Shown: one piece after another, positions 1 to 64,000 of the stretch | How positions within the stretch are numbered: the stretch's first letter is position 1 | Layout of the letters: each line of letters begins with the position of its first letter | From: a virus | Length of the DNA: 64,000 nucleotides | IMG/VR virus record: IMGVR_UViG_3300031772_000023 | Location: 3,985-67,984 of that record | Direction: 5' to 3' (one strand) | The notes under the pieces: model-generated | The model's database searches: none | What the model was told of the DNA's origin: nothing | Seen by the model: the letters and a program-made list of their open reading frames with translations, nothing else | Program-made: the position numbers and the translations under genes

Positions 1-684
1 GATATTGACATTCGCATAGGAGATAAAGTACATTTTCATCATTTTGTTGTTCAAGATGATATGAGAATAAAAGTTGGTGATAAATCATTATTTAAGTGTC
101 CAAGATTTCATATGTTTTGTGTGATAAAAAAGAAAAAAATAGTAATGTTGGATTCGTGGGTATTTGTTTCTCCTATACTTGAAAAAGAAGAGGATATTGT
201 AAAGACTTTTGGAACATTAAAATTATGGACAAAAGCAACTCCGGGGGAAATTCATTTAATGGGTACAGTTTCACATCTTTCAAACATGGCCAAGGCTCAG
301 GGATTGTCAAAAGGAGACACGATAATGTTTAAAAAAGATGCTGAATACCAAATGAATATTGAAGGTAAGGAATATTACAGAATGGATTTGGCTAATGTTA
401 TTGCTATTGTAAGAAATGAAAAATTATATCCGCTTAGAGATGAAATAATCGTTCAAAATAATAGCATAAAAGAACACGTACGTCCATCTGGATTAATCAT
501 ACCAATGAAGCCAGCAAGAGAACAAATAGAAAAAGTTGAGGCAGTAGGAATACAAGACGAAGAAAAACAATTTAAGGTGGGTAGTAAAATAATGTTTCAT
601 CATCACACAGGTTCAAAGGTGGAGTATAACAAACAAAAATATACGATACTCAGGCAGTTGGAGGTGATTGGAGCAATGATATAA
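1..684 (+). CDS. GroES/Cpn10-like co-chaperonin-fold protein, 5' end outside window
   Basis: Frame +1 is open from base 1. RPSGLIIP resembles the GroES mobile loop; repeated GDKV/GDTI/GSKI-x-F segments. Confidence 0.55.
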   Translation, partial: DIDIRIGDKVHFHHFVVQDDMRIKVGDKSLFKCPRFHMFCVIKKKKIVMLDSWVFVSPILEKEEDIVKTFGTLKLWTKATPGEIHLMGTVSHLSNMAKAQGLSKGDTIMFKKDAEYQMNIEGKEYYRMDLANVIAIVRNEKLYPLRDEIIVQNNSIKEHVRPSGLIIPMKPAREQIEKVEAVGIQDEEKQFKVGSKIMFHHHTGSKVEYNKQKYTILRQLEVIGAMI

Positions 685-913
685 TATCCACTTCAAAGGC
701 CATAGATAATCCAACCAAACTTAATAGTGTTACATTTTGAGACTTACCAGTTTCTAAACTATAAATTACAGAAGCTGATATCCCACTTCTAATTACAACA
801 TCCAATATTTCCCAATTTCTTTTCAATCGTTCTTCTTTTATTTTAATACCTATCGTATTTAATCTGCCAGATAATTTATACTGTGAGTCTTTGTGATTAA
901 ATATTTTATCCAT
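650..913 (-). CDS. XRE-family helix-turn-helix protein
   Basis: IGIKIKEERLKRNW...SGISASVIYSLETGK pattern. Confidence 0.75.
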   Translation of the reverse strand: MDKIFNHKDSQYKLSGRLNTIGIKIKEERLKRNWEILDVVIRSGISASVIYSLETGKSQNVTLLSLVGLSMAFEVDIISLLQSPPTA

Positions 914-947
914 TTTTATAAAAAAAAGTTCATGTAAAAATAAGAAT

Positions 948-955
948 TACCTTTG
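948..955 (+). promoter_or_regulatory. Bacteroidota sigma70-type -7 box (TAnnTTTG)
   Basis: TACCTTTG 20 nt before ORF 976. The same box precedes ORFs at 2756, 8990, 12644, 35323, 36119 and 62372. Confidence 0.6.
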
Positions 956-975
956 TATTACAAACAATACAAATC

Positions 976-1755
976 ATGCCAACTAATAATACTTCATTCT
1001 CGGTTACGCAAACATCATCAGGTGTTTCATTTGATATTAGTTCTGAAGATATAAATATAGTTATTGCAAGCGGAAGCGGAAGTAATATTTTTTACATGAT
1101 AAACAGGGCTACATCAGCAAATGTCATAGTAGATGAAAGCCACGCTGCTGTAAGTGCGGCATCTGGAAATTTAATTCCGCTTACTAATACTGAAAATACT
1201 GCTACTTTTTACATGAATCCCGATAAAATAGCAGAACTTATAGATAATGGAACTGGAACTAAGATATTATTTAATCTTGGAGATCAGACCACAGAAAGAT
1301 ATGTTGTTGATGAAAGCAGAGCGGTTATCAGGGCGTTAATAGCATCAAAAGGAGCGGTTCTCTCATCATTTAGGTATACTATCGGTGCGCCGGGAGTTGC
1401 TGGATGTGATTATAACTTCACTTCTGTTGCCAATACTACCGAACAATCAATACAACTTGGAGGAACAACAATAATTGGAGCTAATGATGCCGTTGTATCA
1501 ATGGTTGTTGTATGTATTACCGGGATGAACGGAATTATAACAGGAATATTGGATGTAGGGATTACTTCTGGTTCAGCCGAATATATAAATTCAAATCCAC
1601 TTCCTGTGCAGGGTGCTACAATGTCAGTAGGACAGGTTACATATCCTTTAACCACCGAATCATCAGTATACTTTAGCGTTACTCCTGATGCGAATTGGAG
1701 TACAATGACACAAGGTAAATGGAGTATAGAAGTTATCAGAGAAAACATATTATAA
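976..1755 (+). CDS. Putative virion structural protein (paralog of next gene)
   Basis: S/T/G-rich; N-terminal ~125 aa aligns by eye with 1776..2699. Confidence 0.45.
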   Translation: MPTNNTSFSVTQTSSGVSFDISSEDINIVIASGSGSNIFYMINRATSANVIVDESHAAVSAASGNLIPLTNTENTATFYMNPDKIAELIDNGTGTKILFNLGDQTTERYVVDESRAVIRALIASKGAVLSSFRYTIGAPGVAGCDYNFTSVANTTEQSIQLGGTTIIGANDAVVSMVVVCITGMNGIITGILDVGITSGSAEYINSNPLPVQGATMSVGQVTYPLTTESSVYFSVTPDANWSTMTQGKWSIEVIRENIL

Positions 1756-1775
1756 ACAATTAAAATAAATACACA

Positions 1776-2699
1776 ATGTCAGCAACATCAAATACATTTA
1801 GCGTAACAGACGCATCAACAGCAGCCACACAGGACATTAGTTCTATTAACATTGTAATGGTAACGGCAAATGGAAGTGGAAGTAAAATTTTGTATGCTAA
1901 CACGGCAAATGCAACTCCTATGCAACTTATTGTAACTCAAACCCCTGCTTCCATATCCAGCTCATCTCAATATCTTATTGCATTAACTGATACGGCAACT
2001 TCAGCGGTGTTTTATGTAAATGTTGATAGAATTAATCCAGATATTATAGATAGTGGCTCTGGAAGCATCGTATACTACGATCAAGGTAATGCTGAGGCAG
2101 TTAAACTAACCGTAAACGAATCAAGAACAGCTATTAGAACAGCTATCGCTTCGGTAGTATCTGGTGGTGGTGGTTCGGCTGGTGTAACTACACCAGTTGC
2201 AACAGTATCTATCGTTGAATATGGTGATGGTAGAGATTTTGTAACAGAACTTACGCTTACTGATTTTGTTGTAGGAGCATTAGCAGGAGCAGCAGCAGCT
2301 CTTGGAGTCGGTAATATTGTAGCAGCTTATCCGGCAGGACAACATTTTGAACTTGTTGATTCTTTTTCAGCACTTTCATTAAAATGTGCTGGTACAGCAG
2401 TAGCAACTAAACTTGGTCTTGGCTCTGTTATCGCATCAGGAGCAGTATCAGTACTTAGTGGAACAGCTACTTTTCAAGATAGGATTGCTGGTATTACAGC
2501 AAATACATCTTCAACAGGAGGCACAGCAGTATCAACAGTAGCTTGTACAACAGCAGGGATAGGAACTGGAATCGCGCTGAATATTTCTTCTAGTGTTAAG
2601 AACATATTTTTGAATTGTTCCGGAACTTGGAATGCGAATAATGTTTCAAACCTTACGGCAAGTGGAGTTGTAATTTTGAAATGGACTAAGTTATCTTAA
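1776..2699 (+). CDS. Putative virion structural protein
   Basis: A/S/T/G-rich; shares N-terminal domain with 976..1755. Confidence 0.45.
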   Translation: MSATSNTFSVTDASTAATQDISSINIVMVTANGSGSKILYANTANATPMQLIVTQTPASISSSSQYLIALTDTATSAVFYVNVDRINPDIIDSGSGSIVYYDQGNAEAVKLTVNESRTAIRTAIASVVSGGGGSAGVTTPVATVSIVEYGDGRDFVTELTLTDFVVGALAGAAAALGVGNIVAAYPAGQHFELVDSFSALSLKCAGTAVATKLGLGSVIASGAVSVLSGTATFQDRIAGITANTSSTGGTAVSTVACTTAGIGTGIALNISSSVKNIFLNCSGTWNANNVSNLTASGVVILKWTKLS

Positions 2700-2718
2700 G
2701 TAATTAATAAAACGATAC

Positions 2719-2751
2719 AAAAAAGCCAAGCAGTAATGTTTGGCTTTTTTT
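2719..2751 (+). terminator. Intrinsic terminator
   Basis: aaaaaagccaag-cagtaat-gtttggcttttttt hairpin with T tract. Confidence 0.75.
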
Positions 2752-2785
2752 GTTATATCTTTGTCTTAATTAAATTTAATTGATA

Positions 2786-2959
2786 ATGATTCCTTCCGAA
2801 AAACGTATTCCAAATAGTATTAATTATATAGGAGAAGGTGGATATAATTCATCAGGTCATATTTTTTGGGTAAGAGTAACATTAGGCATAAAACATGGAT
2901 GGATATGGTATTGGAATACCGAAGAGCAACAAGTTTTTGAAAAATATTTTAAAATATGA
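2786..2959 (+). CDS. Small hypothetical protein (57 aa, not in ORF track)
   Basis: MIPSEKRIPNS...; follows -7 box at 2756; ATGA overlap with next gene. Confidence 0.5.
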   Translation: MIPSEKRIPNSINYIGEGGYNSSGHIFWVRVTLGIKHGWIWYWNTEEQQVFEKYFKI

Positions 2960-3357
2960 AACGTCCTCAAATAAAAGATAAATCCGCACTAGCATATATT
3001 GAATATCTTGAAGATAGACTTCAACTATATGAAAAATCTCCATTTGTAAAATCATATTTAACAGTACTTGGTCAGATAAATGATTGGAATGACCAACTTA
3101 CAATAAAGAAAATAGAAACGTCCGAAGGAGACAAATTTTTAGGGAAAATAAATTTGTTTGCCGATGCTAGTTCAAAGGAATTCGATAGAGTACATAAATA
3201 TTTTACAGAAATGAAGCCATATTTTGAGCAATTAGCATATTTAAGGAAACAAATGACTACCGAAGAAAAAAATGAATTAACTAAAGAATTAAAGCCTCTT
3301 TCAGAAGATAGTGCTGAAAACTTTTTAATAAAAACAAATGCTACTTCCACAGTATAA
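2956..3357 (+). CDS. Putative terminase small subunit
   Basis: Small helical protein overlapping the terL start; positional inference only. Confidence 0.4.
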   Translation: MKRPQIKDKSALAYIEYLEDRLQLYEKSPFVKSYLTVLGQINDWNDQLTIKKIETSEGDKFLGKINLFADASSKEFDRVHKYFTEMKPYFEQLAYLRKQMTTEEKNELTKELKPLSEDSAENFLIKTNATSTV

Positions 3358-5503
3358 TAATTTCAATACTGAAAGGAAGGTTGGGGAACATACAATATTT
3401 TTGCCTAATCCTCCCAACTTAAAAGATATTTTATACAAGGATTTGCCTAAAGAACAACAATTTTTCAGAAGAACATATTTACCTAATGATTGGGCAACTT
3501 TGCCAAGGGAGGATAAGAATAAATTCGCCAATGAACAATGGGATATAAGGGGTAGGGAAGGAGAAAAAGGCAAAGGATTATGGTTCTGGAACAATGGCAA
3601 CTTAGAATGGATGTCTCCTAATCATTACTTCTACGGTAATTGGTGGAGGATAGGTAAAGTAAAAATTCCAAAAGAATATATATTAGACCCAAGAGATGCT
3701 TACTATCCATTCTTTACAGATGCTGATAGAGATTGGCATTATTTGGCTGATGATTGTTATTATAATAGAAGTTGTGGAGGGTTGTTTACTATCGAATTTC
3801 GCAGAGGTGGAAAAACTATGAGAGTTGGTGCTTATCAATACGAAAAGGTTTCCAAGACACATGATTCCAAGGGGGGAATACAATCAAGAGATGATACAGA
3901 TAGCTATAACGTATTTGAGAAAATAATTTACGCATGGAGAAATTTACCTCCATTTTTTAAGCCAGTAGATACAGGAAATAATAATCCAATAACTGATTTA
4001 GTATTTGATGAGCCAAAGAAGATAAGCACTAAAAACTTACAAAAGACGTATTCGGATATTCTGCATAGTTGGATAGATTATGGGAATGCAAGCGAGGGGT
4101 ATTATGATGGTAAAGAACAAATAATAAATATTCAAGATGAGATAGGAAAAATAAATTCAAAGCGCGGAATAGATTTACTAGAAAGAATACGAGTTGTTGT
4201 GGAATGTTGTTTTATCATGGGAGAAAAGGTAGGTATGGTATTAGGGACAACTACGGTGGAAGAGATGGAGAAAGCCGGAGGGAAACAAGCGAAAGATTTA
4301 TGGACAAGATGCACTACTTTAGATGAAGAGGCTAGTAGTTTAGGTAATATATTCCCAACAGGAAAAGCTCTTGACGAATTCGGTTTTACCCAGTCTAAAA
4401 TGAAACGATATTTTAGACCATCAAATTATGGTTATCTCGGGTTAGATATTGATGGAAAATGTTTAGTTGATAGATACGGATATTCTAATATTGAAAAAGC
4501 TACTGAGCATTTTTTAAAGAGAAGGGCTAGTAAAAAGGGAGCAGAGTTATCTTCTGAAAAAAGGAAGTTCCCATTAAAAATAGAAGACTGCTGGGTAAGT
4601 GATAGCAAAAAATCCGTATTTGATACTACTAGAATTGAACAACAAATAGAATACAATCAATCAATTCCAGTAAGTACACTTGTAAGAGGAAACTTTATGT
4701 GGAAGGATGGCATAAAGGATTCTACTGTTGATTGGAGTCCATCACCTGAAGGGAAGTGGCTAATAGCATGGCTACCTAAATTTGAAGATAGAAATAAATT
4801 TAATATTGTTTATGGCAAAAAAACTCCTGCAAATACTGATACGGGTTGTTTCGGGCTTGACCCTTATGATAATAAAATTACTGTTGATAATCGTAAGTCT
4901 GATGCGGCTAGTTATGGGTTCAGGAAATTCGACCCGATGAGTCCAAATGAATCTGGGATATTTATTTTAGAATATGTAAACAGGCCGAAATTGCCTGAGA
5001 TTATGTGGGAGGATATGATAATGCAAGCGGTATTTTTTGGATGGGAAATATTGATAGAAAATAACAAAATTGGCACAATTAACTATTTTAGGATGCGAGG
5101 ATATTATGATTATTTGATGGAAAGACCAGCAGAGACTAAAAACAATTCTAATTATGGCTCTACGAAGGAGCAGGAAAAAGGAATTGCACTTTCTGGGGAA
5201 GATGCCCGTATGGCACTTATTTACGCCACAGAGAGCTATATAGCGTCAAATGTTGGACTTATAGAGAAGCAAGGAGAAAAACCATATATGGGGAAGTGTT
5301 ATTTCGATAAATTACTTAATCAATGGCTTGATTTTGATTTTGATAAAAAATGGACTCAATTTGACTGTATGGTAGGTGCTGGACTAGCATTGCTTGGAGC
5401 AAGAAAGCATATTCCTAAGAAGATAGATTATGTACCCATTCAGTTATTCCAGAAATATAAAGCAAATGGTATGGGATATACAGCTATACATAATAAAAAA
5501 TGA
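3338..5503 (+). CDS. terL: Terminase large subunit
   Basis: Walker A-like RRGGKT, Walker B-like INIQDEIGK, nuclease GLDPYD, LIENN; 721 aa. Confidence 0.9.
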   Translation: MLLPQYNNFNTERKVGEHTIFLPNPPNLKDILYKDLPKEQQFFRRTYLPNDWATLPREDKNKFANEQWDIRGREGEKGKGLWFWNNGNLEWMSPNHYFYGNWWRIGKVKIPKEYILDPRDAYYPFFTDADRDWHYLADDCYYNRSCGGLFTIEFRRGGKTMRVGAYQYEKVSKTHDSKGGIQSRDDTDSYNVFEKIIYAWRNLPPFFKPVDTGNNNPITDLVFDEPKKISTKNLQKTYSDILHSWIDYGNASEGYYDGKEQIINIQDEIGKINSKRGIDLLERIRVVVECCFIMGEKVGMVLGTTTVEEMEKAGGKQAKDLWTRCTTLDEEASSLGNIFPTGKALDEFGFTQSKMKRYFRPSNYGYLGLDIDGKCLVDRYGYSNIEKATEHFLKRRASKKGAELSSEKRKFPLKIEDCWVSDSKKSVFDTTRIEQQIEYNQSIPVSTLVRGNFMWKDGIKDSTVDWSPSPEGKWLIAWLPKFEDRNKFNIVYGKKTPANTDTGCFGLDPYDNKITVDNRKSDAASYGFRKFDPMSPNESGIFILEYVNRPKLPEIMWEDMIMQAVFFGWEILIENNKIGTINYFRMRGYYDYLMERPAETKNNSNYGSTKEQEKGIALSGEDARMALIYATESYIASNVGLIEKQGEKPYMGKCYFDKLLNQWLDFDFDKKWTQFDCMVGAGLALLGARKHIPKKIDYVPIQLFQKYKANGMGYTAIHNKK

Positions 5504-5509
5504 TTATAC

Positions 5510-5534
5510 GTAACCTTTCCAGAAACATTGCGTA
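5510..5534 (+). promoter_or_regulatory. ECF-sigma-like promoter motif GTAACCTTT-N12-CGT, copy 1
   Basis: GTAACCTTTCCAGAAACATTGCGTA, just upstream of ORF 5553. Confidence 0.6.
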
Positions 5535-5552
5535 CAACTTGTAAATACTAAA

Positions 5553-7121
5553 ATGAAAACACTAATTTTAATTTTATTAATTACAATATCATCAATTTGC
5601 TTGTCTAATAATATTGCTCTTCACAATATTGCAATAAATGGACAAAACACTGCATCAGATTATACGATGATTCAGTTTGATATTACATGGGACAACTCAT
5701 GGAGAACATCAACCTATGAAAGTAATTGGGATGCAGCATGGGTATTTGCAAAATGGAGAAAACAAGGGCAAACGACATGGAACCACGCAACGCTTAACAC
5801 AAGTGGACATACTGCCCCATCAGGAGCTACTATTGACACACCTACCGACGATAAGGGCGTATTTATGTATAGAAGCGCAAATGGAATAGGCACAAATACG
5901 TGGAACAATGTTAAGTTACGTTGGAATTACGGAGTAGATGGGGTTGCTGATAATGACTTGGTTGAAGTTAAGTTGTACGCGATAGAAATGGTGTACATAC
6001 CACAGAATGCTTTTTATGTAGGAGATGGAAGCATAGGGGCTTCTGTATTGGGTCAATTTGAGAGCTGGAATACTAGCGTACCATTTCAGGTTACAAGTGA
6101 ATCTGCGCCATCTGTACTAGGAGGCGGTGGCATAGGTAGCATGGGCAATAATAACAGATCAGGGATGGATATATCTGGACTAGATGATTTTAATGATACA
6201 ACTTCTCAAACATTACCTGCTGCTTTTCCAAAAGGGTACAATGCCTTTTATATTATGAAATATGAAACAACCCAAGAGCAATATGTTGAATTTTTAAATA
6301 CCTTAACATACATACAGCAAGCAAGACGGACTCAAAGCTCCCCAAGTGCTGTTGGTGGCACAAAAGCATTTAATGCAGGTTATCGCAACGGCATAGCTAT
6401 AAAGATATCTGGAATAAGTACAAGTCAATCCGCCATTTATGGGTGTGACCTAAACGCAAACGGTACATTTAACGAAACTGATGACGGACAAAATGTTGCG
6501 TGTAATTGGATGCACTTTGCAGATTGCGAGGCATATATGGATTGGGCTGGATTGAGACCAATAACGGAATTGGAATATGAAAAATCATGTCGTGGTACTG
6601 TTGTTCCGGTTATTGGTGAATATGCTTGGGGAAACACAACTATAACAAGTGCTGTGGCTACAGGATGTACATCTGCTGGAACATCATTGGAAATACCTTC
6701 ATCCGGTTCTAATTGTGCCTATGCAGGAACATATACAGTCGGTTTTGGGCCTTTGCGTGTTGGCAGCTTTGCCCAGTCAGCAACCAACAGACAGCAATCA
6801 GGAGGATCATATTACGGAGTAATGGATTTAACTGGCAATGTTAGGGAAATGGTAATAACAGTAGGAAATGCAACAGGGAGAGCATTTACAGGTATTAATG
6901 GTGACGGAGCTATAGCAGCAAATGGAGAAGCTAATGTCACTAACTGGCCCTCTGGCTTTATAGCTGATTTCTCTAACGCTGTTGGTGCTGGATATAGGGG
7001 CAACGATTGGGGAGACCCATCTTCCACATACATGACGGTTAGTGGACGTAATGGAGCTGCTTATAATTATAAGTGGAGAGACCCTGATTACGGATTTAGA
7101 GGTGGAAGAACAGCACAATAA
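5553..7121 (+). CDS. Secreted FGE-sulfatase (SUMF1/C-type lectin fold) domain protein
   Basis: Signal peptide; FYIMKYETTQEQY, GLRPITELEYEKSCRG, YGVMDLTGNVREM, terminal YGFRG. Confidence 0.85.
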   Translation: MKTLILILLITISSICLSNNIALHNIAINGQNTASDYTMIQFDITWDNSWRTSTYESNWDAAWVFAKWRKQGQTTWNHATLNTSGHTAPSGATIDTPTDDKGVFMYRSANGIGTNTWNNVKLRWNYGVDGVADNDLVEVKLYAIEMVYIPQNAFYVGDGSIGASVLGQFESWNTSVPFQVTSESAPSVLGGGGIGSMGNNNRSGMDISGLDDFNDTTSQTLPAAFPKGYNAFYIMKYETTQEQYVEFLNTLTYIQQARRTQSSPSAVGGTKAFNAGYRNGIAIKISGISTSQSAIYGCDLNANGTFNETDDGQNVACNWMHFADCEAYMDWAGLRPITELEYEKSCRGTVVPVIGEYAWGNTTITSAVATGCTSAGTSLEIPSSGSNCAYAGTYTVGFGPLRVGSFAQSATNRQQSGGSYYGVMDLTGNVREMVITVGNATGRAFTGINGDGAIAANGEANVTNWPSGFIADFSNAVGAGYRGNDWGDPSSTYMTVSGRNGAAYNYKWRDPDYGFRGGRTAQ

Positions 7122-7131
7122 ATAAAACACT

Positions 7132-7797
7132 ATGAAAAACATAAAAACAACATTATCTCTTATGATAATAACTACTATGGCTGTAGCGCAAAACAATTCT
7201 ATATTTTCGGGAGGGTCTGCTGACGGATTTGCGATGGTGACAACTGGGCCTATTGATATTCCTCTACCAATAGAACTTGTATACTTTACGGCCAATAGAT
7301 CAAACAATGTTGTAGAAACAACATGGGAGACTGCTTCTGAATTTAATAGCGATTATTTTTTAGTTCAGCGTTCAGCAGACGGAATAATATTTGAAGAATT
7401 ACTTAGAGTAGAAGGCTCTGGAAATAGTAATACATCTAAAAAGTATTCTACTATAGATGAAATGCCTTTAATGGGAAGTAGTTTCTATAGATTGAAGCAA
7501 ATTGATTTTAATGGTAACTATGTATATTCAAAAACCGTAAATGTAATTTTTAAAAAAGAAGATTCTATAGTTATTATAAGTAAATATTTTATAGATTTAA
7601 ATGGATTCACTCCAATGGATAATTTAATTATTAAAACAATAGATATATCTGGAAAAGAATTATATTCAAACAATGTAACTACAGATAGTAATGGACATTA
7701 CGCTTTAATTAATAATAATGTTGCAGATGGATCGTATATAATATCAGTAATCTCCACTAGGGATATTAAGAATTATAAATTTATAATGTTTAATTAA
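7132..7797 (+). CDS. Secreted Bacteroidota-type protein with T9SS-cargo-like C-terminus
   Basis: Signal peptide, PLPIELVYFTA, WETASEFNSDYF, YRLKQIDFNG, DISGK...GSYII...KF end. Confidence 0.7.
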   Translation: MKNIKTTLSLMIITTMAVAQNNSIFSGGSADGFAMVTTGPIDIPLPIELVYFTANRSNNVVETTWETASEFNSDYFLVQRSADGIIFEELLRVEGSGNSNTSKKYSTIDEMPLMGSSFYRLKQIDFNGNYVYSKTVNVIFKKEDSIVIISKYFIDLNGFTPMDNLIIKTIDISGKELYSNNVTTDSNGHYALINNNVADGSYIISVISTRDIKNYKFIMFN

Positions 7798-7807
7798 ATA
7801 TTTAATA

Positions 7808-8197
7808 ATGAACTACCATCAAAATATAGATAAGTTATTAATAATATTAATCTTGCTGTCATTAGCTTATAGATGTTCAACTCCTATTGAAAGAACAACC
7901 TCTAGTAAAATAGCAGCTAAACCAACGTTAACACTTGCAAACTGCAACAAATATTACCCATGCGACAGCACAGTAATAGTCAAGGTACAAACCGATACTG
8001 TATTTGACATTATAAGACTTAAATCAATGTCTTTTATAGACAAGTTCTCGGATGCTTATGATGGTAAAACAAAGTCTGATTACATGGGAATAACAGTAAG
8101 TATAAAAAACGGGAAGTTTACAGTAACGGCAACGCTTGATGCAAGGATCATGGTTATAAAACGTAAAACATCAACGATAACAATAAAAAGATTATAA
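7808..8197 (+). CDS. Putative lipoprotein or membrane-anchored protein
   Basis: Hydrophobic N-terminus ending in Cys (LAYRCS). Confidence 0.45.
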   Translation: MNYHQNIDKLLIILILLSLAYRCSTPIERTTSSKIAAKPTLTLANCNKYYPCDSTVIVKVQTDTVFDIIRLKSMSFIDKFSDAYDGKTKSDYMGITVSIKNGKFTVTATLDARIMVIKRKTSTITIKRL

Positions 8198-8357
8198 AAT
8201 GATTACAATATCAATTATATCGCTAACAGTATTCCTAGCATTCACAACAGCTTATGAATGGTTTGAGTTCATCACAACATCAAGTAGTGAGCAAAATTTC
8301 ATTAAATATCTTATTCGTAAATACCTCAACTATAAGTGAATTTTAAGTCGAATTAAC

Positions 8358-8382
8358 GTAACCTTTCTATTTATCTTTCGTT
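8358..8382 (+). promoter_or_regulatory. ECF-sigma-like promoter motif, copy 2
   Basis: GTAACCTTTCTATTTATCTTTCGTT upstream of ORF 8416. Confidence 0.6.
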
Positions 8383-8415
8383 AAGATATGTAAATCAATA
8401 CTAAACTAAGACACA

Positions 8416-8883
8416 ATGAAAAACTCAATTTTAATTTCGGCTTTAATTGTAACATTTTTTTCATGCAAAAAAGAACCAATATCTATTGATTCTAATCCTG
8501 TAATAGCCAAAACTTGTTCGCCACTACCATTGCTGGAAGGGCAATGGAAGAGTGATTCTATAAGATTTGTGACAACATTACATGGAGTAGTTGATAATGA
8601 TACAATAATGGCTTACAATACTCCTAAGTCATTTATGAACCTGAATTTTTATTGTGACAACAATATAGCAACAATTAATGGAAGTACAGAAGCTGATATT
8701 ATTGATCCAACAAAATATAGCGTATTTAATAATACTATTTATATAGGTAATAATGGAGATACTTCTCAGATGGATAAAGCGATAATAATTAGTTTAATAA
8801 ATAATCATCTAATACTAAAAGGTAGTGTGTCGAATTCTGGAGATACATTAGTAGTATCTAGTTATTTATCTTTAAGGAAATAA
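8416..8883 (+). CDS. Lipoprotein, possibly lipocalin-like
   Basis: FFSCKKE lipobox typical of Bacteroidota; LEGQW motif. Confidence 0.6.
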   Translation: MKNSILISALIVTFFSCKKEPISIDSNPVIAKTCSPLPLLEGQWKSDSIRFVTTLHGVVDNDTIMAYNTPKSFMNLNFYCDNNIATINGSTEADIIDPTKYSVFNNTIYIGNNGDTSQMDKAIIISLINNHLILKGSVSNSGDTLVVSSYLSLRK

Positions 8884-9018
8884 TAATTATAGCTATGTAT
8901 AATAAGGGAATTACAATAGAATACATTGAATCCATTGCGAAGGATATTGATTTTAAGTTTCCTAAATATAAGTATTTATAAAATATTCCTACCTTTGTAG
9001 AATTATAACAAATTCTCA

Positions 9019-11376
9019 ATGGCAGAATCTGACAAGGAAATTAAAGGATTCCCAAATCCATTAGCATCACCAAACGAAAAAGTAAAAAAATCATACGGTT
9101 TAGCCTATGCTAAAGCTATATGGGCAGCTTATATTGGAAAGCAAGACTGGTGGAATAATACTAAGCAGCGTGATATTATCAATAGGAAATATGCTGAAGG
9201 GCTTGAATCTATTGATAAATATAAGGATCGTATGGATATGCAAGGAGATACGTCTTGGGTAAATTTAGATTTCAATCCTGTTACAAGAATAGCCAACTTA
9301 GTTGATAATGTTGTTGGGCGGCTTATGGCCCAAGAATATAAGATACAATGTAATCCTATTGATCCTGCTTCAAAAGTAAGACTTGATGATGAGATGGATA
9401 TAATGTATACTAATATGTATCTTAAACCATTAAGCGACCATATAGAAAAAGAAACTGGCATATCATTAGTTCCAAAGGATAAAAAAATTCCAGAATCTGA
9501 CGATGAGGCAGAGTTATTTTTTCAATTAAATTTAAAATTATCAGAATCTATTGCAATGGAAGAAGCGTTATCTGCTGTTTTATATAATGCAGATTTTGAA
9601 ACTGTAAAAAGAAAAGTAATACGAGATGCAGTTGTTCTAAAAAAGATGGCAATAAAGATAGGATACGATGAAAATTATAATATCATTCCTGAATATGCTG
9701 ATCCTGTAGATTTAATTACTCCGTATTCAAAATACGAAGATTTTAAAAATGTTCCATATCAATCAAGGATAAATAAATATACCATAGGAGAACTTGCTCA
9801 AATGACAAATGAATTTGATGAAGATACTTTATGGAAAATAGCTAAAACTCAATCTGGTAAAAATAATAATCCTAGTTGGCAGTCAAATTGGGGTAATACG
9901 TATGAGGGATATTATTGGAGTAATCAGATGGCTGGTAGACCTTGGGATGATTTTAATATAAGTATTCTTGAATTTTATTTCTTATGTGCTGATACTAAAA
10001 AATACGTTAAAAAACAAACTACTGGAGATAGATTTTATTTTGATGAAAAAAAAAATCCAGATTATAAATTACCTACAGATACGGAAGAATCTAAAAAGAA
10101 AGAAATGCTTGAAAGAGCAGTTCAGTATATTTATGAAGGATTTTGGATAATTGGAACTGATTATATTTATGGCTATAAGAAATCAGAAAATATTCCAAGA
10201 GAAATACAAATGGGTGCTTATTCTCCAAAAGCACAATTGCCAATTATAATGATATATCCTGATATTTATGATATGCAAAATAAGTCTATAGTAGAAAGAC
10301 TTATACCTCACGAAGATCAGATAAATCTTATCCATCAAAAACAACAGCAATTACTTATTATGGCTGTTCCTCCCGGCCATGCTATTGACTTAGAGGGTAT
10401 GGAAAACATATCTCAAGGCATGGGTAATGGTTCAACTGAGCCTATTGAGATAATGAAGATATACAAACAAACAGGAAGTTTTACATTTAGGAGTAAGGAT
10501 AAGGCTGGGAATCCTATTAATAGTTCTGTTATATCTCCACTTGCTAATGGTATAGGGAAAGACTTTGCTGTATTATTTGATGCGTATAATCAGGAGTTAA
10601 AGAAGATGAATGATGTTATAGGATTTAATTCTGCTACAGATGGAAGTACTCCCGATCCTAAAAGCCTTGTAGGAGTACAGAAGTTGTCCGTAAATGCTAC
10701 CAATTCTGCATTACGACCACTTAATATGCACTATCTTAAACTGATTGAAAGAGTAGCTAAAATGTTAACGTTAATGATACAGGATAGTATAGAGAATGAA
10801 AATAAAGCATTTATGAATTTAATAGGAGTTCAAGCAACTAAGGTGCTTGAAATTGGTAAAAATGTACCATTTGTTGAATTTGGAATAAAAGTAGAATTAT
10901 TGCCCGATGAAGAGGAAAGAGCGCAAATAAATCAAGATATTTCTATTGCACTTGCAAATAAACAAATAACAATGTCTGATGCTATTATGGTTAGACAAGC
11001 AGTAAGGCAAAATACAAAGTTAGCAGAACAGATGTTGGTTTTTAGAGAAAAAAAGAATTTAAAGGATAGTATGGATGAGGCGGCAAATAATGCTAAAATA
11101 AATGCAGATCAACAATCTAAATCTGCACAGGATGCAGCTGCGGCAAATACTGAATCAGAAAAAGCTATTGAATTGTTGAGACAAGAAACGTTGAAACTAG
11201 AATATAAACTTAAATCTGATTTGTCTGCTCAGGAGCATAATCAAAGGATGCCAGAGATAGCATTGGCAAATTCAGGTAAAGTTGATGTGAGTCACAAAAA
11301 TGGAGAGGCGCAAATAATAAAAGCTGGAGTTGCTGCTCATGCTTCAATGAATAAACCTGATAAGGAAGCGGATTAA
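9019..11376 (+). CDS. Portal protein
   Basis: 785 aa between terL and capsid genes; coiled-coil C-terminus; resembles Bacteroidota podovirus portals. Confidence 0.8.
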   Translation: MAESDKEIKGFPNPLASPNEKVKKSYGLAYAKAIWAAYIGKQDWWNNTKQRDIINRKYAEGLESIDKYKDRMDMQGDTSWVNLDFNPVTRIANLVDNVVGRLMAQEYKIQCNPIDPASKVRLDDEMDIMYTNMYLKPLSDHIEKETGISLVPKDKKIPESDDEAELFFQLNLKLSESIAMEEALSAVLYNADFETVKRKVIRDAVVLKKMAIKIGYDENYNIIPEYADPVDLITPYSKYEDFKNVPYQSRINKYTIGELAQMTNEFDEDTLWKIAKTQSGKNNNPSWQSNWGNTYEGYYWSNQMAGRPWDDFNISILEFYFLCADTKKYVKKQTTGDRFYFDEKKNPDYKLPTDTEESKKKEMLERAVQYIYEGFWIIGTDYIYGYKKSENIPREIQMGAYSPKAQLPIIMIYPDIYDMQNKSIVERLIPHEDQINLIHQKQQQLLIMAVPPGHAIDLEGMENISQGMGNGSTEPIEIMKIYKQTGSFTFRSKDKAGNPINSSVISPLANGIGKDFAVLFDAYNQELKKMNDVIGFNSATDGSTPDPKSLVGVQKLSVNATNSALRPLNMHYLKLIERVAKMLTLMIQDSIENENKAFMNLIGVQATKVLEIGKNVPFVEFGIKVELLPDEEERAQINQDISIALANKQITMSDAIMVRQAVRQNTKLAEQMLVFREKKNLKDSMDEAANNAKINADQQSKSAQDAAAANTESEKAIELLRQETLKLEYKLKSDLSAQEHNQRMPEIALANSGKVDVSHKNGEAQIIKAGVAAHASMNKPDKEAD

Positions 11377-11681
11377 ACTATTTTACTTCCCCATTTACCA
11401 TAAGCCTCACTATACGCTTCGATAGTCTTTCCTTCTTTTGTTACAAACTTACGATCAGCTCCTTCGCCTTCTACTTTTATCGCGCCATTTTCAATAATAA
11501 AATATTCGTTCTGCATCTCGTTTACTTCGCGCTTGAATATTCTAACCAATCCTTCATATTTATTTTTAAATTCTTTTATCTTACCTCTGTTAAAATATTG
11601 ATGTGCTTCATTCATCTGTGATATTTGAATATCAATATTAATTACATCATGTTTTGTAAGATTGATAGATTCTTTTGTCAT
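11373..11681 (-). CDS. Hypothetical protein
   Basis: 102 aa ORF convergent with portal. Confidence 0.5.
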   Translation of the reverse strand: MTKESINLTKHDVINIDIQISQMNEAHQYFNRGKIKEFKNKYEGLVRIFKREVNEMQNEYFIIENGAIKVEGEGADRKFVTKEGKTIEAYSEAYGKWGSKIV

Positions 11682-11892
11682 AGTTGTTATTTAATATTGC
11701 TTAGTGCTTTTATATTATTTTTTTTAGTGTTTTCTATTAGACCATCATAAGCAGATGTTTTTTGGGGGTACATGTTTTTTAATTCTGATACACTTAAATA
11801 CCTTTAAATAGAACATTAATAGTTTTTATTTTAGGATAATTGGAATATTGAGTTATAGTAAATATATTACCTGTTATAGGTAAATAAAAAAT

Positions 11893-12102
11893 TTACCCAC
11901 ACCTCATCGTTCTAAGTGTATTTACGTTTACGGCAAAGAAAATGGCATTCAAGATAATATTGAATAAGCCAAAGAACATTTTGCCTTCACACAGTTGATA
12001 AACTCCTATTGCAAATAGGATTACTTGAAATGCCATTAAAATCGGTATTACTATTCCCCTCTGCTTGATAATCTCGTCTCCGAGCCTGCCAAAAACTATC
12101 AT
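11893..12102 (-). CDS. Small two-helix membrane protein, possible cassette remnant
   Basis: Two hydrophobic segments; bounded by GTT at 11873 and a half-hairpin-like end at 12178. Confidence 0.4.
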   Translation of the reverse strand: MIVFGRLGDEIIKQRGIVIPILMAFQVILFAIGVYQLCEGKMFFGLFNIILNAIFFAVNVNTLRTMRCG

Positions 12103-12283
12103 TTAACAATGTATTTGTCGTTATTCATTTACACATTTTATTTTTCGGGAAGTAAATGAACAACGCAAATACTTACCGTTTGTTGTAATCTTAAAAAAGA
12201 ATCAATTCCAGAAGAAGCATCATGGATATAATCATCTTTCCCCGTGAATTCATACCATCCTAAATCTTGTAATTCCTGTTTTG

Positions 12284-12559
12284 TCATTTAACGAGTTCTG
12301 TTAGTGGTACATCAAGTGCTTTAGCAATTCTACCAAGAACATTTACTGTTATACCTATTTTTGATCTAAGTATATAGCTAACATGTCCTCTGTCTGATTT
12401 AATTGCGTAGGCTAATTCAGATTGGTTCATTTTTTTTTTCAATAACAATGTATTAATATTTTCCACTATAATATCCATGTTTTGTTTTAAAAGTTTTGAG
12501 GCTTCATTTTTAGAAATCTCAGGTGTATTATATCTTTCTTCTTTGTTTTTTTCTTTCAT
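12284..12559 (-). CDS. XRE-family helix-turn-helix protein
   Basis: MNQSELAYAI...VLGRIAKALDV. Confidence 0.8.
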   Translation of the reverse strand: MKEKNKEERYNTPEISKNEASKLLKQNMDIIVENINTLLLKKKMNQSELAYAIKSDRGHVSYILRSKIGITVNVLGRIAKALDVPLTELVK

Positions 12560-12679
12560 ATATTATGAGTTTAATTAATACAAAAATACTAATATTAATT
12601 ACATAGTGTGTTTTTACACGACAAAAGTTATTGTAAACTAACCTATTTTTGTATAAATAACAATTTAATTCAATTTAAA

Positions 12680-13786
12680 ATGATAACAGAAGAACAAGCA
12701 CTTAGAGAGCAGTTTGCTAAAACAGAATTTAAAGCAGATGCACCTACAGAGTTTCAAGCTGCTCCGATAGTTGAAAAGGAAAAAATAGAAAATAAAGCGA
12801 ACCCGCCAATTGCGGATAAGCTAGAAGATAAAGTTGTTCTTTCTAATACTGATAACAAATCAACTGCTGCACCGGAAGTAAAGGCAGAAGTCAAGGAGAT
12901 TAAAGTTCCATCATTTGAAGAATCCATTACAGAGCGTAGTGGAGGAAAATACAAGGGATGGGATGAAATCGAAGCTAAACTTAATAAACCAGAGATTAAA
13001 TTTGCTAATGAGCAAGTTCAAAAAATCAATGAATTTATTGAGAATGGTGGTAAAATTGATGAAAAATGGCTTTATTTCCAAAACACCGATTTTGACAAGA
13101 TTACTGATTCGTTTGAACTACTTTCCGAGGCCATGCGCTTAGAAGAGCCAGATATTACGGATGAGGAAATTGATTACAGAATCAAAACAGAATATAAGAT
13201 AGACGAATGGTCTGAAGATGAAGAACCTACTGAGATCGAGAAAATAATGTCTATAAAGGCTGGCAGAGATGCTAAAAAAGCCAGAAAAGCATTAAACGAT
13301 CATAAGTTAAAGACTTCATTTGCGCCCAATCAAAAATCTGAGGCTGATATTAAAAAAGAAGCCGAATTCAATGATTCTGCACAAAAAAATTGGGAAAAAG
13401 TAGTTGATGAAAGTGGTTTTGACAAATTATCTGTTAAAATTGATGAAAAAGAAGTGTTTGATGTTATTGTATCTGATGATGAGAGAAAATCTCTTAACGC
13501 AATGGTTAAACAAATGGGTAAAGATGGAATTAACAAGGTGCTGGTTCCTAAGTTTATTGGCCCAGATGGTAATATTGATGTGAAAAAACTCAGTAGTTAC
13601 ATATTTAAGGCAGAAAACTATGATAATGCAGTAAAAGCAGCTCTTACTCAAGGAATAGCCAAAGGTTCTCATGCAATAGTAAAAGACATTAAAGTAACTA
13701 ATTTTAATCCAGATTCTAAGACACAACAAGTCCAAAACCTAACGTTATCACAACAAGTAGGAAAACAAATCTTACAACACAAGTAA
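12680..13786 (+). CDS. Putative capsid scaffolding protein
   Basis: Acidic and helical, directly before MCP; ATG at 12680 follows a -7 box. Confidence 0.6.
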   Translation: MITEEQALREQFAKTEFKADAPTEFQAAPIVEKEKIENKANPPIADKLEDKVVLSNTDNKSTAAPEVKAEVKEIKVPSFEESITERSGGKYKGWDEIEAKLNKPEIKFANEQVQKINEFIENGGKIDEKWLYFQNTDFDKITDSFELLSEAMRLEEPDITDEEIDYRIKTEYKIDEWSEDEEPTEIEKIMSIKAGRDAKKARKALNDHKLKTSFAPNQKSEADIKKEAEFNDSAQKNWEKVVDESGFDKLSVKIDEKEVFDVIVSDDERKSLNAMVKQMGKDGINKVLVPKFIGPDGNIDVKKLSSYIFKAENYDNAVKAALTQGIAKGSHAIVKDIKVTNFNPDSKTQQVQNLTLSQQVGKQILQHK

Positions 13787-13812
13787 TATAAATAGTTTAA
13801 TAACTCAAAAAA

Positions 13813-15276
13813 ATGGCAAATATCCCAAGTGTGCTACAAGCACCAACAAATCATAACTGGATGACCTCTCAGTTTGTAATTACGTCTACAATAGATGCTG
13901 GTATTCTTGAACCAAGTGTTGATAAAACGCTAGTTCCTAAATATGGTAATCAAGATATGACAGGGTTTATGGAAATGCAAGGTTCTATGAATCCAGTAAA
14001 TCAACTTCAATATTTACACTTTGAAGAAGATTATTTGCATACAATCGTTAAGGTTTTGGGGCAAGGAGCAGCGGCAGCAAATGCCTCTGTTACATTTACT
14101 ATTGCAACTTCCCCAGCGTATATTTATACCTATCCTACTTCTGCACAAGCTCCTTATATATCTGTAGGGCCATCAAGCACAGCAGTAACAACCAATCCTG
14201 TAATTGAAAATGATTTAATGCAATTCCCAAATGGAACACAAGGCAGAGTAACAGCAGTAACATCCACAACTTTTGATATTTCACCGATTGTTCTTGGAGA
14301 AAACATCCCTGCTACAACTACGAATGTATCAGAACTTATCATTTATGGTAATTCTTGGGGTGAAGGAACGGATCAGCCGCTATCTTCAAATAGTCGTTTG
14401 CTTAAGTATACCAATAACCTACAAATATTTAAAGACACTCATACTACTACTGGTAGTGCAATGGGTGAAAAACTTTGGGTAAAAGTTAATGGTATCAATG
14501 GAACTGCTGGTTATTTGTGGTATTTTAAAGGTCAACTTGATGCTAGAAAGAGACTTCAGAACAAGCGAGAGGTGACACTAATGATTGGTCAAAAAACGAC
14601 CAATACAACATTAGCAAATCTTGCATCTCCTAATGAAAGTACCAATATCACCACAGAGGGTTTGATTCCATTTATCACAAACAATGGTAATATCACTACT
14701 TATTCGCTAATCAGCGGAATTTTGCTTTCTGACTTTGAAACAATGGTTGCAACACAACTTGACAAATTTGGAGGAGCTAAAGAAAATACATTATGGTGTG
14801 GAATTAATCTTTCTCAAGGTATTGATCGTTTTATGAGAGCTGAAATGAAAAATGGAGCTATTTCTTATGGTGCATTTGGTGGATCAAGAGAAAAAGCAAT
14901 TTCTTTCAACTTTGCTTCTTTTGAACTTACCGGATATACTTTCCATAAGAAAACTTATGATGTATTTAACTACCCACAACTGCTAGGAGCGGCAGGACAA
15001 GGATATACTAATCTTGGACTTGTTATTCCAGCGGATAATGTAGTAACATCTCTTGGCCCTAATAAGACAAAAGAAACAGTTCCTTCACTTCGTATGAACT
15101 ATCTTTCTCAAGAAGGTTCTGGTGGAACATATTCTCGTGAATGGAAAGAGTGGATGACAGGAGTTGGAGAAAACTTCGCTACTAATCAATCGGATAAGGT
15201 TGATTATAACATGTTGTCTCAAGTAGGACTGGAAGCGTTTGCTGGAAATCGTTATGTTAAAATAGTAGGAGCATAA
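13813..15276 (+). CDS. Major capsid protein
   Basis: 487 aa after scaffold; NNLQIFK and EGLIPFI HK97-fold-type segments; followed by terminator. Confidence 0.8.
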   Translation: MANIPSVLQAPTNHNWMTSQFVITSTIDAGILEPSVDKTLVPKYGNQDMTGFMEMQGSMNPVNQLQYLHFEEDYLHTIVKVLGQGAAAANASVTFTIATSPAYIYTYPTSAQAPYISVGPSSTAVTTNPVIENDLMQFPNGTQGRVTAVTSTTFDISPIVLGENIPATTTNVSELIIYGNSWGEGTDQPLSSNSRLLKYTNNLQIFKDTHTTTGSAMGEKLWVKVNGINGTAGYLWYFKGQLDARKRLQNKREVTLMIGQKTTNTTLANLASPNESTNITTEGLIPFITNNGNITTYSLISGILLSDFETMVATQLDKFGGAKENTLWCGINLSQGIDRFMRAEMKNGAISYGAFGGSREKAISFNFASFELTGYTFHKKTYDVFNYPQLLGAAGQGYTNLGLVIPADNVVTSLGPNKTKETVPSLRMNYLSQEGSGGTYSREWKEWMTGVGENFATNQSDKVDYNMLSQVGLEAFAGNRYVKIVGA

Positions 15277-15287
15277 TAAAAACAGAT

Positions 15288-15320
15288 AAAAGGGAGTGCA
15301 AATCGTACTCCCTTTATTTT
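15288..15320 (+). terminator. Intrinsic terminator after MCP
   Basis: aaagggagtgc-aaatc-gtactcccttt followed by T-rich tail. Confidence 0.75.
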
Positions 15321-15360
15321 GAAATTAAATTCAATATAAATAAATTAAATTCAATTAAAA

Positions 15361-16485
15361 ATGAACACACAAATTTTAGACACAGCGGAAAGAAAATATG
15401 GATCAATCGAAGATTGGAATCTTAAATCGAATAATTATTGGGATAAAAGATGGGTATTCGTATTAAAACATCACAATCCATCAGGATCAGTTGAAGGAAG
15501 AGGTTATCCGAATGTTTATTCTTATAAATTGGAAGATAGAATATTCGATAAAAATGCAAAAGATAAGGAGGGAAAACCAAAACCTATGAGTAGAATAATC
15601 AGAGTAGTTAATGGTGCTACATCTATATTTAAAGACGAACAAACAGAAGACGAGCAAAAACTAGAACCTATTAGAAAAGAATTTTCAAATAGAGGTGATT
15701 TAGTAGTTGAAGGAACTGAAGGGCTAGTTCTTGATTATTTATTGAAGTGTAATAAGAATGAAACTAATCCAGAAAGAGATAAAAATGTTGTTCCTTTATT
15801 TGGACTACTTGATTTGAAACAAGGATTGAAGCAAGACATGGAAAAAGACAAGAGTGATGCAAAAGCTGCAAGTTGGTGTTATGATGCAGAATTTAAACAT
15901 ATAAAACGCTATGCTAGAGTTCTTGGAGTAGACATAACTAAAGACCCAGAAGAAGTTCGTATGACTATGAGACACTTAGCCAGACATGATTCAAAACGAT
16001 TTAATGAAGGTCTTAATAATGAATTAACACAACGCAAGTTCTATGTTTTAGAATCCTCTGAAAGAGGTTATATAAGAATTGATTTACAATCAAATTCTCT
16101 CTATTGGGATAACAATAATTTGATTACAAATTCACCAGTTGGTAAACATCCGGTAGATCATTTTGTTGATTTAAGTAAATCAAATACGGATATGAATCTT
16201 GCATATCTTACTATTCAACGAAAAGTTGATGAGGAAGATAATTATGGAAAAGAACCTATTGCATCTGCTGTAGTCGCTGCTGATAGTTCAAGTACTACAA
16301 TAGATGTAAATACTGATTTAGAAAAACTTATTGATGTTGCTATTGGACTTGGTGTTATCCTTAATCAAAAACCTTGGTTCATATTTGCTGATAAAAAATA
16401 CATGGGCAAGCATAAGTTTATTGATGCAATTAGTAAAGATGCTTTATTGAAACAGGCTATATTGGATGTTTGTACAAATAAGTAG
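15361..16485 (+). CDS. Hypothetical phage protein after MCP
   Basis: 374 aa ORF in head module. Confidence 0.5.
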   Translation: MNTQILDTAERKYGSIEDWNLKSNNYWDKRWVFVLKHHNPSGSVEGRGYPNVYSYKLEDRIFDKNAKDKEGKPKPMSRIIRVVNGATSIFKDEQTEDEQKLEPIRKEFSNRGDLVVEGTEGLVLDYLLKCNKNETNPERDKNVVPLFGLLDLKQGLKQDMEKDKSDAKAASWCYDAEFKHIKRYARVLGVDITKDPEEVRMTMRHLARHDSKRFNEGLNNELTQRKFYVLESSERGYIRIDLQSNSLYWDNNNLITNSPVGKHPVDHFVDLSKSNTDMNLAYLTIQRKVDEEDNYGKEPIASAVVAADSSSTTIDVNTDLEKLIDVAIGLGVILNQKPWFIFADKKYMGKHKFIDAISKDALLKQAILDVCTNK

Positions 16486-16505
16486 ATCGTACTGATTTTT
16501 AATTT

Positions 16506-16549
16506 AAAGCCCATTATAGTTAATAATAAGTTTTCTATAATGGGCTTTT
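16506..16549 (+). terminator. Intrinsic terminator-like hairpin
   Basis: aaagcccattatag...ctataatgggctttt. Confidence 0.6.
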
Positions 16550-16586
16550 GTAATATACAAAAAAATATCTTTACAAATAAAATAAG

Positions 16587-18164
16587 ATGCCAACAATTAT
16601 AACAACACCTACTTGGGTAACAACATTTGATCTTACTACTAATCCAAAAACATTTCTTTTTAGCGATCTTACTAATTATTCTTCAAACAGTATACCTCTT
16701 ACTGGGGTTCGTGGTAATTTTCAAATAACCTCGCCAAGTGGAGTTGTAATATGGAATAATACTACTTATGGTTCAGGGAGTGATATAGTAGCTAATATAA
16801 GTATAAGTAATGGTACAATACCGTTACCCAATCTTTCAAATCAAGCACCTGAAAAAGGAGTATATACTGTTACATATACTGTTCGTATTATAGATGGAGT
16901 AAATCCTACTTATTATATAACGGGAACAGAAACGTATAATTTTATTTACGCTTCTCCTCTTGTGTGCATAATTCCACAAGTAGATTGTATAAGTCCGTTA
17001 TTTACTGCTAGTGATACAACTAACTATACAGTAAATTCAATAACTCCAACTATTACTAGGGATTTAGTATTACAATATCCTGCTAATAGTGGTCAATCGT
17101 CAATCATTAATTCAACATCAGCAACGATAACAACATCTAATGTATGGTCTGGATTAAATGTAGTTACTGTACAAAGTAGTTTAAGTTTTGCATATTCAAA
17201 TTTTTCAATTTCAGATTTGGTTATTGGAACTAAATCTATAAATGTTGATTGCGCTTTAACGTGTGAGTTATACTGTTGCCTTAAATCTTTGAATAATAGG
17301 ATGGATGCTGTTAGTGGAATAAATAATATTTTATTCCAACAATTATCAGCTCAGTTTAGTTTAGTAATGTCAAAAGTTACACTTCTTTATGAAGCAGTAT
17401 CTTGCGGTAAACAAGAAGATGCTAATTATTATATAAATCAAATAAAGATTATTGCTGACTGTAATGATTGTACTTGTACAGATGGCAACCCTTCTAGGGT
17501 TACTGGACTAGGTGGATTAACAAATGTAAACGTAGTTGTTGATTCTGCTGGTGCGCCAATAACGGTAACTCCGGTAACTGTTTCTGGTGTTACAACATAT
17601 ACAGTAGCTTTCGACAGTGCATTGGTGACAAAAATAAATAACAGTTATAATACTGTTGTGGTTTGTACTGATGGAACTATAAATGTTCTTCCATCGGGTA
17701 TTATTAGTGACGTTCAGACGTATAATATTGGAGCTAATTATGTGGTGGAGAATCGTATAGAATTTTTATGTAGAATACAATACTCTGTTCCGGGCGCACC
17801 TGTATGTACGATAACCGTATCAAGTACCTTAAATAGCGGAACTAATATAAGCTATCCTGCAAGTGTAGACAATACTACTATAGGACTTACATTTGGAAAG
17901 TTTCTTAACAATCTTTTTAATGTGTATGATTTTATGGTTTCTCCAGCTAACGATTATAAGGTAGATGTAGAAGCTGTTCTTATGGGATTGAATCCTTCTG
18001 TTAGTAATACTTATGACGTACCAAAGCAATTGATTTGTGAAGTATTAAATAAAGCATCAGGATCATTTGACTTTAGATTTACAGATATAAACGGAATGCC
18101 ACTAACAAACGATGCGATGACATCAACAACAGATATAGTAGTAAACATTAAAATCTCAGAATAA
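16587..18164 (+). CDS. Virion structural protein
   Basis: Beta-rich T/S/V composition with Cys cluster; in tail module. Confidence 0.5.
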   Translation: MPTIITTPTWVTTFDLTTNPKTFLFSDLTNYSSNSIPLTGVRGNFQITSPSGVVIWNNTTYGSGSDIVANISISNGTIPLPNLSNQAPEKGVYTVTYTVRIIDGVNPTYYITGTETYNFIYASPLVCIIPQVDCISPLFTASDTTNYTVNSITPTITRDLVLQYPANSGQSSIINSTSATITTSNVWSGLNVVTVQSSLSFAYSNFSISDLVIGTKSINVDCALTCELYCCLKSLNNRMDAVSGINNILFQQLSAQFSLVMSKVTLLYEAVSCGKQEDANYYINQIKIIADCNDCTCTDGNPSRVTGLGGLTNVNVVVDSAGAPITVTPVTVSGVTTYTVAFDSALVTKINNSYNTVVVCTDGTINVLPSGIISDVQTYNIGANYVVENRIEFLCRIQYSVPGAPVCTITVSSTLNSGTNISYPASVDNTTIGLTFGKFLNNLFNVYDFMVSPANDYKVDVEAVLMGLNPSVSNTYDVPKQLICEVLNKASGSFDFRFTDINGMPLTNDAMTSTTDIVVNIKISE

Positions 18165-18165
18165 A

Positions 18166-19950
18166 ATGGCAATGACATTGGCAACTTTAGGAAATGGTGC
18201 TGGGTTTGTATACATAACCGCAGCGGATGGGGTATCTATAATTTCAAATATAGAAAACGACCCACAAGTACGACAAAGCGTACAGAAGTTTGTTAATACA
18301 TCTGCATCTTTAATTGATCCTACTTTAGAAACAGATGCTGATTATGGCTATAGGATTTTTGGAAATACAGGAGGAAGTGCAGGAACTTTAGTCGGAGCAT
18401 CTGAGCTTACTAGATTTTTGGTAAATAGAGGTTCTCAAGCTGCTGCATATAAAAAATCAGTTACTATATCAACTGGAATTATTACGTTAAATAGAGTAGC
18501 TAATGATACAACATTGTATGTTTCTACTGAAGGTGGATTGGCAGATCAGTTAGACACTATAACCATGGCTGGTGTTGTGGATAATGATACTGTGACTATT
18601 GTTGGGGCTAATAGTGGAGGAGGAGGAATTATAACAGTTCCAGATGCAACAGGAAATATATTTCTGTCTAGCTCTACAAGTTTTACATCAGGAGTTAGAG
18701 GAGTTGCATTAGTTCTCAGATATTTTTCTGCTGCTACTGCTGGTTGGTATGAAGTATCAAGAAATGCCATATATCCTACTACTAATACTTCAAGATTAGC
18801 TGGCACATCTCAGCCAGTTCAGGGAGTAAACACTACTGCAATGGCAACTAGTGGTACTACTACTTATCAGCCCGGAGTTGATATAGGGTATCAGGTAATT
18901 ACAGGTTCTCCGGTTCTTATTGGAAGTGTGGTATTTGCGACTGGCGGTAGTCCTATAGATGGAGATCAATTTACTGTTGATTATCGTGCTACTCCAACAC
19001 TAGGAGGCAATACAGTTACAATATTTGGTATTACACTAACAACTGCACAAGCCAATCAAAAAGTTGTTGTAACAACAAAATATAGAACAGCAAATACAAC
19101 ATGGTACACAAGCATCTCTTCTAATACAAATGGTGTAGATTATGCTACGGGTACACAACTTGCTACAAAGCAAAATACTCTCCCTGCTTCTGGTGGTGAT
19201 ACTTTTGTTCTTCAGAAAACCATTTTAGGAGCGTTATCGTTTGTTCCTCAAGTAGCAAACAATGCTTGGGATTTATTAGGTAATTCTGGAACAACGGATA
19301 TAACAAATTTTATTGGAACAACAGACAATATCCCACTTACGATAAAAGTAAATAATCAGAAGTCAGGAAGAATAGACAATACTCTTAATAATACATTTTT
19401 TGGTTATCAGGCTGGTGAAATTACTACTGGTTCGGATAATATTGCAATAGGAACGATTGCTTTAAAATTAAATATAGGAGGCAGTAATAATGTGGCTGTG
19501 GGTGGAGGATACAGCAATACAACAGGAAGCTATAATACAGGAATTGGGCTTGGAAGCATATATTCCAATACAACAGGAAGCGATAATACTTCGATTGGAG
19601 CTTCTGCTTTATCTTCAAATATATCTGGAGATTTTAATACGGCATTAGGATATAGTGCCGATGTTGGGTCTGGAGCATTAACAAATGCAACTGCTATTGG
19701 TGCTAATGCTGTTGTAAATACTTCTAATTCAGTAGTCATAGGGTCTGGGTCTAGAGTTGGAATTGGTACATCATCTCCAAATGCTTCATCAATACTTGAT
19801 TTAACATCAACTACTGGTGCGCTTCTTTTGCCAAGAATGACTACTGCTCAAAAAAACCTTTTAACTCCTACAAATGGGATGTTAGTTTATGATTCAACTC
19901 TAAATAAGTTTCAAGGATATGAAAACGGAGCGTGGACATCGTTAATATAA
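18166..19950 (+). CDS. Tail fibre or spike-like protein
   Basis: Repeats NTTGSxNTxIG; W-L-GN...NFIGTTD; VGIGTSSP...LPRMTT C-terminus. Confidence 0.65.
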   Translation: MAMTLATLGNGAGFVYITAADGVSIISNIENDPQVRQSVQKFVNTSASLIDPTLETDADYGYRIFGNTGGSAGTLVGASELTRFLVNRGSQAAAYKKSVTISTGIITLNRVANDTTLYVSTEGGLADQLDTITMAGVVDNDTVTIVGANSGGGGIITVPDATGNIFLSSSTSFTSGVRGVALVLRYFSAATAGWYEVSRNAIYPTTNTSRLAGTSQPVQGVNTTAMATSGTTTYQPGVDIGYQVITGSPVLIGSVVFATGGSPIDGDQFTVDYRATPTLGGNTVTIFGITLTTAQANQKVVVTTKYRTANTTWYTSISSNTNGVDYATGTQLATKQNTLPASGGDTFVLQKTILGALSFVPQVANNAWDLLGNSGTTDITNFIGTTDNIPLTIKVNNQKSGRIDNTLNNTFFGYQAGEITTGSDNIAIGTIALKLNIGGSNNVAVGGGYSNTTGSYNTGIGLGSIYSNTTGSDNTSIGASALSSNISGDFNTALGYSADVGSGALTNATAIGANAVVNTSNSVVIGSGSRVGIGTSSPNASSILDLTSTTGALLLPRMTTAQKNLLTPTNGMLVYDSTLNKFQGYENGAWTSLI

Positions 19951-19956
19951 TAATAC

Positions 19957-20604
19957 GTGAACATAAACGAAGCATATCTTTTTCTTAATTTTATTTCCAA
20001 TAAAAATCAATCTGGAGAAGTTTCGCCATCTGAATTCAATCGAATGGCTACTCAGGCTCAATGGGAATATTTCTCTAAAGAATACGAGAAATGGCAGTTA
20101 ACTCAATCTATTACCGATGCTCTTAGTGTGTTTATAAAATCATTAGCTACAGCAGTATCTACTACTGGAAGATTGCCATATCCATCAGACTACGAACACG
20201 TAATTTCTACACGACATTATTATGTAAAAAACGACAATACAGGAATAGAAGTACCTATAACAGAGGTTGACAATAATGAATATGGAGACTACCTGCAAAG
20301 CGAAATAGTTAATCCAACGCTTAGATTTCCAATATGGACTGCATACTCTGATTATATGCAATTCAAGCCTAATAACGTAGGTCTTATAGCATTTGATTAT
20401 TTTAAAAAGCCTCTTAATCCTGTTTGGAGATTTACAATTATTAATAATAGGCCAGTGTATGATCCTACTACGAGCGTTGATTGGGAATTACCTCCTCAAT
20501 GTCACAACAAATTGGTGTTTATGATGTGTTCTTATTTAGGAATTAATTTAAAAGAGGCGGATTTGGTTCAATATTCAGAGATGCAAAAACAAGAATTAGA
20601 ATAA
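19957..20604 (+). CDS. Tail ring or head-tail adaptor protein
   Basis: NKNQSGEVSPSEFN N-terminus, size and position. Confidence 0.55.
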   Translation: MNINEAYLFLNFISNKNQSGEVSPSEFNRMATQAQWEYFSKEYEKWQLTQSITDALSVFIKSLATAVSTTGRLPYPSDYEHVISTRHYYVKNDNTGIEVPITEVDNNEYGDYLQSEIVNPTLRFPIWTAYSDYMQFKPNNVGLIAFDYFKKPLNPVWRFTIINNRPVYDPTTSVDWELPPQCHNKLVFMMCSYLGINLKEADLVQYSEMQKQELE

Positions 20605-20605
20605 G

Positions 20606-21220
20606 ATGGAACATTATAAAAATTTATCATTAGAAAATATTGAAGGTGAGATTTGGAAGGACATACCTGAATATGAAGGATATTATCAAGCCAGTACTTT
20701 TGGTAGGATAAAAAGATTAAGTGGATATGTAAAATGTTTAGGTAATACACACAAGTCTCATATGGAGAGAATATTGATGCAGTCTTATAATAAAACTGGA
20801 TATTTAAGTATAAGCTTATCTATGCTTGGTATTGCTAAATCAAGAAGAGTAAATAGGTTAATAGCTATTACTTTTATTATAAATCCAGAAAATAAACCAG
20901 CAGTTAATCATGTGAATGGAATAAAAACTGATAATAGAGTTTCTGAATTAGAATGGGTTACTAATTCTGAAAACGAATTACATTCTTTTCGTGTTTTAGG
21001 TAAAAAAAGTCCTATGATAGGAATGAGTGGAAATCTTAGTCCAGTATCTAAGTCAATAATACAAAAATCATTAAACGGTGGTTTTGTAAAAACATGGGAA
21101 TGTATTTCAGTAGCAGCTAGATATTTTAATAAGAAAAATAGCGGACATATTAGAAATGCTTGTGCTGGCATAAAGAAAACTGCTTATGGTTATAAATGGG
21201 AATATAATAAAGTAGCATAA
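20606..21220 (+). CDS. NUMOD4-HNH homing endonuclease
   Basis: EIWKDIPEYEGYYQAS, VNHVNGIKTDNRVSELEWVTNSEN, TAYGYKW. Confidence 0.92.
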   Translation: MEHYKNLSLENIEGEIWKDIPEYEGYYQASTFGRIKRLSGYVKCLGNTHKSHMERILMQSYNKTGYLSISLSMLGIAKSRRVNRLIAITFIINPENKPAVNHVNGIKTDNRVSELEWVTNSENELHSFRVLGKKSPMIGMSGNLSPVSKSIIQKSLNGGFVKTWECISVAARYFNKKNSGHIRNACAGIKKTAYGYKWEYNKVA

Positions 21221-21843
21221 TGCCAACCAAATTAAAACTCGCGCAACAGGCAAGAATGCTTCTCGGTAACCGCCCGAGTTTGCAGGAGATGATACTGGCA
21301 ACAAACCAAGCCTACGCTTATGTAGTTCGTACTAATTGGTGGACAAATAGAAATCAAGGGGAATTAGATTCTATTAATGGTAATTTTATTTACGCTTTTG
21401 ATGATAACGACATTTTACTGGATGTAAAAAAAAATATTTACTATTCTGTTTTGCCGTCTTCTTTTTTAGGCAATATTCCACATGAACAAGGGTTACATCA
21501 TGTTTCGTATATGGAAAGTTTAGACCAACCGTTTATAAGAATAAGTAATGGAATGTCAGCATTATTTCAGGGACTACAATCTTCAAACTTTGATGGGTAT
21601 GAAACATTCTTTGTTGAAAATAATAAGATTTATTTGCCAGATATAGATGTTCATACTGTTTGTACATCAAAACTGTTGATAAAGCTGGTAGTAGCATTAG
21701 AGGGTCTGGATGAACAAGCTGAAATTTCAATTCCTCCAGATTTGCAATATGAAATTGTCAATCTTGCTATAAAAATGTACTCACAAGAACAAAACAAATC
21801 TGTTATTCAATCTGCACCTGTAGAAGCTGGTAAAAAAACCTAA
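21220..21843 (+). CDS. Tail ring or structural protein
   Basis: Position and size in tail module. Confidence 0.45.
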   Translation: MPTKLKLAQQARMLLGNRPSLQEMILATNQAYAYVVRTNWWTNRNQGELDSINGNFIYAFDDNDILLDVKKNIYYSVLPSSFLGNIPHEQGLHHVSYMESLDQPFIRISNGMSALFQGLQSSNFDGYETFFVENNKIYLPDIDVHTVCTSKLLIKLVVALEGLDEQAEISIPPDLQYEIVNLAIKMYSQEQNKSVIQSAPVEAGKKT

Positions 21844-21847
21844 GTAA

Positions 21848-22624
21848 ATGGTACAACATACATTAAATTCAATATGCAGGGAGTGGTTGATCGAGCGTGG
21901 AGAATCGAATATGAACCGTTTAGCTAGAATCTATCAGATTGCCGTTAGTGGATTAAGGGAGTTGAACATGGACTCAGCAGGAGTACCATCAGTTGCTATA
22001 TTAGAAGCAAATGCTAACGACTCTATAAACTTACCAGTTGATTATATTAATTTCACGCGCATAGCTATTGTTGATTTTAATGGCAACCTACAGTCTTTAG
22101 GTCAAAATGATAACATAGCATTGCCAAGGTGGTTTAATTCGTGTGGCGCGCTTGTAAAGCAGCAACCAACGCAAGGGTTAATATCTAATCAATCGCAACC
22201 ATTTTTTAATGGATATGAAGGATATTCGGATAATTATAGAAACGGAGAAGCAGTAGGTAGGATGTTTGGTGTAGGTGGTGGAAATAATGTTTATGGAGAT
22301 TTTAGAATTGATAGACAAAGAGGAACTATAGTATTTGGACATTTATTGACTAATATCAGCCAAGTAGTTTTAGAATACCTCTCAGACTTATCAGTAGTAG
22401 ATGGGAAATACATGGTACATCCATTTGTTATAGAATCAATAAAGAGATGGATAGCATGGAGAGATATTAATGATAATGATAAAAAGGGTCTTGGAGAAAA
22501 ACAGATGTTGGAGCGACAATTTTATAATGCAGAAAAACAATGTAGGAGAAGATTTCAATCTCATACAGTTCAAGATTGGATGCAAGCCCTAAGAACTTCC
22601 AATAAAGCAGCAGTTAAATTCTAA
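21848..22624 (+). CDS. Tail tubular or ring protein
   Basis: LPVDYINF, VVLEYLSD, VHPF segments; directly precedes stabilisation protein. Confidence 0.55.
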   Translation: MVQHTLNSICREWLIERGESNMNRLARIYQIAVSGLRELNMDSAGVPSVAILEANANDSINLPVDYINFTRIAIVDFNGNLQSLGQNDNIALPRWFNSCGALVKQQPTQGLISNQSQPFFNGYEGYSDNYRNGEAVGRMFGVGGGNNVYGDFRIDRQRGTIVFGHLLTNISQVVLEYLSDLSVVDGKYMVHPFVIESIKRWIAWRDINDNDKKGLGEKQMLERQFYNAEKQCRRRFQSHTVQDWMQALRTSNKAAVKF

Positions 22625-22627
22625 TAT

Positions 22628-25600
22628 ATGCCATTAGAGAAGCATATATTTACAACAGGTGTAGATCAAGATTCTGAAGATAGGATGGTTGCCCCTACTT
22701 CATGGCGTTATGCTTTGAATATAAGGTCTATGTCCTCTGATGGGCAAAATGAAGGGTTAATAACTAATGCAAAAGGCAATACATTAGTACAATTTAATCT
22801 TCCAAGTGGAATAAATAAAGTAATAGGTTCTTATGAAGACAAAACACGAGGGAAAGTTTATTATGATGTGTACAATTCGTTTTCTAATCATTCTATTTTA
22901 GAATATACATCATCTACAAATACAATAGTAACAGTAATACAAAGTCCTGTACTTAATTTTGATCCTAATTTTTTAATAACAGGGATTGATATAGTAGAGA
23001 TAGATGAAAATACCCATCTAAAATATTGGACTGACGATAATGAAGAGCCTAAGAAAATAAACATAGAAAAAGGCATATTACATTCTCAAGGTGATTTTAT
23101 TAATGGCTATCCATCACCATTTTTGAATGAATATATCTATAGAATAAAGCGACCAGATTTACATCCACCTGTTACTTCTTATCAAAGTGATCCTACAAGA
23201 AATGTCAATCTTTTAGAAGGACATCTTTATCAATTTGCTACCCAATATGTTTATGATGACCATGAGAGGTCAGCTAAATCACCTATATCAGTACCTCCAT
23301 TAAATACTATTGTATGCGGTGGAACACCAGCCACTAATATTGATAACAATATCAAAATAACTTTTCAGACAGGAACAGGAATTGTTAATAAAATAATTGT
23401 ACTGGCCAGAGATGGTAATTTGGGAGACTTTTTTCAAATAGCATTATTAGATAAATCAATTCTAAACATTCCAAGTAATTCTTCTTATTCATATAATTTC
23501 TATAATGATGAAGTGTATAATTTTATAGATATTAATGAAAGCATAAAGTTATTTGATAATATACCACTAAAAGCAAAAGCAGAAGAATTAGTGGATGGTG
23601 TTAGGGGAGTATTTGGAAATATTTTAGAAGGAGAAGATAATGTAGATATAAATGCGAAGTTGTCTTTAACTATTTTAGGAGACCCATCCCCATCTACTTT
23701 ATTTGGATGGAGTGGTAAAATAAACATAGGAAATTTATTTGTAAATACTGCGGCTTATCAATGGCAACAACCAATACATTCACTTGATGGAAATGAAGCT
23801 AATGCGGTATTCGGTGGTTTTGGGCCATCTGATATTGTTAATACTGTTGGAACTGGATTTGCTCAAACGATTCCATTAGGAGGATGGGTAGTTTATTTAG
23901 TCGGAACACCATATTATACTATATCACAACAGACAAGTCCATCTAATGTTACATTTTGTGGAACAACTACTATATTTAATAGTGATACAGGAGGAAATAA
24001 AAGATCAGCTATACGTAATGCTATAGAATCATCAAGTCAAGATCAGGTATATAGTTTTTATGTATTTACTGGTGTTCCTCCGGGTAAATATATAATGAGA
24101 ATTGCTTCTCATTTGACAACACAAGCAGAGTTAGGTTCTGGGAATATAGATTGGCAAAGGTCTAGTACGAATACTCTTCTTGTTGGCGAATGGAATAATC
24201 ACGAATGTCCAGTTGAAGTAACAACAAATGGAACTATTATAGCAGGTAATGTAACTACTACTAATGGTGGAGAGATAGGAAGATCACTAATAGTTGACTT
24301 AACAAACCCTAAATTAATATCAACTTATACTAAAGCATCAGCAATAACAGGATATGTAACAGATAAAGACATTAGTCCTATTAGTCCGGGAACTGTATCA
24401 TATTTAGCAGATACTAGAATAGAGTTAGCTAAAACAAATTTTAAATCATCAGGCCCTACGGGGTGGTCATTAAGTAGTAGCTGGAATGATATTATGGGTG
24501 TTTCTGGTTTTAATCAAGGCATAGCAATTAATATTCCTGTATTTGATTTTACAAATCATTGGACGTATTCAGATCATAATGGTTATATATACTTTAGCGC
24601 AGCGGCTGATAATTTTCATTTAGTTATACAAGATACTATTAGTGGAATATATGGATTAGATACTAATGATTTTAAATATGATGATCCTCCGACTGCTTTT
24701 ATAAATCCTCCTCCAAATGGTATGACTATGGGAATATTTAGAAGTGCTGATTCATCAGGTAATGTAGAAGCATATTCAAGAACATTATTTAATGGTAATG
24801 TACAATATAATGGAGTTGGGGTGTCTGGTATTTCAATTACAACAACTCAGGGTGGTAGTGCAAAAACAATTATAAATGGGCAGTTTGAATTACCAGTATA
24901 TGTAGACACAAGAAGAAGTGGTTATTTATCAAGGGAGGGGACAGTTTTTTATAATGTTTCAGATAATTGTATCGCTACATTCTCTCCATCATCGGATTAT
25001 TACAGTATAAGTATATTAACTCCATCATCTCCACAATCTGTATTTGTAAGTCCCTATAATGGTACTTATGATTACATTAATAACACATTATTACTTCAAA
25101 CGTGCAATATATTAGTTATACTAGGTGCTGGATCAACAGCTTCGTTTAAAAGAGGTAGTATAGAACAATTTGGAATAGTTTATTACGATCATGGTAATAG
25201 AAGTGGTCTTACTAATACAAATGATAATAATTATAATACTCTTAATCAAAAAGGGTTAAATGGAAGTAAATTAATTATACCTTTTTTTACTGAAATAGAC
25301 CCAAATACATCTGCTATTTATGGTGGAGCGCAACCAGTTATTTCATGGGAAATATTTAATCAACCCCCAATATGGGCTACACATTATCAATGGGTAAGGA
25401 CACTTAATAGTGTACCAAATAGATATTTACAATTTACGGCAAAAGATGTTCAATATACAGATAATTCTAGGGCAGTTGTTACTTATACTCAGGCTACCTT
25501 AATTGCTATAAATATGCAAAATATAGCAAATTATGCTAATTTGCATGGAGACTCTGTTCTGAATTTTGGCTCAACTGCAACTGCTATAACATATTTACCA

Positions 25601-27172
25601 GCCGTAGGAGATAGAATAAGATTTATAAAAGATGTTAATGGTATATTTTTTAATAAATATGTTGATTTAAAAATAGTATTTGTTGATCCTGCTGGGATAG
25701 CTTATGTTGACAATGATTTTACACTTGGCGTGATTCACTCAGGATGCTTATTTGAAATATATACTCCTAAATTAAAATCTCCAACGCAAATTTATTATGA
25801 AATAGGAGAGTGTTATGATATTGGAGACGCTGGACTGAGTACCAGATATCATAAAGGTCAGACAGGAGATCAAAGTTCTGTATTTGTTGCTAATCCTTTT
25901 GGTCAATTAGTGTCAACCGTACCAGCAATAGGAACATTTTCAAGTGGAGATACTTATTGGAGATTACGTAATATTCCTTATGGAATAACATCACCTCCTG
26001 ATCCGCTTCAATGCGCTCATATAAAATCGTGGTATATAGAGGATTCTAATTTTAGTGATTTTTACAAAAGTCAAGTTCAAAATATAGGTAGGCCAAACAA
26101 GGTAGATCGGGATTTTAAACAAATTAGAAGAAAGAGTACTATTTATTATACAGAAAAATTTATTCCAGAGACTCAAATAAATGGATTAAGTTCTGTTTAT
26201 GATACTAGTTTCAAAACGTACGAATCAAGATATGGAGGAATTCAGAAATTATTTAATTACAATCTAAGATTAGATTGCTATCAAGAATTAAAAGTTGGCA
26301 CTATTCCTATTAATCAGATACAAATGCAAAGTACCGCTCCACAAGGAGCTGATGTTGTCGGAACAACCTCTAATGTTCTTAATCCGATTCAGTATTATCA
26401 AGGTGAATTTGGCATTGGCTTAAATCCGGAAAGTTTTGCTAACTACGCCAATTCTTGTTACTTTTTTGACTTAAAAAGAGGAGCAGTTTTAAGGAAGTCA
26501 AATGATGGAATATTTGCAATAAGTAACTATAAGAAAAATGATTATTTTACAGAATTATCCAATACAATCTTATCTAATGGTATTAGGCCAAATGTTTATG
26601 GAGTCTATGATTTTAGAATAGGAGAGTATATTATGGCATTTGAAACAAATTCAAACATCCCTGATGTTACGCTTTCATTTAGCGAAGACAAAAACTCGTG
26701 GAGTACTGATTACGACTACCTCCCAGAAGGGCTTTGTACTAATGGAGTTGATTTTGTTGCTTTTAAGGATGGTAATTTATACCTAGATAATAACAATCCT
26801 GTCCATAATAACTTTTTTGGAGTTCAATATAATTCAGAAGTCTGGGTGGTAATTAATGGAGAACCTAGCAAGAATAAGGTATTGGCAGCAATAAGCTTAG
26901 AGTCTACTGATGTATGGGAGGCGTATGAGATATTAACTCCTAATGGTCAAAAATCAAATCTTATAGTTTCAGATTTTGCTATGAAACAAAATATGTGGTA
27001 TGCGGCAGTTAAGAGGGATGAAAACACTCCTAATGTAATAAATCCTCTTATAGAAGGAGATGTATTGGTAGATACGACATTTTTAATAAAATTAAGGAAC
27101 ACATCAACATCGTTAGTTAAGTTATTTGCTGTTAATGCTTATTGGCAAGCACAGGAGAGAAGCAATAAATGA
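22628..27172 (+). CDS. Tail stabilisation (muzzle) protein with large insertion
   Basis: 1514 aa; YALNIR N-terminus and GIGLNPESFA...YFFD C-terminal region. Confidence 0.7.
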   Translation: MPLEKHIFTTGVDQDSEDRMVAPTSWRYALNIRSMSSDGQNEGLITNAKGNTLVQFNLPSGINKVIGSYEDKTRGKVYYDVYNSFSNHSILEYTSSTNTIVTVIQSPVLNFDPNFLITGIDIVEIDENTHLKYWTDDNEEPKKINIEKGILHSQGDFINGYPSPFLNEYIYRIKRPDLHPPVTSYQSDPTRNVNLLEGHLYQFATQYVYDDHERSAKSPISVPPLNTIVCGGTPATNIDNNIKITFQTGTGIVNKIIVLARDGNLGDFFQIALLDKSILNIPSNSSYSYNFYNDEVYNFIDINESIKLFDNIPLKAKAEELVDGVRGVFGNILEGEDNVDINAKLSLTILGDPSPSTLFGWSGKINIGNLFVNTAAYQWQQPIHSLDGNEANAVFGGFGPSDIVNTVGTGFAQTIPLGGWVVYLVGTPYYTISQQTSPSNVTFCGTTTIFNSDTGGNKRSAIRNAIESSSQDQVYSFYVFTGVPPGKYIMRIASHLTTQAELGSGNIDWQRSSTNTLLVGEWNNHECPVEVTTNGTIIAGNVTTTNGGEIGRSLIVDLTNPKLISTYTKASAITGYVTDKDISPISPGTVSYLADTRIELAKTNFKSSGPTGWSLSSSWNDIMGVSGFNQGIAINIPVFDFTNHWTYSDHNGYIYFSAAADNFHLVIQDTISGIYGLDTNDFKYDDPPTAFINPPPNGMTMGIFRSADSSGNVEAYSRTLFNGNVQYNGVGVSGISITTTQGGSAKTIINGQFELPVYVDTRRSGYLSREGTVFYNVSDNCIATFSPSSDYYSISILTPSSPQSVFVSPYNGTYDYINNTLLLQTCNILVILGAGSTASFKRGSIEQFGIVYYDHGNRSGLTNTNDNNYNTLNQKGLNGSKLIIPFFTEIDPNTSAIYGGAQPVISWEIFNQPPIWATHYQWVRTLNSVPNRYLQFTAKDVQYTDNSRAVVTYTQATLIAINMQNIANYANLHGDSVLNFGSTATAITYLPAVGDRIRFIKDVNGIFFNKYVDLKIVFVDPAGIAYVDNDFTLGVIHSGCLFEIYTPKLKSPTQIYYEIGECYDIGDAGLSTRYHKGQTGDQSSVFVANPFGQLVSTVPAIGTFSSGDTYWRLRNIPYGITSPPDPLQCAHIKSWYIEDSNFSDFYKSQVQNIGRPNKVDRDFKQIRRKSTIYYTEKFIPETQINGLSSVYDTSFKTYESRYGGIQKLFNYNLRLDCYQELKVGTIPINQIQMQSTAPQGADVVGTTSNVLNPIQYYQGEFGIGLNPESFANYANSCYFFDLKRGAVLRKSNDGIFAISNYKKNDYFTELSNTILSNGIRPNVYGVYDFRIGEYIMAFETNSNIPDVTLSFSEDKNSWSTDYDYLPEGLCTNGVDFVAFKDGNLYLDNNNPVHNNFFGVQYNSEVWVVINGEPSKNKVLAAISLESTDVWEAYEILTPNGQKSNLIVSDFAMKQNMWYAAVKRDENTPNVINPLIEGDVLVDTTFLIKLRNTSTSLVKLFAVNAYWQAQERSNK

Positions 27173-27195
27173 AATAAATAATGTATTTTTGTAAA

Positions 27196-27507
27196 ATGAT
27201 AAATTTCATCATATTTTTATTTGCAACATCTGGATTTGTTTTTATTCTAAATAAATCTAGTTTGTTTAAGCCTATTAGAGAATTTATAACAAAAAAACAT
27301 TATGAAAAACAAAGCAAAAATAAGATTTTAGGATTTTTGCACGATTTATTTTCTTGTTCTTTATGTATGGGATTTTGGGTATCAATTCCTATATTTTTAA
27401 TTATTTATTCTGAAGATAGCCTTAAAATAATGTTCCCATTAATGTTATCGGGGTCTATGGTATCATATTTAATCTCTTCGATAATAGAAATGATTAATAG
27501 AAAATGA
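27196..27507 (+). CDS. Membrane protein (DUF1360-like)
   Basis: Three hydrophobic segments, LFSCSLCMGFW. Confidence 0.55.
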   Translation: MINFIIFLFATSGFVFILNKSSLFKPIREFITKKHYEKQSKNKILGFLHDLFSCSLCMGFWVSIPIFLIIYSEDSLKIMFPLMLSGSMVSYLISSIIEMINRK

Positions 27508-28046
27508 TTATAGTAGAAGATAAAAAAAAGCAAATAAATGAAGTTGAAAGAAAAAACTTCAGGATTAATATTTATGCTTTAGAAAAGAAAATAATGGAAC
27601 AAGCTGATGCTATGATTGGGGATTCTGATATTACACCATTAAAGCATATTTTTACAGATGGCATTTATACGAGACAAATATTTATCCCAAAAGGAAAGGT
27701 GCTAACAGGAAAAATTCACCTACATGAACATCCGAATATGCTTATGGCTGGTAAAGTATTGGTGGCAACTGAAGATGGAGGTAGGGAAATATTAGAAGCT
27801 CCTGTATTAATGGCATCTCCATCTGGAACAAAAAGAATGGTATATGCTATTGAAGATTGCATTTGGATAACAGTTCATGCTAATCCAACTAATACAACTG
27901 ATCTTAAGGAACTTGAAGAAATTATAATAGCCCCGTCTTATAATTCCTATGAAAATTATATGATTGAAAATAAGGATTCTTTTAAGAAGAAAATAATGAT
28001 TGACGAGAAATCGGTATTTATGACCAATAATATACAAAACACATGA
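27504..28046 (+). CDS. Cupin-like phage protein
   Basis: HIFTDGIYTRQIFIPKG..LTGKIH...WITVHANP. Confidence 0.6.
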   Translation: MIIVEDKKKQINEVERKNFRINIYALEKKIMEQADAMIGDSDITPLKHIFTDGIYTRQIFIPKGKVLTGKIHLHEHPNMLMAGKVLVATEDGGREILEAPVLMASPSGTKRMVYAIEDCIWITVHANPTNTTDLKELEEIIIAPSYNSYENYMIENKDSFKKKIMIDEKSVFMTNNIQNT

Positions 28047-28756
28047 CTTGGGTAGCAGCAGTATCAGCATCTGTAGCAGGGACAGCAGGGGCAATACAAT
28101 ATTATAAAGGACAAAAATTAGCCAAGGCTAATAAACGTCCTAAATATGAAGTACCACAAGGTATAAAAGATAATTTATCTCAAGCACAACAAATGGCTCT
28201 TGAGGGATTACCTCCTGAACAAAAACAACAATATGTAGAAAACGTACAGAGACAGGAAAATGCTGGACTTAATGCTCTTGGAGATAGAAGTGCTGGATTA
28301 GCTGGAATAGCTACTTTGACACAACAAGGAAATGATGCTAATAAGAATTTATTGTCTATGGATTCTCAGGCTAGACAAACTAATCTAAATAACTTAATGG
28401 GGGCTAGATCAGAAGAGGCCGGATATTCAGATAAGCAGTTTCAATTAAATAAATTATTACCATTTCAACAAACAGCAGCTGCCGCAGAAGCATTGAAAGG
28501 AGCAGGATTACAAAATATTGCTGGTGGTATGAAATCAGCAGGACAAGCTATAGGAAATGCTAAAATGGCAAAAAGTAATGAATCTTCTAGTTCTTCTGTT
28601 GCTCAAGGGCAAGGACTTAGTGCTAGTAATGCACAACAAACTCAGGGATTTGGTAATGCGCCACAAAGAACAGATACACTTAATCAATATCAAATAGCAA
28701 AATTATCTAATCCAAATTTAAGCTATCTTGATTTTATTAAATCTCAAGGAGGATAA
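28043..28756 (+). CDS. Putative ejection (internal virion) protein
   Basis: A/G/Q-rich with hydrophobic AG N-terminus. Confidence 0.5.
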   Translation: MTWVAAVSASVAGTAGAIQYYKGQKLAKANKRPKYEVPQGIKDNLSQAQQMALEGLPPEQKQQYVENVQRQENAGLNALGDRSAGLAGIATLTQQGNDANKNLLSMDSQARQTNLNNLMGARSEEAGYSDKQFQLNKLLPFQQTAAAAEALKGAGLQNIAGGMKSAGQAIGNAKMAKSNESSSSSVAQGQGLSASNAQQTQGFGNAPQRTDTLNQYQIAKLSNPNLSYLDFIKSQGG

Positions 28757-30117
28757 TGGCAACAGATGCTTTAAATATTTCAACTGGTATAGGACAAGGG
28801 GATGCTCAGGTATTTGATCTGTATGATCCAAGAAATGCCGAAAGAATAGCAGCTGCTAATGAGGATAAGAGAAATAAAGAAAATAAAAATATTGGACAAG
28901 TTTATGATGAGTTAGATAAAATAAAGACATCAGGAATTTTTTATAAACATCAACCAATATTTGCTGAAAAACAAAAAGAATTGTATGATTATGCGAAATC
29001 AAATATTAAAGCATTAAAAAGTGGTGATGCTAAAGCAACAATAGATTTCAGAGAAAAGATAAATAAATTAGGTAATGATATAGCTATGTCAAAAGGAGTA
29101 GCAGATAGCTATGGAGATGTAGCTAAAGAATATATTCGAAATCTATATAAATATCGTCCTGAAGTAAAAGATAAATTGAAGGATTTTCAGGGATATGACA
29201 TAAAGACGGATCAGTTTGAAAATGTTGATCCTTCTATAATGAAACAACATACTGATTTATCAAAAAATTTCAATGAAACAATTCTTCCAAATTTAAAACA
29301 ATCAATTCAAGAAGGTCAAAAAGCATTTAATATTGGTAATAAAGGACAAATAAGAACAGATGAATTTAAAAAACTTCCAGAAACAATCATAAGAAACAAA
29401 ATTGATACATGGATTTCTGACCCAGTAATACACGAACAAGCTTATACTAATTATAAGCAAAATAATCCTGACAAAGAGCCTAGTCTTGATGATTTAAAGG
29501 ATGACTTATATAAAAAATATGGAGAATCTTATGTTAAAGATGAGCATAAAATAGGACTTACTCAAGGATTTAATCCTAAAGAAGGTAAGGATGAAACTAA
29601 TAACTATACCATTACACCTATTGATAAAAAAGTTACTCTTAATGATAAGACCCAAGAAGAAGACCCAACTTATACTCCTGTTGAAACTAATGTAAAGTCG
29701 TGGGAATTAAAGCAAAATATACCTATTCAAAAGGAAATATCTGAAGTATATAATCCACAAACCTTTGAAAAGGAAACTCCGGTCGGAAGTCAGAAGTTTT
29801 CAATGTCGAGCATTGTCGAGCATGTAATTGATAAAAAAACAGGACAACCAGTAATGGTTTACGATCAAAATGTTATTGATAAGCATCCTGAGTTGTATGA
29901 GAAAAAGAAATTCGCAAGTGGAGTTATGGGAACTGGTAAAGAAGCTCATCCGGTATACATTCCATTTGATGTTGTGCAGCCAACTCTAAAGGAGAGAAAA
30001 ATTAATCTCAATGGTGTAGATGAGTTAAATAAAACACCAAAAACAATTACATCAAAATCTAAAAGTGGTAAAGATATATTTTCAGAAGATGGTGGTAAAA
30101 CATGGCAATATAAATAA
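28756..30117 (+). CDS. Putative ejection (internal virion) protein
   Basis: Translationally coupled within a three-gene block. Confidence 0.45.
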   Translation: MATDALNISTGIGQGDAQVFDLYDPRNAERIAAANEDKRNKENKNIGQVYDELDKIKTSGIFYKHQPIFAEKQKELYDYAKSNIKALKSGDAKATIDFREKINKLGNDIAMSKGVADSYGDVAKEYIRNLYKYRPEVKDKLKDFQGYDIKTDQFENVDPSIMKQHTDLSKNFNETILPNLKQSIQEGQKAFNIGNKGQIRTDEFKKLPETIIRNKIDTWISDPVIHEQAYTNYKQNNPDKEPSLDDLKDDLYKKYGESYVKDEHKIGLTQGFNPKEGKDETNNYTITPIDKKVTLNDKTQEEDPTYTPVETNVKSWELKQNIPIQKEISEVYNPQTFEKETPVGSQKFSMSSIVEHVIDKKTGQPVMVYDQNVIDKHPELYEKKKFASGVMGTGKEAHPVYIPFDVVQPTLKERKINLNGVDELNKTPKTITSKSKSGKDIFSEDGGKTWQYK

Positions 30118-33100
30118 TGGGAAACGGAACTAAGATAGTACCTAAAAGTGATTTACCTGAATCAATTAATGTTGTTCCTTCTGACGATTTACCCATAGCA
30201 TTAAAAAAAAAAGACTCATCCGAATCATTACCGACTACTTCGCCAGAGCCATTAGCACCATCCGAAGAAACCGCGCCTACAACCGTTACTGGTGGGAATG
30301 AAATTTTAAAACCACAAGGAGGGTTAGAATATCAATTTCAGAAGACAGGTCAAGTAGGGAAAACTGAATTTCCAGAAACAGTTGAAGATGCTAAAAAAAT
30401 AGGTAAAAAACCAACATTTACTAATTATATAAATTCAACAGTTAAAAGTACTGGAGAATATATCGCTAATCATGCTACACAGGCCGTAGAAGGAGCTAAA
30501 GAGTTTGGACAAGGAATAAAGCATGGAGGAGTAGAAGGTGCTTTAGATGTAATTAAAGGAGGAGCAGGAGCAGCATTTGGAGCAGCATCATTTACTCCTA
30601 TTGGAGTTGGATTTAATGTAGCAACAGAAGCATTAGTACCTGAATCTTGGAATAAATGGTTATTCGCTCCTGCAACTACATTAGCAGAAATTGCTGGATA
30701 TAAACCTAAAGAAGGAACATTAGGAGAAAAAGCACTATCAACCGCTGATATAGTTGTTTCTCTTTTAGCTATGCACAAAGCAGGTAAAATTGTTAAAGGA
30801 GCTACTTCAATAGAAGGAATTACACCAGAAGATATTAATAAAGCAGGGGTTGAATTAAAAAATGAAGATTCTGCATTATTACAAGAAAAACTCAAAAATC
30901 AAGAATCTCTTAATGCAAATGAATCCCAACAAGTAAAATCAGTTATTGATAATGCTACTCCTGAAGATTTAAAACAAGCACTTGATGAAAATAAGAATCT
31001 TAATCCACAACATCATTTTGAAAATAAAGTAGTAAATGTTGTAGAAAAAGCAAAGGAAGATAAAAATGTAGTTAAAGATATTGCAAAGTTAGATGTTGAT
31101 AAAGATACATTTAACAAGGTTGTTGATACTGCAATTCAAGGCGAACATTTAACAGAGGATCAAGCAACTGATTTGAAAAAATCATTCGATAATGTACAAA
31201 AAGCAAAAGAAACTATACCGGACGAACACAAGGAAAATCCAAAAGTAGTAAGTCTTATCACAGAAAAGAATGATTTACTAGAAAAGAAATCTAACACAGA
31301 TAAGGTATTTCACGAATCTATTGATAAACAAATAGAAACGATTGATGAAAAGATAAAAATAGAGTTGGGAATGCCCAAAGAGGAAAAAGTAGCTGCCAAG
31401 ACAGAAACTACGATTCCTAAAGTTGAAGAAAAATCAATTCCTACTATAAAAACAGAACCTACACCAACCATAAGCAAAGAAGATTTCGTTAATAAACACG
31501 TAGATGAAATCGTTAATTCTGGCGAATTAAGCGCATCCATCCCTTTAGAGAGATATAAAGAATATTTTCGTAACTATTACGATACAAAAAACGTAAACAA
31601 ACTAACACCAATAGACAATGGAACAGGAACTACCGTTGAAGGAACAAATAAAGGCGTTGAAAATAATCCTATCCAAAGCGGAGACGGAAGAGGACAAAAC
31701 GTATTGCCAGATGCAATTGGAGGAAGCGGAACAGAGATTAAAGGAGCAGAAGTAAATCCGAACAGTAAAGTATTATCAGAAGCGCATCCTAAAGAGAATA
31801 TAGACTTTGCAAATGAACTAATAGATGAAGGATGGTTTCATTCAACTGGTAATGTATATGAGCGTAGACCAGATTTAGGATTATCAACGGCAGAGGTAAA
31901 TAAGGCAATCGCTGATATTAAGGCAGGGAAAAATACTGCTCCTGCAAAACATTTGATTGAAAAATTAAATGAAGTAAAAGATAAAGGCGAAATGCCAATG
32001 ATACAAGGCAGCGGAGGCCAGATAGATAGGTTTGGAATGCCATTAGAAGAAACAAGACGATCTAACATTTCTATACCAAAAGAAATTACAGATGCACAGG
32101 CAAAAGAAGCAACAAAAACAAAAATATCCGAAACGATAGATAAAGAAGGAATCACTTTAGATAATATTGATGAATTTGCAAAAGAAAATGATTGGCTATA
32201 TACACCAGAAGAAATAAAATCAATAAAAGATTATATCAATGAAACCAAAAACCAGACAGGAGGAGATTTACCTTCAAGCGTTGCAACTGAAAATAAAGGC
32301 GAAGAACTGGCACAACCTGCAAAAGTTAAAGAACCCCCACTTGCAGAACCTCCAACGGGAGAAGAAAAAGTAGAACCTACAAACCCACTTCATAAGATTA
32401 CTCACGCTGCTATTGAAGATAGAAGAAAAGAATCTGGACTACCACCTATTGAAAAATTACCAACAAATATTAAGCAAGATTTTATTGATGCAGCAAGAGA
32501 ATTTGAAGGTAAGCATAAGGATTTAGCGCAAAAAATAGCAAATAGCGATAAACCACTAGAAAGTAGAAAAGATGCTTATGTATTAGGATTAGGAAGAGTA
32601 GAATTAATTAAAGAAGCCACTAAAACAAGATTAGCTATTTCCGAAGCATTAAAATCTGGAGATATTAAGAATGCCGAAGAATTAAAAGGAGAATTAAAGA
32701 TCATTACAGATAATCTCGATACAAACGAAAAGGCTATTAAACATGCCTCTTCTGAAGCTGGTAAAGCACTCCAATCATTTCAAACTGCATTTGCAGAAGA
32801 TATGTCATTAGAGAATACGTTACTTACAGCAAGGGCGTATTCAAAGACAGGAGAACTTACGGAAAAACAGACAAAAGCCTTTACAGAAATAACGGCAAGG
32901 TTAGATGAAGCTCAAAAAAAACTAGACCAACACGAAGAGCGCATATCTAAAGCAGAAGCGCAAAAAGCCATTGATGATTTAGCTATTGAAGAGCGAATTA
33001 AAAAAGGTATTGATGAAGGTGTAGCTAAAAAGAAATTCACAATAAAAGCAAAAGCCGTAGCGGATGAATTCAGAAAATTAAAAACAAAACCACCTACATT

Positions 33101-35306
33101 TAAAGATGCTAATGGGAATGAAATAAAAGTATTTACTGCTGGAATAACGTGGAATGATATTATTGAAGTTGGGGCTAAAGGAATCGAGTTGGCCGGAGAA
33201 GGAGCTGATTTTGCAACGGAGGCTATAAAAGCTATTAGAGATAAATACAAAGACGAAGATTGGTATACTAAACTTACCGATGAAAATAAATCCATATTAG
33301 AAAATCAAGTAACCAAACATTTTGAATCAGTTAAACCAAAAGAAGAGGATGCTATAACAGGACTTGGTTCTGCTATAAAGGCAATGATTAGAGATGGCAT
33401 TACAAAAGAATCTGATATTGTTGCAAAATTAAAAGAGAACAATCCTGAGATGACCGAAAGACAAATTAGAGATGAAATATCTGGGTATGGTAAATCAGTT
33501 AAATTAAATCAAGACCCTGTTGAAATAAAATATAGGGAAGTAAAACGAGTATCTGGACTTATCTCTAAACTTGAAGATATAGAATCAGGAATTTCTCCTA
33601 TTAAAAAAGTTCAAGGACAAGCAGAGCGCACACCTCAAGAAATTGATTTAAGGAATCAGATTAATGAATGGATGCAAAAATTAGGTATTGAAAAAGAAAA
33701 GAAAAGTGTTACGGATGAAGAACGATGGAAAACAAATCTTGAGAGATATAAGTCAAGACTTAAAAATGAACTAAAGGAATTGCAGCGAAAAAGAGAGGCT
33801 AATATTTTTGAGAATAAAAAGCGTGAAATAACAAAACTTGATGAAGAAGGATTAGCACTAAAAAGAAAGGTAGATAAAGAGAAAGGAATAAGGACCAGAG
33901 AACTTGCAAAAATAGAACAGCAAAACAGAACTCCATTTGAAAAGGTTAGTGAAGGAATAATTAAATTTATGAAGTTCGGGATATTGGCAGGATTACAAAA
34001 ACCAATATTAAAATTAGGTATTGCAGGAGCAGCCAAAGGATATTTACAAACACCTGTTAATACATTAATTGCTGGTATATATTCACATACCCCATTCATA
34101 CGAAATATTATGAATCAATCTCCAAGATGGAGGTCTAAAGGTGCATTAAAGGCATACACTAAGGGCATGGCTGAGGCGTGGAGTAAAAAAACCTTACAGG
34201 ATATTATTAATCAAGCTAAAGGAGGAAAGCGATCTGACGAGATTAATTATCTAACGGATAAAGGCTATCTACCTCCTACTTTCTGGCAGATGTGGAATAT
34301 AGAGCATAAGATATTAAAAACTCCACTTATGAATCAGGAGTTTAGGACATCTATGGAAAAGAACCTTGAATTTTTGCATGATAAAGGAGAGGATATATCC
34401 AAGCCTCACATTATACAACTAGCCGCAAATGCTGCTACGTTAGATGCTAATAGGGCTGTATTTTTAGGTAAAAATCCATTAATAACAGCATATCAAACAG
34501 GGCTACGATCACTTGGGGCTAAAATGAAAGACGGTAGTAATGGAGGAAAGTTAATACAAAAAATGTTAGAAGGAGAAAATCTGATTGTTAGTGTTCCTAC
34601 AAATTTTGCATTACAGGAATTAGCTAGTACTCCTATTGGATTTGCTCAAGCAATAGCTACTGAAGGATTTATGAAAAACTTGAAAAAAGGAGTTAATAGT
34701 CTTTCTCCTGAAGTAGCTGATAGGATATCTGGAAAATTAGTAAATGCTACATCTGGAACTATTGCGTTAGCTTTAGGGTATATGTATTATAGACATCATT
34801 TTGGAGGCAATGTGTATGTTAAAGATAAAAGCCCTGCACCTATTAATGGAGATAAAATGAAAGAAGGAGAAATGAAAATAGCAGATTTAGATATACCTCC
34901 ATATATGCAGCATTTTATGACGGCTCAAATGATTCAATTTGGAGCAGGGATAGCAAGGATGGAAGATTATTACAACAAACTTGATAGAAAGGCTGCTAAT
35001 AAAAAAGAAAATCATTTATTAAAATCTTCTTTAAAAGCTGCTGGGTCTACTATATCTAAAATACCTATGGTATCATCAGGGGTTTCTATTGGTAAAGCAT
35101 TAACAGAAGATTATGCGGCGGATAAGTTAATTGAAAAAACTATAGATGCCATAATGGTTCTTCCCGGAAGCCTTGCAAAGAGAATGGATGAGAATACAAA
35201 AGGAGAAGTAGTTAAAAGAAAGCGAAAAACATTTACAGAGAAAATACAATATAATATTCCTGTTTGGAGACAGAAATTAAAAAAGATAGGAACTAAAGCA
35301 CCATAA
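30117..35306 (+). CDS. Large putative ejection protein
   Basis: 1729 aa, coiled-coil rich, last of three coupled genes; no RNAP motif recognised. Confidence 0.5.
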   Translation: MGNGTKIVPKSDLPESINVVPSDDLPIALKKKDSSESLPTTSPEPLAPSEETAPTTVTGGNEILKPQGGLEYQFQKTGQVGKTEFPETVEDAKKIGKKPTFTNYINSTVKSTGEYIANHATQAVEGAKEFGQGIKHGGVEGALDVIKGGAGAAFGAASFTPIGVGFNVATEALVPESWNKWLFAPATTLAEIAGYKPKEGTLGEKALSTADIVVSLLAMHKAGKIVKGATSIEGITPEDINKAGVELKNEDSALLQEKLKNQESLNANESQQVKSVIDNATPEDLKQALDENKNLNPQHHFENKVVNVVEKAKEDKNVVKDIAKLDVDKDTFNKVVDTAIQGEHLTEDQATDLKKSFDNVQKAKETIPDEHKENPKVVSLITEKNDLLEKKSNTDKVFHESIDKQIETIDEKIKIELGMPKEEKVAAKTETTIPKVEEKSIPTIKTEPTPTISKEDFVNKHVDEIVNSGELSASIPLERYKEYFRNYYDTKNVNKLTPIDNGTGTTVEGTNKGVENNPIQSGDGRGQNVLPDAIGGSGTEIKGAEVNPNSKVLSEAHPKENIDFANELIDEGWFHSTGNVYERRPDLGLSTAEVNKAIADIKAGKNTAPAKHLIEKLNEVKDKGEMPMIQGSGGQIDRFGMPLEETRRSNISIPKEITDAQAKEATKTKISETIDKEGITLDNIDEFAKENDWLYTPEEIKSIKDYINETKNQTGGDLPSSVATENKGEELAQPAKVKEPPLAEPPTGEEKVEPTNPLHKITHAAIEDRRKESGLPPIEKLPTNIKQDFIDAAREFEGKHKDLAQKIANSDKPLESRKDAYVLGLGRVELIKEATKTRLAISEALKSGDIKNAEELKGELKIITDNLDTNEKAIKHASSEAGKALQSFQTAFAEDMSLENTLLTARAYSKTGELTEKQTKAFTEITARLDEAQKKLDQHEERISKAEAQKAIDDLAIEERIKKGIDEGVAKKKFTIKAKAVADEFRKLKTKPPTFKDANGNEIKVFTAGITWNDIIEVGAKGIELAGEGADFATEAIKAIRDKYKDEDWYTKLTDENKSILENQVTKHFESVKPKEEDAITGLGSAIKAMIRDGITKESDIVAKLKENNPEMTERQIRDEISGYGKSVKLNQDPVEIKYREVKRVSGLISKLEDIESGISPIKKVQGQAERTPQEIDLRNQINEWMQKLGIEKEKKSVTDEERWKTNLERYKSRLKNELKELQRKREANIFENKKREITKLDEEGLALKRKVDKEKGIRTRELAKIEQQNRTPFEKVSEGIIKFMKFGILAGLQKPILKLGIAGAAKGYLQTPVNTLIAGIYSHTPFIRNIMNQSPRWRSKGALKAYTKGMAEAWSKKTLQDIINQAKGGKRSDEINYLTDKGYLPPTFWQMWNIEHKILKTPLMNQEFRTSMEKNLEFLHDKGEDISKPHIIQLAANAATLDANRAVFLGKNPLITAYQTGLRSLGAKMKDGSNGGKLIQKMLEGENLIVSVPTNFALQELASTPIGFAQAIATEGFMKNLKKGVNSLSPEVADRISGKLVNATSGTIALALGYMYYRHHFGGNVYVKDKSPAPINGDKMKEGEMKIADLDIPPYMQHFMTAQMIQFGAGIARMEDYYNKLDRKAANKKENHLLKSSLKAAGSTISKIPMVSSGVSIGKALTEDYAADKLIEKTIDAIMVLPGSLAKRMDENTKGEVVKRKRKTFTEKIQYNIPVWRQKLKKIGTKAP

Positions 35307-35334
35307 ATTAATCAATAATAACTAATTTTGTAAT

Positions 35335-36090
35335 ATGCCATTTTCCTCAAAAGCCCAGATGCGCAAGTTTTTTTCTCTTGAAAGACAAGGGAAATTAAAG
35401 AAAGGAACTGCCGAAAAATGGGCGCATGAAACACCAAACATAAAATCGTTACCTATGAGACTTAAGAAGAAATCAACCGTAAAAAAGAAAATGTCTAAAT
35501 ACGCAACCGGAGGTAGTGTTGGACAGGATAGTGGAAAAAAAGTTGTGGTTGGGTTTGCTAAAAAAGCTTACGACAATGTTGAGCCAACAACCGCTAAATA
35601 CATGTATGACAATAAAGGAAATAAGTATCCTACTGATTCTGCCGTAGATAAAGAAGGCAAGGAAGTACCACTATACTCTCCTGCTTCTAAACCATCACCA
35701 CGATTTAGTTCAAATACTGTTACAGGAGCATTAAAGAAGAAATATGCTACAATATCCACTCCGCAAAAAAAGAAAGATGGAGGTGTGGTCAAAGGCGAGG
35801 GTACTGAAGAATCAGATTCAAATGAAGCTGAAATTAAGGTTGGATCATTTGTTATTCCAGCAAAGATTAGGGAAAAACTTAAAATGTTGTTAAATTCTAA
35901 AGGTAAGGCTAATTTAAAACAGAAAGATGGATATAGTGTTGAATTAAGTAAAGGAGAAGAAGTAGTTGATCCAAATGATGCTGAAGAAATAAATGATGGA
36001 ATGAAATCAGGTGGAATTAAGAGAGGAATAGATATATTTGCTCCAAAGTCAAAGAAAAAGTTTAATAAAAAATATTTTACAAAAAAGTAA
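35335..36090 (+). CDS. Basic hypothetical phage protein
   Basis: MPFSSKAQMRKFF start; YATGG and KDGG..G.GT..SDS motifs. Confidence 0.5.
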   Translation: MPFSSKAQMRKFFSLERQGKLKKGTAEKWAHETPNIKSLPMRLKKKSTVKKKMSKYATGGSVGQDSGKKVVVGFAKKAYDNVEPTTAKYMYDNKGNKYPTDSAVDKEGKEVPLYSPASKPSPRFSSNTVTGALKKKYATISTPQKKKDGGVVKGEGTEESDSNEAEIKVGSFVIPAKIREKLKMLLNSKGKANLKQKDGYSVELSKGEEVVDPNDAEEINDGMKSGGIKRGIDIFAPKSKKKFNKKYFTKK

Positions 36091-36142
36091 TTAAAATATG
36101 AAAATAAAAATAAATAATTAACTTTGTAACAAATTAAGTATA

Positions 36143-36826
36143 ATGGCTAACAACAAAAATACAGTTACATACGCTGTTACATCAAAAGTTACAGTTCCAG
36201 CAAGTGTGACAAAACAAGGAACAATAAATAGTTTAGGTACTAATATCCAAGGAAGTGATACTTTAACATATAATACTCTTGTAGGGGCATTTACAATAGG
36301 GGCTAAAGTTATAGGAACTACCAGTAAAGCGTATGGAACTATATATGCAGATAGTGGAACTGTATTAAAACTAACTGATATTAACGGAGTATTTGTAAAC
36401 ACAGAAGTTCTTACCGATAATGCTACTGCTGTTACTGCTGCTGTTAATGGTGTTCCTACATATACTTTATTTACAAAACAATGTAAAGTGGGGGATTTTT
36501 TATACAATGCAGCACAAACAGAAATACATAAAATAGTTTATATTTCAAATGATTTAAGTATGCAAATACAAGAGGCATTTGGGTCTGTTTTAGCTAATCA
36601 GGCAGTTATTGTTGTGCCATTTATACCACATCCAAAAGAAATATCTGTAATTATTCCTACTGGTTCTGCTGCTGGATTAATTGATGGGGTTACTTGGCCA
36701 GTAAACACTCAATATAAAGCATCAAAATTGAATCAAAGTATGACATCTTCTGGAATTGGACAATTCGTTGATCCAATAATTATAGATGGAACAGGAACAA
36801 CAATGATTGTTAATATAAATTACTAA
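36143..36826 (+). CDS. Putative structural protein
   Basis: T/V/G-rich beta composition. Confidence 0.45.
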   Translation: MANNKNTVTYAVTSKVTVPASVTKQGTINSLGTNIQGSDTLTYNTLVGAFTIGAKVIGTTSKAYGTIYADSGTVLKLTDINGVFVNTEVLTDNATAVTAAVNGVPTYTLFTKQCKVGDFLYNAAQTEIHKIVYISNDLSMQIQEAFGSVLANQAVIVVPFIPHPKEISVIIPTGSAAGLIDGVTWPVNTQYKASKLNQSMTSSGIGQFVDPIIIDGTGTTMIVNINY

Positions 36827-36831
36827 AACAC

Positions 36832-38220
36832 ATGAAAAAGCTATTATTTCTTATTTTATTTCTCCCATTATTTGTTTTTGGACAACCAACATCAGGACAG
36901 ATAGATGCTTGTAGTGGTAGTGCAACTGGACAAAATAGCTATTCTGTATCTATAACTTGTAATGGCTATCCAACAAGTCCAGCTGTAAGAGAAAAAATAT
37001 GTGTAACATTTACTATTACCAATACAGGAGCATCTACATTAAAAGTAAATAGCAGATCAGCAATAGGAATAACTTTAGGAGGAACAGCTTTAACATCTAG
37101 TGATATAGTAGCTAATCAACCATATATAATGATATATGATGTGATAAATAATAAATGGACTTTACAAAAACCTTCTGGAAGTGGAGGGGTGGCAGTTAGT
37201 TCAGTTTCGGCAACTAGTCCATTATCTTCGAGTGGAGGAACAACACCAACTATTACTATAACCTCCCCGTTACCTGCGGTTAATGGTGGAACAAATTCAA
37301 CATTAGGTTCATGGAATATTGATGGTAACTCTAATGGTATTGAAAGATGGATAGGTACTTCATCTAATTTTGATTTCCCAATAAAAGCTAACAATACTAC
37401 TATAATGAATATTGCAAAGGGTGGTCACGTAGGTATTGGTACTGGAACTGTTACTCCACTACAAGATTTAACAATTAATCCATTGACAAATGCTGGTGGA
37501 TTTGCTATTATGGCTCAAAATGGAACAGACATTACAACACAAATACAACATAATAGTGGACAGACAGATGTATTTTCAATGTATGCAAATGCAAGTGCTA
37601 CGGCTCTTATTCAATTAGTGGCTGGTACAGGAGGTACTTGTTATATAAATAATGCTGGAAAATTGGGGTTAGGTACAGATAGTCCTCTTGATGGATATAC
37701 TATGACAATTGACGATGCTGCTACTGGATGGGTTGAATATACTGGAAGCAATGGAGCATATCACTACATGAAAATGGAGTTGCTTGGAAGTGGTGTTGTA
37801 GCTATGCACAATGGAAGTGGAATAGTTGGATTGGCTTTAGGAACTAATGCAGTAAAAGATTTGCTTTATTTAGATAATATTACAAATTTTGTTGGAATTG
37901 GAACAACAATCCCTGCTTCAAATTTTGAAGTTGTTGGTAATGTAGCGATAGATGCTACTAAGACAGTAGTAAATGCCTCTACAAGTGGATCGGTAACTTA
38001 TTCTCAACCACTATCAGGAACATCATGGAAAACAGTTGTAATACATTGTACAGCAGCTTTAGGAACTGCAAGTTATACTTATCCTGTAGCTTTTACAAAT
38101 ACACCATCTATTATAGCAACTTCTACCTTGGCAGCTGGAATAGTTACTACATTAACAACTACTTCAGTTACCGTAACTGGTGCAACAAGTACGGGAGACC
38201 TTTTATTAACCGGATATTAA
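36832..38220 (+). CDS. Fibre-like protein with N-terminal signal peptide
   Basis: MKKLLFLILFLPLFVFGQ; NTGASTL and repeated VGIGT motifs. Confidence 0.55.
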   Translation: MKKLLFLILFLPLFVFGQPTSGQIDACSGSATGQNSYSVSITCNGYPTSPAVREKICVTFTITNTGASTLKVNSRSAIGITLGGTALTSSDIVANQPYIMIYDVINNKWTLQKPSGSGGVAVSSVSATSPLSSSGGTTPTITITSPLPAVNGGTNSTLGSWNIDGNSNGIERWIGTSSNFDFPIKANNTTIMNIAKGGHVGIGTGTVTPLQDLTINPLTNAGGFAIMAQNGTDITTQIQHNSGQTDVFSMYANASATALIQLVAGTGGTCYINNAGKLGLGTDSPLDGYTMTIDDAATGWVEYTGSNGAYHYMKMELLGSGVVAMHNGSGIVGLALGTNAVKDLLYLDNITNFVGIGTTIPASNFEVVGNVAIDATKTVVNASTSGSVTYSQPLSGTSWKTVVIHCTAALGTASYTYPVAFTNTPSIIATSTLAAGIVTTLTTTSVTVTGATSTGDLLLTGY

Positions 38221-38255
38221 ACATAAACATAAACATAAATAAAAACAAAACACAA

Positions 38256-38525
38256 ATGACATTCGTACAACCATTAATTACAGTAACCCCAACAATTATT
38301 CCACCACAACCAGTAGGAGTTCCCGGTTCTGTTCAACTTATTTGTTCAACAAATGGAGTTGCCCCATTCAACTTTTCAACTAATCTACATCCTCTTCCAC
38401 TAGGATTTAGTCTTGGAGCGCATGGATTGCTTTCATGGGATGGCTCTCAATTAGTTGAAACACAATACATCATTGATTTGACAGTAATTGATAGTGATGG
38501 ACGTATTGGGTTTAAGATTTATTAA
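38256..38525 (+). CDS. Small Ig-like domain protein
   Basis: Likely start MTFVQP at 38256; LPLGFSL..G.L motif. Confidence 0.4.
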   Translation: MTFVQPLITVTPTIIPPQPVGVPGSVQLICSTNGVAPFNFSTNLHPLPLGFSLGAHGLLSWDGSQLVETQYIIDLTVIDSDGRIGFKIY

Positions 38526-38531
38526 ATATAA

Positions 38532-38822
38532 GTGAATAGCCATATAAAGAAGATAAAAGACTTCTATGATAGCTATAAAGTAGTAATATGGCTATTCACT
38601 TTATTTGGTGGAGGATGGGGATATGACAGAATTTATAATTTTTGGAATATTCCAACAAGACTTGCGCAAGATGAAATAAGATTTATTGAAACAAGAAAAA
38701 TGGATAGTATAAGGTTTCAAGATCACGTATTATATTCAGCGGCTTTAAGTGCTGAGATTAAAAATGAAATTAAAATTTTTAAGGATAGTTTAAAATCAAC
38801 TAATAAATCAAAACGCAAATGA
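38532..38822 (+). CDS. Single-pass membrane protein
   Basis: One hydrophobic segment; lysis region. Confidence 0.45.
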   Translation: MNSHIKKIKDFYDSYKVVIWLFTLFGGGWGYDRIYNFWNIPTRLAQDEIRFIETRKMDSIRFQDHVLYSAALSAEIKNEIKIFKDSLKSTNKSKRK

Positions 38823-39073
38823 ATACTATAACTAATTTATGGAATTGGTTGGACGGTAAAAAGACAACCATAGGAGCTGTATTATTATTTTTGTCTACAT
38901 TTCTATCAGAAGTTATTGTAAGCAAATGGGGTGTAACAGCTGCTTGGATGACACCAAGTATTGAAACGCTTAATTGGTTAGGGATGGCTCTTACAGGACT
39001 TGGACTTGGACACAAGGCTTTAAAGCCAACTGTTAATCCCGATAAAGATAAATTTCCAGACGGAAAAGGATGA
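38819..39073 (+). CDS. Putative holin
   Basis: 84 aa, two TM segments, WLDGKKT..G and GLGHK. Confidence 0.55.
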   Translation: MNTITNLWNWLDGKKTTIGAVLLFLSTFLSEVIVSKWGVTAAWMTPSIETLNWLGMALTGLGLGHKALKPTVNPDKDKFPDGKG

Positions 39074-39444
39074 AAAGAGTATTAGAAATACTTAGTGTTT
39101 TAAGCACTATTTTATTTGTAGGAAATTACTCTTTGTGTGATTATTTTTACTTTAACGATCACGATAATTGGTGGAAATTGAAACAAAATATTTACAATGT
39201 GGATTTAATTTTAGACAGAACGACATTGTTTTTGTTGATAATATTTTTTTGCAATTACCTTAAGCTAAGACGTTTAGCAGCATTGACTTTACTAGGTCTT
39301 CTTTTAAACTTATCTAATATTATAGATAGATTGCTTTTTGATATAAATACATTTGAGAAAGACGATATAGTAATGATTATTTTAGCAATACTATTATCAA
39401 GTACATGTTATTTATCTTATGGCAGAAACAGATCAAATATATAA
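39070..39444 (+). CDS. Multi-pass membrane protein
   Basis: Several hydrophobic segments. Confidence 0.5.
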   Translation: MKRVLEILSVLSTILFVGNYSLCDYFYFNDHDNWWKLKQNIYNVDLILDRTTLFLLIIFFCNYLKLRRLAALTLLGLLLNLSNIIDRLLFDINTFEKDDIVMIILAILLSSTCYLSYGRNRSNI

Positions 39445-39697
39445 GCAATTAGAGGCATTATCTTCTGATTTAAAAAATCACATGAGTAAAAGCACATCTG
39501 ATGCGAATGATATGAAGTTATCTCTACAGGAAATAAAACAGTATCAGGAATCAGATAGAAATCTTTTACATGAGCATGATGAGAAGCTTAAAGAATGGGA
39601 TTCTATAAGAGATTTTGGTAAGGGAATATTTTTTATCGTTGGAGCATTGTGGTTAGGGATTACCGGATTTGTTTCTTGGGTATTTTCTAAACACTAA
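39419..39697 (+). CDS. Coiled-coil protein with C-terminal TM helix
   Basis: Composition and position in lysis region. Confidence 0.5.
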   Translation: MAETDQIYKQLEALSSDLKNHMSKSTSDANDMKLSLQEIKQYQESDRNLLHEHDEKLKEWDSIRDFGKGIFFIVGALWLGITGFVSWVFSKH

Positions 39698-39700
39698 GAA

Positions 39701-40357
39701 ATGAATAAATACATCTACATTTCCATTGCAATTATTGTTATAGCATTAATATTATCCATAAAAATGTGTGGAGATGCTAATGCTAAATATGAAGATGCCA
39801 AGGACTATATAGAAAACCTTAATGATAGCCTTATACATTTAAAGAACGGAGTAGTAAAGCAGACAGCTAATGAAGTTGATAAAAACCTACTAGAAACTAT
39901 CGTAAAAGAGAATTCCGATCTTAAAAAGGCTTTATCCGATGCAAATATTAAGATAAAGAACGCAAAAACGATAACAAGGGTAATTACCAAAACAGAGATA
40001 GGTGATCCAATAACAATACGGCTTACTGATAGCATCCCATGTCCAGCATTTAATCCGATTGATTTTAAGGCCGAAAATAACGATTACAGCATCTCAGGAA
40101 GCGTAAATAAGTCATCGGTCAGGATTAGTAAGATTTCGTTCCCTGATTCGTTATACGTCATTACAGCGTATAAAAAGCACGTATTTAAAAACAATGAGTA
40201 CAATGTGCTTATAAAACACTCAAATCCACTAATAAAGACAGTAGGAGCAATGAATCTTACTGTTACCGATAAGAAGAGGTTTTGGGATATAGGATGGTTT
40301 AAGATTGGAGTAGGATTTGTGGCTGGAAGTTTTTTAACTTATGAGATAACGAAATAG
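39701..40357 (+). CDS. Putative spanin-like protein
   Basis: N-terminal TM, coiled coil, C-terminal GVGFVAG segment. Confidence 0.45.
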   Translation: MNKYIYISIAIIVIALILSIKMCGDANAKYEDAKDYIENLNDSLIHLKNGVVKQTANEVDKNLLETIVKENSDLKKALSDANIKIKNAKTITRVITKTEIGDPITIRLTDSIPCPAFNPIDFKAENNDYSISGSVNKSSVRISKISFPDSLYVITAYKKHVFKNNEYNVLIKHSNPLIKTVGAMNLTVTDKKRFWDIGWFKIGVGFVAGSFLTYEITK

Positions 40358-40669
40358 TTTATCATCACCCACACTTCCCTATCATCATGACTATTGTAAC
40401 TAATAGAAATTTTATTATGACAAAAATCATGGGAATATAAAATATGCTTTTCTTCTTTTTCTTCTTTTTATTCTTTTTCATAGTATATTCCTAATCTCAT
40501 ACAAAGAGAAGGAAACATACTGAATAAGTTAGGGTATAAATAGTGTCGAAATTGACATTAGAGGATGAGAAGTATATTTTTTATAAACAAAACATTTCCT
40601 GTTCAAAAATATCAACATGGACAGGATTATTCATATTTGTGTTTGATTATTAGTTAGTTATACTGTTGG

Positions 40670-40685
40670 AATACATATACATGTT
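40670..40685 (+). repeat. attI-like site, partial copy
   Basis: AATACATATACATGTT identical to 44706-44721 and 59658-59673. Confidence 0.75.
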
Positions 40686-41167
40686 AGCAGAAATGGCTAC
40701 GACCCTACTAACAAGGATAACCATCGTGTAAGTTATCTTTCTTGTCTGTATAAAAAGAACCCGAAACACTGTGCATTGAACTATCACAAGTAATTTCTTC
40801 CCAAATTGTAACACCTAAATCTTCAATCTTTCTTTCTGTACGTTTTAAAAATTCATTAGCTAACTCTTCACTTTCAAATCCTTCGTTGTTTGGGCATCTG
40901 TAAATACGACCTAACACTTCGCCTGATTGGTGCAAAGCAAGATAACCCCAAGCACCTCCGTCTTGTAAATCACTTCCGCAAATTGGACATTCCATTGTAT
41001 AAAATTTAAAATTAATACCCTTGTAAATTAACCGCCACTTCTGCTAACAAGGGTTTGTAGCAATAGGGGCAGAAGGAACTAAATTGAGCCTTAGTACTTC
41101 TATTAGGCTGCGGTGCTATATTGAACAGTAGTGCTATAAATCCCCACTGCTACAAGCCCCAAACGTT
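40683..41167. mobile_element. Solo satellite gene cassette
   Basis: GTTAGCAGAAAT...ACTTCTGCTAAC inverted ends, then hairpin 41046-41167 (gggtttgtagca / tgctacaagccc). Confidence 0.85.
40708..40995 (-). CDS. Cassette gene, Cys-containing hypothetical protein
   Basis: CPICG start; fills the cassette. Confidence 0.7.
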   Translation of the reverse strand: MECPICGSDLQDGGAWGYLALHQSGEVLGRIYRCPNNEGFESEELANEFLKRTERKIEDLGVTIWEEITCDSSMHSVSGSFYTDKKDNLHDGYPC

Positions 41168-41189
41168 AGGTGCAATTTAATATTTTAAA

Positions 41190-41591
41190 TTAATAAAATT
41201 TTTCTACTTCTTTTCTTATCAAATCCGGGGAACTACTCATATCATTAGAAATAATATCAATAGTTATATTATACCATTTTTCAAAAGTTTCTGCACTCAT
41301 TTTATCGAAAGATAATGATTGTGGAAAATAATAGTGAAGCCCATCTTTACCTTCGAATTCATCATAATAACCACATCTTATTGTAAGTATTTTTCTATAG
41401 ATTTCTAGCGTAGCATATTTATCTTGATTTTCAAATCCAATATTAAGTAGTGCGAATCCTTTTCTATGAAACTGTACATTTCTGGCTATGGTTGCTTTTA
41501 CTTCAGCACCTACTTTTATCTTATTAGATTGATCTATACTTTCTGAATCAACAGGAGCATAATGACCAGATTTTAGTTTAGTAAGAAACAT
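41190..41591 (-). CDS. DUF1367/NinB-like protein
   Basis: RNVQFHRKGFALL...SLSFDKM...FE. Confidence 0.6.
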   Translation of the reverse strand: MFLTKLKSGHYAPVDSESIDQSNKIKVGAEVKATIARNVQFHRKGFALLNIGFENQDKYATLEIYRKILTIRCGYYDEFEGKDGLHYYFPQSLSFDKMSAETFEKWYNITIDIISNDMSSSPDLIRKEVEKFY

Positions 41592-41963
41592 TTATAATTT
41601 ATAAAAACTAGGTTCGAAATGTCCATTTCCTTTTTCATCTTCTACCCAATGATGTGATTCCCATTTTTTTCTCTTATTGTGTTCTTCTTGGTAAAGCAAC
41701 TGTCTTTTTTTATGAATGGAAATATATTCTTTATTTGACTTATCAGATTTTACTTTTTCATTTAATTCCTCCTCCTCCTTATTCTTTACCCATAACTCTA
41801 CATCAACAATCGTTTTTCCTATTGCCCATGAATACATTTCATAATCGGTTACATATTCTATTTTACCGTTAAATACTTGAAAGCAACACCAACTTTCAAA
41901 CGCTTCGATGCGATACTCTTCAGAATAGCATTGCACTAAAGATGGTATTTTGGTTATTGTCAT
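41592..41963 (-). CDS. Hypothetical protein
   Basis: Abuts downstream gene. Confidence 0.55.
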   Translation of the reverse strand: MTITKIPSLVQCYSEEYRIEAFESWCCFQVFNGKIEYVTDYEMYSWAIGKTIVDVELWVKNKEEEELNEKVKSDKSNKEYISIHKKRQLLYQEEHNKRKKWESHHWVEDEKGNGHFEPSFYKL

Positions 41964-42147
41964 TTTAATTTAAAATAAACCGGAAGGTTTTTTACTCCCT
42001 CCGGTTCTCAGTTAGCGACACCATCCAAGCTATCCACTACTTTTTTTTCATATACCGTGTAAATAGCGTGTCAGTATAAGTATGCCCTTTGGTTTATAGG
42101 TGTCTAGTGGTTTTCTTTAATTATATAACTAATTAATTATCAATAAG

Positions 42148-42762
42148 TTAAAATGGTAAATCTGAATGACTATCTTGATTAACTTCTGCTTCTTGTGGAT
42201 TAAAAAATGCTTTATATTCCTTAGATTCAATTATTTTTTTTCTTAACCATTCCGGCAATGCGCTGAATTTTTTATCATCAAAAGTTTCTAAGGAAAATTC
42301 AAAATTAGGATTTATCTGTGGTGGACATATTACACCTTTGGGAAGACCGGATATTGATGCAATCGTAGCGTATTCTTTTCCACTTGATTTTGATTTTGAA
42401 TATACAATATTAAGCATACAAGGGACACTCAATAGATTTGTTACATCAAATGCTTTTATTTCATCGGCAGTAAATGCCTTGCCGCGCCAACTATATAAAT
42501 CTTTCGATAGATTTGATTTTTCATACATTGATAATGTATATTCCTTTGAGACAGAATAAGGCTCTTCTCCTTTTTCTGGATTAAAAACTTTTTTTTCAGT
42601 TGGAAGCTCCCATGTTATTCTTACCTTGTTTAGGCCCTTAGTCTCTCCCTTAATTATTTCTTTAACAGTTCCGATATGAACCATTGAATAACATCTTGCA
42701 ATGTGATTTCCTGCTGGTGGTAAGTCAGCTATTTTACCTTCGTTTGTTGCTGTGATTGACAT
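42148..42762 (-). CDS. Putative single-stranded DNA-binding or replication protein
   Basis: Acidic tail ending DLPF; PAGNHIARCY N-terminus. Confidence 0.6.
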   Translation of the reverse strand: MSITATNEGKIADLPPAGNHIARCYSMVHIGTVKEIIKGETKGLNKVRITWELPTEKKVFNPEKGEEPYSVSKEYTLSMYEKSNLSKDLYSWRGKAFTADEIKAFDVTNLLSVPCMLNIVYSKSKSSGKEYATIASISGLPKGVICPPQINPNFEFSLETFDDKKFSALPEWLRKKIIESKEYKAFFNPQEAEVNQDSHSDLPF

Positions 42763-43288
42763 TGTTTTTTTTGTTTAATTGTTTATATATTGGTTTATTT
42801 ATTATTTTCTAATAAGCGGCCATTCTATCCCTTTTTCTTTAGCACAAATTTCACAGGCTTGGTGATAGTTGCAATCACATTTAAATCCAAACAGATTCAT
42901 AATATCATCTACTGTTCTTTCTGGGAATTCTGAATTCCTAGCTAAAATCTTTATTACTTCAACTCTTTTTTCTTGGCGTGTCATATTGTTTATATTAATT
43001 TTACAGCCCTGTTGCATCTTCTTTCGTATCCTTCGTCAATTAGGGTGTAGTTTATTGGTGATTCTTTTATAAGTTAGTTGTTTTTCTCCACGTAGGAGTT
43101 CCATAATTCTTGATTTTTCATTTTGACCATATTAAAATTTTAGTTATATCTTCCTATGCATATTTCATCTATAGTTCTCTTTGCTTCTTTTCTCTTGGCA
43201 AATCCAATTGGTATAGCGATTGATAGGAGAAATACGATTGTGATTAGTGTGTCCATAGTTATTTTTTTGTTATAGGTTTTGATATTGA

Positions 43289-43313
43289 TACGTGAGAAAT
43301 TTTAAAAGGTTAC
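43289..43313 (-). promoter_or_regulatory. ECF-sigma-like promoter motif, copy 3
   Basis: Minus strand GTAACCTTTTAAAATTTCTCACGTA. Confidence 0.6.
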
Positions 43314-43816
43314 AATATTTTTTTAATTATTATTTCAACTCTCTGATTTTTTCTTCTACACTTAAACTGCTCAGGTGGAATTGATTTAATAAATTCTGGA
43401 CTATCTCCGGAAATTATACCCAAAGTAGAGAAACAGTCATAAAGTACTTTTCTTTTACTTGGCAAGTTATCTTCTGTATCAGAAAGTTGCGACACGAATG
43501 ACTTGAACGAAATCGAAACTATATCTTTAAATTTAGGAGGATTTAAAGCCGTTAATCTCCACATCATTGCTTTTTTTCTCTTTAATCTATTAGTCCAATG
43601 CTCAGACATTAATCCATTTCTTCCATTAAGCCCCGGTATAAGCCCAGCAAGTGTTATTTTAACCCAACCTTCACCTATCTCTATTGTATCGCTTACGGTG
43701 GTCTCGCTGAGTGAACTACGGCCTAGTTTTACGGCCCTAGGAACAGATATAGGCTTTATAATAGCTTTTCGTCCGTATTTGGCTTGATATTCGGAAGCGG
43801 ACATTTGTTCGGTCAT
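43310..43816 (-). CDS. RusA-like Holliday junction resolvase
   Basis: PGLN...DTEDNL...K.LYD...GII.GDS...RVEI. Confidence 0.55.
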   Translation of the reverse strand: MTEQMSASEYQAKYGRKAIIKPISVPRAVKLGRSSLSETTVSDTIEIGEGWVKITLAGLIPGLNGRNGLMSEHWTNRLKRKKAMMWRLTALNPPKFKDIVSISFKSFVSQLSDTEDNLPSKRKVLYDCFSTLGIISGDSPEFIKSIPPEQFKCRRKNQRVEIIIKKIL

Positions 43817-43826
43817 TATGTTGATT

Positions 43827-44666
43827 TTAAAAGTTTATATTGTTTATTGGAGACTGTATTTTTGAAATTAAGTTGTGTGAGATATGAGTATAGATTTCAG
43901 TCGTTCTTACGTCTGAATGACCAGCTAGTCTTTTTATAAGTAAAATATCTGTACCCATTTCTACCATGTGTGTGAAAGTGCAATGACGGATAAGGTGTGT
44001 ATAAACTCTTTTAGAAAGTCCTGCCGATTTAGCGAGTTGTTTTATTACCTCGCCAACTGATCTTGCCGAATATTGCAAATCATTTTGTCCATTAAAAACA
44101 TAAATAACGGATTTGTATTCTCTGTAATATTTTTCGAGCAATGGGATAACGTTAGGATTCAATCCTACCTGCCTGTCCTTTTTACCCTTTGCTTGAATAA
44201 TATTTATTATCATCCTACTTCTATCAATATGTGACCATTTTAAATTTATTATCTCAGATACACGAAGGCCGCATGAATATAGTAAAGCAAAAATAGTTTT
44301 GTGTTTCAGATTCTCACATACATTAAACATTCTCTGTATTTCCTCTTGAGATAAAACTATTGGCAGCTTTTTAGATTTCCTCGGACGCTCTATATATTTG
44401 AATTTCTCAATTCCAACATGAGCGACCTTTTCATAATAAATCTTTATTGCCGAATGATAACCGGAATGGGTTGATGGTTCTTGAAATTGACCAAGGAATT
44501 GAATTATCATTTCGTGATTAATTCTATCGGGATGAGTAACTTCTTTCCTTTCAAAGTGCGCAAGGAATCCAGTAAAGTTACTACAATAATTACTTACTGA
44601 TCTAGGAGAGTATTTTCTAAACTCCATATACTTTCTGAGTTGATTGGTATGCTCTGAAATATTCAT
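43827..44666 (-). CDS. Tyrosine recombinase, integron-integrase-like but without the IntI-specific insertion
   Basis: SAM-like N-terminus (YSPRSVSNY), KKLPIVLSQEE, catalytic GLRVSE / AKGKKDR / HLIRH / AGH / IYTH. Confidence 0.92.
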   Translation of the reverse strand: MNISEHTNQLRKYMEFRKYSPRSVSNYCSNFTGFLAHFERKEVTHPDRINHEMIIQFLGQFQEPSTHSGYHSAIKIYYEKVAHVGIEKFKYIERPRKSKKLPIVLSQEEIQRMFNVCENLKHKTIFALLYSCGLRVSEIINLKWSHIDRSRMIINIIQAKGKKDRQVGLNPNVIPLLEKYYREYKSVIYVFNGQNDLQYSARSVGEVIKQLAKSAGLSKRVYTHLIRHCTFTHMVEMGTDILLIKRLAGHSDVRTTEIYTHISHNLISKIQSPINNINF

Positions 44667-44697
44667 TTGATTACTGTTTAATTATTAGATAGTTACA

Positions 44698-44721
44698 TAA
44701 TATGTAATACATATACATGTT
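44698..44721 (+). repeat. attI-like primary site
   Basis: TAATATGTAATACATATACATGTT, 31 bp upstream of the recombinase start; ends in the first GTT of the array; no hairpin. Confidence 0.8.
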
Positions 44722-44733
44722 CTACGCAATTGT

Positions 44734-45012
44734 TCAAGGGGCAACAGCCACAGCCGTTTTACTATTCTGTATTTCTTCATGCTTTTCAAGTTCCTCTTTG
44801 AAATTGTGCATTGCAGAAATCATACAAGTTAATCCCCCTTCGTAGTTTGCAATCCATTCTTCCCAACCATACGAGCGTTTAATATCGTGCATCTTACCTC
44901 TCGTTCTATCTATCTCACATCTGAGTTCTTCAATTAATTCACTCATCGGTTTATCCATTTCATCTGCACTTTTGTAGTAAATTGGATTTTGGTCTTTGTT
45001 TTTTCTTTCCAT
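44734..45012 (-). CDS. Cassette 1 hypothetical protein
   Basis: Inside GTTCTACGCAATTGTTCAAGGGGC / GCCCCTTGAACAACTGACGTAGAAC inverted ends. Confidence 0.7.
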   Translation of the reverse strand: MERKNKDQNPIYYKSADEMDKPMSELIEELRCEIDRTRGKMHDIKRSYGWEEWIANYEGGLTCMISAMHNFKEELEKHEEIQNSKTAVAVAP

Positions 45013-45070
45013 TGTGTTTTATTTTTTAGTTATTAATTTCTTACAGCCGCCCCTTGAACAACTGACGTAG

Positions 45071-45151
45071 AACAAGCGGGTTTAATTCCATTGTCAAAAT
45101 CATTTCATCGTTGCGGGATATTTTGCCAACGAAATAAACCCGCAGGACGTT
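45071..45151 (+). repeat. attC-like hairpin 1
   Basis: AAC-aa-gcgggttta...taaacccgc-aggac-GTT. Confidence 0.8.
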
Positions 45152-45180
45152 ATATTCAATTCGTTTTTTCAATTTAAAAA

Positions 45181-45558
45181 TTAAGAGGTTGCTTCGTTGT
45201 GGCAACTGCAATCACATATACTTTTTGGAAACTCTCCGCAATCGCAATTTTCGCAAGTTCTCCATTTGGGTAATTTTTTTGTGCCTTTAATAAACTTCTG
45301 CCATTCATAATTATTTTTTGGTTCATAGTTCCATGCTTTTCTCAATTCATCTTCGGTGAAAAGTGTTTTGTTTTCGGTAATGATGCGATTGAGCATATCA
45401 ATTTTGTCCTCATAGTATTTTGCCCTGCCATTATCATCTTCAAATTGTAGTGCAAATTCATTCATCGCATCTAAAACTTCTTTCGTGAAGTATTCTGTAT
45501 TGCCACTTACATTTTTGAACGGACAATGTTTCTCTAAAATTTCTTTTGCTGTTTTCAT
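45181..45558 (-). CDS. Cassette 2 hypothetical protein
   Basis: MKTAKEIL..., Cys-rich C-terminus. Confidence 0.7.
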   Translation of the reverse strand: MKTAKEILEKHCPFKNVSGNTEYFTKEVLDAMNEFALQFEDDNGRAKYYEDKIDMLNRIITENKTLFTEDELRKAWNYEPKNNYEWQKFIKGTKKLPKWRTCENCDCGEFPKSICDCSCHNEATS

Positions 45559-45616
45559 TTTGATTGTAGTTTATATTGTGAAAGTATTTTTAAATTGAAA
45601 AAACGAACTGGAATAT

Positions 45617-45678
45617 AACAAGGGATTAAAAGAAATTGGCTGAAAAAAGAAGCCAACTTCTTTAATCCCCGATGCGTT
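45617..45678 (+). repeat. attC-like hairpin 2
   Basis: AAC-aa-gggattaaa...ttggct / agccaa...tttaatccc-cgatgc-GTT. Confidence 0.85.
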
Positions 45679-45728
45679 GTGCGCAATTTTTTGTGTATTA
45701 AAATGGGCAACAGCCACAGCCTGCATAC

Positions 45729-46346
45729 TTAAAATAGTTTTACCTGCATTGTTCGTTCTTTAAAATTTTTCATTGCATCATCATAATATCCTTTGTCAAT
45801 TTCACACGCCACCAAATCAAATTCTTTATAGTGGCAAGCAATGGCAATGTTTCCGCTTCCCAAATGTGTATCGAGTATTTTGTTTCCCTGCTCTGCATAT
45901 TCCTTTAGCAAAAATTCATATACTCTTATTGGCTTTTGGCATGGATGAACTTTGCCTCTGTAATCTCCTTTTGCCAATGGGTCACGCTTGTAAATTTTTG
46001 CGCATCTATCAAATGAAGTCCATGCCATTTCACATTCGGCATAAGTTCTATTTTTGAAACCTTCGCCTTTATCCCAAATCACAAAGCATCTTGTCGGTGG
46101 CAATCCAAAATAATTTCCACCCCATATAATTTGATTTTTGCTAACTCTAAATAGTTCATCAAAATATGCTTTGTCTGGGATTGCCTTATCCCAATCCTTC
46201 TTTTCAAAATTATTGAAGCCTTTATATCCAACATTGCCACCATCCATTCCAATTCCATAAGGCGGGTCAACTATTGCCAAATCAAAATGCTGGTCAGGAT
46301 ATTCTGCCATTAACTTCATGCAGTCTATGTTTCTAATATCAATCAT
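45729..46346 (-). CDS. Cassette 3 DNA methyltransferase (N6/N4, beta order)
   Basis: DPPYG before ILDTHLGSG; HPCQKP; likely start MIDIRNIDCM. Confidence 0.9.
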   Translation of the reverse strand: MIDIRNIDCMKLMAEYPDQHFDLAIVDPPYGIGMDGGNVGYKGFNNFEKKDWDKAIPDKAYFDELFRVSKNQIIWGGNYFGLPPTRCFVIWDKGEGFKNRTYAECEMAWTSFDRCAKIYKRDPLAKGDYRGKVHPCQKPIRVYEFLLKEYAEQGNKILDTHLGSGNIAIACHYKEFDLVACEIDKGYYDDAMKNFKERTMQVKLF

Positions 46347-46397
46347 AACAGCCGCCCATTTTAATACACAAAAAACTGTAAAGGCTAAAGCCCGCAC

Positions 46398-46504
46398 AAC
46401 ATAGGGTTTGCACTAATTTTCCTTCAACTTTTTTATTCTGTTTCATTTGTTTCAGTCAAACCGTTTGAGGCAAACGCCCTTCGGGTAGTCAAACCCTTGA
46501 ACTT
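46398..46504 (+). repeat. attC-like hairpin 3 (core CTT)
   Basis: AAC-at-agggtttg...caaaccct-tgaa-CTT. Confidence 0.7.
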
Positions 46505-46778
46505 AAATGCAATAGCTACGACCCCGCTCCGTAAGTTCAACTTTGCCATTTTTGCGTTCAACCAATTTATAATCCTCAAGTTTGTATATTGTTGCCCAAC
46601 TAATGTTTTTCATAGCATTATTTGAGTAAAAACATATTGCGTTAATGCCAGATAGATAGTATATAATCTCGTTAGCTTGTAAAGTTGATATTACTTCCTT
46701 TTGAGCTTTAGATAATTTAACCGCTACTGCATTTAACACGGGTTTGGCAAAAAAGCCGTTTTGGTCTTCGTTTGACAT
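46503..46778 (-). CDS. Cassette 4 winged-helix-like protein; starts inside hairpin loop
   Basis: LSKAQKEVI...LVE...ELTERG. Confidence 0.65.
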   Translation of the reverse strand: MSNEDQNGFFAKPVLNAVAVKLSKAQKEVISTLQANEIIYYLSGINAICFYSNNAMKNISWATIYKLEDYKLVERKNGKVELTERGRSYCI

Positions 46779-46852
46779 ATTGTTCTAATTTTTAAGTTTT
46801 GTAATTCTATTTGACTTTTCGTTTCGGCTTCTTCGCCAAGCCCGCAACCGTT
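46735..46852 (+). repeat. attC-like hairpin 4
   Basis: AAC-a-cgggtttggc...gccaagcccg-caacc-GTT. Confidence 0.85.
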
Positions 46853-46980
46853 GCACCGCAAGGCGGTGCAACTAAGTCCGCGTACCGCGTGCCGCCCTGC
46901 GGGCAACATCCCGTTTGATGCCAGCGCCGGGCATTGATGTGAAGCCACATCTGCCCGCGCCCGCACAAACGCGGACAGTT
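46850..46980. mobile_element. Cassette 5, gene-less GC-rich mini-cassette
   Basis: GTTGCACCGC-AAG-GCGGTGCAAC directly followed by hairpin gtccgcgt...acgcggac-a-GTT. Confidence 0.7.
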
Positions 46981-46999
46981 GGGCGCAATTTGTATTTGT

Positions 47000-47206
47000 T
47001 CAAAGGGGGCTAACAGCCAACGACACCTCATGGTCTATATAGTTATACATTTTCATTTTAAATTTCTCTTTCCCTCCCAATAATTTTATACTGCTTTTTT
47101 TAACCCACAAAAAAGATAATGGAATTGCTTTGTCCTTTATCGGCTTTCTTCCTGCACCTTTTCGTGCGCCCCCTCGTTTTGATTTTTTCATGTTCTCTGT
47201 CCGCAT
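47000..47206 (-). CDS. Cassette 6 small basic protein (GGARKGAGRKP motif)
   Basis: Same motif type as 60576..60767. Confidence 0.6.
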   Translation of the reverse strand: MRTENMKKSKRGGARKGAGRKPIKDKAIPLSFLWVKKSSIKLLGGKEKFKMKMYNYIDHEVSLAVSPL

Positions 47207-47264
47207 TGAAGCGCACGGCTGAACCGCAGAGAAACCGTCCTACTGACTTAGCAGAACAGCAGGA

Positions 47265-47693
47265 TTACGCTTCAACTGAATTATTCTTTTTCAGTAATTC
47301 TACAAGCTCCTCCATTGAATTTTTAAGCCGACTAATTTCATCTTTCAAATCGTCAATGATTGGCTCTTTATAAACATGGTATTTATTATAATTTGACCAG
47401 CCGATTGAATAAAGAAGTGACTGAATTTTGTAGGTGCTTCCCATGATTTTGCATTTATCTACATGAGAATAGTCGAGTTTATTCGGGTCTCTTTCTTCTT
47501 CTGGAGTACCATACTGATAATCCTTACCAAATTCAATCTGTTCAATAATAATATCATCCAAATCATCATTGGTTTCAATTATAAAAGAGGAATTATAATC
47601 CTCAATAAATAATGATTCACCTGTTTCAGTGATGACTCTGAATCCACATTCGTGTGGATGTTTTTTCCATGAAATAATCTTTTTTGTTTTCAT
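47265..47693 (-). CDS. Cassette 6 hypothetical protein
   Basis: Likely start MKTKKII, downstream of near-consensus -7 box at 47733-47740. Confidence 0.65.
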   Translation of the reverse strand: MKTKKIISWKKHPHECGFRVITETGESLFIEDYNSSFIIETNDDLDDIIIEQIEFGKDYQYGTPEEERDPNKLDYSHVDKCKIMGSTYKIQSLLYSIGWSNYNKYHVYKEPIIDDLKDEISRLKNSMEELVELLKKNNSVEA

Positions 47694-47855
47694 TGTGCTA
47701 AGTTTTAATTGTTGATGTTTTGATTTGTAACGTAAAGATAAGTATTTAATTTGAATTGGCAATAGGTTTAATCAAATATATTTTCAATACAAGAATAGTG
47801 CCAAAACAGCCGCCCCCTTTGAACAAATACAAACTGCAAGGGCTAAAGCCCGCCC

Positions 47856-47965
47856 AACATAGGATTTGCAGTAATTGGTCATTTCCTTTTTTATTTTTTT
47901 CATATTGATAAATGCCCAACCAAAACGAGGCGTTTTGCCCTTCGGGTACTCAAACCCTCACCATT
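47856..47965 (+). repeat. attC-like hairpin 6 (core ATT)
   Basis: AAC-at-aggatttg...caaaccct-cacc-ATT; related to hairpin 3. Confidence 0.7.
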
Positions 47966-48317
47966 ATCCGCAAGCGTTCAAAGGGGCAACAGCCTCCCAG
48001 CCAATCCCATTCGCCATTTCTTCTTTCAACATTTTCTGTAATGCAGGTAATATTTTCTCCGCAAATCTGTTACAAGCTGTTTCGCATTTTTTGCCATACA
48101 AAATGTAAGCCATTCCTGTGTACATTTTAGTTCCGAAGTAACCAATATTTAAACCGATTAGAAAATCTCGGAAATCTTTATCTCCGTAACTTCTCCAAGC
48201 AAAGGAAAGGTTTCCCCAATCCGTAACCGATGCGAACATTCCATCTGATGTTAGAACTATTTGTCCTAACCATTCTCCATTGTCGCCTTTCAGCGAGTAA
48301 CTTTTTGATTGTACCAT
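47964..48317 (-). CDS. Cassette 7 hypothetical protein
   Basis: Stop codon overlaps the junction core. Confidence 0.7.
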   Translation of the reverse strand: MVQSKSYSLKGDNGEWLGQIVLTSDGMFASVTDWGNLSFAWRSYGDKDFRDFLIGLNIGYFGTKMYTGMAYILYGKKCETACNRFAEKILPALQKMLKEEMANGIGWEAVAPLNACG

Positions 48318-48383
48318 TTTGTTTTTATGTTTTAGTTATTGTTTCAAGTTTCTTACAGCCGCCCCTTTGAACGCCAGACGGAT

Positions 48384-48462
48384 AACATCGGATATAGTCA
48401 AGTAAAATTTCCTTCTCATAGTTGCTATTGATAAATTTTCCCTGCCCATATCCGTCAGCGTT
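48384..48462 (+). repeat. attC-like hairpin 7
   Basis: AAC-at-cggatat...atatccg-tcagc-GTT. Confidence 0.75.
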
Positions 48463-48533
48463 AGCAGACATTGTAATTATTAAAAAAACAAAAGCCACCG
48501 CACTCTTTAAATTTTTCAAATTTATAAAATGTT

Positions 48534-49079
48534 TTATTTCGTAATCGTTTCAAACACTATCTTCTTTGGTAAAATATCCTTCGTAACATACACACTTGAA
48601 AACGGAGGGTTCAAACTCGGTTTTTGGTCTGCATAGCTTTTAAAGTAGCTTATCCGTTTATTAAAATACATTATTTCAAATTCGTTATCCTTAAACATAT
48701 TAAATCGTTTTTGGCTTTCAAACAATCCAACTACTCCAACAAGCATCGCAAATGGTTTTCCAAGTTCAAATAGTTTTTGGAATACTTCTGCTTTAATTGA
48801 GTAGGGCGGATTTGAAATAATGTAATCAAAGTTCACAAGAAATTCAGTTGTAAAAAAATCTCTACCATCTGAAATATGTGAGCAAATAGCATCGTGTCCT
48901 TGTTCTCTAAGCATTTTTACAAAGTTACTTTCTTCCGTATCAAACGGACACCACACAATACTTTTTGGCTTCAAGTATTTCATAAGCGGTTCTATTGCAT
49001 ATCTTGGTGTATAAAATTCATCATTCGGATTTATTTCTCCGTTCATTTCTGCTTTGTTTGTAATCTCGTCCAGTTTCAT
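48534..49079 (-). CDS. Cassette 8 small adenine methyltransferase-like protein
   Basis: DEFYTP, VWCPFD, DFF, IISNPPYS. Confidence 0.75.
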   Translation of the reverse strand: MKLDEITNKAEMNGEINPNDEFYTPRYAIEPLMKYLKPKSIVWCPFDTEESNFVKMLREQGHDAICSHISDGRDFFTTEFLVNFDYIISNPPYSIKAEVFQKLFELGKPFAMLVGVVGLFESQKRFNMFKDNEFEIMYFNKRISYFKSYADQKPSLNPPFSSVYVTKDILPKKIVFETITK

Positions 49080-49176
49080 ATTTCTTAGTTTAAATTAAGA
49101 GCCGACACACACCTTCCCTTTTTGTTTTTTTAATAATTACAACGAGCCTACGCTCAAAATCCCACCGCACTCTGCT

Positions 49177-49235
49177 AACACTGGGTTTAACGTCAGTTTG
49201 CGAAAAGCAAACCGAACGTAAACCCAGATACCGTT
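49177..49235 (+). repeat. attC-like hairpin 8
   Basis: AAC-a-ctgggttta...taaacccag-atacc-GTT. Confidence 0.85.
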
Positions 49236-49458
49236 ATGCGTAATTATTCAGCAACGCCACTACCTTAACCGCCATTTCTCTATCACCCCAAAAGCCCTCA
49301 CACACTCTACGGTCACACCATAAATCTAAATGTGTTCGTGGCTTATCGTGTTCACCAATTTCATAGTATCTAACCTTCCCTCTAACCACTTCTCTGAACA
49401 CATAACTGCGCATAACAGGAAGATTAGAAGAAATTTCTTTTTTGTTTTCAGTTTCCAT
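49234..49458 (-). CDS. Cassette 9 hypothetical protein; starts inside hairpin loop
   Basis: ISSNLPVMRS is encoded by the hairpin arm. Confidence 0.65.
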   Translation of the reverse strand: METENKKEISSNLPVMRSYVFREVVRGKVRYYEIGEHDKPRTHLDLWCDRRVCEGFWGDREMAVKVVALLNNYA

Positions 49459-49546
49459 ATTGAGTTTTGTTTTTAATTATTAGCATTTCGTTTTCAATCA
49501 AAGTTTGCGGAGACAAAAAAGAAACTTCTCTAATCTCCGATGCGTT
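49414..49546 (+). repeat. attC-like hairpin 9
   Basis: AAC-a-ggaagattagaagaaatttc...gaaacttctctaatctcc-gatgc-GTT. Confidence 0.85.
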
Positions 49547-49575
49547 ACCCAAAATAAAAGTGGGCAATTAGCATC

Positions 49576-49725
49576 CTACTTTGAAAATGCTTTTATATAT
49601 TGTTTAATCGTTGCCTTTTTAAATCCTCGTCTCATTAATTGGCTAACGATTACACCATTTGTTTTTCCGTCTCCGAGCAAGTATCTTACTTGCCATTGGA
49701 GGTCTCGCTTTTCTTCGTTTGTCAT
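49576..49725 (-). CDS. Cassette 10 small protein (49 aa, not in ORF track)
   Basis: MTNEEKRDLQWQVRYLLGDGKTNGVIVSQLMRRGFKKATIKQYIKAFSK. Confidence 0.6.
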   Translation of the reverse strand: MTNEEKRDLQWQVRYLLGDGKTNGVIVSQLMRRGFKKATIKQYIKAFSK

Positions 49726-49775
49726 AATATTTATTTTAAAAGTTAATTTTCGTTTTGCCCACTTTTACTTCGGGT

Positions 49776-49868
49776 AACATAGTTTTGTGTGCCAGTTGGC
49801 TTCACCATTTTATTTTCTTCAATTTGTTTCATCCAACCGTTCCCTTCGGGCAACAAAACTTGTCCGTT
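49776..49868 (+). repeat. attC-like hairpin 10
   Basis: AAC-at-agttttgt...acaaaact-tgtcc-GTT. Confidence 0.75.
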
Positions 49869-49886
49869 ATCGGTCAGCACTACATT

Positions 49887-50138
49887 TCATTGAAAAGATA
49901 ATGATTCTAACTCCCACTTAGCGGACTTATGCGAAAAAACTAATGCTGTACCCCATCCTGCATGTGGGACTAAAACATCATAACTAATATACTTCCAATT
50001 TTCAAAGTATGTTTGTAAAAACACTACATACCCATCAATTTCTATTGGTATCCAAGCAAACTTCTTTGCTTTACATACTTGTCCAATAAAATAATTTTCT
50101 TTAACAAGTATCTTTTTTTCTCTTTTTTTAAACTTCAT
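49887..50138 (-). CDS. Cassette 11 hypothetical protein
   Basis: KFAWIPI..G..VFLQ.Y. Confidence 0.65.
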   Translation of the reverse strand: MKFKKREKKILVKENYFIGQVCKAKKFAWIPIEIDGYVVFLQTYFENWKYISYDVLVPHAGWGTALVFSHKSAKWELESLSFQ

Positions 50139-50199
50139 AAAACATTAATTTTTGACGTTAGCAATAACTCCTCTATAATTTTACCCGTGCCGAACCGAT

Positions 50200-50326
50200 A
50201 ACAAGGGGTTTTGTGCTATTGCGGCTTGACGTTCTTAATTTCAACATTTGTTTTTCAATCGGGCTGCATCTGTGGTTTGAACTGCGGTAATTCTATTTCC
50301 GCAACAGACACAAAGCCCTGTTCGTT
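50200..50326 (+). repeat. attC-like hairpin 11
   Basis: AAC..gggttttgtgctattgcgg...ccgcaacagacacaaagccc..GTT. Confidence 0.85.
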
Positions 50327-50350
50327 ATAAAACATTGCCATTCCAGTTCA

Positions 50351-50521
50351 TCAATGAAAGTGGGTGCATCTATAACATTCAACATTTCTATTTTCACATT
50401 CCCTATGCCAAAAGGAATGGCAACGCTTTATAACAGGAAGATTTGAAGAAATTTTATTTACTTCCTTATCTGCTTTTTTAGGCGTTTTTGCTTTAACTTT
50501 CTTTACTGCTTTTTTCATCAT
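50351..50521 (-). CDS. Cassette 12 small Cys/His protein (56 aa, not in ORF track); starts inside hairpin loop
   Basis: MMKKAVKK...ISSNLPVIKRCHSFWHRECENRNVECYRCTHFH. Confidence 0.55.
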   Translation of the reverse strand: MMKKAVKKVKAKTPKKADKEVNKISSNLPVIKRCHSFWHRECENRNVECYRCTHFH

Positions 50522-50569
50522 TTGTGCTTTTAAGTCGTAAATAAAACATTCTCAAATCTCCGATGCGTT
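50432..50569 (+). repeat. attC-like hairpin 12
   Basis: Same arm family as hairpin 9. Confidence 0.85.
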
Positions 50570-50580
50570 AGTGGCAAGTG

Positions 50581-50766
50581 CTACATTTCGTCTTCGTAAA
50601 AACATTTGCCTTTAGTGCTAAAATATTCTTTTGCCCACTCTTTACCTTTCCCGTTCAATAATGCTTCTACAAAATCAGCTATGATATTTGCACCGTCACA
50701 ATGTCCATCTGGACCATCGTTAATCATTATGTCGCTAATAATATTTTCAATTTGTTCTTTGTTCAT
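50581..50766 (-). CDS. Cassette 13 hypothetical protein
   Basis: DGPDGHCDG motif; fills the cassette. Confidence 0.65.
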   Translation of the reverse strand: MNKEQIENIISDIMINDGPDGHCDGANIIADFVEALLNGKGKEWAKEYFSTKGKCFYEDEM

Positions 50767-50795
50767 TTTTCGTTTAATTTACCGCACCAGCCACT

Positions 50796-50890
50796 AACAG
50801 TGGTTTTGTGCTATTATTTTGGCTATAAAATTTATCTTTAAAGGTAAGTGTCTGCAAGCCAAAATAACAGACACAAAGCCACGAAACGTT
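50796..50890 (+). repeat. attC-like hairpin 13
   Basis: AAC-a-gtggttttgtgctattattttggct...agccaaaataacagacacaaagccac-gaaac-GTT. Confidence 0.9.
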
Positions 50891-50901
50891 GTAGGCAATG
50901 G

Positions 50902-51168
50902 CTAAGAGTGTTCAATCATTGCCTGTGCTATAAAAATTGTTTCCTCTCCCTTATGCACAAATTGTTGATTAGGTATTACTTTCATCACATAGCCACTTGT
51001 GTATTCAAGCACCGTGTCTGTTTCACTATCATAGTCGGCAACAATTTTATCCGACCACTCAAATAGCACTTGCACAGGCAAATTAACTATTCGGATGTCG
51101 CCACTGCCTACAACATTGTGTTGCTGCAATTGTGGCAATTCCCACTTAAATTCATCTTTGTTTTTCAT
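50902..51168 (-). CDS. Cassette 14 hypothetical protein; starts inside hairpin loop
   Basis: Likely start MKNKDEF; LPQLQQHNVVGS is encoded by the arm. Confidence 0.65.
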   Translation of the reverse strand: MKNKDEFKWELPQLQQHNVVGSGDIRIVNLPVQVLFEWSDKIVADYDSETDTVLEYTSGYVMKVIPNQQFVHKGEETIFIAQAMIEHS

Positions 51169-51237
51169 ATCAAGTTTTTGTTTGTTATTCAACTTTTGTC
51201 TTTCAAATGCCACAACTGACAGCAACACCTTACCGTT
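51112..51237 (+). repeat. attC-like hairpin 14
   Basis: AAC..gtgttgctgcaattgtggca...tgccacaactgacagcaacac..GTT. Confidence 0.85.
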
Positions 51238-51260
51238 ATACGCAAGGCTACCATTCATTT

Positions 51261-51752
51261 TCATATTGAGCATTTCGGTAAGGTTTTAAAGATTGTATCA
51301 CCCTCCCATCCACGCTTCATTTCTAAAATACAGGTTTGAACTCTGCTTCCTTTGAAAGTGCTTCGTGGCAAATGTGTAATTGATTTTAGCCCCCATTCCA
51401 TAATATCCTTTGTCCTTTTCTCTCCGTTTATAATTGCCAAATAAGGCATCAGAGCAATTATATTATCCGTCATATCCATACACTTGTAAAGGATATCATA
51501 CCCTTGCTTCATTGGGCTAAATGGTGGGTTCATCACTATCCATTCAAATTGGCTTTCCACCATTTTATTAAAATCATTTGGCACAATCACTTTTCCGTAT
51601 TGCTCTAATGCCTTTACAAGTTTTCCTTTGCCAGCAGTGGGCTCTAAAATCAAACCTGTATTTCCAATAAGAAATGAAGCCATATACTCACACACATTTT
51701 CGGGTGTTTGAAAATTATCGCCCCAATCTTTAAAATCTTTTTCTTCTTCCAT
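51261..51752 (-). CDS. Cassette 15 small adenine methyltransferase-like protein
   Basis: FQTP, ILEPTAGKG, IVMNPPF. Confidence 0.8.
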   Translation of the reverse strand: MEEEKDFKDWGDNFQTPENVCEYMASFLIGNTGLILEPTAGKGKLVKALEQYGKVIVPNDFNKMVESQFEWIVMNPPFSPMKQGYDILYKCMDMTDNIIALMPYLAIINGEKRTKDIMEWGLKSITHLPRSTFKGSRVQTCILEMKRGWEGDTIFKTLPKCSI

Positions 51753-51787
51753 ATCAATATTTTCTCTTAATTAACCGCCCAGCGTAT

Positions 51788-51876
51788 AACACGGTATTTG
51801 TGCTATTTTGCCATTGGGCTTTATCTATAATTTGAACATTTGTGCAAGGCAAAACAGACACAAATACCCATCCGTT
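51788..51876 (+). repeat. attC-like hairpin 15
   Basis: AAC-ac-ggtatttgtgctattttgcc...ggcaaaacagacacaaatacc-catcc-GTT. Confidence 0.9.
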
Positions 51877-51905
51877 AGTTACCTGCAAGTGCTACGATAC
51901 TGCTA

Positions 51906-52631
51906 CTATTGAACATTTGTGGGAGAAAATTTAAAAAGTTTTTCCACGCTCTTAAAATTATTCTGTTTACTTAACGTGTTACTTAATTCCATCTCCCAAA
52001 CACATTCAAAGTCAATAGGTGCGTTATATTCACTCACAAATACTGTGCGTCCTTCTTTTGATTTATCCCTACACCATTCCCAAAATTCAATATGGTCTAT
52101 TCCGTTTTTGTATTTTATAGTCCCTTCGTATGGTGGGTCGCAATAAATGATTGAGTTTGGTGGTATTTCTAAATTCTTATAATCAGATTGAACAAAATGA
52201 ACTGATATTAAATTAGGTATTTGCTTTATCAAACCACGTCTTGCTTCATCTTGATGATTAGGTAATTTTCCGTTTTTTAATCTTTTTGATTCTTGATAGT
52301 CACTCAAATAACCACCAAACCATTTCCCTCCATAGCTACAACATATTCCTGCCCATACAGTCATTTTACTATCTCTATCTTGGTTTTGTTTAATATATTC
52401 ATATTCATCCCTACTTATTCTTAATGGTGGTGTCCATCCATCTTGCAATGCTTTATAAAATTCAATTAAATGTTTGTTATAATCAGAAGCAAGTCTTAAA
52501 CCTTCAACTTTATCGGTGATGTTTGCTCCACCAACAAAAGGCTCAACAAACCATTGATTAGGTTTTCTATCATTTAGTATTATTGGTAAAATGTGTTTTG
52601 CAATTCTACTTTTATTTCCTGTATATCTCAT
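51906..52631 (-). CDS. Cassette 16 Dam/D12-class DNA adenine methyltransferase
   Basis: YTGNKS, FVEPFVGG, IYCDPPY, VFVSEY. Confidence 0.9.
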   Translation of the reverse strand: MRYTGNKSRIAKHILPIILNDRKPNQWFVEPFVGGANITDKVEGLRLASDYNKHLIEFYKALQDGWTPPLRISRDEYEYIKQNQDRDSKMTVWAGICCSYGGKWFGGYLSDYQESKRLKNGKLPNHQDEARRGLIKQIPNLISVHFVQSDYKNLEIPPNSIIYCDPPYEGTIKYKNGIDHIEFWEWCRDKSKEGRTVFVSEYNAPIDFECVWEMELSNTLSKQNNFKSVEKLFKFSPTNVQ

Positions 52632-52702
52632 ACTCTAAAACTTTTTTAATTTTCTATTCGTTTTCAAATCAAAATCCTGCTAAATTAACCGCACCAGCAG
52701 GT

Positions 52703-52766
52703 AACAGCACCCTTAACGCAAGTGGGCTGAAAAAAGAAGCCCACCAGCGTAAGGCTGCAATCCGTT
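52703..52766 (+). repeat. attC-like hairpin 16
   Basis: AAC-a-gcacccttaacgc..gtgggct / agcccac..gcgtaaggctgc-aatcc-GTT. Confidence 0.8.
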
Positions 52767-53028
52767 ATAGGAAATTTATGGATTTTAGGTATTTCTCAAC
52801 ACCTTCCTTTATTCCTAAACTTTGGTTGTGTATTCCTTCACATTCCATTGATTGACAAAAATCCATAAACATTCCTATAACATCGGGTTTATGAAATTTT
52901 TTAACCTCACTTTCTGCAAACTCCGAGAGTAGGTCTTCTAATCTAAAGTAGTTTTCAGGTGCGGTTTCATCAGCAACATTTGCACCTACATAAATCTTTT
53001 TGCTTCTTAAAAATTCTCTTGTATTCAT
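52765..53028 (-). CDS. Cassette 17 hypothetical protein; about half encoded inside the hairpin
   Basis: VKKFHKPDVIG is encoded by the arm. Confidence 0.65.
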   Translation of the reverse strand: MNTREFLRSKKIYVGANVADETAPENYFRLEDLLSEFAESEVKKFHKPDVIGMFMDFCQSMECEGIHNQSLGIKEGVEKYLKSINFL

Positions 53029-53077
53029 TTTGTTATATTTAAACGGTTAAAAAACTATCATAAACCCGAATCACGTT
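52879..53077 (+). repeat. attC-like hairpin 17 (longest, 199 bp)
   Basis: AAC-a-tcgggtttatga..ttttttaacc...ggttaaaaaa..tcataaacccga-atcac-GTT. Confidence 0.85.
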
Positions 53078-53085
53078 ATGCGTAA

Positions 53086-53376
53086 TTAAAAGAACTCGTT
53101 AATCATAGCATCTACTGTTGGCTTTAAGAACCTGAAATACTCTCTTTTGTGTTCAGCAATATCTTCTTCATTTATCCCAAACCAAAAGATAATTGGCAAA
53201 GGAATTTCAAACTCTTTTGATATTGTTTCTAATACGCTAATGTTTGGAGTTTTTGCTCCAGTTTCAATTTGTGATAAGTATGTTTGAGTTATACCTATCA
53301 ATTTTGCAAACTCCGACTGATTTAATTGCGGTGTTCGCTCTTTTCTAATGTTTCTAATTGCTATTCCTACATTCAT
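53086..53376 (-). CDS. Cassette 18 XRE-family HTH regulator with its own promoter
   Basis: NQSEFAKLIGITQTYLSQIETG; TACCTTTG -7 box at 53398-53405. Confidence 0.85.
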   Translation of the reverse strand: MNVGIAIRNIRKERTPQLNQSEFAKLIGITQTYLSQIETGAKTPNISVLETISKEFEIPLPIIFWFGINEEDIAEHKREYFRFLKPTVDAMINEFF

Positions 53377-53478
53377 AATTTTATGTTATTTATTAAGCAA
53401 AGGTAATAATTATTTCTGACAAAACAAATTTATCTTAAAAATATTAACTACGCATAATAGCAGAAATAAAAAATTTGC

Positions 53479-53861
53479 TCATAGCGTTCTGTGCTTCGGT
53501 TCAACATACGCCACGCCAATCCTATCAAACAGGTCTTTTTCCTCACGCACTTCATAGCTTTTGCCATTCTGCATAAGGTAGCCACCTTCGCTTTTTGCCA
53601 TTGGTTCACTATCTCCGCTATGCCATCCTGAAAAAGACCAGCTTGATAGGGCTTTGGAATTGCTACTATCTCAATGTCCTTTACTTCGCTTTTCTCCCTG
53701 CGTATGCTTCCTGCAATCTCACATCTTATGCAATGTGGTTGTAGCAATTCCAACACACGCACCGCTATCGAATGGGCTTCATCGTAAGCAAATTTTTTAC
53801 TATCCGCTAACACACCATTGGAAGTAATGGCGGTCTTTTCGGTATCATTTTGCTTTTTCAT
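53479..53861 (-). pseudogene. Cassette 19 family X DNA polymerase-like gene with internal deletion and frameshift
   Basis: IAGSIRR..VKDIEIV in one frame; EEKDLFDRIGVAYVEPKHR-stop in another frame; middle missing. Confidence 0.75.
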
Positions 53862-53928
53862 ATTATTTATCTTTTAGTTGTTAATCAAAATTATCTTTTC
53901 TATTCCGCCACTACTCCAATGGTCGGTT
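53809..53928 (+). repeat. attC-like hairpin 19
   Basis: AAC..accattggaagtaatggcgg...ccgccactactccaatggt..GTT. Confidence 0.85.
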
Positions 53929-54154
53929 AGCCGCCATTTAAAAGACGCTTTATCGTTCTATAATCTTCAACCTCTTTATGTAATGCTTTTAATCCTTCAA
54001 TTTGCATTTCTAAGTCTTGTTTTACCACTTCGTTTGTTTGTCTAACCAGTTCTTTTTGTAAGTCTGCTGCAATCCGTAACAATAAACGGCTGCTAACAAC
54101 ACCTAAACAAGATGGCTGGTTTTCGTTTTCTAATGAAGTTTTGTCTGTATTCAT
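53927..54154 (-). CDS. Cassette 20 coiled-coil protein; starts inside hairpin loop
   Basis: QPSCLGVVSSR is encoded by the arm. Confidence 0.65.
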   Translation of the reverse strand: MNTDKTSLENENQPSCLGVVSSRLLLRIAADLQKELVRQTNEVVKQDLEMQIEGLKALHKEVEDYRTIKRLLNGG

Positions 54155-54217
54155 AATTTTGTGATTTTAATTAAGTTTTGTGGTGGAATACGCCACCTCG
54201 TTTAGCTGCAAAATGTT
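54095..54217 (+). repeat. attC-like hairpin 20
   Basis: AAC..ctaaacaagatggc...gccacctcgtttag..GTT. Confidence 0.75.
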
Positions 54218-54227
54218 AGCACCAATA

Positions 54228-54413
54228 CTACTTTAGTGCTTCGTCCAATCTTCCGAGAACAACTAACAATGTTTTGCGTTTAATATCGCATTTCATTGCA
54301 GCTTCAAAATCCTCTGCTTTTTTATAGTCTTCAATGTGGTTGTATAGTTGCTCTATTCGATTAACCATATCCATTCTCATTCTTTCAATGTTTTCTCTTA
54401 ATGTTTCTTTCAT
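54228..54413 (-). CDS. Cassette 21 hypothetical protein
   Basis: Inside GTTAGCACCAATAC / GTACTGGTGCTAAC inverted ends. Confidence 0.65.
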   Translation of the reverse strand: MKETLRENIERMRMDMVNRIEQLYNHIEDYKKAEDFEAAMKCDIKRKTLLVVLGRLDEALK

Positions 54414-54451
54414 CGTTTTTAATTTTATCGTTAATAATCCGTACTGGTGCT

Positions 54452-54500
54452 AACAGCGTATAAAAGCCATTGAAAAAACGGCTCTTATACGCCAACCGTT
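54452..54500 (+). repeat. attC-like hairpin 21 (shortest, 49 bp; end of array)
   Basis: AAC-a-gcgtataaaagcc...ggctcttatacgc-caacc-GTT. Confidence 0.85.
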
Positions 54501-54542
54501 CCAGTAAATCTGTTTTTGATAGTTAACTTAGTTTTCATAGTA

Positions 54543-54743
54543 TTAATTTTTATAAAAATATTTAGTGATCTTACGCATATCTTTTGAAAAGGTTACGCTA
54601 AATCCATTTTTAATATCTAATTTCCAGTTTATGATTATTTTTATTGCCTCCTTTTGATGTTCGTTTATGTAATGCCATTCTCCCATATTCATTTTAATGA
54701 GTTCCTGAAGCAAACCGTTTTTATAATCTGAAGATATATTCAT
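54543..54743 (-). CDS. Hypothetical protein after dnaB
   Basis: ATGA overlap with the dnaB stop. Confidence 0.55.
   Translation of the reverse strand: MNISSDYKNGLLQELIKMNMGEWHYINEHQKEAIKIIINWKLDIKNGFSVTFSKDMRKITKYFYKN
54572..54596 (-). promoter_or_regulatory. ECF-sigma-like promoter motif, copy 4, facing the cassette array
   Basis: Minus strand GTAACCTTTTCAAAAGATATGCGTA. Confidence 0.55.
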
Positions 54744-56140
54744 TTATAATGGTTTTCTGTTATGTTCCTATCGTAAAATATTGTCATAGATTTATTGCAA
54801 CCATAAAAAACACTTCCAGTATCACCATTTCGATGTTTCTCTATTATCAATTCCCCTTCACCTACAAGTGATCTTCCATCTTCGCTAGTAATTCCGTCTT
54901 TATGAGGATAATAAATAAAAATTACAATATCGGCATCTTGCTCGATCGCGCCTGATTCTCGAAGATCAGAAAGTTTTGGCCTCATACTTCCCCCCCTCTT
55001 TTCTACATCTCGCGAAAACTGAGATAGTGCAATTATGCAAACATTAAATTCTTTTGCAATTGATTTTAAGTTTTTGGAAATATACGCTACTTCGTTTTCT
55101 CTATTATTAATAGTCTTTTCGTTAGGAACAGTCATTAATTGCAAATAATCAACGCCAACTAAAACAACTTTATGATCTCTAACTAATCTTTTAATGCGCT
55201 TTCTCAATTCAAATATTGAAAGAGATGGAGTATCATCAAGGTATATTGGCAATTTAGCTAATTCTATTTCCTTGGATTTTAAGTGTTCTAGTTGATAATG
55301 CTGCAGGTCTCCATCACGATAATTATAAGAATTTACAGCTGTTTCTCCCAATATGGCCCTATCTGTAATGTTAATATTTTCCATTTCTAAAGAAAATAAA
55401 GCGGACGGCTTACCTAACCTAGCAGCACTTTTAATAAAATGTATAACCAGCGCAGACTTACCTCTTCCGGGTCGAGCTGCTAATATTACCAATGTTTTCT
55501 TCTTCCACCCACCAGTAAATTTATCCAAATCTGTTAGTCCAGTTGGAATCCCAATCACTCTACCATGTTTAAATGCCTCTATTCGCTCAGAAAGGGCTAT
55601 TGCGGAGGCGTTCAGCGATTCAGCAAATGTTTGTATTGTTTTTGCTGTAGAGTTGTCTATTTCGCTTAAAAAGCGGCTGGAACTATTAATCAATTCAAAT
55701 ACATCGGTAGTATCGTCATAAGCCTTTTGTACAGTTTCGGTTGCAATTCTTATTATTTCTCGTTTGTAGTACTTTTCTAAAATGATTCTGCAATGCACTT
55801 GAATATTAGATGCTGAAGCTATGTTATTAGTTAGTTTTGTGACATAATGCGCTCCTCCAGCTATATCTAAAGTTCCCAATTTTAGTAATTCTTGCGTTGT
55901 AGTTAAAATGTCAATAGAATCACCCCTATTTTTTTGCTTCAAACTAAATATTGCCTTGCAGATTTCCTGATGCGCTTCTTTGTAGAAAGCATCTGGTTTT
56001 ATTATCTCCAGTGCATTTTCCAAACCTTCTTTGTCCAACATCATTGCTCCAAGAACTGCTTCTTCAATATCTAAAGCCTGTGGAGGAATTTTACCAAGTT
56101 CAATAAGTTGCTGAGGTGTTATATTTTGTTTGTATTTCAT
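54740..56140 (-). CDS. dnaB: Replicative DNA helicase
   Basis: PPQALDIEEAVLG, AARPGRGKS, FSLEM, VDYLQL, LSDLRESGAIEQDAD, KHRNG. Confidence 0.97.
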   Translation of the reverse strand: MKYKQNITPQQLIELGKIPPQALDIEEAVLGAMMLDKEGLENALEIIKPDAFYKEAHQEICKAIFSLKQKNRGDSIDILTTTQELLKLGTLDIAGGAHYVTKLTNNIASASNIQVHCRIILEKYYKREIIRIATETVQKAYDDTTDVFELINSSSRFLSEIDNSTAKTIQTFAESLNASAIALSERIEAFKHGRVIGIPTGLTDLDKFTGGWKKKTLVILAARPGRGKSALVIHFIKSAARLGKPSALFSLEMENINITDRAILGETAVNSYNYRDGDLQHYQLEHLKSKEIELAKLPIYLDDTPSLSIFELRKRIKRLVRDHKVVLVGVDYLQLMTVPNEKTINNRENEVAYISKNLKSIAKEFNVCIIALSQFSRDVEKRGGSMRPKLSDLRESGAIEQDADIVIFIYYPHKDGITSEDGRSLVGEGELIIEKHRNGDTGSVFYGCNKSMTIFYDRNITENHYK

Positions 56141-56299
56141 TTAAAAAGGGGTTTTATTTGTTTCTGAAATTGACCTATTAGCCGATTCTTCATTTTTAAG
56201 TACTTGATATAAAGCGTTACATATTTGAGAATTATATGATACTCCATATCTTTTCTTTTCTTCCATCCATTTACTGAAATCAGAATGTATTCTAATGTT
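56141..56299 (-). pseudogene. Ribbon-helix-helix-like small gene whose 5' end is interrupted by a cassette
   Basis: NIRIHSDFSKWMEEKKRYGVSYNSQICNAL; stop abuts the dnaB ATG. Confidence 0.4.
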
Positions 56300-56762
56300 A
56301 GCGGTAATACTGCGACATCGCTTCGTAGAAAGTTTTTGCCATATTTTCAAATTCTGCCAAATCAATGTTTTTGCTTACACACATATCAATTCTATCTTCA
56401 CCTAAAACCATACACTCATACATTATTCCTATTCTGTTTGCGTATGGGTCACGGTCTGCGTACTTTCTAAAATCATAAAACAATATGCCTATTTGATAAA
56501 TTTTATCTTCACCATTTTTTAAAGTTTTCCAATAACAGAAATCCTCGTTTTTATGATTTTGAACGTATCTTCTATATCCTATTTCTTTTAGTTTAGTTTC
56601 CGTTTCAGATAACCATTCATCCCAAGAAGTACTACCGCTAACATCCGCTATAAGTAATGGCGGTTGAAGTGGTAAATCAATGTTTGTGCTTTTTATTGTC
56701 ATTTGTACTGAATTTAAAGTGAGTAGTTCTAAATCCGCCACTACTCATAGCGGAGTACCGTT
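56297..56762. mobile_element. Satellite cassette upstream of dnaB
   Basis: GTTAGCGGTAATAC / GTACTACCGCTAAC ends; hairpin 56640-56762. Confidence 0.85.
56298..56702 (-). CDS. Cassette gene, hypothetical protein; starts inside hairpin loop
   Basis: Likely start MTIKSTN; PPLLIADVSGS is encoded by the arm. Confidence 0.65.
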   Translation of the reverse strand: MTIKSTNIDLPLQPPLLIADVSGSTSWDEWLSETETKLKEIGYRRYVQNHKNEDFCYWKTLKNGEDKIYQIGILFYDFRKYADRDPYANRIGIMYECMVLGEDRIDMCVSKNIDLAEFENMAKTFYEAMSQYYR

Positions 56763-56908
56763 AGCGGTCATTTTTAGACAGCCTCAAATTTGTAAATGCT
56801 ATTTTTTGTTCTGAATGTATTTTCGTCAATTATTTCTGTTACAGTGCTGGTTCTAAAACACTTGTCTTCACTTAAATATGTTATTGGTTAATTTATTAAT
56901 TTAAAATA

Positions 56909-57628
56909 TTATTTCTTTCCCCATTCAGCAGAAAGAGTAAATGGTTTTGTTTCTTCTTTTGTTAATGCTTCGTATTTAGCTTTCCAGTTTTCTTGTTCCC
57001 ACGGAAATAATTTTGTGTTTTCATCACGTTCTACAAAAGATTTAAAAGAATGTGTAATTTGTTTTGACTTTTCTTTGAATAGTTTATAATATTTAAAAGC
57101 CTCGTTGAACTCATCAAGCCGCGCGGAATCTTGAATTTCTCCAATGAAGTTATTTATGCTTCGCCATTGGTTGTAGTATTTGGAGTTTTCAAATCCAAAG
57201 TATAGTTTTATGGAATCAAAAGTTACTGGATCGAACAAACATTTAACATGTTGTTTATTTATAACACTATCACTTACACTAACACTAACACTAACAGCTT
57301 CGTTTGCTTCGTCTTGCTTCGATAATGAAGCATTTGCTTCGTCTTGCTTCATTTTGCTTCGTCTTGCTTCTCCGCTTTTTAATCCTCCTAAATGACCTGA
57401 TTTTGAACGTTCTACCTTTGTATTTTCCCAATTTATCAAATCTCTTTTTAAACTTTGCTTAATAGGCTCAAAAGCAATTTGAGTCAATTTGTCCGGCGGT
57501 TCTGGGTTTAGATCATTAATATAACGTAAGTAGTGTTTAATCAACCTTCCGGCCTCAGCATCGTCCAGAGCTTCAAATGTGTGTATTATATCAACATAAA
57601 GTATTACAGACTTTTTATTCTCCGCCAT
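56909..57628 (-). CDS. Putative replication initiator (DUF6291-type N-terminus)
   Basis: KKSVILYVD...LDDAEAGRLIK, G.LGGLKSGEARR, low-complexity linker; upstream of dnaB. Confidence 0.75.
   Translation of the reverse strand: MAENKKSVILYVDIIHTFEALDDAEAGRLIKHYLRYINDLNPEPPDKLTQIAFEPIKQSLKRDLINWENTKVERSKSGHLGGLKSGEARRSKMKQDEANASLSKQDEANEAVSVSVSVSDSVINKQHVKCLFDPVTFDSIKLYFGFENSKYYNQWRSINNFIGEIQDSARLDEFNEAFKYYKLFKEKSKQITHSFKSFVERDENTKLFPWEQENWKAKYEALTKEETKPFTLSAEWGKK
57298..57370. repeat. Iteron-like direct repeats, candidate replication origin
   Basis: Six TTGCTTC units in 10-bp register within the initiator linker. Confidence 0.6.
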
Positions 57629-57981
57629 TATATTTTTTATTTAAAAAATAATTATCAACATCTTTTCTTTCGATGTGCTTACAAACAAGGTCTATAATTT
57701 TCTGGGTTCTTCCAACAGCGTTCTTCGTGATTAATCATTGCGTGATTTCTTTTCAATTCCTTTTTTCAGAAATCACACTTATAAATAGTTATATTATATA
57801 GTACTTTCATATATAAAGTGCCTCTTCGGGTCGGGGCGGCTTGCGGTTAGCGGCTTAAGCAACTGAGAGCGCATCCCCTTCCCTAAAGGACTTTTATCTT
57901 AAATATTTTTTTGTTGAATCATTTGCTTAAGCCTTAATTAATGGACAAATATACTAATTACTTTAACACTACAACTTTATT

Positions 57982-58323
57982 TTAAATATTTACAGGTAAT
58001 TTAATTCCTAATTTTTTACACATTTCAATACCTTCGTTAATAGCATTAGGAAATTTATTTAATCTTTCTTTTGCCTTTAATATTGTGTTTTTTTTACTCG
58101 AATTATTTACCAATCTCATTCCTGTTTCTAAGTGAGAAACATTGTAGCCTATAATTTTACCCTGTATAGTTTCCTCTTCCTCCTTAAAAATAAAACATGG
58201 AATATTATTAATTGTTACTGGATGACCTTCAACTTCCTTAAATATTATCTCTCTTTTGATAGCCATTTCAGATAATAATTCTTGGGGAATAGGAGAATTA
58301 AATGTAGTAATTTTATATTTCAT
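57982..58323 (-). CDS. Hypothetical protein
   Basis: YNVSHLETGMR segment. Confidence 0.6.
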   Translation of the reverse strand: MKYKITTFNSPIPQELLSEMAIKREIIFKEVEGHPVTINNIPCFIFKEEEETIQGKIIGYNVSHLETGMRLVNNSSKKNTILKAKERLNKFPNAINEGIEMCKKLGIKLPVNI

Positions 58324-58327
58324 ATAT

Positions 58328-58918
58328 TTATTTTAAATATTTATCATAATCAATTTTTTCATTCCAACAAATAATCTGACCAGAGAAGGGATGAGGATAT
58401 TTAAACCAATCCAACATATCAGTACTAGATAGTCCATCATTTTTAGCTATTTCAGCAAAAAATTCATTATCCGGTAAATCAATACTAGTAATTATTTTTT
58501 GCTTACCAGTATTATTTTTTATAAATATATTTCCCTGAAATATGCTGAAATCCCACAGCTTTTTGATTTGTGTATCTGGGGCAAAAGTTATTTGTTTGCT
58601 ATGATAAGCACCTTTTCTTCCTGACTTAAGATTAATATTATCACCCCAAACTCTAGGAGAGAAAAAATCTCCAACTTTCCATTTGTTGCCATTTCTTATA
58701 GTAGTATACTTTGTCTGGTCATTATGTCTGTGGTCGATGAAATTTAAAGATTCTATTGGAAGTTCATCCGTAAAAATACTTGGAACTGCATCTTTTCCTT
58801 CCCAAATCTTTTCCACAAAATAAGTAGGTTCTTTTTTTCGAGAATGATATGATGGATATGTTCTTGAGAATGAAATTACTTTTGACATATTATAGATTTT
58901 CTTAATGAATAAAGCCAC
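58328..58918 (-). CDS. Hypothetical phage protein (ASCH-like)
   Basis: TKYTTIR..WKVGD...IAKNDG. Confidence 0.5.
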   Translation of the reverse strand: MALFIKKIYNMSKVISFSRTYPSYHSRKKEPTYFVEKIWEGKDAVPSIFTDELPIESLNFIDHRHNDQTKYTTIRNGNKWKVGDFFSPRVWGDNINLKSGRKGAYHSKQITFAPDTQIKKLWDFSIFQGNIFIKNNTGKQKIITSIDLPDNEFFAEIAKNDGLSSTDMLDWFKYPHPFSGQIICWNEKIDYDKYLK

Positions 58919-59172
58919 GCATCAAAGTTGGCTTCTTCTTTAATATCTCTCTTTAATCTACTTTCTACATACTGCCTTGGGCTTATATCATCAGGCTTGT
59001 GTGTGAAAAAATCAAATTCGAGATAATATACCTCTTGTCCATTAACTGTGTCAAATATAAATACTCGTTCTCCGTCTAAGAAATCACGTATTTTGTCAGA
59101 CAATTCCCAGTCTTTATCTTTTCTTGCATATTCTCGGAGTTGTATTAACTGATCTATTGGAGTGATTTTCAT
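58876..59172 (-). CDS. Stand-alone CysRS C-terminal-like domain protein
   Basis: LREYARKDKDWELSDKIRDFL...IFDT..G. Confidence 0.6.
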   Translation of the reverse strand: MKITPIDQLIQLREYARKDKDWELSDKIRDFLDGERVFIFDTVNGQEVYYLEFDFFTHKPDDISPRQYVESRLKRDIKEEANFDAWLYSLRKSIICQK

Positions 59173-59558
59173 TAATTAATTGATTTACCTAGCACAAACA
59201 TTTCTACAAAATATATATCGTTGTATTGATTCCTTTTTAAAATGTCAATTTCTTTTTGAACAGAGTCTATTATAAGTTTATAATCAATGTATGACTCCAG
59301 TCCCCTTTCCGCGAAAGATAAGAAAGCTTCTATTTTCTTCCTAGTTGAAATAATATTGGTGTGTCTCCTAAGTTTGAATTCTTGGGCTAATTTCTGCTGG
59401 GAAATGCTTATATTTTTCTCGCATAAGAACATGGAGATATGTTTGTGCTTTATAATTAGCCCGACTCTTTTATTTGACTCGAATTCCGAAGCAGTCGCGC
59501 CCATTGCTTTGGCGACCATCTTTTTAATGTCAAGTGGCGTGACTTTGTTTGTTTTCAT
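59172..59558 (-). CDS. DnaA C-terminal HTH-like protein
   Basis: HISMFLC...SQQKLAQEF..RRHTNII..RKKI. Confidence 0.6.
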   Translation of the reverse strand: MKTNKVTPLDIKKMVAKAMGATASEFESNKRVGLIIKHKHISMFLCEKNISISQQKLAQEFKLRRHTNIISTRKKIEAFLSFAERGLESYIDYKLIIDSVQKEIDILKRNQYNDIYFVEMFVLGKSIN

Positions 59559-59649
59559 AGTTAAAGATTTATATTGGTTATATTCCTGTTAAATATTTGT
59601 TACATGAACAGGAATATTAACATTAACTCGCATATTTACAACTACTTAC

Positions 59650-59673
59650 TAATATGTAATACATATACATGTT
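59650..59673 (+). repeat. attI-like site, full 24-bp copy
   Basis: Identical to 44698-44721. Confidence 0.8.
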
Positions 59674-59681
59674 AGCCACAA

Positions 59682-59903
59682 TTATAGTGGAAGATACACA
59701 CCATTTTTTACATTAAAATCGAAATCGTGTTTATCTATACTCAAATAAAATTCCTTTTTACCGCTAATCTTATTAGCTTTCTTTTTACACCACAACACAA
59801 TAATAAAATCATCAACAACACCTCTGACTTCACACGAATCTATGTTGTTAATGTTGTTTTCATTGAAATACTTTTTGAATTTTAATCCTACTTTTAATTC
59901 CAT
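59682..59903 (-). CDS. Cassette gene, hypothetical protein
   Basis: Fills the cassette. Confidence 0.65.
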   Translation of the reverse strand: MELKVGLKFKKYFNENNINNIDSCEVRGVVDDFIIVLWCKKKANKISGKKEFYLSIDKHDFDFNVKNGVYLPL

Positions 59904-60047
59904 TTTATTTTCGTTTTAAATTGTTAATAATCAAATAACTGTGGCTAACAGCGTATATAAGAAATGGCACATAAACATTCGTGCTTAATTTTAACATTCT
60001 ACAAGTGCCACTTCTCATATACGCAAAACGTTAAACGCAAATAAAAA

Positions 60048-60218
60048 TTAACCATTGGCTTTCGTTTCCAGTTCAACAATTTTGGCATCTGTTTTGTCGA
60101 GTTTATCGCTCAAACTTCTAAACATAAACTCATCGCAATATGGATTTGCCATCATATCCAAAATTGTTTTCCTTACCTCTTTAAATTCTTCTATTGTCTT
60201 CGGCATTTCTACTTTCAT
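60048..60218 (-). CDS. Cassette gene, 56 aa (not in ORF track)
   Basis: MKVEMPKTIEEFKEVRKTILDMMANPYCDEFMF... Confidence 0.55.
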   Translation of the reverse strand: MKVEMPKTIEEFKEVRKTILDMMANPYCDEFMFRSLSDKLDKTDAKIVELETKANG

Positions 60219-60307
60219 ATTGTGTAGTTTTTAATCCGTAAAAAATAACTTCGCCAAGCCCGATATACGTTATATGCCTATTGTAACGCAAGAATCATAA
60301 TAAGGTT

Positions 60308-60511
60308 TCACTTATTTGAATATTTATTTCTACTCTTAAATATTATCAATGAATCCGGATTGTTTCTCAATACTAATCTATCGCATTTGCCACATCTAGG
60401 GCAAGTAAGCCACACCACCTCATAAGTAGGCTCTATTTGACCCACAGGCTTCATATAGGCCACGTTTAGGCTAATTGGGTACATTAGTATCATTAGGAGG
60501 TATGCGCGCAT
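60308..60511 (-). CDS. Hypothetical protein with CxxC
   Basis: CPRCG. Confidence 0.4.
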   Translation of the reverse strand: MRAYLLMILMYPISLNVAYMKPVGQIEPTYEVVWLTCPRCGKCDRLVLRNNPDSLIIFKSRNKYSNK

Positions 60512-60575
60512 TTGCGTGTAGTTTAAATTTCGTTCATTATCACCATTTTTCTATTAGATCAGCCTTGTGAAGTAG

Positions 60576-60767
60576 CTAAAAGCGCACATTTTTTCGGGCT
60601 TTGGAGATTACTGCACGAATTGAAATTTCTTTCGCTTCGTCTATTCCTCCGCAATCCTTGACAAACTTTTCTTCGATAAAAAAACGGACAGGAATTTTTA
60701 TCAAGCCCCTATCCGCCAAAGGGTCGCGTCCAGCCCCTTTTCTTTTTCCTCCTTGTGTTTTTTTCAT
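60576..60767 (-). CDS. Small basic protein (GGKRKGAGR motif)
   Basis: Motif shared with 47000..47206. Confidence 0.6.
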   Translation of the reverse strand: MKKTQGGKRKGAGRDPLADRGLIKIPVRFFIEEKFVKDCGGIDEAKEISIRAVISKARKNVRF

Positions 60768-60973
60768 TATTTATTATTTACGATTTTTGTAATTTCCTCG
60801 ACATAAGCCCATTCTCCTAATTGGGCTGCTGCTTTTTTTGCTTCGTTTTCATTTTCAAAAACAGTCATTGGGCAAAAAGTTTCTGAATTTCTACCTCTCC
60901 CCATGTCAGTTAGATACTGACCACCATTTGAAGATGAATCGCAAAGAGTGAAAAATCTTTTTTGTATTTTCAT
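60767..60973 (-). CDS. Hypothetical protein
   Basis: Coupled to downstream gene. Confidence 0.55.
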   Translation of the reverse strand: MKIQKRFFTLCDSSSNGGQYLTDMGRGRNSETFCPMTVFENENEAKKAAAQLGEWAYVEEITKIVNNK

Positions 60974-60977
60974 GTTA

Positions 60978-61232
60978 TTAAAAATTAAAATATTTTTTCA
61001 GATAAAAAAACATCTCATCACAAGACCTAACTACTATATTTATGTCAGTATCTTCGTGAATTAATGAACTATACCCACCAGAAGCATGATTTGATATTCT
61101 AACGGTTTGTCCGTTATAATTAAAATATGAACTACCGCAAGATTGTGCGAATTGCTCACCACCCATTGATTTAATGAATGAACAGAGCCTATCTGTGTTC
61201 CTGTTTATTTTTGAGATTTCTTTGTAGTTCAT
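60978..61232 (-). CDS. Hypothetical protein
   Basis: SSYF...VRISNH motif. Confidence 0.6.
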   Translation of the reverse strand: MNYKEISKINRNTDRLCSFIKSMGGEQFAQSCGSSYFNYNGQTVRISNHASGGYSSLIHEDTDINIVVRSCDEMFFYLKKYFNF

Positions 61233-61392
61233 TTTAGTTTGTTTATTTTGTTCGTTTGTTTCTTAATGTAAATATACGAACATTTTTGAATATGGTGCAT
61301 TAAAATTGCATTATTTTCTTATAACTCTGTAACTCTTTGATTATCAATACGATTAATCATTGGTAGAAGTATAAGTTGGTTTATGCTATTGA

Positions 61393-61417
61393 TACGCGAT
61401 AGGATTTAAAAGGTTAC
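61393..61417 (-). promoter_or_regulatory. ECF-sigma-like promoter motif, copy 5
   Basis: Minus strand GTAACCTTTTAAATCCTATCGCGTA, intergenic. Confidence 0.6.
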
Positions 61418-61553
61418 GATATTAGAAAATATTTTTTTTATTGCTATTAATATGATTTATTATTCGTATCAGTAGTCCTACTGAAAAAATCAGTACTTAA
61501 ATACTACTTAACTACTCAGAACACTATCGAGAGTTCACTTACTTAAATTAAAC

Positions 61554-61751
61554 TTATTTTAATTTAGGCTTCGCTCCTCTTTGACGAACGGTAAAGAGTT
61601 CTACCGGGTAGGTATTGGTATCTATTACGTAAGTAGGGTTACCGTGCCTCATTTCTATCTCGCATACAATATCCTCTTCTTTGATTCTATTGTATATTGA
61701 TTGGCGGCTCACCTTGCAAGCAATGGCGAATTCTGTTACTGTTAAATTCAT
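61554..61751 (-). CDS. Excisionase-like HTH protein
   Basis: LTVTEFAIACKVSRQSIYNRIKE. Confidence 0.7.
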   Translation of the reverse strand: MNLTVTEFAIACKVSRQSIYNRIKEEDIVCEIEMRHGNPTYVIDTNTYPVELFTVRQRGAKPKLK

Positions 61752-61799
61752 AACAGCGAATATATTAATAAAATCAATTGAAGATATTAAATTAATTTT

Positions 61800-61824
61800 G
61801 TAACCTTTTTAAATTTGTGTCGTA
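61800..61824 (+). promoter_or_regulatory. ECF-sigma-like promoter motif, copy 6
   Basis: GTAACCTTTTTAAATTTGTGTCGTA upstream of ORF 61858. Confidence 0.6.
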
Positions 61825-61857
61825 ATAATACCATAAACCAATTTAAAATCAAACAAA

Positions 61858-62070
61858 ATGAACACAGACAAATCAAGTGAATTTACCATTAAGGAAATGG
61901 CGGACAAAGTAGCAAAACGTAGAGAAAAAAGCGTTTATCTTTTAGGAAAAAACAAAAACGGAAACAATGTTTATTTCGTTGGCGATTACAAAGATGCTAT
62001 GAAAAAGGCAGGGAGTTATTCTGTATCAAGTAACGGAACGAGAGATAGTCGTTTGCCAAAAAGAAAGTAA
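61858..62070 (+). CDS. Hypothetical protein
   Basis: 70 aa ORF after promoter motif. Confidence 0.55.
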   Translation: MNTDKSSEFTIKEMADKVAKRREKSVYLLGKNKNGNNVYFVGDYKDAMKKAGSYSVSSNGTRDSRLPKRK

Positions 62071-62225
62071 TGGAACTATCTGTAACAGAATATGCAAAGC
62101 GGTTGGGCGTAACTCGTTCAGCCGTTTTGTTACAGATAAAAGAAAAGAGATTGCCGAAAAATGTTACGGTTAAAAAAATTGGTAATACTTATTCTTTATC
62201 TGTGCGAGGGCAAAAAAACAAATAA
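62070..62225 (+). CDS. Excisionase-like HTH protein (51 aa, not in ORF track)
   Basis: MELSVTEYAKRLGVTRSAVLLQIKE; TAATG coupling; resembles 61554..61751. Confidence 0.65.
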   Translation: MELSVTEYAKRLGVTRSAVLLQIKEKRLPKNVTVKKIGNTYSLSVRGQKNK

Positions 62226-62406
62226 AAAGTTTTAACCACAAATGCTAATTCGGAGCGATAAACCTTTTTTTCTTAAAACTTTTTAGGGAGGGTTTTAAAA
62301 TCTTTCTTAATCATTATCAAGTAGTTACGAAAATAAGTGAAAATAAATTTGCAGGAATGAAACTATTGTGTTACATTTGTAGTATAAATAACAAAAACAA
62401 AACATT

Positions 62407-62649
62407 ATGTACGGAGCAAAAAGAATAACAATCGAAAAAACAGGAATGATAGTTTTAGCAGGAAACAAAAGCTACATACCAGTTGGAAGATACTACAACA
62501 TTGAAGGTATGCTTGTAGGTAAACTTCGCAAGGTGGAAAATCCATTTGAAACAAAATTGGATGAAACAAATTCAGTTGATTTCAAATTTGCCAATGTTTC
62601 TGAATTAAGAAAATTTGTAAAAGCAACTTATGCAAACGAACTAAACTAA
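62407..62649 (+). CDS. Hypothetical protein
   Basis: Follows TACATTTG -7 box at 62372. Confidence 0.6.
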   Translation: MYGAKRITIEKTGMIVLAGNKSYIPVGRYYNIEGMLVGKLRKVENPFETKLDETNSVDFKFANVSELRKFVKATYANELN

Positions 62650-62655
62650 AACACT

Positions 62656-62967
62656 ATGAAAACTTTAGCCAATGTACTTGGATATTCAAATGAAGAAATT
62701 GAAAAAATCCGCAAACAAGACAGGGAAGAAATACTTTCTAAATTTGGAAACGAATATGTGGTATTTGATTTTAAAAACAAAACTATGTTCTCTCCAAAAG
62801 ATGCTGAATTTTATCCTACTACTGCATTTCCAGTTGTCGTATCTTATAAAAGAGAAGTAGATGCTTGGGGACAAATGAGTGCTATTGAAAAATGGCTGAA
62901 TAAAAAAGACAACGAAATAAGCGTTATTACTTTGAATGATGCAAATGAAATTTTAAATGGGAAATAA
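62656..62967 (+). CDS. Hypothetical protein
   Basis: In operon with neighbours. Confidence 0.6.
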   Translation: MKTLANVLGYSNEEIEKIRKQDREEILSKFGNEYVVFDFKNKTMFSPKDAEFYPTTAFPVVVSYKREVDAWGQMSAIEKWLNKKDNEISVITLNDANEILNGK

Positions 62968-63160
62968 GATGGCATACGAAACACTAACATTCCGACCAAG
63001 CAAGGAAAATAGCGAACTCCTTGCTCAACTGGCTGAACTTGCAAAACAGGACAACCGAAAGTTGAATAATTATATTGAAACGATTTTACTCAATTGGATT
63101 AAAAATAATCCTCTTAATCTTCCTGCGGGTGGGCAAAAAAGTTTTAAGAAAAAAAGATAA
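62957..63160 (+). CDS. Ribbon-helix-helix (Arc-like) protein
   Basis: LTFRP...LAELAKQDNRKLNNYIETIL. Confidence 0.7.
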   Translation: MGNKMAYETLTFRPSKENSELLAQLAELAKQDNRKLNNYIETILLNWIKNNPLNLPAGGQKSFKKKR

Positions 63161-63293
63161 TGAATTAAATGATTTAAGATCAGATATAGGAACAACCCTT
63201 TTTTTTCTGATCTTCCGGTTGATAATAAAAGAGATTACTATAAAGTTATGGATTCAATAAAAACATTAATTGATAACCTTAAATAGCTAACCA

Positions 63294-63575
63294 ATGAACA
63301 AAGAAGCTATTAAAGTCCACTTTCCATTAACCATCATACTAATGGTTTTGGTTATAATAATCTGCCTAACAAGCTGCAAGCCATCAAAAATGGTAATTAT
63401 AAATCATAACGGACTAAGAGAATTGAATTTTTCAGTAATTTCGTATGATAATCAATTGAAACAGCTAATAAAACGTAGTGCTGGGATAGATTGTGTAAGT
63501 TATCGGTACTACAAACGCCATCCTGAAGAGTTTAAGATTGATAATTCTGTGCGAAAGCAAATGATTGAAAATTGA
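63294..63575 (+). CDS. Putative lipoprotein
   Basis: Hydrophobic stretch plus LTSC lipobox. Confidence 0.5.
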   Translation: MNKEAIKVHFPLTIILMVLVIIICLTSCKPSKMVIINHNGLRELNFSVISYDNQLKQLIKRSAGIDCVSYRYYKRHPEEFKIDNSVRKQMIEN

Positions 63576-63793
63576 AATGACCATAAATTCATATAATTAT
63601 AGCTTATGAATTAGAATTTTAATTATATTTGCCACATGAATCTAGGAATATTAAAAGCCGAACGTCTTAGACAAGACGATATCAAATCAAAAGAAGTAAA
63701 TAAAAACAATAGTAAAGTAATTAAAGATTTTGCACAAATAAAGACGATCATAGATATTAATAAAAAAGAACCAATAACACCTAATACCACAAA

Positions 63794-63934
63794 ATGAAAA
63801 CTATCCTTACTCTCTCCTCTATCTGCCTAATACTATCCTCTTGCTCTTCACCTTCTAACACAGAAACAAAAATAGTTGTAAGCGACTCTTCTTCAAGAAA
63901 TATCGTCGTTGGTGACTCTCTAAGAGTAAAATAA
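63794..63934 (+). CDS. Small putative lipoprotein (46 aa, not in ORF track)
   Basis: MKTILTLSSICLILSSC lipobox. Confidence 0.45.
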   Translation: MKTILTLSSICLILSSCSSPSNTETKIVVSDSSSRNIVVGDSLRVK

Positions 63935-64000
63935 GCTACTTCAAGCCTCCAAATATACTCTTCTTCCCAATCTCTCCCTTAATCCTTTCTGTAGGCATCG

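Follow-up and report, generated by a model that had tools for sequence, protein, structure and literature searches.

Classical integrons, both class 1 and sedentary chromosomal, carry a recombinase gene divergent from an adjacent attI site and arrays of one-gene cassettes with imperfect hairpins, AAC...GTT ends and a single polarity, and crossover takes place at G|TT. The ability of integron integrases to recombine hairpins (single strands) is attributed to acquisition of the I2 helix (Escudero et al. 2016, 2020). Bacterial integrons can also have cassettes outside the main array, by insertion at a secondary site or on a second attI platform where an enzyme-less site heads a short array, while Xer/dif systems use XerC/XerD, or a single XerA, XerH or XerS, on a 28-bp dif site of two arms and a 6-8 bp centre. 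Qi et al. 2023 described attC clusters without an integrase (CALINs), with attC-type sites and DNA-methyltransferase cassettes, in phages that infect environmental bacteria, one of them a Polaribacter (Flavobacteriaceae) phage; in the passages covered, the study reports neither a phage-own recombinase nor an attI for these clusters, and the sites were tested with bacterial IntI1 (PMC9892861). For phages, the papers searched describe only such recombinase-less attC clusters (PMC9892861).

The locus described here lies in a 64,000-nucleotide stretch (the window) of the 67,984-bp viral record IMGVR_UViG_3300031772_000023, from a Flavobacterium-type phage. It shares the classical gene and attI arrangement, the single-polarity arrays of one-gene cassettes with imperfect AAC...GTT hairpins and the crossover at G|TT, which makes each R' a hybrid. 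Unlike classical integrons, the system is phage-borne with three attI copies per one enzyme, its R and L boxes are separated by spacers of unequal length (mostly 1 nt versus 5 nt) and its R-box complementarity amounts to 12-16 nt. As in the phage CALINs, attC-type sites and DNA-methyltransferase cassettes are present, but the window differs from those clusters, as far as they are described there, in having a cognate recombinase and an attI family (PMC9892861). What is new here, as read from sequence, is a pair of orphan docking sites, A and C, that lie beside decayed recombinase starts and each head their own cassettes.

The attI-like sites and the resident recombinase

Three copies of the attI-like site were located, all on the + strand. 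Core A (16 nt, 40670-40685, crossover G|TT at 40683-40685) and core C (24 nt, 59650-59673, G|TT at 59671-59673) are orphans, while site B (leader and 24-mer core, 44673-44721, G|TT at 44719-44721) lies directly upstream of the recombinase gene. The preliminary description had claimed a 24-mer identical at two loci with its last 16 nt repeated at a third, and both statements were confirmed: exact copies of the 24-mer stand at 44698-44721 and at 59650-59673 (two matches in 0/100 shuffles) and those of the 16-mer at 40670, 44706 and 59658, with three matches at ≤2 mismatches in 1/100 shuffles. The whole record contains the same three copies and none besides. An attI profile (nhmmer; leader and core) trained on 12 sequences, none of them from the window, matched 40639-40687 (E 3e-7), 44673-44721 (E 2e-4) and 59635-59675 (E 1.2e-3), and the fourth-ranked window match, at 56192-56225 nearest to a solitary cassette, had an E of only 1.4. 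All three sites agree at 16/16 core positions, while their flanks are about 77-83% alike. In addition, the B core is one base shorter than in the closest recombinase relatives (L045, L094 and L051 in alignment A5), which is the orphan type.

Site B is placed 32-55 nt upstream of the recombinase start codon, divergent from the gene and heading an array, as an integron attI is. In the related viral and MAG loci read, the motif likewise sits shortly before the start of the recombinase gene, with a different sequence after its GTT each time. This conserved motif with differing sequence from GTT onwards supports the earlier claim that the attI-like sites are insertion junctions, as opposed to an unrelated promoter.

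The resident tyrosine recombinase (43827-44666, − strand, 279 aa) matched PF00589 with 121.9 bits and, as the one PF00589 match in the whole record, is its sole tyrosine recombinase gene. The best PDB match was IntI4 (2a3v) in two stretches, with residues 9-179 of the query aligned to 8-179 and 206-276 to 249-319, and between them the recombinase has 26 residues versus 69 in IntI4 (about 43 fewer). We take this gap to be the I2 helix region, the IntI-specific insert. Unlike classical integrases, the phage enzyme is thus without the IntI-specific extra domain of the IntI clade. It scored 162.7 bits with TIGR02249 (cutoff 265) and 98.5 with PRK15417 (cutoff 435) among the IntI models, and 177 with XerA_Arch (cutoff 220) and about 152 with XerC and XerD, all below cutoffs. 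These scores point to an Xer/IntI-like recombinase, not a true IntI. Homologues are present on contigs binned into Bacteroidota MAGs. The enzyme is like Xer recombinases in scoring on the XerA, XerC and XerD models about as on IntI, and the core around G|TT may resemble the XerD arm of dif. In contrast to XerC/XerD, a single recombinase gene is present instead of two. Its partner sites are folded hairpins that delimit cassettes, and no 28-bp, two-arm dif architecture was demonstrated in the core.

Cassettes and their attC-like hairpins

The attC-like sites were modelled with a covariance model made in this analysis (R1; 11 seeds, 15 pairs). At E≤0.074, 20 of 21 matches were on the + strand within 41042-60036, and the top minus-strand match reached 15.7 bits versus 74 for the same site on the + strand. 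By this model of our own, the sites have the R''-L''...L'-R' layout, AAC/GTT ends, variable loops and one orientation of attC sites, and in total about 24 cassettes with hairpins of single polarity were counted. The unit partition agreed with the preliminary count of 21, 2 and 1 cassettes directly after copies B, C and A, and, as had also been described, the left ends are hairpin-free at all loci and the right ends all have a hairpin or a remnant.

Cassette A (40684-41165, +) contains an ORF at 40708-40995 (−) and a complete attC-like site at 41042-41171 (67.6 bits, a seed), and its start is complementary to its own R'' at 14/16 positions. Array B (44720-54498, +) comprises about 20 cassettes with attC top strands on + and ORFs on −, and 17 covariance-model matches between 45067 and 54504; a hairpin at 46394-46508 (R' G mutated) and boundaries at 47963 and ~53461 were added, giving 21 units by our own partition when the truncated last unit is counted. 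This last unit (54499-~54801, +; ORF 54543-54743, −) keeps only an R''-like flank, 13/16 to the unit start, which sits inside the 3' end of dnaB. Among the cargo of array B are three DNA methyltransferases above Pfam cutoffs, a further, weaker candidate and a regulator of HTH_3 type. Its cassette at 53074-53461 showed 94.6% identity over 388 nt to cultured Flavobacterium phages, and this homology begins at G|TT and stops at R''. The cultured Flavobacterium Lillamyvirus phages that share the cassette look like CALIN-type clusters.

Upstream of dnaB, a solitary cassette (56298-56766, +) has a complete attC-like site at 56636-56766 (74.2 bits, a seed; start versus own R'' 14/16), and at its left junction neither an attC end nor an attI was detectable by profile. 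After site C, cassette C1 (59672-60030, +; ORF 59682-59903, −) has a complete attC-like site at 59943-60036 (46.3 bits, a seed; 14/16), while in C2 (60031-60268, +, with the cassette end put at ~60262; ORF 60048-60218, −) the attC is reduced to its 3' half at 60240-60268, which resembles the 3' half of the site at 46731-46856. Matches to contigs of runs X2 and X4 start at 60029, the predicted C1/C2 boundary, although this evidence is weak. Array A thus holds one attC and array C one complete and one half attC, with the integrase gene 3 kb and 15 kb away; Cury et al. 2016 reportedly define a CALIN as two or more attC sites that have no integrase in the vicinity.

The cassette start was complementary to its own R'' flank at 10-14/16 positions in 16/20 cassettes, as a crossover at G|TT predicts; for the four poorly complementary cassettes, three were resolved and the fourth partly. 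Own start and own R'' matched at a mean of 7.6/12 versus 3.8/12 for other pairings, the observed sum was reached in 0/10000 permutations, and the control comparison of the R' flank of a site with its own R'' flank gave just 4.0/12. This complementarity, with its clean control, supports the earlier proposal that each hairpin goes with the gene to its left. The ORFs of the arrays lie mainly on the recombinase strand (2570 versus 220 aa in the window and 8607 versus 1522 aa in 15 related loci). Classical cassette genes are promoterless, lie on the attC top strand and are read from a promoter at the attI end, but here the genes occupy the opposite strand. Each hairpin therefore precedes the gene to which it belongs, and reading of the array proceeds in the direction of attI. 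The same layout was found in the related loci, where the attC-like matches were opposite to the recombinase strand and upstream of the gene in 37/37 and 10/10 cases (47/47).

Decayed recombinase starts beside sites A and C

The left flank of site A (40593-40669, +) holds the decayed first ~14 codons of a recombinase and a leader with a TTAGTTA motif. On the minus strand it reads MNNPVHVDIFEQEM, with a stop three codons later. It matched the recombinase/attI junction of a related locus (L097) by blastn at 76% over 97 nt (E 7e-8), and a profile built from recombinase 5' ends ranked it first in the window (E 0.023). The left flank of site C (59583-59649, +) has an 8-bp inverted repeat, TTCCTGTT/AACAGGAA, and a leader. 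Local alignment of the A and C flanks gave 33/43 identical columns, equalled by 4/2000 shuffles, and the C flank is homologous to that of A and can be read as a more decayed remnant of a recombinase 5' end; the recombinase-5' profile did not detect the C stub. In the translations and in alignment A5, the orphan stubs group with a different recombinase subgroup than the resident gene.

A derived CAGGA is common to A, C and the metagenome contig L074 (3/15 aligned sequences), and all three are truncated at codon 14-17, yet their first cassettes, all joined at G|TT, differ from one another. Two metagenome contigs, L073 and L074, have the same orphan type with other first cassettes; they were found by exact core match, so their core identity carries no weight. 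Because A and C keep the core, the leader and the stub of a recombinase of another subgroup, they descend from one or more recombinase-attI modules whose enzyme gene was lost. They are not free-standing pads, but relics of such modules in which the enzyme gene was deleted after about codon 14. Like second attI platforms in bacterial integrons, an enzyme-less site here heads a short array; unlike them, sites A and C have kept remnants of a recombinase gene that belonged to another subgroup and was deleted, and these remnants show how the two sites arose. The solitary cassette at 56298-56760 is the better analogue of secondary-site insertion.

One recombinase and several sites

The reading that we consider somewhat better than even is a phage integron-like system with a single small tyrosine recombinase, in which B is resident, A and C are orphans and all three sites are used in trans. 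The sequence shows cassettes to be units delimited by successive G|TT points: each has a minus-strand gene, with the cassette's folding site R''-L''...L'-R' upstream of that gene, and was joined at G|TT to the preceding cassette or to an attI-like site. Site B is the resident attI beside the recombinase gene. Circular cassettes would be inserted by pairing of the folded (probably minus) strand with the double-stranded attI, and the resident recombinase, if it works in trans on all three cores, would supply the leftward early operon with cassettes at three positions. Core identity would be kept by selection for recognition or by gene conversion. The proposal of the preliminary description that one recombinase serves several landing pads is plausible, with recognition by the resident enzyme being an assumption, since the orphan stubs come from another recombinase subgroup. 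A search of relatives for empty-site alleles found none, and no close relative of the phage was found either. In each of five related full viral records the attC sites form one cluster only, adjoining the recombinase gene, and no second attI copy was present within 10 kb in 14 related loci, so multi-site layouts are not the rule. Also counted against the reading were the short orphan arrays (1 and 2 cassettes) with one truncated hairpin, as expected of decaying relics, and a contig of the probable source run that crosses attI-C unbroken.

The same short arrays and the single array of related complete records would also fit an account in which A and C are dead relics of modules brought by inter-phage recombination, with cassettes that the lost enzymes inserted or that travelled with the module, and with A and C now unused by the resident recombinase. 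Stubs with stop codons, the loss of the start codon at C and the difference in subgroup between the stubs and the resident gene add to this account. However, the cores are 16/16 to 24/24 identical versus flanks diverged to ~77-83%, the orphans share a derived substitution and a truncation point with three different first cassettes at exact G|TT, and the resident core matches the orphan type, not its own relatives; we judge the account unlikely, though it keeps a real share of the probability.

Far less probable is that the recombinase is a lysogeny integrase and the 24-mer an attP or a dimer-resolution (dif-like) site with incidental junctions. The sub-cutoff Xer-like scores, the lack of another integrase in the record and the homologues on Bacteroidota-MAG contigs would agree with it, but the existence of three copies that all abut a genuine cassette at G|TT, and 47/47 related attC-like matches on the attI side with one polarity, argue against it; the recombinase may nevertheless have a dual role. 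We give hardly any credence to the 24-mer being a promoter or operator of the leftward operon unconnected with insertion: it is upstream of minus-strand genes at B (the recombinase) and C (a DnaA_C-type HTH), but no gene follows on the minus strand at A, the minus strands of the three copies had no match by eye to the Bacteroidota -7 consensus, and the sequence stops at the cassette junction in the three copies and in all relatives read. An overlap of the 24-mer with the recombinase gene's own promoter is possible. A contig chimeric at repeats, with the three copies from different genomes, is likewise very improbable. In the probable source run, contig breaks coincide with many attC sites, and depth is uneven (99 in the first bin versus ~18 elsewhere), but independent contigs of the same run span attI-B (41046-44890) and attI-C (56718-60022) with 0 differences, and a 24-nt repeat is, in general practice, below the usual assembly word length. 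Site A is less secure, as no listed piece of the source run spans it.

Beyond the in-trans reading, we propose tentatively, and at less than even confidence, that orphan attI modules, each made up of core, leader and a recombinase-gene stub that has become an inverted repeat, are a propagating site class of Bacteroidota phages, which would give one insert-less Xer-like recombinase a distributed integron with arrays in several transcription contexts. The orphans come from another subgroup although the resident core is of their type, which would mean that specificities of site and enzyme are reshuffled from phage to phage. Were this the case, recombination of single-strand hairpins would not require the IntI insert that is regarded as the hallmark of integron integrases. 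An insert-less enzyme family in phages with the same G|TT cassette footprint bears directly on integron origins and would provide phages with a way of their own to swap counter-defence genes, with three methyltransferases above Pfam cutoffs and a weaker candidate as cargo here. Finally, a docking site can persist after its enzyme gene is gone, and one enzyme may serve multiple arrays, for which one genome offers three natural targets.

Copies of the attI-like site and their flanks

The repeat reported in the preliminary description was recovered exactly: a 24-mer at 44698-44721 (copy B, beside the resident recombinase gene) was identical at 59650-59673 (copy C), and its last 16 nt occurred again at 40670-40685 (copy A). 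No core copies beyond these three were present in the whole record. The 16-mer alone was not rare in public data, with 41 single matches in viral contigs, so weight was placed on context and not on the repeat itself; all 41 matches lacked flank similarity and were attributed to chance. An attI profile of leader and core, built from 12 sequences of other phages, matched the window in exactly three places, A (E 3e-7), B (E 2e-4) and C (E 1.2e-3), and the next-best match had an E value of 1.4. A fourth attI considered at 56297 received no support from the profile. Among relatives, no second attI copy was found within ~10 kb at 14 loci when as many as 2 mismatches were allowed in the 14-mer, and a core with AG gave 0 matches among genome contigs.

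In minus-strand translation, the A flank gave MNNPVHVDIFEQEM followed by a stop three codons on, and seven recombinase relatives start with MNISEH..FFEQEMKRRN. At the DNA level, 40593-40686 showed 76% identity over 97 nt to the recombinase/attI junction of locus L097 from another genome, and a profile of the seven recombinase 5' ends, containing neither leader nor core, had its top window match at 40593-40634 (E 0.023). The flank of C read (V)NIPVHVTNI and then a stop. Its alignment with the A flank agreed in 33 of 43 columns, and 4 of 2000 shuffles scored as high. The stub at C is less certain, since the recombinase 5' profile did not detect this flank. The resident recombinase begins with MNISEHTNQLRKYMEF and groups with those of loci L045, L094 and L051, which indicates that the stubs belong to another recombinase subgroup. 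On the evidence of these flanks, A and C are orphan attI modules from which the enzyme gene was lost after about codon 14. A terminator or operator was also considered for the "hairpin" on the left side of both orphan sites; a recombinase-gene stub fitted better, though the 8-bp inverted repeat at C was perfect.

The three copies form a mosaic. The leader was common to A and B (score reached in 0 of 2000 shuffles), an extended core of 24-28 nt was common to B and C, and the stub was common to A and C. The core of B was one base shorter than in its closest relatives and equalled the orphan type.

Scanning of metagenome contigs with the core produced 27 loci, 25 of which had no flank similarity and were discarded as chance matches. 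L073 and L074 carried an A-type leader and core with stubs of the same gene (KNISEHIIL-stop; MNIPEYIIFLNRKMKRK), their core being conditioned by retrieval through an exact core match. The recombinase gene was absent from both, and their hairpins had the same polarity as those of the window.

Hairpin sites, cassette boundaries and cargo

The intergenic DNA right of each copy contained sites of the form nnnTAAC-A-stem...stem-NNNNC-GTTnnnn. A covariance model of these attC-like hairpins, built from 11 window hairpins and searched without filters, gave 21 matches at E≤0.074: one at 12101-12184, and 20 others between 41042 and 60036, all of them on the plus strand. No minus-strand match exceeded 15.7 bits, and the site in question reached 74 bits on the plus strand, which indicates strict polarity. 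The minus strand, the better folder in 16 of 21 sites, is predicted to be the one that folds. The hairpin at 12101-12184 (22 bits, E 0.026) had a minus-strand ORF on either side and was part of a short island of that orientation (11373-12559) inside a plus-strand gene block; no start/R'' partner was found for it.

With the crossover placed in the right-hand box (R') at its G|TT, as in integrons, the start of a unit must complement the left flank (R'') of its own hairpin and not that of the preceding one. Such complementarity was found at 10-14 of 16 positions in 16 of the 20 units. With the conserved GTTA left out, own pairings averaged 7.6 of 12 and all others 3.8 of 12, and none of 10000 permutations reached the observed own-pairing sum, a conservative result as one row was off register by one base. 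As a control, the right and left flanks of one and the same site were compared, which gave only 4.0 of 12. Four units scored poorly, of which three were resolved and one partly. At the hairpin 46394-46508 the G was mutated, and for the unit at 51878 the crossover was the second of two adjacent GTTs. In the long "dnaB unit", a last cassette that is cut short (54499-~54801) was followed by backbone and then by a lone cassette at 56298-56760 (14/16). The case resolved in part was the unit 46851-48460, where another boundary was placed at 47963. An extra boundary at ~53461 split the unit 53076-53926. This partition gave 21 units in array B, the figure counted previously. The crossover G was missing from two R' boxes (CTT at 46502 and ATT at 47963), and its loss would freeze the cassette boundaries there.

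Cassette genes were on the minus strand, with their start adjoining or inside the hairpin. The proposal that each hairpin goes with the gene to its left was thus borne out, both by the gene start position and by the complementarity of each start with its own flank. Cassette ORFs tended to end in the R' box, where G|TTA gives a TAA stop in minus-strand reading, and to begin in or beside the hairpin loop (examples at 47964-47966, 56298-56300, 53861 and 56702), so that the coding sequence overlaps the recombination site at its start and at its stop.

One complete cassette (56298-56766; start against own R'' 14/16) stood apart from the three arrays, immediately upstream of dnaB. At its left junction there was no hairpin end and no attI that the profile could detect, and the cassette therefore looks like a secondary-site insertion. 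The last unit of array B had an R''-like partner at 54786-54801 (13/16) that falls within the dnaB frame, at its 3' end; array B may have been fused to, or eroded into, this helicase gene.

Three cassettes (45729-46397, 48534-49079 and 51906-52631) encoded DNA methyltransferases passing the Pfam cutoffs (N6_N4_Mtase, EcoRI_methylase and D12 class), and a fourth candidate at 51261-51752 had weak N6_Mtase and MTS matches below the cutoffs. An anti-restriction role is probable for this cargo. The HTH_3 cassette (53074-53461), whose hairpin is lost beyond R'' in the window, matched cultured Lillamyvirus phages of Flavobacterium (L103 1501-1888 and L104 4418-4805) with 94.6% identity across 388 nt. 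The homology began at G|TT and stopped at R'', the neighbours being otherwise unrelated. Those phages had 5-6 matches to the covariance model each, with one shared polarity; a search of them for recombinase homologues at E≤1e-20 was negative, as was the attI profile in the parts of their genomes scanned.

The resident recombinase and its relatives

The 67,984-bp viral record, of which the window is bases 3985-67984, has an estimated CheckV completeness of 91% and shared short stretches of 88-95% identity with cultured Flavobacterium phages. Its genes ran rightward until 40357, and all were on the minus strand from ~61751 down to 40708. A single tyrosine recombinase gene (43827-44666, minus strand) was present in the record, directly left of copy B. 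The closest solved structure was the Vibrio integron integrase IntI4, with an alignment split in two stretches separated by 26 residues in the recombinase and 69 in IntI4. The catalytic positions R, K, H-x-x-R, H and Y were seen in structure alignments, and the protein reached the curated cutoffs of neither the integron-integrase models nor the Xer models.

Relatives of the recombinase were found at 20 viral loci (55-77% identity) and on 8 MAG contigs (40-72% identity), mostly from Bacteroidota. At loci with a readable upstream region, ACATAT-N3-4-(A)TGTT or a TATAGTAGTT variant preceded the recombinase gene, followed by varying sequence. Hairpin matches at related loci were all upstream of the recombinase gene and on the opposite strand (37/37 and 10/10); the hairpin search gave no match in 4 of the 20 viral and 2 of the 8 MAG loci. 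ORFs of 15 related arrays totalled 8607 aa on the recombinase strand against 1522 aa, which indicates that the architecture, including the antisense genes, is a family trait. Beyond the recombinase, tblastn and blastn showed that the related loci have almost nothing in common with the window, cassettes included.

The phage system works like an integron but without the IntI insert, with lopsided spacers in its sites and with cassette genes antisense to the classical orientation. In excerpts of one article, attC clusters without a recombinase, carrying methyltransferase cargo, were described in phages and tested using bacterial IntI1 (PMC9892861). The literature search found no published phage-own recombinase with attI and attC arrays, only the recombinase-less clusters of those excerpts (PMC9892861).

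Possible use of the orphan sites

It had been proposed that one recombinase serves several dispersed landing pads. This is plausible and, on balance, slightly favoured as regards the use of A and C, which the alternative holds to be fossils no longer used, a possible but rather unlikely state. The cores of A, B and C were identical over their shared 16 nt while their flanks were ~77-83% alike, the record has a single enzyme gene, and the hairpin types of A and C recurred in B, all of which argue for use and against fossils. In addition, A, C and L074 shared a derived CAGGA (3 of 15 aligned sequences) and the truncation point, with a different cassette after each; if these represent one orphaning event, the junctions have undergone turnover after loss of the enzyme gene, which would also count for use. 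The fossil reading draws on the stub of a foreign recombinase subgroup, on orphan arrays that are short and partly decayed, and on the single array in each of five related full records. Neither an empty allele nor a close relative of the phage was found, which also counts against use. The NinB and DnaA_C-type HTH proteins encoded beside A and C had no relative among viral contigs.

Contigs of four sequencing runs were compared with the window. Contigs of the probable source run broke at many hairpins, yet spanned attI-B and attI-C without differences. Contigs from other runs linked a hairpin 3' end to a different cassette start (46842>50566, 46844>54215, 56754>50566 and 54441>49190), some started matching at 60029, the predicted boundary, and the X4 contig stopped at 40687. 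With a likeness threshold of 85% and short matching sides, these joints, the starts at 60029 and the X4 end are hints only. The joint of 40685 to 41166, expected of an empty A allele, was absent among the 15 listed of 43 sequencing-run joints. Depth was high at 40400-41066, which may come from a low-complexity T/C run.

At L073 (816-1059), the orphan attI and stub lay ~95 nt past the R' of the last hairpin of another array, a placement from which an orphan site could be excised and moved as composite-cassette cargo. The new element here is the origin of the extra docking sites, namely orphaned recombinase-attI modules.

Follow-up and report, generated by a model that had tools for sequence, protein, structure and literature searches.

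We consider that the 64,000-nucleotide stretch of phage DNA analysed here (the window) probably carries mobile gene cassettes arranged in an array, part of a system of Bacteroidota phages that resembles the integron, with a 279-aa recombinase as the likely catalyst. The cassette array itself, at 44719-54500, is confirmed. Its architecture is non-random, the hairpin stems covary, the recombinase, its site and the array are linked and, in natural relatives, exchange has occurred at GTT and AAC boundaries, one relocation included. The system is a real integron-like one, and we infer part of its mechanism. In integrons, the IntI gene lies beside attI, and the cassettes are bounded by attC sites, which are imperfect hairpins closed by AAC and GTT, with exchange at GTT. 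The start of an integron cassette is complementary to the sequence preceding its own hairpin, and attC clusters without an integrase (CALINs) exist. The present system is similar in that a recombinase gene adjoins a conserved site at the start of the array, imperfect AAC/GTT-closed hairpins lie between the cassettes, exchange is at GTT, the start of a cassette complements the sequence ahead of its own hairpin, and recombinase-less arrays are found.

Architecture of the array and its hairpins

When 44719-54500 is cut at every GTT core, 21 units result (128-982 bp), and the AAC...GTT hairpin segments, 49-199 nt long, number 20. This parse matches the initial annotation, which had counted 21 units of about 130-990 bp and 20 hairpins of 49-199 bp. 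The features are as follows, in window coordinates.

40666-40685: second attI-like copy, 2 mismatches
40666-41167, minus strand: outlying unit at the second attI-like copy; body 40683-41048, hairpin 41046-41167
43827-44666, minus strand: tyrosine recombinase, 279 aa; Pfam PF00589 (Phage_integrase), 3.2e-35
44702-44721, plus strand: attI-like site, with the first GTT at its end; distance upstream from the recombinase start codon 36-55 nt
44719-45148, minus strand: unit 1; body 44719-45073, ORF 44734-45012 (92 aa), hairpin 45071-45151, z = -2.84
45149-45675, minus strand: unit 2; body 45149-45619, ORF 45181-45558 (125 aa), hairpin 45617-45678, z = -4.69
45676-46494, minus strand: unit 3; body 45676-46400, ORF 45729-46397 (N6_N4 DNA methylase), hairpin 46398-46497 (3' core degenerate, no GTT), z = -1.92
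46495-46849, minus strand: unit 4; ORF 46503-46778 (91 aa), hairpin 46735-46852 overlapping the ORF start, z = -1.18; no paired arms in the arm scans
46850-46977, no strand assigned: unit 5; gene-less palindromic 23-nt body 46850-46872, GC-rich hairpin 46870-46980 (spacer asymmetry reversed, matched on the minus strand in the rule-based scan), z = -4.87
46978-47962, minus strand: unit 6; body 46978-47858, ORFs 47000-47206 and 47265-47762, hairpin 47856-47962
47963-48459, minus strand: unit 7; body 47963-48386 (A replaces G as first base), ORF 47964-48317 (117 aa), hairpin 48384-48462, z = -1.66
48460-49232, minus strand: unit 8; body 48460-49179, ORF 48534-49079 (adenine methylase-like), hairpin 49177-49235, z = -5.72; arms kept in related loci L004 and L022, enclosing another ORF
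49233-49543, minus strand: unit 9; body 49233-49416, hairpin 49414-49546, z = -2.29, boundary-crossing ORF 49234-49458
49544-49865, minus strand: unit 10; body 49544-49778, ORF 49576-49725, hairpin 49776-49868, z = -2.22
49866-50323, minus strand: unit 11; body 49866-50202, ORF 49887-50138, hairpin 50200-50326, z = -3.03
50324-50566, minus strand: unit 12; body 50324-50434, hairpin 50432-50569, z = -0.83, boundary-crossing ORF 50351-50521
50567-50887, minus strand: unit 13; body 50567-50798, ORF 50581-50766, hairpin 50796-50890, z = -4.89
50888-51234, minus strand: unit 14; body 50888-51114, hairpin 51112-51237, z = -3.50, ORF 50902-51273 spanning both
51235-51877, minus strand: unit 15; body 51235-51790, ORF 51261-51752 (weak methylase match), hairpin 51788-51880, z = -3.60
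51878-52763, minus strand: unit 16; body 51878-52705, ORF 51906-52631 (D12 adenine methylase), hairpin 52703-52766, z = -4.44
52764-53074, minus strand: unit 17; body 52764-52881, hairpin 52879-53077 (199 nt), boundary-crossing ORF 52765-53028
53075-53455, minus strand: unit 18; body 53075-53455, ORF 53086-53376 (HTH regulator), AAT end, without hairpin
53456-53925, minus strand: unit 19; ORF 53448-53861 (137 aa), hairpin 53809-53928, z = -5.46
53926-54214, minus strand: unit 20; body 53926-54097, segment 54095-54217, z = +0.55, boundary-crossing ORF 53927-54154
54215-54497, minus strand: unit 21; body 54215-54454, ORF 54228-54413, hairpin 54452-54500, z = -3.61; the array ends at GTT 54498
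56297-56762, minus strand: solitary unit; body 56297-56642, hairpin 56640-56762
59654-59673: third attI-like copy, exact
59654-60032, minus strand: outlying unit at the third attI-like copy; body 59671-59949, hairpin 59947-60032

Arms and a hairpin, initially ascribed to every unit, are present in most of them; two units are degenerate, 46495-46849 being armless and 53075-53455 ending in AAT and lacking a hairpin. The proposed unit layout, with 0-2 genes in each, also stands, except that several ORFs run across the boundary between body and hairpin. A small ORF upstream of dnaB contains the solitary unit within its 5' end; when 56298-56760 is removed in silico, the result is an ORF of 55 aa reaching to the DnaB start. 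The motif (A)ACGTTA is conserved at nearly all boundaries.

The structure of the array departs widely from chance and is strand-specific. A rule-based hairpin scan of the plus strand gave 26 matches, 25 of them within 40-61 kb, against 4-10 in each of ten shuffles; the corresponding figures for the minus strand were 13 and 3-11 per shuffle. Private inverted ends (GTT.../...AAC), located by a repeat finder plus separate arm scans of the window, delimit at least 19 unit bodies, three of which lie outside the array. These bodies share one polarity: at position 11, counted from the G of GTT, an A in the left arm stands opposite a G in the reverse-complemented right arm. In a chance control on 1-40 kb, one of 30 8-nt seed pairs nearly shows this pattern (at position 10).

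The junction is best explained as a putative recombination site of folded DNA, similar in build to an integron attC. The end of one body (N7-AAC) pairs with a body start (GTT-N7) in a 10-bp outer stem, inside which come an unpaired and lopsided spacer, with 1-2 nt on the AAC side vs 5-8 nt on the GTT side, and then the variable hairpin. Two A.C mismatches frame this stem on the plus strand and are G.T wobbles on the gene strand. An outer stem of at least 10 bp with two framing mismatches differs from the 7-bp GTTRRRY box of integrons; the lopsided spacer is another difference, and by our own reading GTTRRRY is matched at only 2 of roughly 22 unit starts. The genes are on the opposite strand from those of integron cassettes, so that each hairpin precedes its gene, and ORFs may traverse hairpins.

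Folding of the AAC...GTT segments, suggested in the initial annotation as a check, covered 19 of the 20 array hairpins (the 199-nt hairpin 52879-53077 was left out). A closing stem that begins 1-3 nt after AAC and stops 5-9 nt before GTT formed in 18, z was <= -2 in 13, and for 10 none of 200 shuffles was as good; segment 54095-54217 gave no closing hairpin (z = +0.55). Compensatory double changes occur at 6 of 12 consensus pairs in the six hairpins compared. The statement that structure rather than sequence is conserved proved too sweeping, as sequence is partly kept: there are paralogous hairpin families in the window, and a frame, C-N7-AAC-A ... C-GTT-A-N6-A, is conserved across hairpins. 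Among the 23 hairpins of the window, A follows AAC in 23, C precedes GTT in 18 and position 11 is A in 19; in Lillamyvirus hairpins the values, in the same order, are 11/14, 13/14 and 13/14.

Movement and sharing of cassettes among phages

In the otherwise identical Flavobacterium phage isolates lillamy9-1 and lillamy9-3 (both 38,268 bp), a 439-bp unit of body plus hairpin occupies different GTT sites; identity is 100% over the array blocks that separate these two sites. The junction of this relocated unit is ambiguous only over GTTAT or GTTATAA. Across five Lillamyvirus isolates, 44 of 53 block-junction groups, equivalent to about 11-12 independent junctions, lie within 13 nt of C|GTT, vs 16.5% of random positions. 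Close relatives vary by gain, loss and relocation at GTT cores, as the initial annotation had anticipated for G|TT. One Lillamyvirus deletion is bordered by a 12-nt direct repeat. Close relatives bearing the recombinase showed no cassette difference, loci L011/L012, L013-L015 and L019/L020 each being identical through the array. In the contigs, to which this search was confined, no excised circle was seen.

Sharing is also seen over greater distances. The methylase body of unit 16 is 90% identical to LR745206.1, an unrelated 635-kb phage, exactly from GTT to AAC and not beyond, and the HTH body of unit 18 is 94.6% identical to Lillamyvirus phages from GTT to the AAC-equivalent. The hairpin of unit 15 alone is about 77% identical to L019/L020, and hairpin 59947-60032 is 81% identical to LR745206.1; such hairpin-only homology extends from AAC to GTT. 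Separate sharing was found in five cross-phage comparisons (two body-only, three hairpin-only). To judge from these alignments, bodies and hairpins also reassort separately, unlike integron cassettes, and the picture of a cassette as a gene plus its own hairpin is too simple. Separate sharing is not what one crossover at G|TT would lead one to expect; use of both strands may be its source.

It could be argued that there is no dedicated recombinase, that the hairpins are regulatory or serve RNA processing, and that exchange proceeds by illegitimate or short-homology recombination at the junction motif, as has been proposed for the promoter/stem-loop motifs (PeSLs) of T4-type phages (PMC2839356, PMC4122927). 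PeSLs offer a precedent, with small accessory genes, a plastic region, flanking stem-loops and module shuffling as here; the near-universal (A)ACGTTA, the deletion between 12-nt direct repeats, and the co-transcription of hairpins with genes, in which G.U wobbles could pair in mRNA, are also compatible with this explanation. However, PeSLs are repeats that are conserved in sequence and recombine by homology, whereas here the shared core measures 5-12 nt, each cassette has private arms, and the array is linked to a recombinase with its site. The relocated 439-bp unit has only 5-7 nt in common with its two target sites, and a promoter/terminator model assigns no role to the private inverted ends or the two framed mismatches. 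Moreover, the four terminator-like sites found on the gene strand all lie away from the array hairpins, sigma-70-like promoters show no enrichment (45 vs 36.6 +/- 6.7, in a scan not covering Bacteroidota promoters), and IntI1 accepted a P12002L attC as substrate (PMC9892861). We regard this explanation as improbable.

Clusters of attC sites have been reported in phages, including Polaribacter phage P12002L (Qi et al. 2023, PMC9892861), and the initial view that no characterised example existed was too strong. In that work, 17 CALINs were called in all, with only two attC sites in P12002L, and IntI1 recombined one predicted P12002L attC with attI1 at G|TT; that site is not matched here to a particular hairpin. 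In P12002L, DNA methylase genes lie within the same arrangement of bodies and hairpins as in the present phage. The authors took the sites to be parts of integrons that phages carry, and the present array might similarly be a CALIN, a piece of an ordinary bacterial integron taken from a host chromosome. That integron tools detected such clusters and IntI1 recombined them is in keeping with this. Against it, the architecture is common to many unrelated phages with phage-type cargo, the G+C content of the array (0.33-0.40) fits the remaining phage (about 0.33), the core consensus, gene orientation and extended arms are unlike those of integron cassettes, and the linked recombinase is not IntI; such an origin is very improbable indeed. 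The available text of Qi et al. describes no phage recombinase, attI-like site or private arms for the phage CALINs, and 'Flavobacterium' does not occur in its main text. The system is new as a variant, phage attC clusters and the like-built P12002L being already known.

The recombinase and its site

The gene at 43827-44666 is a complete tyrosine recombinase gene, as first described. Its product scores 177 bits against NCBIfam XerA (cut-off 220) and 162.7 bits against the integron integrase model TIGR02249 (cut-off 265), and its alignment to VchIntIA (2a3v) is split, query residues 180-205 lying opposite IntI 180-248. On this basis it is an Xer/IntI-like protein without the IntI-specific insert (about 43 residues absent), which is held to be necessary for recombination of folded attC sites (PMC7790495). 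Identification as an integron integrase was rejected on the absent insert and the score below the TIGR02249 cut-off; the layout is integron-like, and the enzyme is Xer-sized.

The 20-mer of the attI-like site occurs three times in the window (0.04 expected), a further difference from integrons; a unit follows each copy, and the similarity among copies ends at GTT. Linkage of recombinase, attI-like site and array, as first proposed, was found in all 13 non-redundant related contigs. In each of these loci (17/17 with near-duplicates included) ...YAAC precedes a conserved TAT-rich site that lies some 50-60 nt upstream of the start codon; in all 13 the end of this site is the cassette boundary, and the first cassette retains the position-11 signature. 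Hairpins in the matching orientation at 16 non-redundant loci number 67 in 97 kb upstream vs 17 in 136 kb downstream. By our own reading, the site can be parsed as 11 + 6 + 11 bp, GTT-N7-A being one 11-bp arm. A recombinase gene beside a short palindromic site resembles a resolvase/site pair.

A PF00589 match was absent from all seven checked phage records of like architecture (four Lillamyvirus, hemulen6-1, P12002L and the 635-kb phage), the control being positive in 14 of 14 genomes. Since cassettes move in recombinase-less phages, a recombinase in cis is not required. It is conceivable, although rather unlikely, that cassettes move at GTT cores through host Xer, another recombinase or a co-infecting element acting in trans, and that the neighbouring enzyme works at the site next to it, either as the phage's integrase for lysogeny or as a multimer resolvase of Cre/Xer type. 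The arrays of these seven records, relocation included, argue for this, as do the PHROGs class of the recombinase ('integrase') and the resolvase-like look of gene and site. However, the conserved site stops exactly at a cassette boundary with its signature in every non-redundant locus, and three direct copies per genome would be hazardous to a resolvase or attP. The gene is mid-operon, between the array and RusA-like/NinB genes, and not at a genome end. Relatives of at least 55% identity were found, in searches of limited reach, on viral or MAG contigs only and on no isolate chromosome; the one hit among 401 sampled Bacteroidota genomes, again of limited reach, was the MAG that served as search centre.

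Xer recombinases are known to act at dif and, with CTX-type IMEX elements, on phage sites of folded single-stranded DNA. The present system is comparable in its Xer-sized tyrosine recombinase, in the 11 + 6 + 11 bp reading and in that a hairpin, once folded, could stand in for a duplex site. It differs in having arms private to each cassette and many sites per genome; nothing observed links host Xer to these sites, and no dif-like sequence was identified here.

In the integron-like reading that we prefer, a tyrosine recombinase would cut at or next to the GTT following a hairpin, and the cut strand would be exchanged with another hairpin site or the conserved attI-like site, whereby units would be excised, inserted and reordered. 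Folded single-stranded DNA is the presumed substrate, and strand choice is likewise presumed. In the present phage, the catalyst would be the 279-aa Xer/IntI-related recombinase, a likely candidate because it is encoded so close to the attI-like site at the array end. The layout, unit movement and linkage partly support the proposal of a platform for gene capture and shuffling. As the seven like-built records lack a tyrosine recombinase, that the platform is the phage's own and that this enzyme performs the chemistry of exchange are points that we infer. Most of the cargo appears to consist of anti-restriction DNA methylases and small early genes, and the array would act as a shuffling store of counter-defence genes.

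Setting and architecture of the array

The array (44719–54500) is a real feature, and the original observation of it is confirmed. Cutting it at every GTT gives 21 units of 128–982 bp and 20 hairpins of 49–199 nt, a recount that agrees with the layout proposed in the initial annotation, namely GTT-to-GTT units with private inverted ends, each leading into a hairpin. The inverted ends of the bodies (the GTT...AAC segments) are 10–35 nt long. They are private to each unit and not common to all copies, which is the reason for rejecting a transposon or MITE family; a profile scan of 20 window ORFs found no transposase.

The proposal that each AAC...GTT segment should fold held for all but one of the segments folded as DNA. 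The closing stem forms in 18 of 19, starting 1–3 nt after AAC and ending 5–9 nt before GTT, the exception being segment 54095–54217, in which the closing hairpin did not form. A z score of –2 or lower was obtained for 13 of the 19, and for ten segments no shuffle out of 200 did as well. On the plus strand, a rule-based scan (AAC, 0–3 nt, a 9-bp stem tolerating one mismatch, 3–9 nt, GTT) returned 26 matches against 4–10 in shuffles, and 25 of the 26 fall in 40–61 kb; on the minus strand it returned 13 against 3–11. An Rfam search gave one sub-threshold match (E = 0.073), which lies outside the array.

The IMG/VR virus record is 67,984 bp long and estimated to be 91% complete; the window spans its bases 3985–67984 and has a G+C content of approximately 0.33. 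Large plus-strand ORFs fill 1–40 kb, and minus-strand genes 41–61 kb.

Features of the minus-strand block and methylase cargo of the array
41190–41591, minus strand: NinB/Orf-like protein (mediator), further downstream of the recombinase
43310–43816, minus strand: RusA-like protein (weak; PHROG E = 1.1e-6), putative Holliday-junction resolvase, directly downstream of the recombinase
45729–46397, minus strand: cargo, N6_N4 methylase (family match)
48534–49079, minus strand: cargo, EcoRI/Dam-like methylase (family match)
51261–51752, minus strand: cargo, methylase (weak family match)
51906–52631, minus strand: cargo, D12 methylase (family match)
54740–56140, minus strand: DnaB helicase (Pfam DnaB_C, 1.1e-79)

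As this block holds DnaB, the array, the recombinase and the RusA-like and NinB/Orf-like proteins, the array belongs to the replication/recombination arm, and these neighbours bear out its earlier placing in the replication region. The remaining cargo consists of one HTH regulator and small ORFs with no match to any family. Every cassette ORF is on the strand of the recombinase gene and reads towards it. The host is likely to be a member of the Bacteroidota: single cassettes are 88–95% identical in nucleotide sequence to Flavobacterium phages, and four of nine recombinase relatives in the genome collection are located in Bacteroidota MAGs. How efficiently the same Flavobacterium phages plate on different hosts has been tied to the presence or absence of a methylase (Nilsson et al. 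2020, PMC7077304); the accessible part of that paper makes no mention of hairpins, inverted repeats, cassettes or an integrase.

Several local features of the units should be noted. A gene-less 23-nt palindromic body is followed, within 46850–46980, by a GC-rich hairpin (z = –4.87) whose spacer asymmetry is opposite to that of every other hairpin. Five ORFs (49234–49458, 50351–50521, 50902–51273, 52765–53028 and 53927–54154) cross a body/hairpin boundary, so that module swapping could exchange protein N-termini; the first two have their start codons inside paralogous hairpins, and the third reads through a whole hairpin. A solitary unit (56297–56762) lies within the 5' end of a small ORF, the stop codon of which adjoins the start of dnaB. 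Deletion of the unit in silico restores a 55-aa frame ending at the DnaB start, and it is on this restored frame that the reading of the unit as a possible insertion into a gene rests. The sequence after the unit repeats its first 9 bases, and tblastn of a 51-residue part of the ORF against all compared loci found no homologue (best E = 0.15). In the probable source run, contig depth is 3–4 times the neighbouring level at 46044–46417, 50532–50905 and 54272–54645, and it is raised in three other samples too; these segments are probably common to many phages of the sampled communities.

It had been stated initially that structure rather than sequence is conserved, which is too strong, since a sequence frame is also kept. 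On the plus strand, the base after AAC is A in 23/23 hairpins, the base before GTT is C in 18/23 and that after GTT is A in 17/23. The 11th base from the G of GTT (position 11) is A in 19/23, and its mirror position before AAC is C in 14/23, the rest being displaced by bulges of 1–26 nt in that arm. When the body ends are paired, A stands opposite C at position 11 in at least 19 bodies, always with the same polarity; the 10-bp stem beside the hairpin thus has an A.C mismatch at each end on the plus strand, and a G.T wobble in both places on the gene strand. The same frame is found in Lillamyvirus, Flavobacterium phages with no recombinase (11/14 for A after AAC, 13/14 for C before GTT and 13/14 for A at position 11), and in the 635-kb phage LR745206.1. 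The idea that every junction is a standard 28-bp duplex site was rejected, given that spacer lengths differ between the two hairpin sides and that the stem half is not an inverted repeat of GTT-N7-A.

Beyond this frame, the hairpins group into small paralogous sets and otherwise differ in sequence. A TAAC/GTTA consensus is retained by six paralogous hairpins, as is a stem base of 7 bp, and at 6 of the 12 consensus pairs both bases have changed in compensation. The nearest non-integron analogue, as far as the available description goes, is the PeSL system of T4-type phages. Regulatory cassettes of PeSL type are disfavoured by the sequence differences between hairpins outside the paralogous groups, and PeSL or intrinsic terminators by two further results: no hairpin was called a terminator on the gene strand, and promoter-like sites were not enriched in a scan for the sigma-70 type. 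A loop motif, CATTAAAACGA, is common to compact hairpins of Polaribacter phage P12002L and LR745206.1; no instance of it was seen in the window hairpins.

Exchange at the cores among relatives

A moving unit is seen in the Flavobacterium phages lillamy9-1 and lillamy9-3, both of 38,268 bp and 100% identical over the array blocks between two sites, at which one 439-bp unit is differently placed (5637–6075 in one, 2037–2475 in the other). It comprises a body and, towards higher coordinates, the adjoining hairpin. The junction is resolved at either site only to a shared GTTAT or GTTATAA, which is compatible with a G|TT crossover. This is a natural relocation with the geometry of an integron cassette. 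Comparison of five Lillamyvirus isolates gave 53 block-junction groups in the array, of which 44 fall no more than 13 nt from C|GTT, against 16.5% of random positions. They amount to some 11–12 independent junctions seen repeatedly; the groups off C|GTT comprise the first site of the array (A|GTT) and an AAC-side boundary. The expectation that relatives would vary at the GTT cores rather than away from them is upheld by both the relocation and the junction groups.

More distant comparisons show a second pattern. LR745206.1 matches the D12 methylase body (51878–52705) at 90% identity from GTT to AAC, and the hairpins on either side are unrelated; the HTH body (53075–53455) is 94.6% identical to Lillamyvirus, again with GTT and AAC as its limits. 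Conversely, homology confined to the hairpin, from AAC to GTT, links 51788–51880 with a near-identical pair of recombinase-bearing relatives (L019/L020) and 59947–60032 with LR745206.1, and the arms of body 48460–49179 are kept in two other compared loci (L004 and L022) around another ORF. In all, a body alone or a hairpin alone is shared in five cross-phage comparisons. Sharing of bodies only, hairpins only and arms only indicates that bodies and hairpins are separate exchange units over evolutionary time, which is unlike the prediction of a single G|TT crossover, under which a cassette would be a gene together with its own attC.

Near-identical pairs of recombinase-bearing loci have identical arrays, with no cassette difference found, and so carry no information on gain or loss at the attI-like site; the one breakpoint among them, which separates L013 from L014, falls within coding sequence that has no relation to cassettes. 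Breaks in the Logan contigs of the probable source run fall at 50796/50853, 52677/52702 and 54452/54497, and contigs of other samples have joints ending at 46852, 48463, 49780, 50566 and 54215. All of these joints lie at or near AAC/GTT cores, and the matched sides are just 20–35 nt long at 90% likeness. We discount these joints as a sign of excision or of habitat, since such short sides may stem from other phages with similar modules.

The recombinase and its association with the array

The recombinase is a complete tyrosine recombinase (PF00589, 3.2e-35); among solved structures, the integron integrase VchIntIA of Vibrio (2a3v, 5e-28) is closest to it. The alignment to 2a3v is split, with query residues 180–205 opposite IntI 180–248, so that approximately 43 residues are missing at the IntI-specific segment, the region of the I2 helix; that to archaeal XerA (4a8e) is continuous. 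The protein scores 162.7 bits against the integron integrase profile TIGR02249, below the cut-off of 265, and 177.3 against XerA (cut-off 220), 152.1 against XerD (cut-off 329.6) and 151.8 against XerC (cut-off 335). It therefore falls outside XerA, XerC and XerD by curated scores, though the resemblance is present, and outside the IntI clade with its specific segment. Its family includes at least 120 clusters at 62% identity or more, almost all of 275–285 aa; among the matches listed, all clusters are metagenomic, and the few named ones are called XerD or integrase. Recombinases 40–44% identical to it occur in three Bacteroidota genomes from a sample of 401. No matching-orientation hairpins were found upstream in the two that were inspected, and the chromosomal homologues are a different kind of recombinase.

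The gene, a site and an array are linked. In all 13 non-redundant viral loci with enough upstream sequence (17/17 with near-duplicates included), a conserved TAT-rich site comes after a cassette end ...YAAC, some 50–60 nt before the start codon; in closer relatives this site is ATnnTATATGTAnTACAT. The last cassette keeps the position-11 signature in the nine loci inspected by eye. Over 16 non-redundant loci, matching-orientation hairpins number 67 in 97 kb upstream of the gene versus 17 in 136 kb downstream, where their density is about that of shuffled sequence. The attI-like 20-mer occurs three times in the window (40666, with 2 mismatches, 44702 and 59654; expected 0.04), and at each copy conservation ends at GTT and a unit follows. 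The ATGTAATA core of this site is also present at the first array site of Lillamyvirus (L025/L026, approximately 2020–2037), phages with no recombinase. In P12002L (L029), 29166–29236 and 37200–37270 carry the same sequence of approximately 66 nt, ending at GTT and each starting a cassette run, a duplication that parallels the three copies in the window with a different sequence.

The initial annotation went further, and saw here the phage's own capture platform. The linkage in 13/13 loci speaks for this, but none of the seven checked phage records with the same architecture (hemulen6-1, lillamy9-1, lillamy9-3, snork6-2, sniff9-1, P12002L and LR745206.1) had a PF00589 match, the control being matched in 14/14 genomes. 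As Lillamyvirus has no such match, the relocation described for it occurred without a recombinase in cis. That a host or helper enzyme moves the cassettes fits these observations, in that arrays are present in all seven records. Integrons and CALINs are likewise arrays with and without a recombinase. For the recombinase-bearing loci, we infer a catalytic role for the phage recombinase and a single-strand mechanism.

Relation to integrons and a possible mechanism

The system appears to work like an integron, yet differs in integrase type, gene orientation and, at most unit starts, core consensus. Integron attC sites are imperfect palindromes (R''-L''...L'-R') with cores RYYYAAC and GTTRRRY; here AAC/GTT-closed hairpins stand at 20 junctions, and GTTRRRY fits just 2 of approximately 22 unit starts. 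A conserved site adjoins the recombinase, as attI does, but the cassette genes read towards the recombinase, whereas those of integrons read away from intI, from a promoter at that end. A CALIN has at least two attC sites and no integrase nearby; in the window a recombinase stands at the array end, and it is the relatives Lillamyvirus, P12002L and LR745206.1 that answer to the description.

When 10,705 phage genomes were screened with integron tools, 17 CALINs, three complete integrons and a single In0 came to light (Qi et al. 2023, PMC9892861). P12002L accounted for one of the CALINs, a cluster of two attC sites with two methylases, and one of its attC sites was integrated into attI1 by IntI1 at G|TT. 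The initial statement that no characterised example was known must accordingly be narrowed: this cluster and assay were already reported, but the available account describes no phage recombinase, attI-like site or private arms, and the body/hairpin architecture of P12002L extends over far more junctions than the two given there. A literature search, with most subscription journals outside its scope, likewise found no phage recombinase-headed array, attI-like site or private arms, and the full CALIN list of that study may include related phages.

The mechanism that we propose draws on two analogies: attC recombination, and Xer acting on phage DNA in folded form. Once a unit is excised as a circle, the body end, the hairpin and the body start would fold into one long imperfect hairpin. 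From the outside inwards, a private stem would lead through an A.C mismatch, sometimes with a bulge, to a 10-bp stem that closes with AAC/GTT; beyond a second A.C and a lopsided spacer would come the hairpin stem and its variable tip. The recombinase would bind at two boxes, the 10-bp stem and the hairpin base, with cleavage at or beside GTT, and a single strand would be exchanged, the junction then being resolved by replication. The attI-like site may be parsed into 11 + 6 + 11 bp, one arm being GTT-N7-A, in which case position 11 would be the outer edge of a putative binding arm. Were both strands able to fold and react, C|GTT and AAC|A would each be a crossover point, which would account for the separate swapping of bodies and hairpins; strand preference would be set by the mismatch/wobble asymmetry. 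Since the genes lie on the strand opposite to that of integron cassettes, a unit that moves takes along a hairpin located upstream of its gene, and hairpin modules may bring upstream signals or even the first ORF codons.

A joint reading, to which we give somewhat less than even weight, is that this is a phage-native counterpart of the integron without IntI. Its enzyme would be an Xer-sized recombinase devoid of the I2 segment, acting, on both strands, on folded single-stranded sites whose 10-bp core stem is marked by two A.C mismatches instead of extrahelical bases. Bodies and hairpin modules would reassort independently, giving a two-module combinatorial shuffler of anti-defence genes across Bacteroidota phages of 38–635 kb, and the route from Xer to hairpin sites would be independent or ancestral.

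Surveys by IntI and attC profiles may overlook most such arrays; the sites and enzyme are compact, within reach of ordinary recombination assays. If the recombinase is the catalyst, integron-type capture would not be bound to IntI and its I2 helix, which would bear on the origin of integron integrases from Xer-like enzymes, and phages would own a dedicated device for exchanging DNA methylases and other early genes.

Follow-up and report, generated by a model that had tools for sequence, protein, structure and literature searches.

A tyrosine recombinase without the IntI-specific insert adjoins an integron-like gene-cassette array in a phage genome and its relatives

We analyzed a window of 64,000 nucleotides (positions 3,985 to 67,984 of the virus record IMGVR_UViG_3300031772_000023), which is part of a 67,984-bp viral contig with an estimated completeness of 91%. 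The plus strand of the window carries structural genes and the minus strand small early genes, and among cultured phages, those of Flavobacteriia are closest to it in protein similarity. In the early region, genes are often separated by gaps of 100–350 nt, which fold into hairpins flanked by AAC and GTT. Here we delimited a cassette region (40683..60032, minus strand), in which sub-arrays of attC-type sites and small genes are separated by core replication genes encoding DnaB and a DnaA-like HTH protein. Four DNA methyltransferases are among the cargo, and the platform thus probably shuffles antirestriction and other accessory genes. On the same strand, 43827..44666 encodes a tyrosine recombinase of 279 aa, exactly where a preliminary description of this DNA had placed it; domains, family scores, alignments, and a tree characterize it as an enzyme of Xer-type fold without the IntI insert. 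The gene lies inside the early operon, its next neighbor being 10 nt downstream, and in the whole contig, the recombinase and the IntI model have one match each. Pfam searches of 30 early-region ORFs revealed neither a HUH/Y1 transposase nor a second recombinase. The absence of an HUH enzyme rules out IS200/IS605-type and REP/RAYT elements as the source of the hairpins, and long covarying cassette ends are not a known feature of those systems, which gives a second ground for rejecting both. A permissive Rfam scan of 39–63 kb returned two weak, irrelevant matches only and no family fitting the hairpins, no tRNA was found in the window, and a DnaB search for close relatives of the window phage gave best matches of 38% and 32% identity only.

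Pfam assigned residues 105–263 of the ORF to Phage_integrase (E = 3.2e-35) and residues 8–82 to the N-terminal SAM_4 domain (E = 1.5e-8). The R–K–HxxR–H–Y catalytic set, which the preliminary description had called intact, was located by motif and alignment in full: R135 (GLRVSE), K160/K163 (KGKKDR), H224-x-x-R227 (HLIRH), H250 (GHSD), and Y259 (IYTH). The reported likeness of the KKLPIVLS segment to integron integrases was equally real, the segment from residue 99 aligning with the matching segment of VchIntIA. The central claim, that the IntI-specific insert is missing from the stretch VFNGQNDLQYSARSV (residue 190 onward), held both against a solved structure and in a multiple alignment. The match to the integron integrase 2a3v comes in two parts, query residues 9–179 pairing with chain residues 8–179 and query residues 206–276 with chain residues 249–319, so that 26 query residues stand in place of 69 in IntI; the XerA structures 4a8e and 5hxy align with the ORF in a single piece. 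In a MAFFT alignment, a two-part insert (~31 + 11 aa) was present in five of five IntI, three of which come from the likely host phylum, and in none of six phage-type recombinases, nor was it seen in XerC/XerD. The spacing from KGxKDR to HxxRH is 106–107 residues in IntI, 73 in XerD, and 64 (K160 to H224) in the window protein, and the best 120 relatives in a large protein database measure 237–315 aa, mostly 275–286 aa.

The family scores of the ORF agree with no curated model at its cut-off. Against the integron integrase model TIGR02249, it scored 162.7 bits (cut-off 265) and matched in two stretches, and against NF011946, it scored 98.5 bits (cut-off 435), which places it outside the membership of the IntI models. 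The best family score came from the XerA model NF040815 with 177.3 bits, again under the cut-off of 220, and those for XerD (152.1 vs. 329.6 bits) and XerC (151.8 vs. 335.15 bits) were further below. With scores so far under the TIGR02249 and NF011946 cut-offs, IntI-based screens would indeed miss the system, as had been predicted; in a published IntegronFinder/HattCI survey, one phage carrying this site type was recorded as an integrase-less attC cluster.

A loose scanner found 14 elements of one architecture in the window, confined to 41–60 kb of the minus strand, and a strict scanner found 17 in the same interval of that strand, with one likely false match per strand elsewhere. Read in gene sense, each element has a box whose last bases are YAAC; unpaired bases beginning with G come next, then a stem-loop with imperfect pairing, (Y)T, GTTR, and another box. 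All 17 have the hallmark of attC sites, an imperfect hairpin that contains an unpaired spacer and is closed by AAC...GTT core boxes in inverted orientation. Position-weight matrices of the two boxes gave 27 and 24 matches on the minus strand vs. 3 and 5 on the plus strand, and no T-run follows the stems. Numbered along the minus strand, the attC-type elements of the strict scan lie at 59947..60032 (element 1), 56640..56762 (element 2), 54452..54500 (element 3), 52703..52766 (element 4), 51788..51876 (element 5), 51112..51237 (element 6), 50796..50890 (element 7), 50432..50569 (element 8), 50200..50326 (element 9), 49776..49868 (element 10), 49414..49546 (element 11), 49177..49235 (element 12), 48384..48462 (element 13), 46735..46852 (element 14), 45617..45678 (element 15), 45071..45151 (element 16), and 41046..41167 (element 17). 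Four further cassette ends on the minus strand have no hairpin. That at 59650..59685 (AAC at 59673-59671) is followed by an AT-rich palindromic stretch like the one upstream of the recombinase and forms a secondary attI-like site; that at 56275..56310 (AAC at 56299-56297) lies upstream of DnaB; a third is found at 54195..54228 (AAC at 54217-54215); and the last, at 40660..40697 (AAC at 40685-40683), lies where the early strand ends and brings the AT-rich attI-like stretch to three copies. Eight element positions coincide with contig ends in the presumed source run, and contig depth peaks locally at hairpins, reaching 427x at the hairpin of element 3 compared with a baseline of ~17x; this comparison was made from assembled contigs, and joints with sides of 19–32 nt were left uncounted as evidence. 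A 13.5-kb contig of another run matches the window at 49763-49869 only, that is at element 10, and is unrelated on both flanks.

The elements are tied to each other by the ends of the cassettes. Bases 3' of the GTT of one element complement the bases 5' of the AAC of the next downstream element, not those of its own: 8–10 contiguous complementary bases were found in 6 of 13 adjacent pairs vs. 1 of the other 183 cells of the matrix. In an unbiased search, 10 of 20 3' boxes had their best non-self reverse-complement match of the whole window 181–553 nt downstream on the same strand. Terminal inverted repeats of 15–34 nt are present in each of 16 cassettes, and the score of a cassette's own two ends exceeded the mean against the ends of others in 16 of 16 cases and the maximum in 13 of 16. 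Complementarity of cassette ends is the logic originally used to deduce the integron crossover point. An assignment of each hairpin to the gene upstream of it was dropped, as assignment to the downstream gene fits the strand of real integrons and the junctions in the Freya phages described below.

The array gives way to the recombinase gene through an attI-like junction (44667..44733, minus strand), where a 5' box ending in AAC (44721-44719) is followed by a conserved AT-rich stretch without a hairpin, 52 nt before the ATG. DNA homology to the related locus L008 starts at 44715, 3 nt past the AAC box. The same arrangement was found in 17 of 18 related entries, two of which are duplicates, the remaining entry being cut by a contig end: the AAC-ending box precedes the start codon by ~45–60 nt, and the AT-rich stretch after it is conserved and hairpin-free. 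The junction recurs upstream of the small recombinase in the cultured phages Leef_1, Ingeline_1, and Freya.

We searched for related loci and found 20 in the viral collection, with recombinases 55–77% identical to that of the window. The genomes of 185,579 species contributed nine, eight of them on inconsistently labeled MAG contigs, either tiny or of phage size, and one on an isolate scaffold at 27% identity; a search reaching close relatives only gave no isolate-genome homolog at 40% identity or more. Under the strict filter, 26 nonredundant loci (430 kb) contained 59 AAC...GTT elements on the recombinase strand and 4 on the opposite strand, 1.0 being expected from shuffled sequences, and the link between this clade and AAC...GTT hairpin arrays, for which the preliminary description had asked, is thereby supported. 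The cassette-end signature was found downstream of 50 of the 59 elements vs. 8 of 59 in the upstream control. The link between array and recombinase extends down to 31–40% identity, with arrays in L034, Leef_1, and Freya, and the junction plus only one strict element in Ingeline. Loci without elements mostly have less than 900 nt of upstream flank; L033 (42% identity), with no element in an upstream flank of 10 kb, is a genuine exception, and in L016 only the loose scan detected an element, a single one. The recombinase gene and its leader are almost the sole DNA common to the loci, and neither of the neighboring genes is conserved with the recombinase. The window and L002 share common leader and trailer frames around unrelated ORFs, a pattern that points to some homologous exchange in addition. 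In one closely related trio (L011–L013), a breakpoint lies inside a gene and identity changes gradually; this is ordinary homologous recombination and is uninformative on cassettes.

Cultured phages provide direct comparisons between isolates. P12002L has four strict elements of the window's type and no annotated integrase, and these elements likely include attC1 and attC2 of PMC9892861. The recombinases of Freya, Leef, and Ingeline are 31–33% identical to the window protein. In Leef_1 as in Ingeline_1, a classical integrase gene lies beside the regulatory genes, and a small homolog of the window protein is encoded in addition at the end of the early operon; in Leef_1, three typical elements lie upstream of the small homolog, and the AAC junction is ~54 nt before its start. 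A single host strain yielded Freya_1, 6, 8, and 10. Their flanks are 99.4–100% identical, and they differ in one place only, directly before the small recombinase gene, through a 4,921-nt block, one 902-nt unit, and a replacement. All six of the junctions among these isolates switch parent at AAC, the parental junctions having AAC or cAAC (3–4 bases) in common, and the right-hand junction is the attI-like site 46–47 nt before the ATG. The Freya isolates show site-specific gain and loss of whole cassettes at the attI-like site.

The organization was compared with that of true integrons. We sampled 201 genomes of the phylum to which the L028 MAG belongs (Bacteroidetes, the likely host phylum), and 67 of them encode an IntI that exceeds the curated cut-off. 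On the intI-sense strand, the attC sites linked to these IntI read YAAC, a 4-nt bulge starting with G, a stem, T, and GTT, with the same next-neighbor signature as in the phage, and the attC arrays lie upstream of intI in eight of eight host-phylum loci. This match in core and polarity means that the gene-sense strand of the phage corresponds to the attC bottom strand and that the phage recombinase stands in the place of intI. The attI junction of the integrons, resolved in four of the eight loci, consists of AAC and an AT-rich stretch ~202–206 nt before the intI ATG, and its first bases resemble those of the phage junctions. In predicted folds, all 12 IntI-linked attCs had one bulge in the 3' arm, always at the same place, whereas none of 17 phage sites had a bulge at a fixed place; three of the latter were predicted to form uninterrupted stems of 16–20 bp and 12 of 17 to have a 3–4-nt bulge next to the core. 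A helix walk of the phage sites took the same first steps as in the 12 IntI-linked attCs. The absence of a fixed extrahelical base would fit an enzyme without I2, and the suggestion of the preliminary description that the sites are recognized differently from those of IntI rests on this absence in the predicted folds together with that of I2 itself.

A maximum-likelihood (ML) tree was computed for 46 sequences, XerA not being among them, with IntI references drawn from phage records and from genomes of the phylum of the L028 MAG, as the control genomes yielded no true IntI. IntI formed one clade (100/100) with all phage-type sequences outside it, and XerC and XerD together formed another (100/99), again with the phage recombinases outside. 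The 21 close phage recombinases make up one side of a branch with modest support (70/93), and the branches of Leef, Ingeline, and the outgroup are long. The order of IntI, XerC+XerD, and the phage groups is not settled by the tree. The separate lineage that had been proposed thus stands, given the placement outside both the IntI and the XerC/XerD clades, but a position as the sister of IntI does not follow.

We interpret the ORF as probably being the resident recombinase of a phage-borne, integron-like gene-cassette platform. The anatomy of this platform and the mobility of cassettes in the relatives are well supported, and from position, polarity, and junctions we infer that the enzyme acts on the hairpins. 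A cassette consists, in gene sense, of an attC-type hairpin with 4–5 unpaired nt after YAAC, one small gene, and a terminal AAC-ending box complementary to the bases after its own GTT, and the main array ends in a lone AAC half-site joined to the attI-like stretch 52 nt before the recombinase start, giving the layout of an intI-attI-attC array read on the intI-sense (attC bottom) strand. In the proposed model, the I2-less enzyme would exchange strands at AA|C, probably on a folded strand, and would read the 4-nt bulge and the stem, not fixed extrahelical bases. The single strand exchange could be resolved by replication, as for XerC on CTX phage, and a second strand exchange may do less damage to a linearly packaged phage genome. 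AA|C is also the classical bottom-strand crossover point of integrons. The G|TT crossover point of PMC9892861 agrees with it, and the use of a folded single strand by a Xer enzyme has a precedent in CTX phage (PMC7790495). The broader proposition that a widespread I2-less family in phages of Bacteroidota runs its own integron-type platform, with cassettes entering and leaving at AA|C beside its own gene, we regard as evenly balanced.

As IntI is common in the likely host phylum (67/201 genomes), action in trans remains the main rival explanation: A host integron integrase would service the arrays, which would then be ordinary attC clusters lacking an integron integrase (CALINs), during infection, and the phage recombinase would do other work, such as multimer resolution at the AT-rich site. 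Single-recombinase Xer systems do keep their site next to the gene. The core site architecture and the next-neighbor signature are the same as in IntI-linked attC, P12002L has sites and no annotated integrase, IntI1 recombined five of six phage attC sites in an assay and can recombine a P12002L site (PMC9892861), and the I2 helix is held necessary for attC recombination (PMC7790495 and PMC8138268). Service by the host nevertheless leaves unexplained why 17 of 18 entries, and three groups of cultured phages as well, should have an AAC/attI-like junction ~50 nt before the recombinase gene, and why the elements should follow intI-type polarity, 59 on the recombinase strand and 4 opposite. The genes, moreover, are on the recombinase strand in 12 of 13 phage cassettes vs. 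0 of 61 on the intI strand in integrons, and with this opposite gene strand the phage cassettes are not simply host cassettes; nor do their sites have the fixed extrahelical base found in 12 of 12 IntI-linked sites. Taken with these points, servicing in trans appears possible but rather doubtful.

Two further rivals were considered. The protein could be a classical lysogeny integrase whose adjacency to the array is incidental synteny, and PHROG and GenBank do annotate such proteins as integrases, one database relative lies on a 503-kb contig, and the paper describing Freya, Leef, and Ingeline takes such genes as a sign of possible temperate life, with neither cassettes nor integrons mentioned in its available text (Bartlau et al. 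2021, PMC8776804). Leef_1 and Ingeline_1, however, have a separate classical integrase near the regulatory genes, the window gene sits within the early operon 10 nt from its downstream neighbor with no tRNA in the window, and its 279 aa comprise SAM_4 and the catalytic domain only, without an arm-binding domain; close homologs in isolate genomes are also lacking, the nine loci among 185,579 species' genomes being the eight MAG contigs and the scaffold at 27%. A role in lysogeny is therefore improbable on this evidence. We consider it more improbable still that the hairpins are regulatory, either terminator-promoter composites like PeSLs or RNA processing stems, and that shuffling proceeds by homologous recombination with no dedicated enzyme. 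PeSLs are a published precedent (PMC4122927 and PMC2839356), the elements lie between cotranscribed early genes, the window and L002 have conserved leader and trailer frames around unrelated ORFs, and a recurrent G–T pairing position in the stems would be a G–U wobble in RNA. The Freya crossovers, on the other hand, fall within 3–4 common bases, too few for homologous recombination, no T-run follows the stems, core architecture, polarity, and attI-type junction are as in true integrons, and IntI1 recombined such a P12002L site at the expected point (PMC9892861).

A phage platform with its own I2-less recombinase would bear on several questions of integron biology, where the I2 insertion of IntI is seen as the innovation enabling recombination of folded single-stranded attC and where detection tools require I2. 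The insertion has been described as essential for integron function, and Xer proteins as being without it (Smyshlyaev et al. 2021, PMC8138268; Escudero et al. 2020, PMC7790495). If our reading is true, the I2 helix would be dispensable for attC-type recombination, the family could either stand for the state that integron integrases had before I2 or be a parallel solution, and phages would hold a private pool of mirror-oriented cassettes with antirestriction and other accessory genes. Should the enzyme prove active, a natural I2-less family would change the view of I2, and its necessity would become directly testable in cultured phage–host pairs (Freya and Leef on Polaribacter). An active enzyme would also explain the phage "CALINs," provide a gene-shuffling mechanism for phage accessory regions, which are here rich in orphan DNA methyltransferases, and expose a class of cassette platforms hidden from IntI-based screens. 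In the literature, with thin coverage of subscription journals, we found no paper tying an I2-less recombinase to attC arrays in phages.

Of the known systems, integrons, above all the sedentary chromosomal ones of the likely host phylum, are the most similar in layout. As in integrons, the phage recombinase gene is preceded by an attI-type junction and by an upstream attC-type array in one orientation on the sense strand, the AAC/GTT core has an adjacent 4-nt bulge, cassette ends are mutually complementary, and the crossover in the phage relatives maps to AAC. In contrast to IntI, the phage enzyme is without the I2 insert, scores under the cut-offs of the IntI models, and groups outside the IntI clade. 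The genes point toward the recombinase on its own strand in 12 of 13 window cassettes (integrons, 0 of 61 on the intI strand), the attI-like junction is ~50 nt and not ~200 nt from the start codon, and the phage-borne platform is broken up into sub-arrays, several of its ends being attI-like. Qi et al. (2023, PMC9892861) described integron parts and CALINs in phages, for which uptake from bacteria was proposed, and one P12002L site was detected by HattCI and Infernal. P12002L, among the phages of that study, shares the site type with the window, and methyltransferases occur in the cargo on both sides, but the window differs in having a conserved I2-less recombinase at the array end and cassettes that are mirror-oriented relative to bacterial ones. 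In the available text of that paper, the clusters are not tied to a phage recombinase, "Xer" has no uses, and both uses of "tyrosine recombinase" refer to IntI.

With Xer recombinases (XerC/XerD and XerA), the window protein shares size, domain layout, and the absence of the insert; unlike them, it falls under every Xer cut-off, lies outside the XerC/D clade, is phage-encoded, and is linked to cassette arrays, not to dif. The PeSL cassettes of T4-type phages resemble the window in their stem-loops between small early genes, hyperplastic regions, and modular gain and loss of genes, and their exchange has been described as homologous recombination (PMC2839356 and PMC4122927). In the relatives of the window, by contrast, crossovers are limited to 3–4 bases of a fixed core, and the array has a dedicated recombinase gene next to it.

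An AT-rich stretch of 22 to 34 nt, enclosing a 15-bp palindrome, occurs in three direct copies in the window (repeat families D7 and D13), and each copy begins straight after a cassette-terminal AAC. Two of them precede the recombinase gene (44698–44731) and a gene for a DnaA-like helix-turn-helix (HTH) protein (59650–59683), and the third is located where the early strand ends (40667–40688). Two further repeat families were seen in the window. The 43-nt repeat D8, with 81% identity between its copies, is found downstream of the recombinase operon (43277–43319) and again within the large intergenic region where the early strand starts (61381–61423), and may represent a promoter or an operator. 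The copies of the 99-nt repeat D1 (46344–46442 and 47802–47900; 76% identity) lie in the array and cover gene starts as well as intergenic sequence.

Among the genes carried by the window cassettes, we identified four resembling DNA methyltransferases: an N6_N4 type (45729–46397), an EcoRI-methylase/Dam-like type (48534–49079), a weak match to the N6 type (51261–51752), and a D12 Dam type (51906–52631). These genes are probably anti-restriction cargo. The same cassette frame, consisting of a 70-nt leader and an 85-nt trailer that are mutually complementary across approximately 23 nt, surrounds a methyltransferase gene in the window (49179–48462), whereas in L002, a locus with a related recombinase, it encloses an unrelated ORF encoding a CxxxCxxC motif (8100–9080). 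At the hairpin 54452–54500, the depth in the presumed source run was 427 in comparison with approximately 17 for the phage, indicating that this hairpin sequence is present in many other contexts of the same sample.

The stretch 46700–47300 of the window is locally richer in GC (0.383 for the 46- to 48-kb bin) and contains mutually overlapping ORFs of odd composition and two closely spaced box matches (46980/46907 and 46852/46737). Elsewhere, two mechanically listed ORFs, 50902–51273 and 56298–56741, overlap the hairpin elements 51237–51112 and 56762–56640, respectively; either their real starts are farther downstream or the frames run into the hairpins.

In three near-identical loci with related recombinases (L011–L013), the recombinase frame at 10001 stops after 142 codons while the protein match runs on to residue 277, past the end of the frame; the gene may be broken, or the early end may stem from an error in sequencing. 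P0064, a relative with 73% identity, is recorded on a 503-kb contig and could be an integrated or a misassembled copy. The cultured phages Leef_1 and Ingeline_1 each encode two "integrases," one of them classical and located beside the regulatory switch, the other small, without the insert, and placed where the early operon ends. Integrons with true IntI are frequent in the sample from the likely host phylum, being found in 67 of its 201 genomes, and many of the IntI loci studied (L058–L069) have in common one highly uniform attC type of 82 nt, from which the attC type of one locus, L060, departs in its more symmetric spacers.
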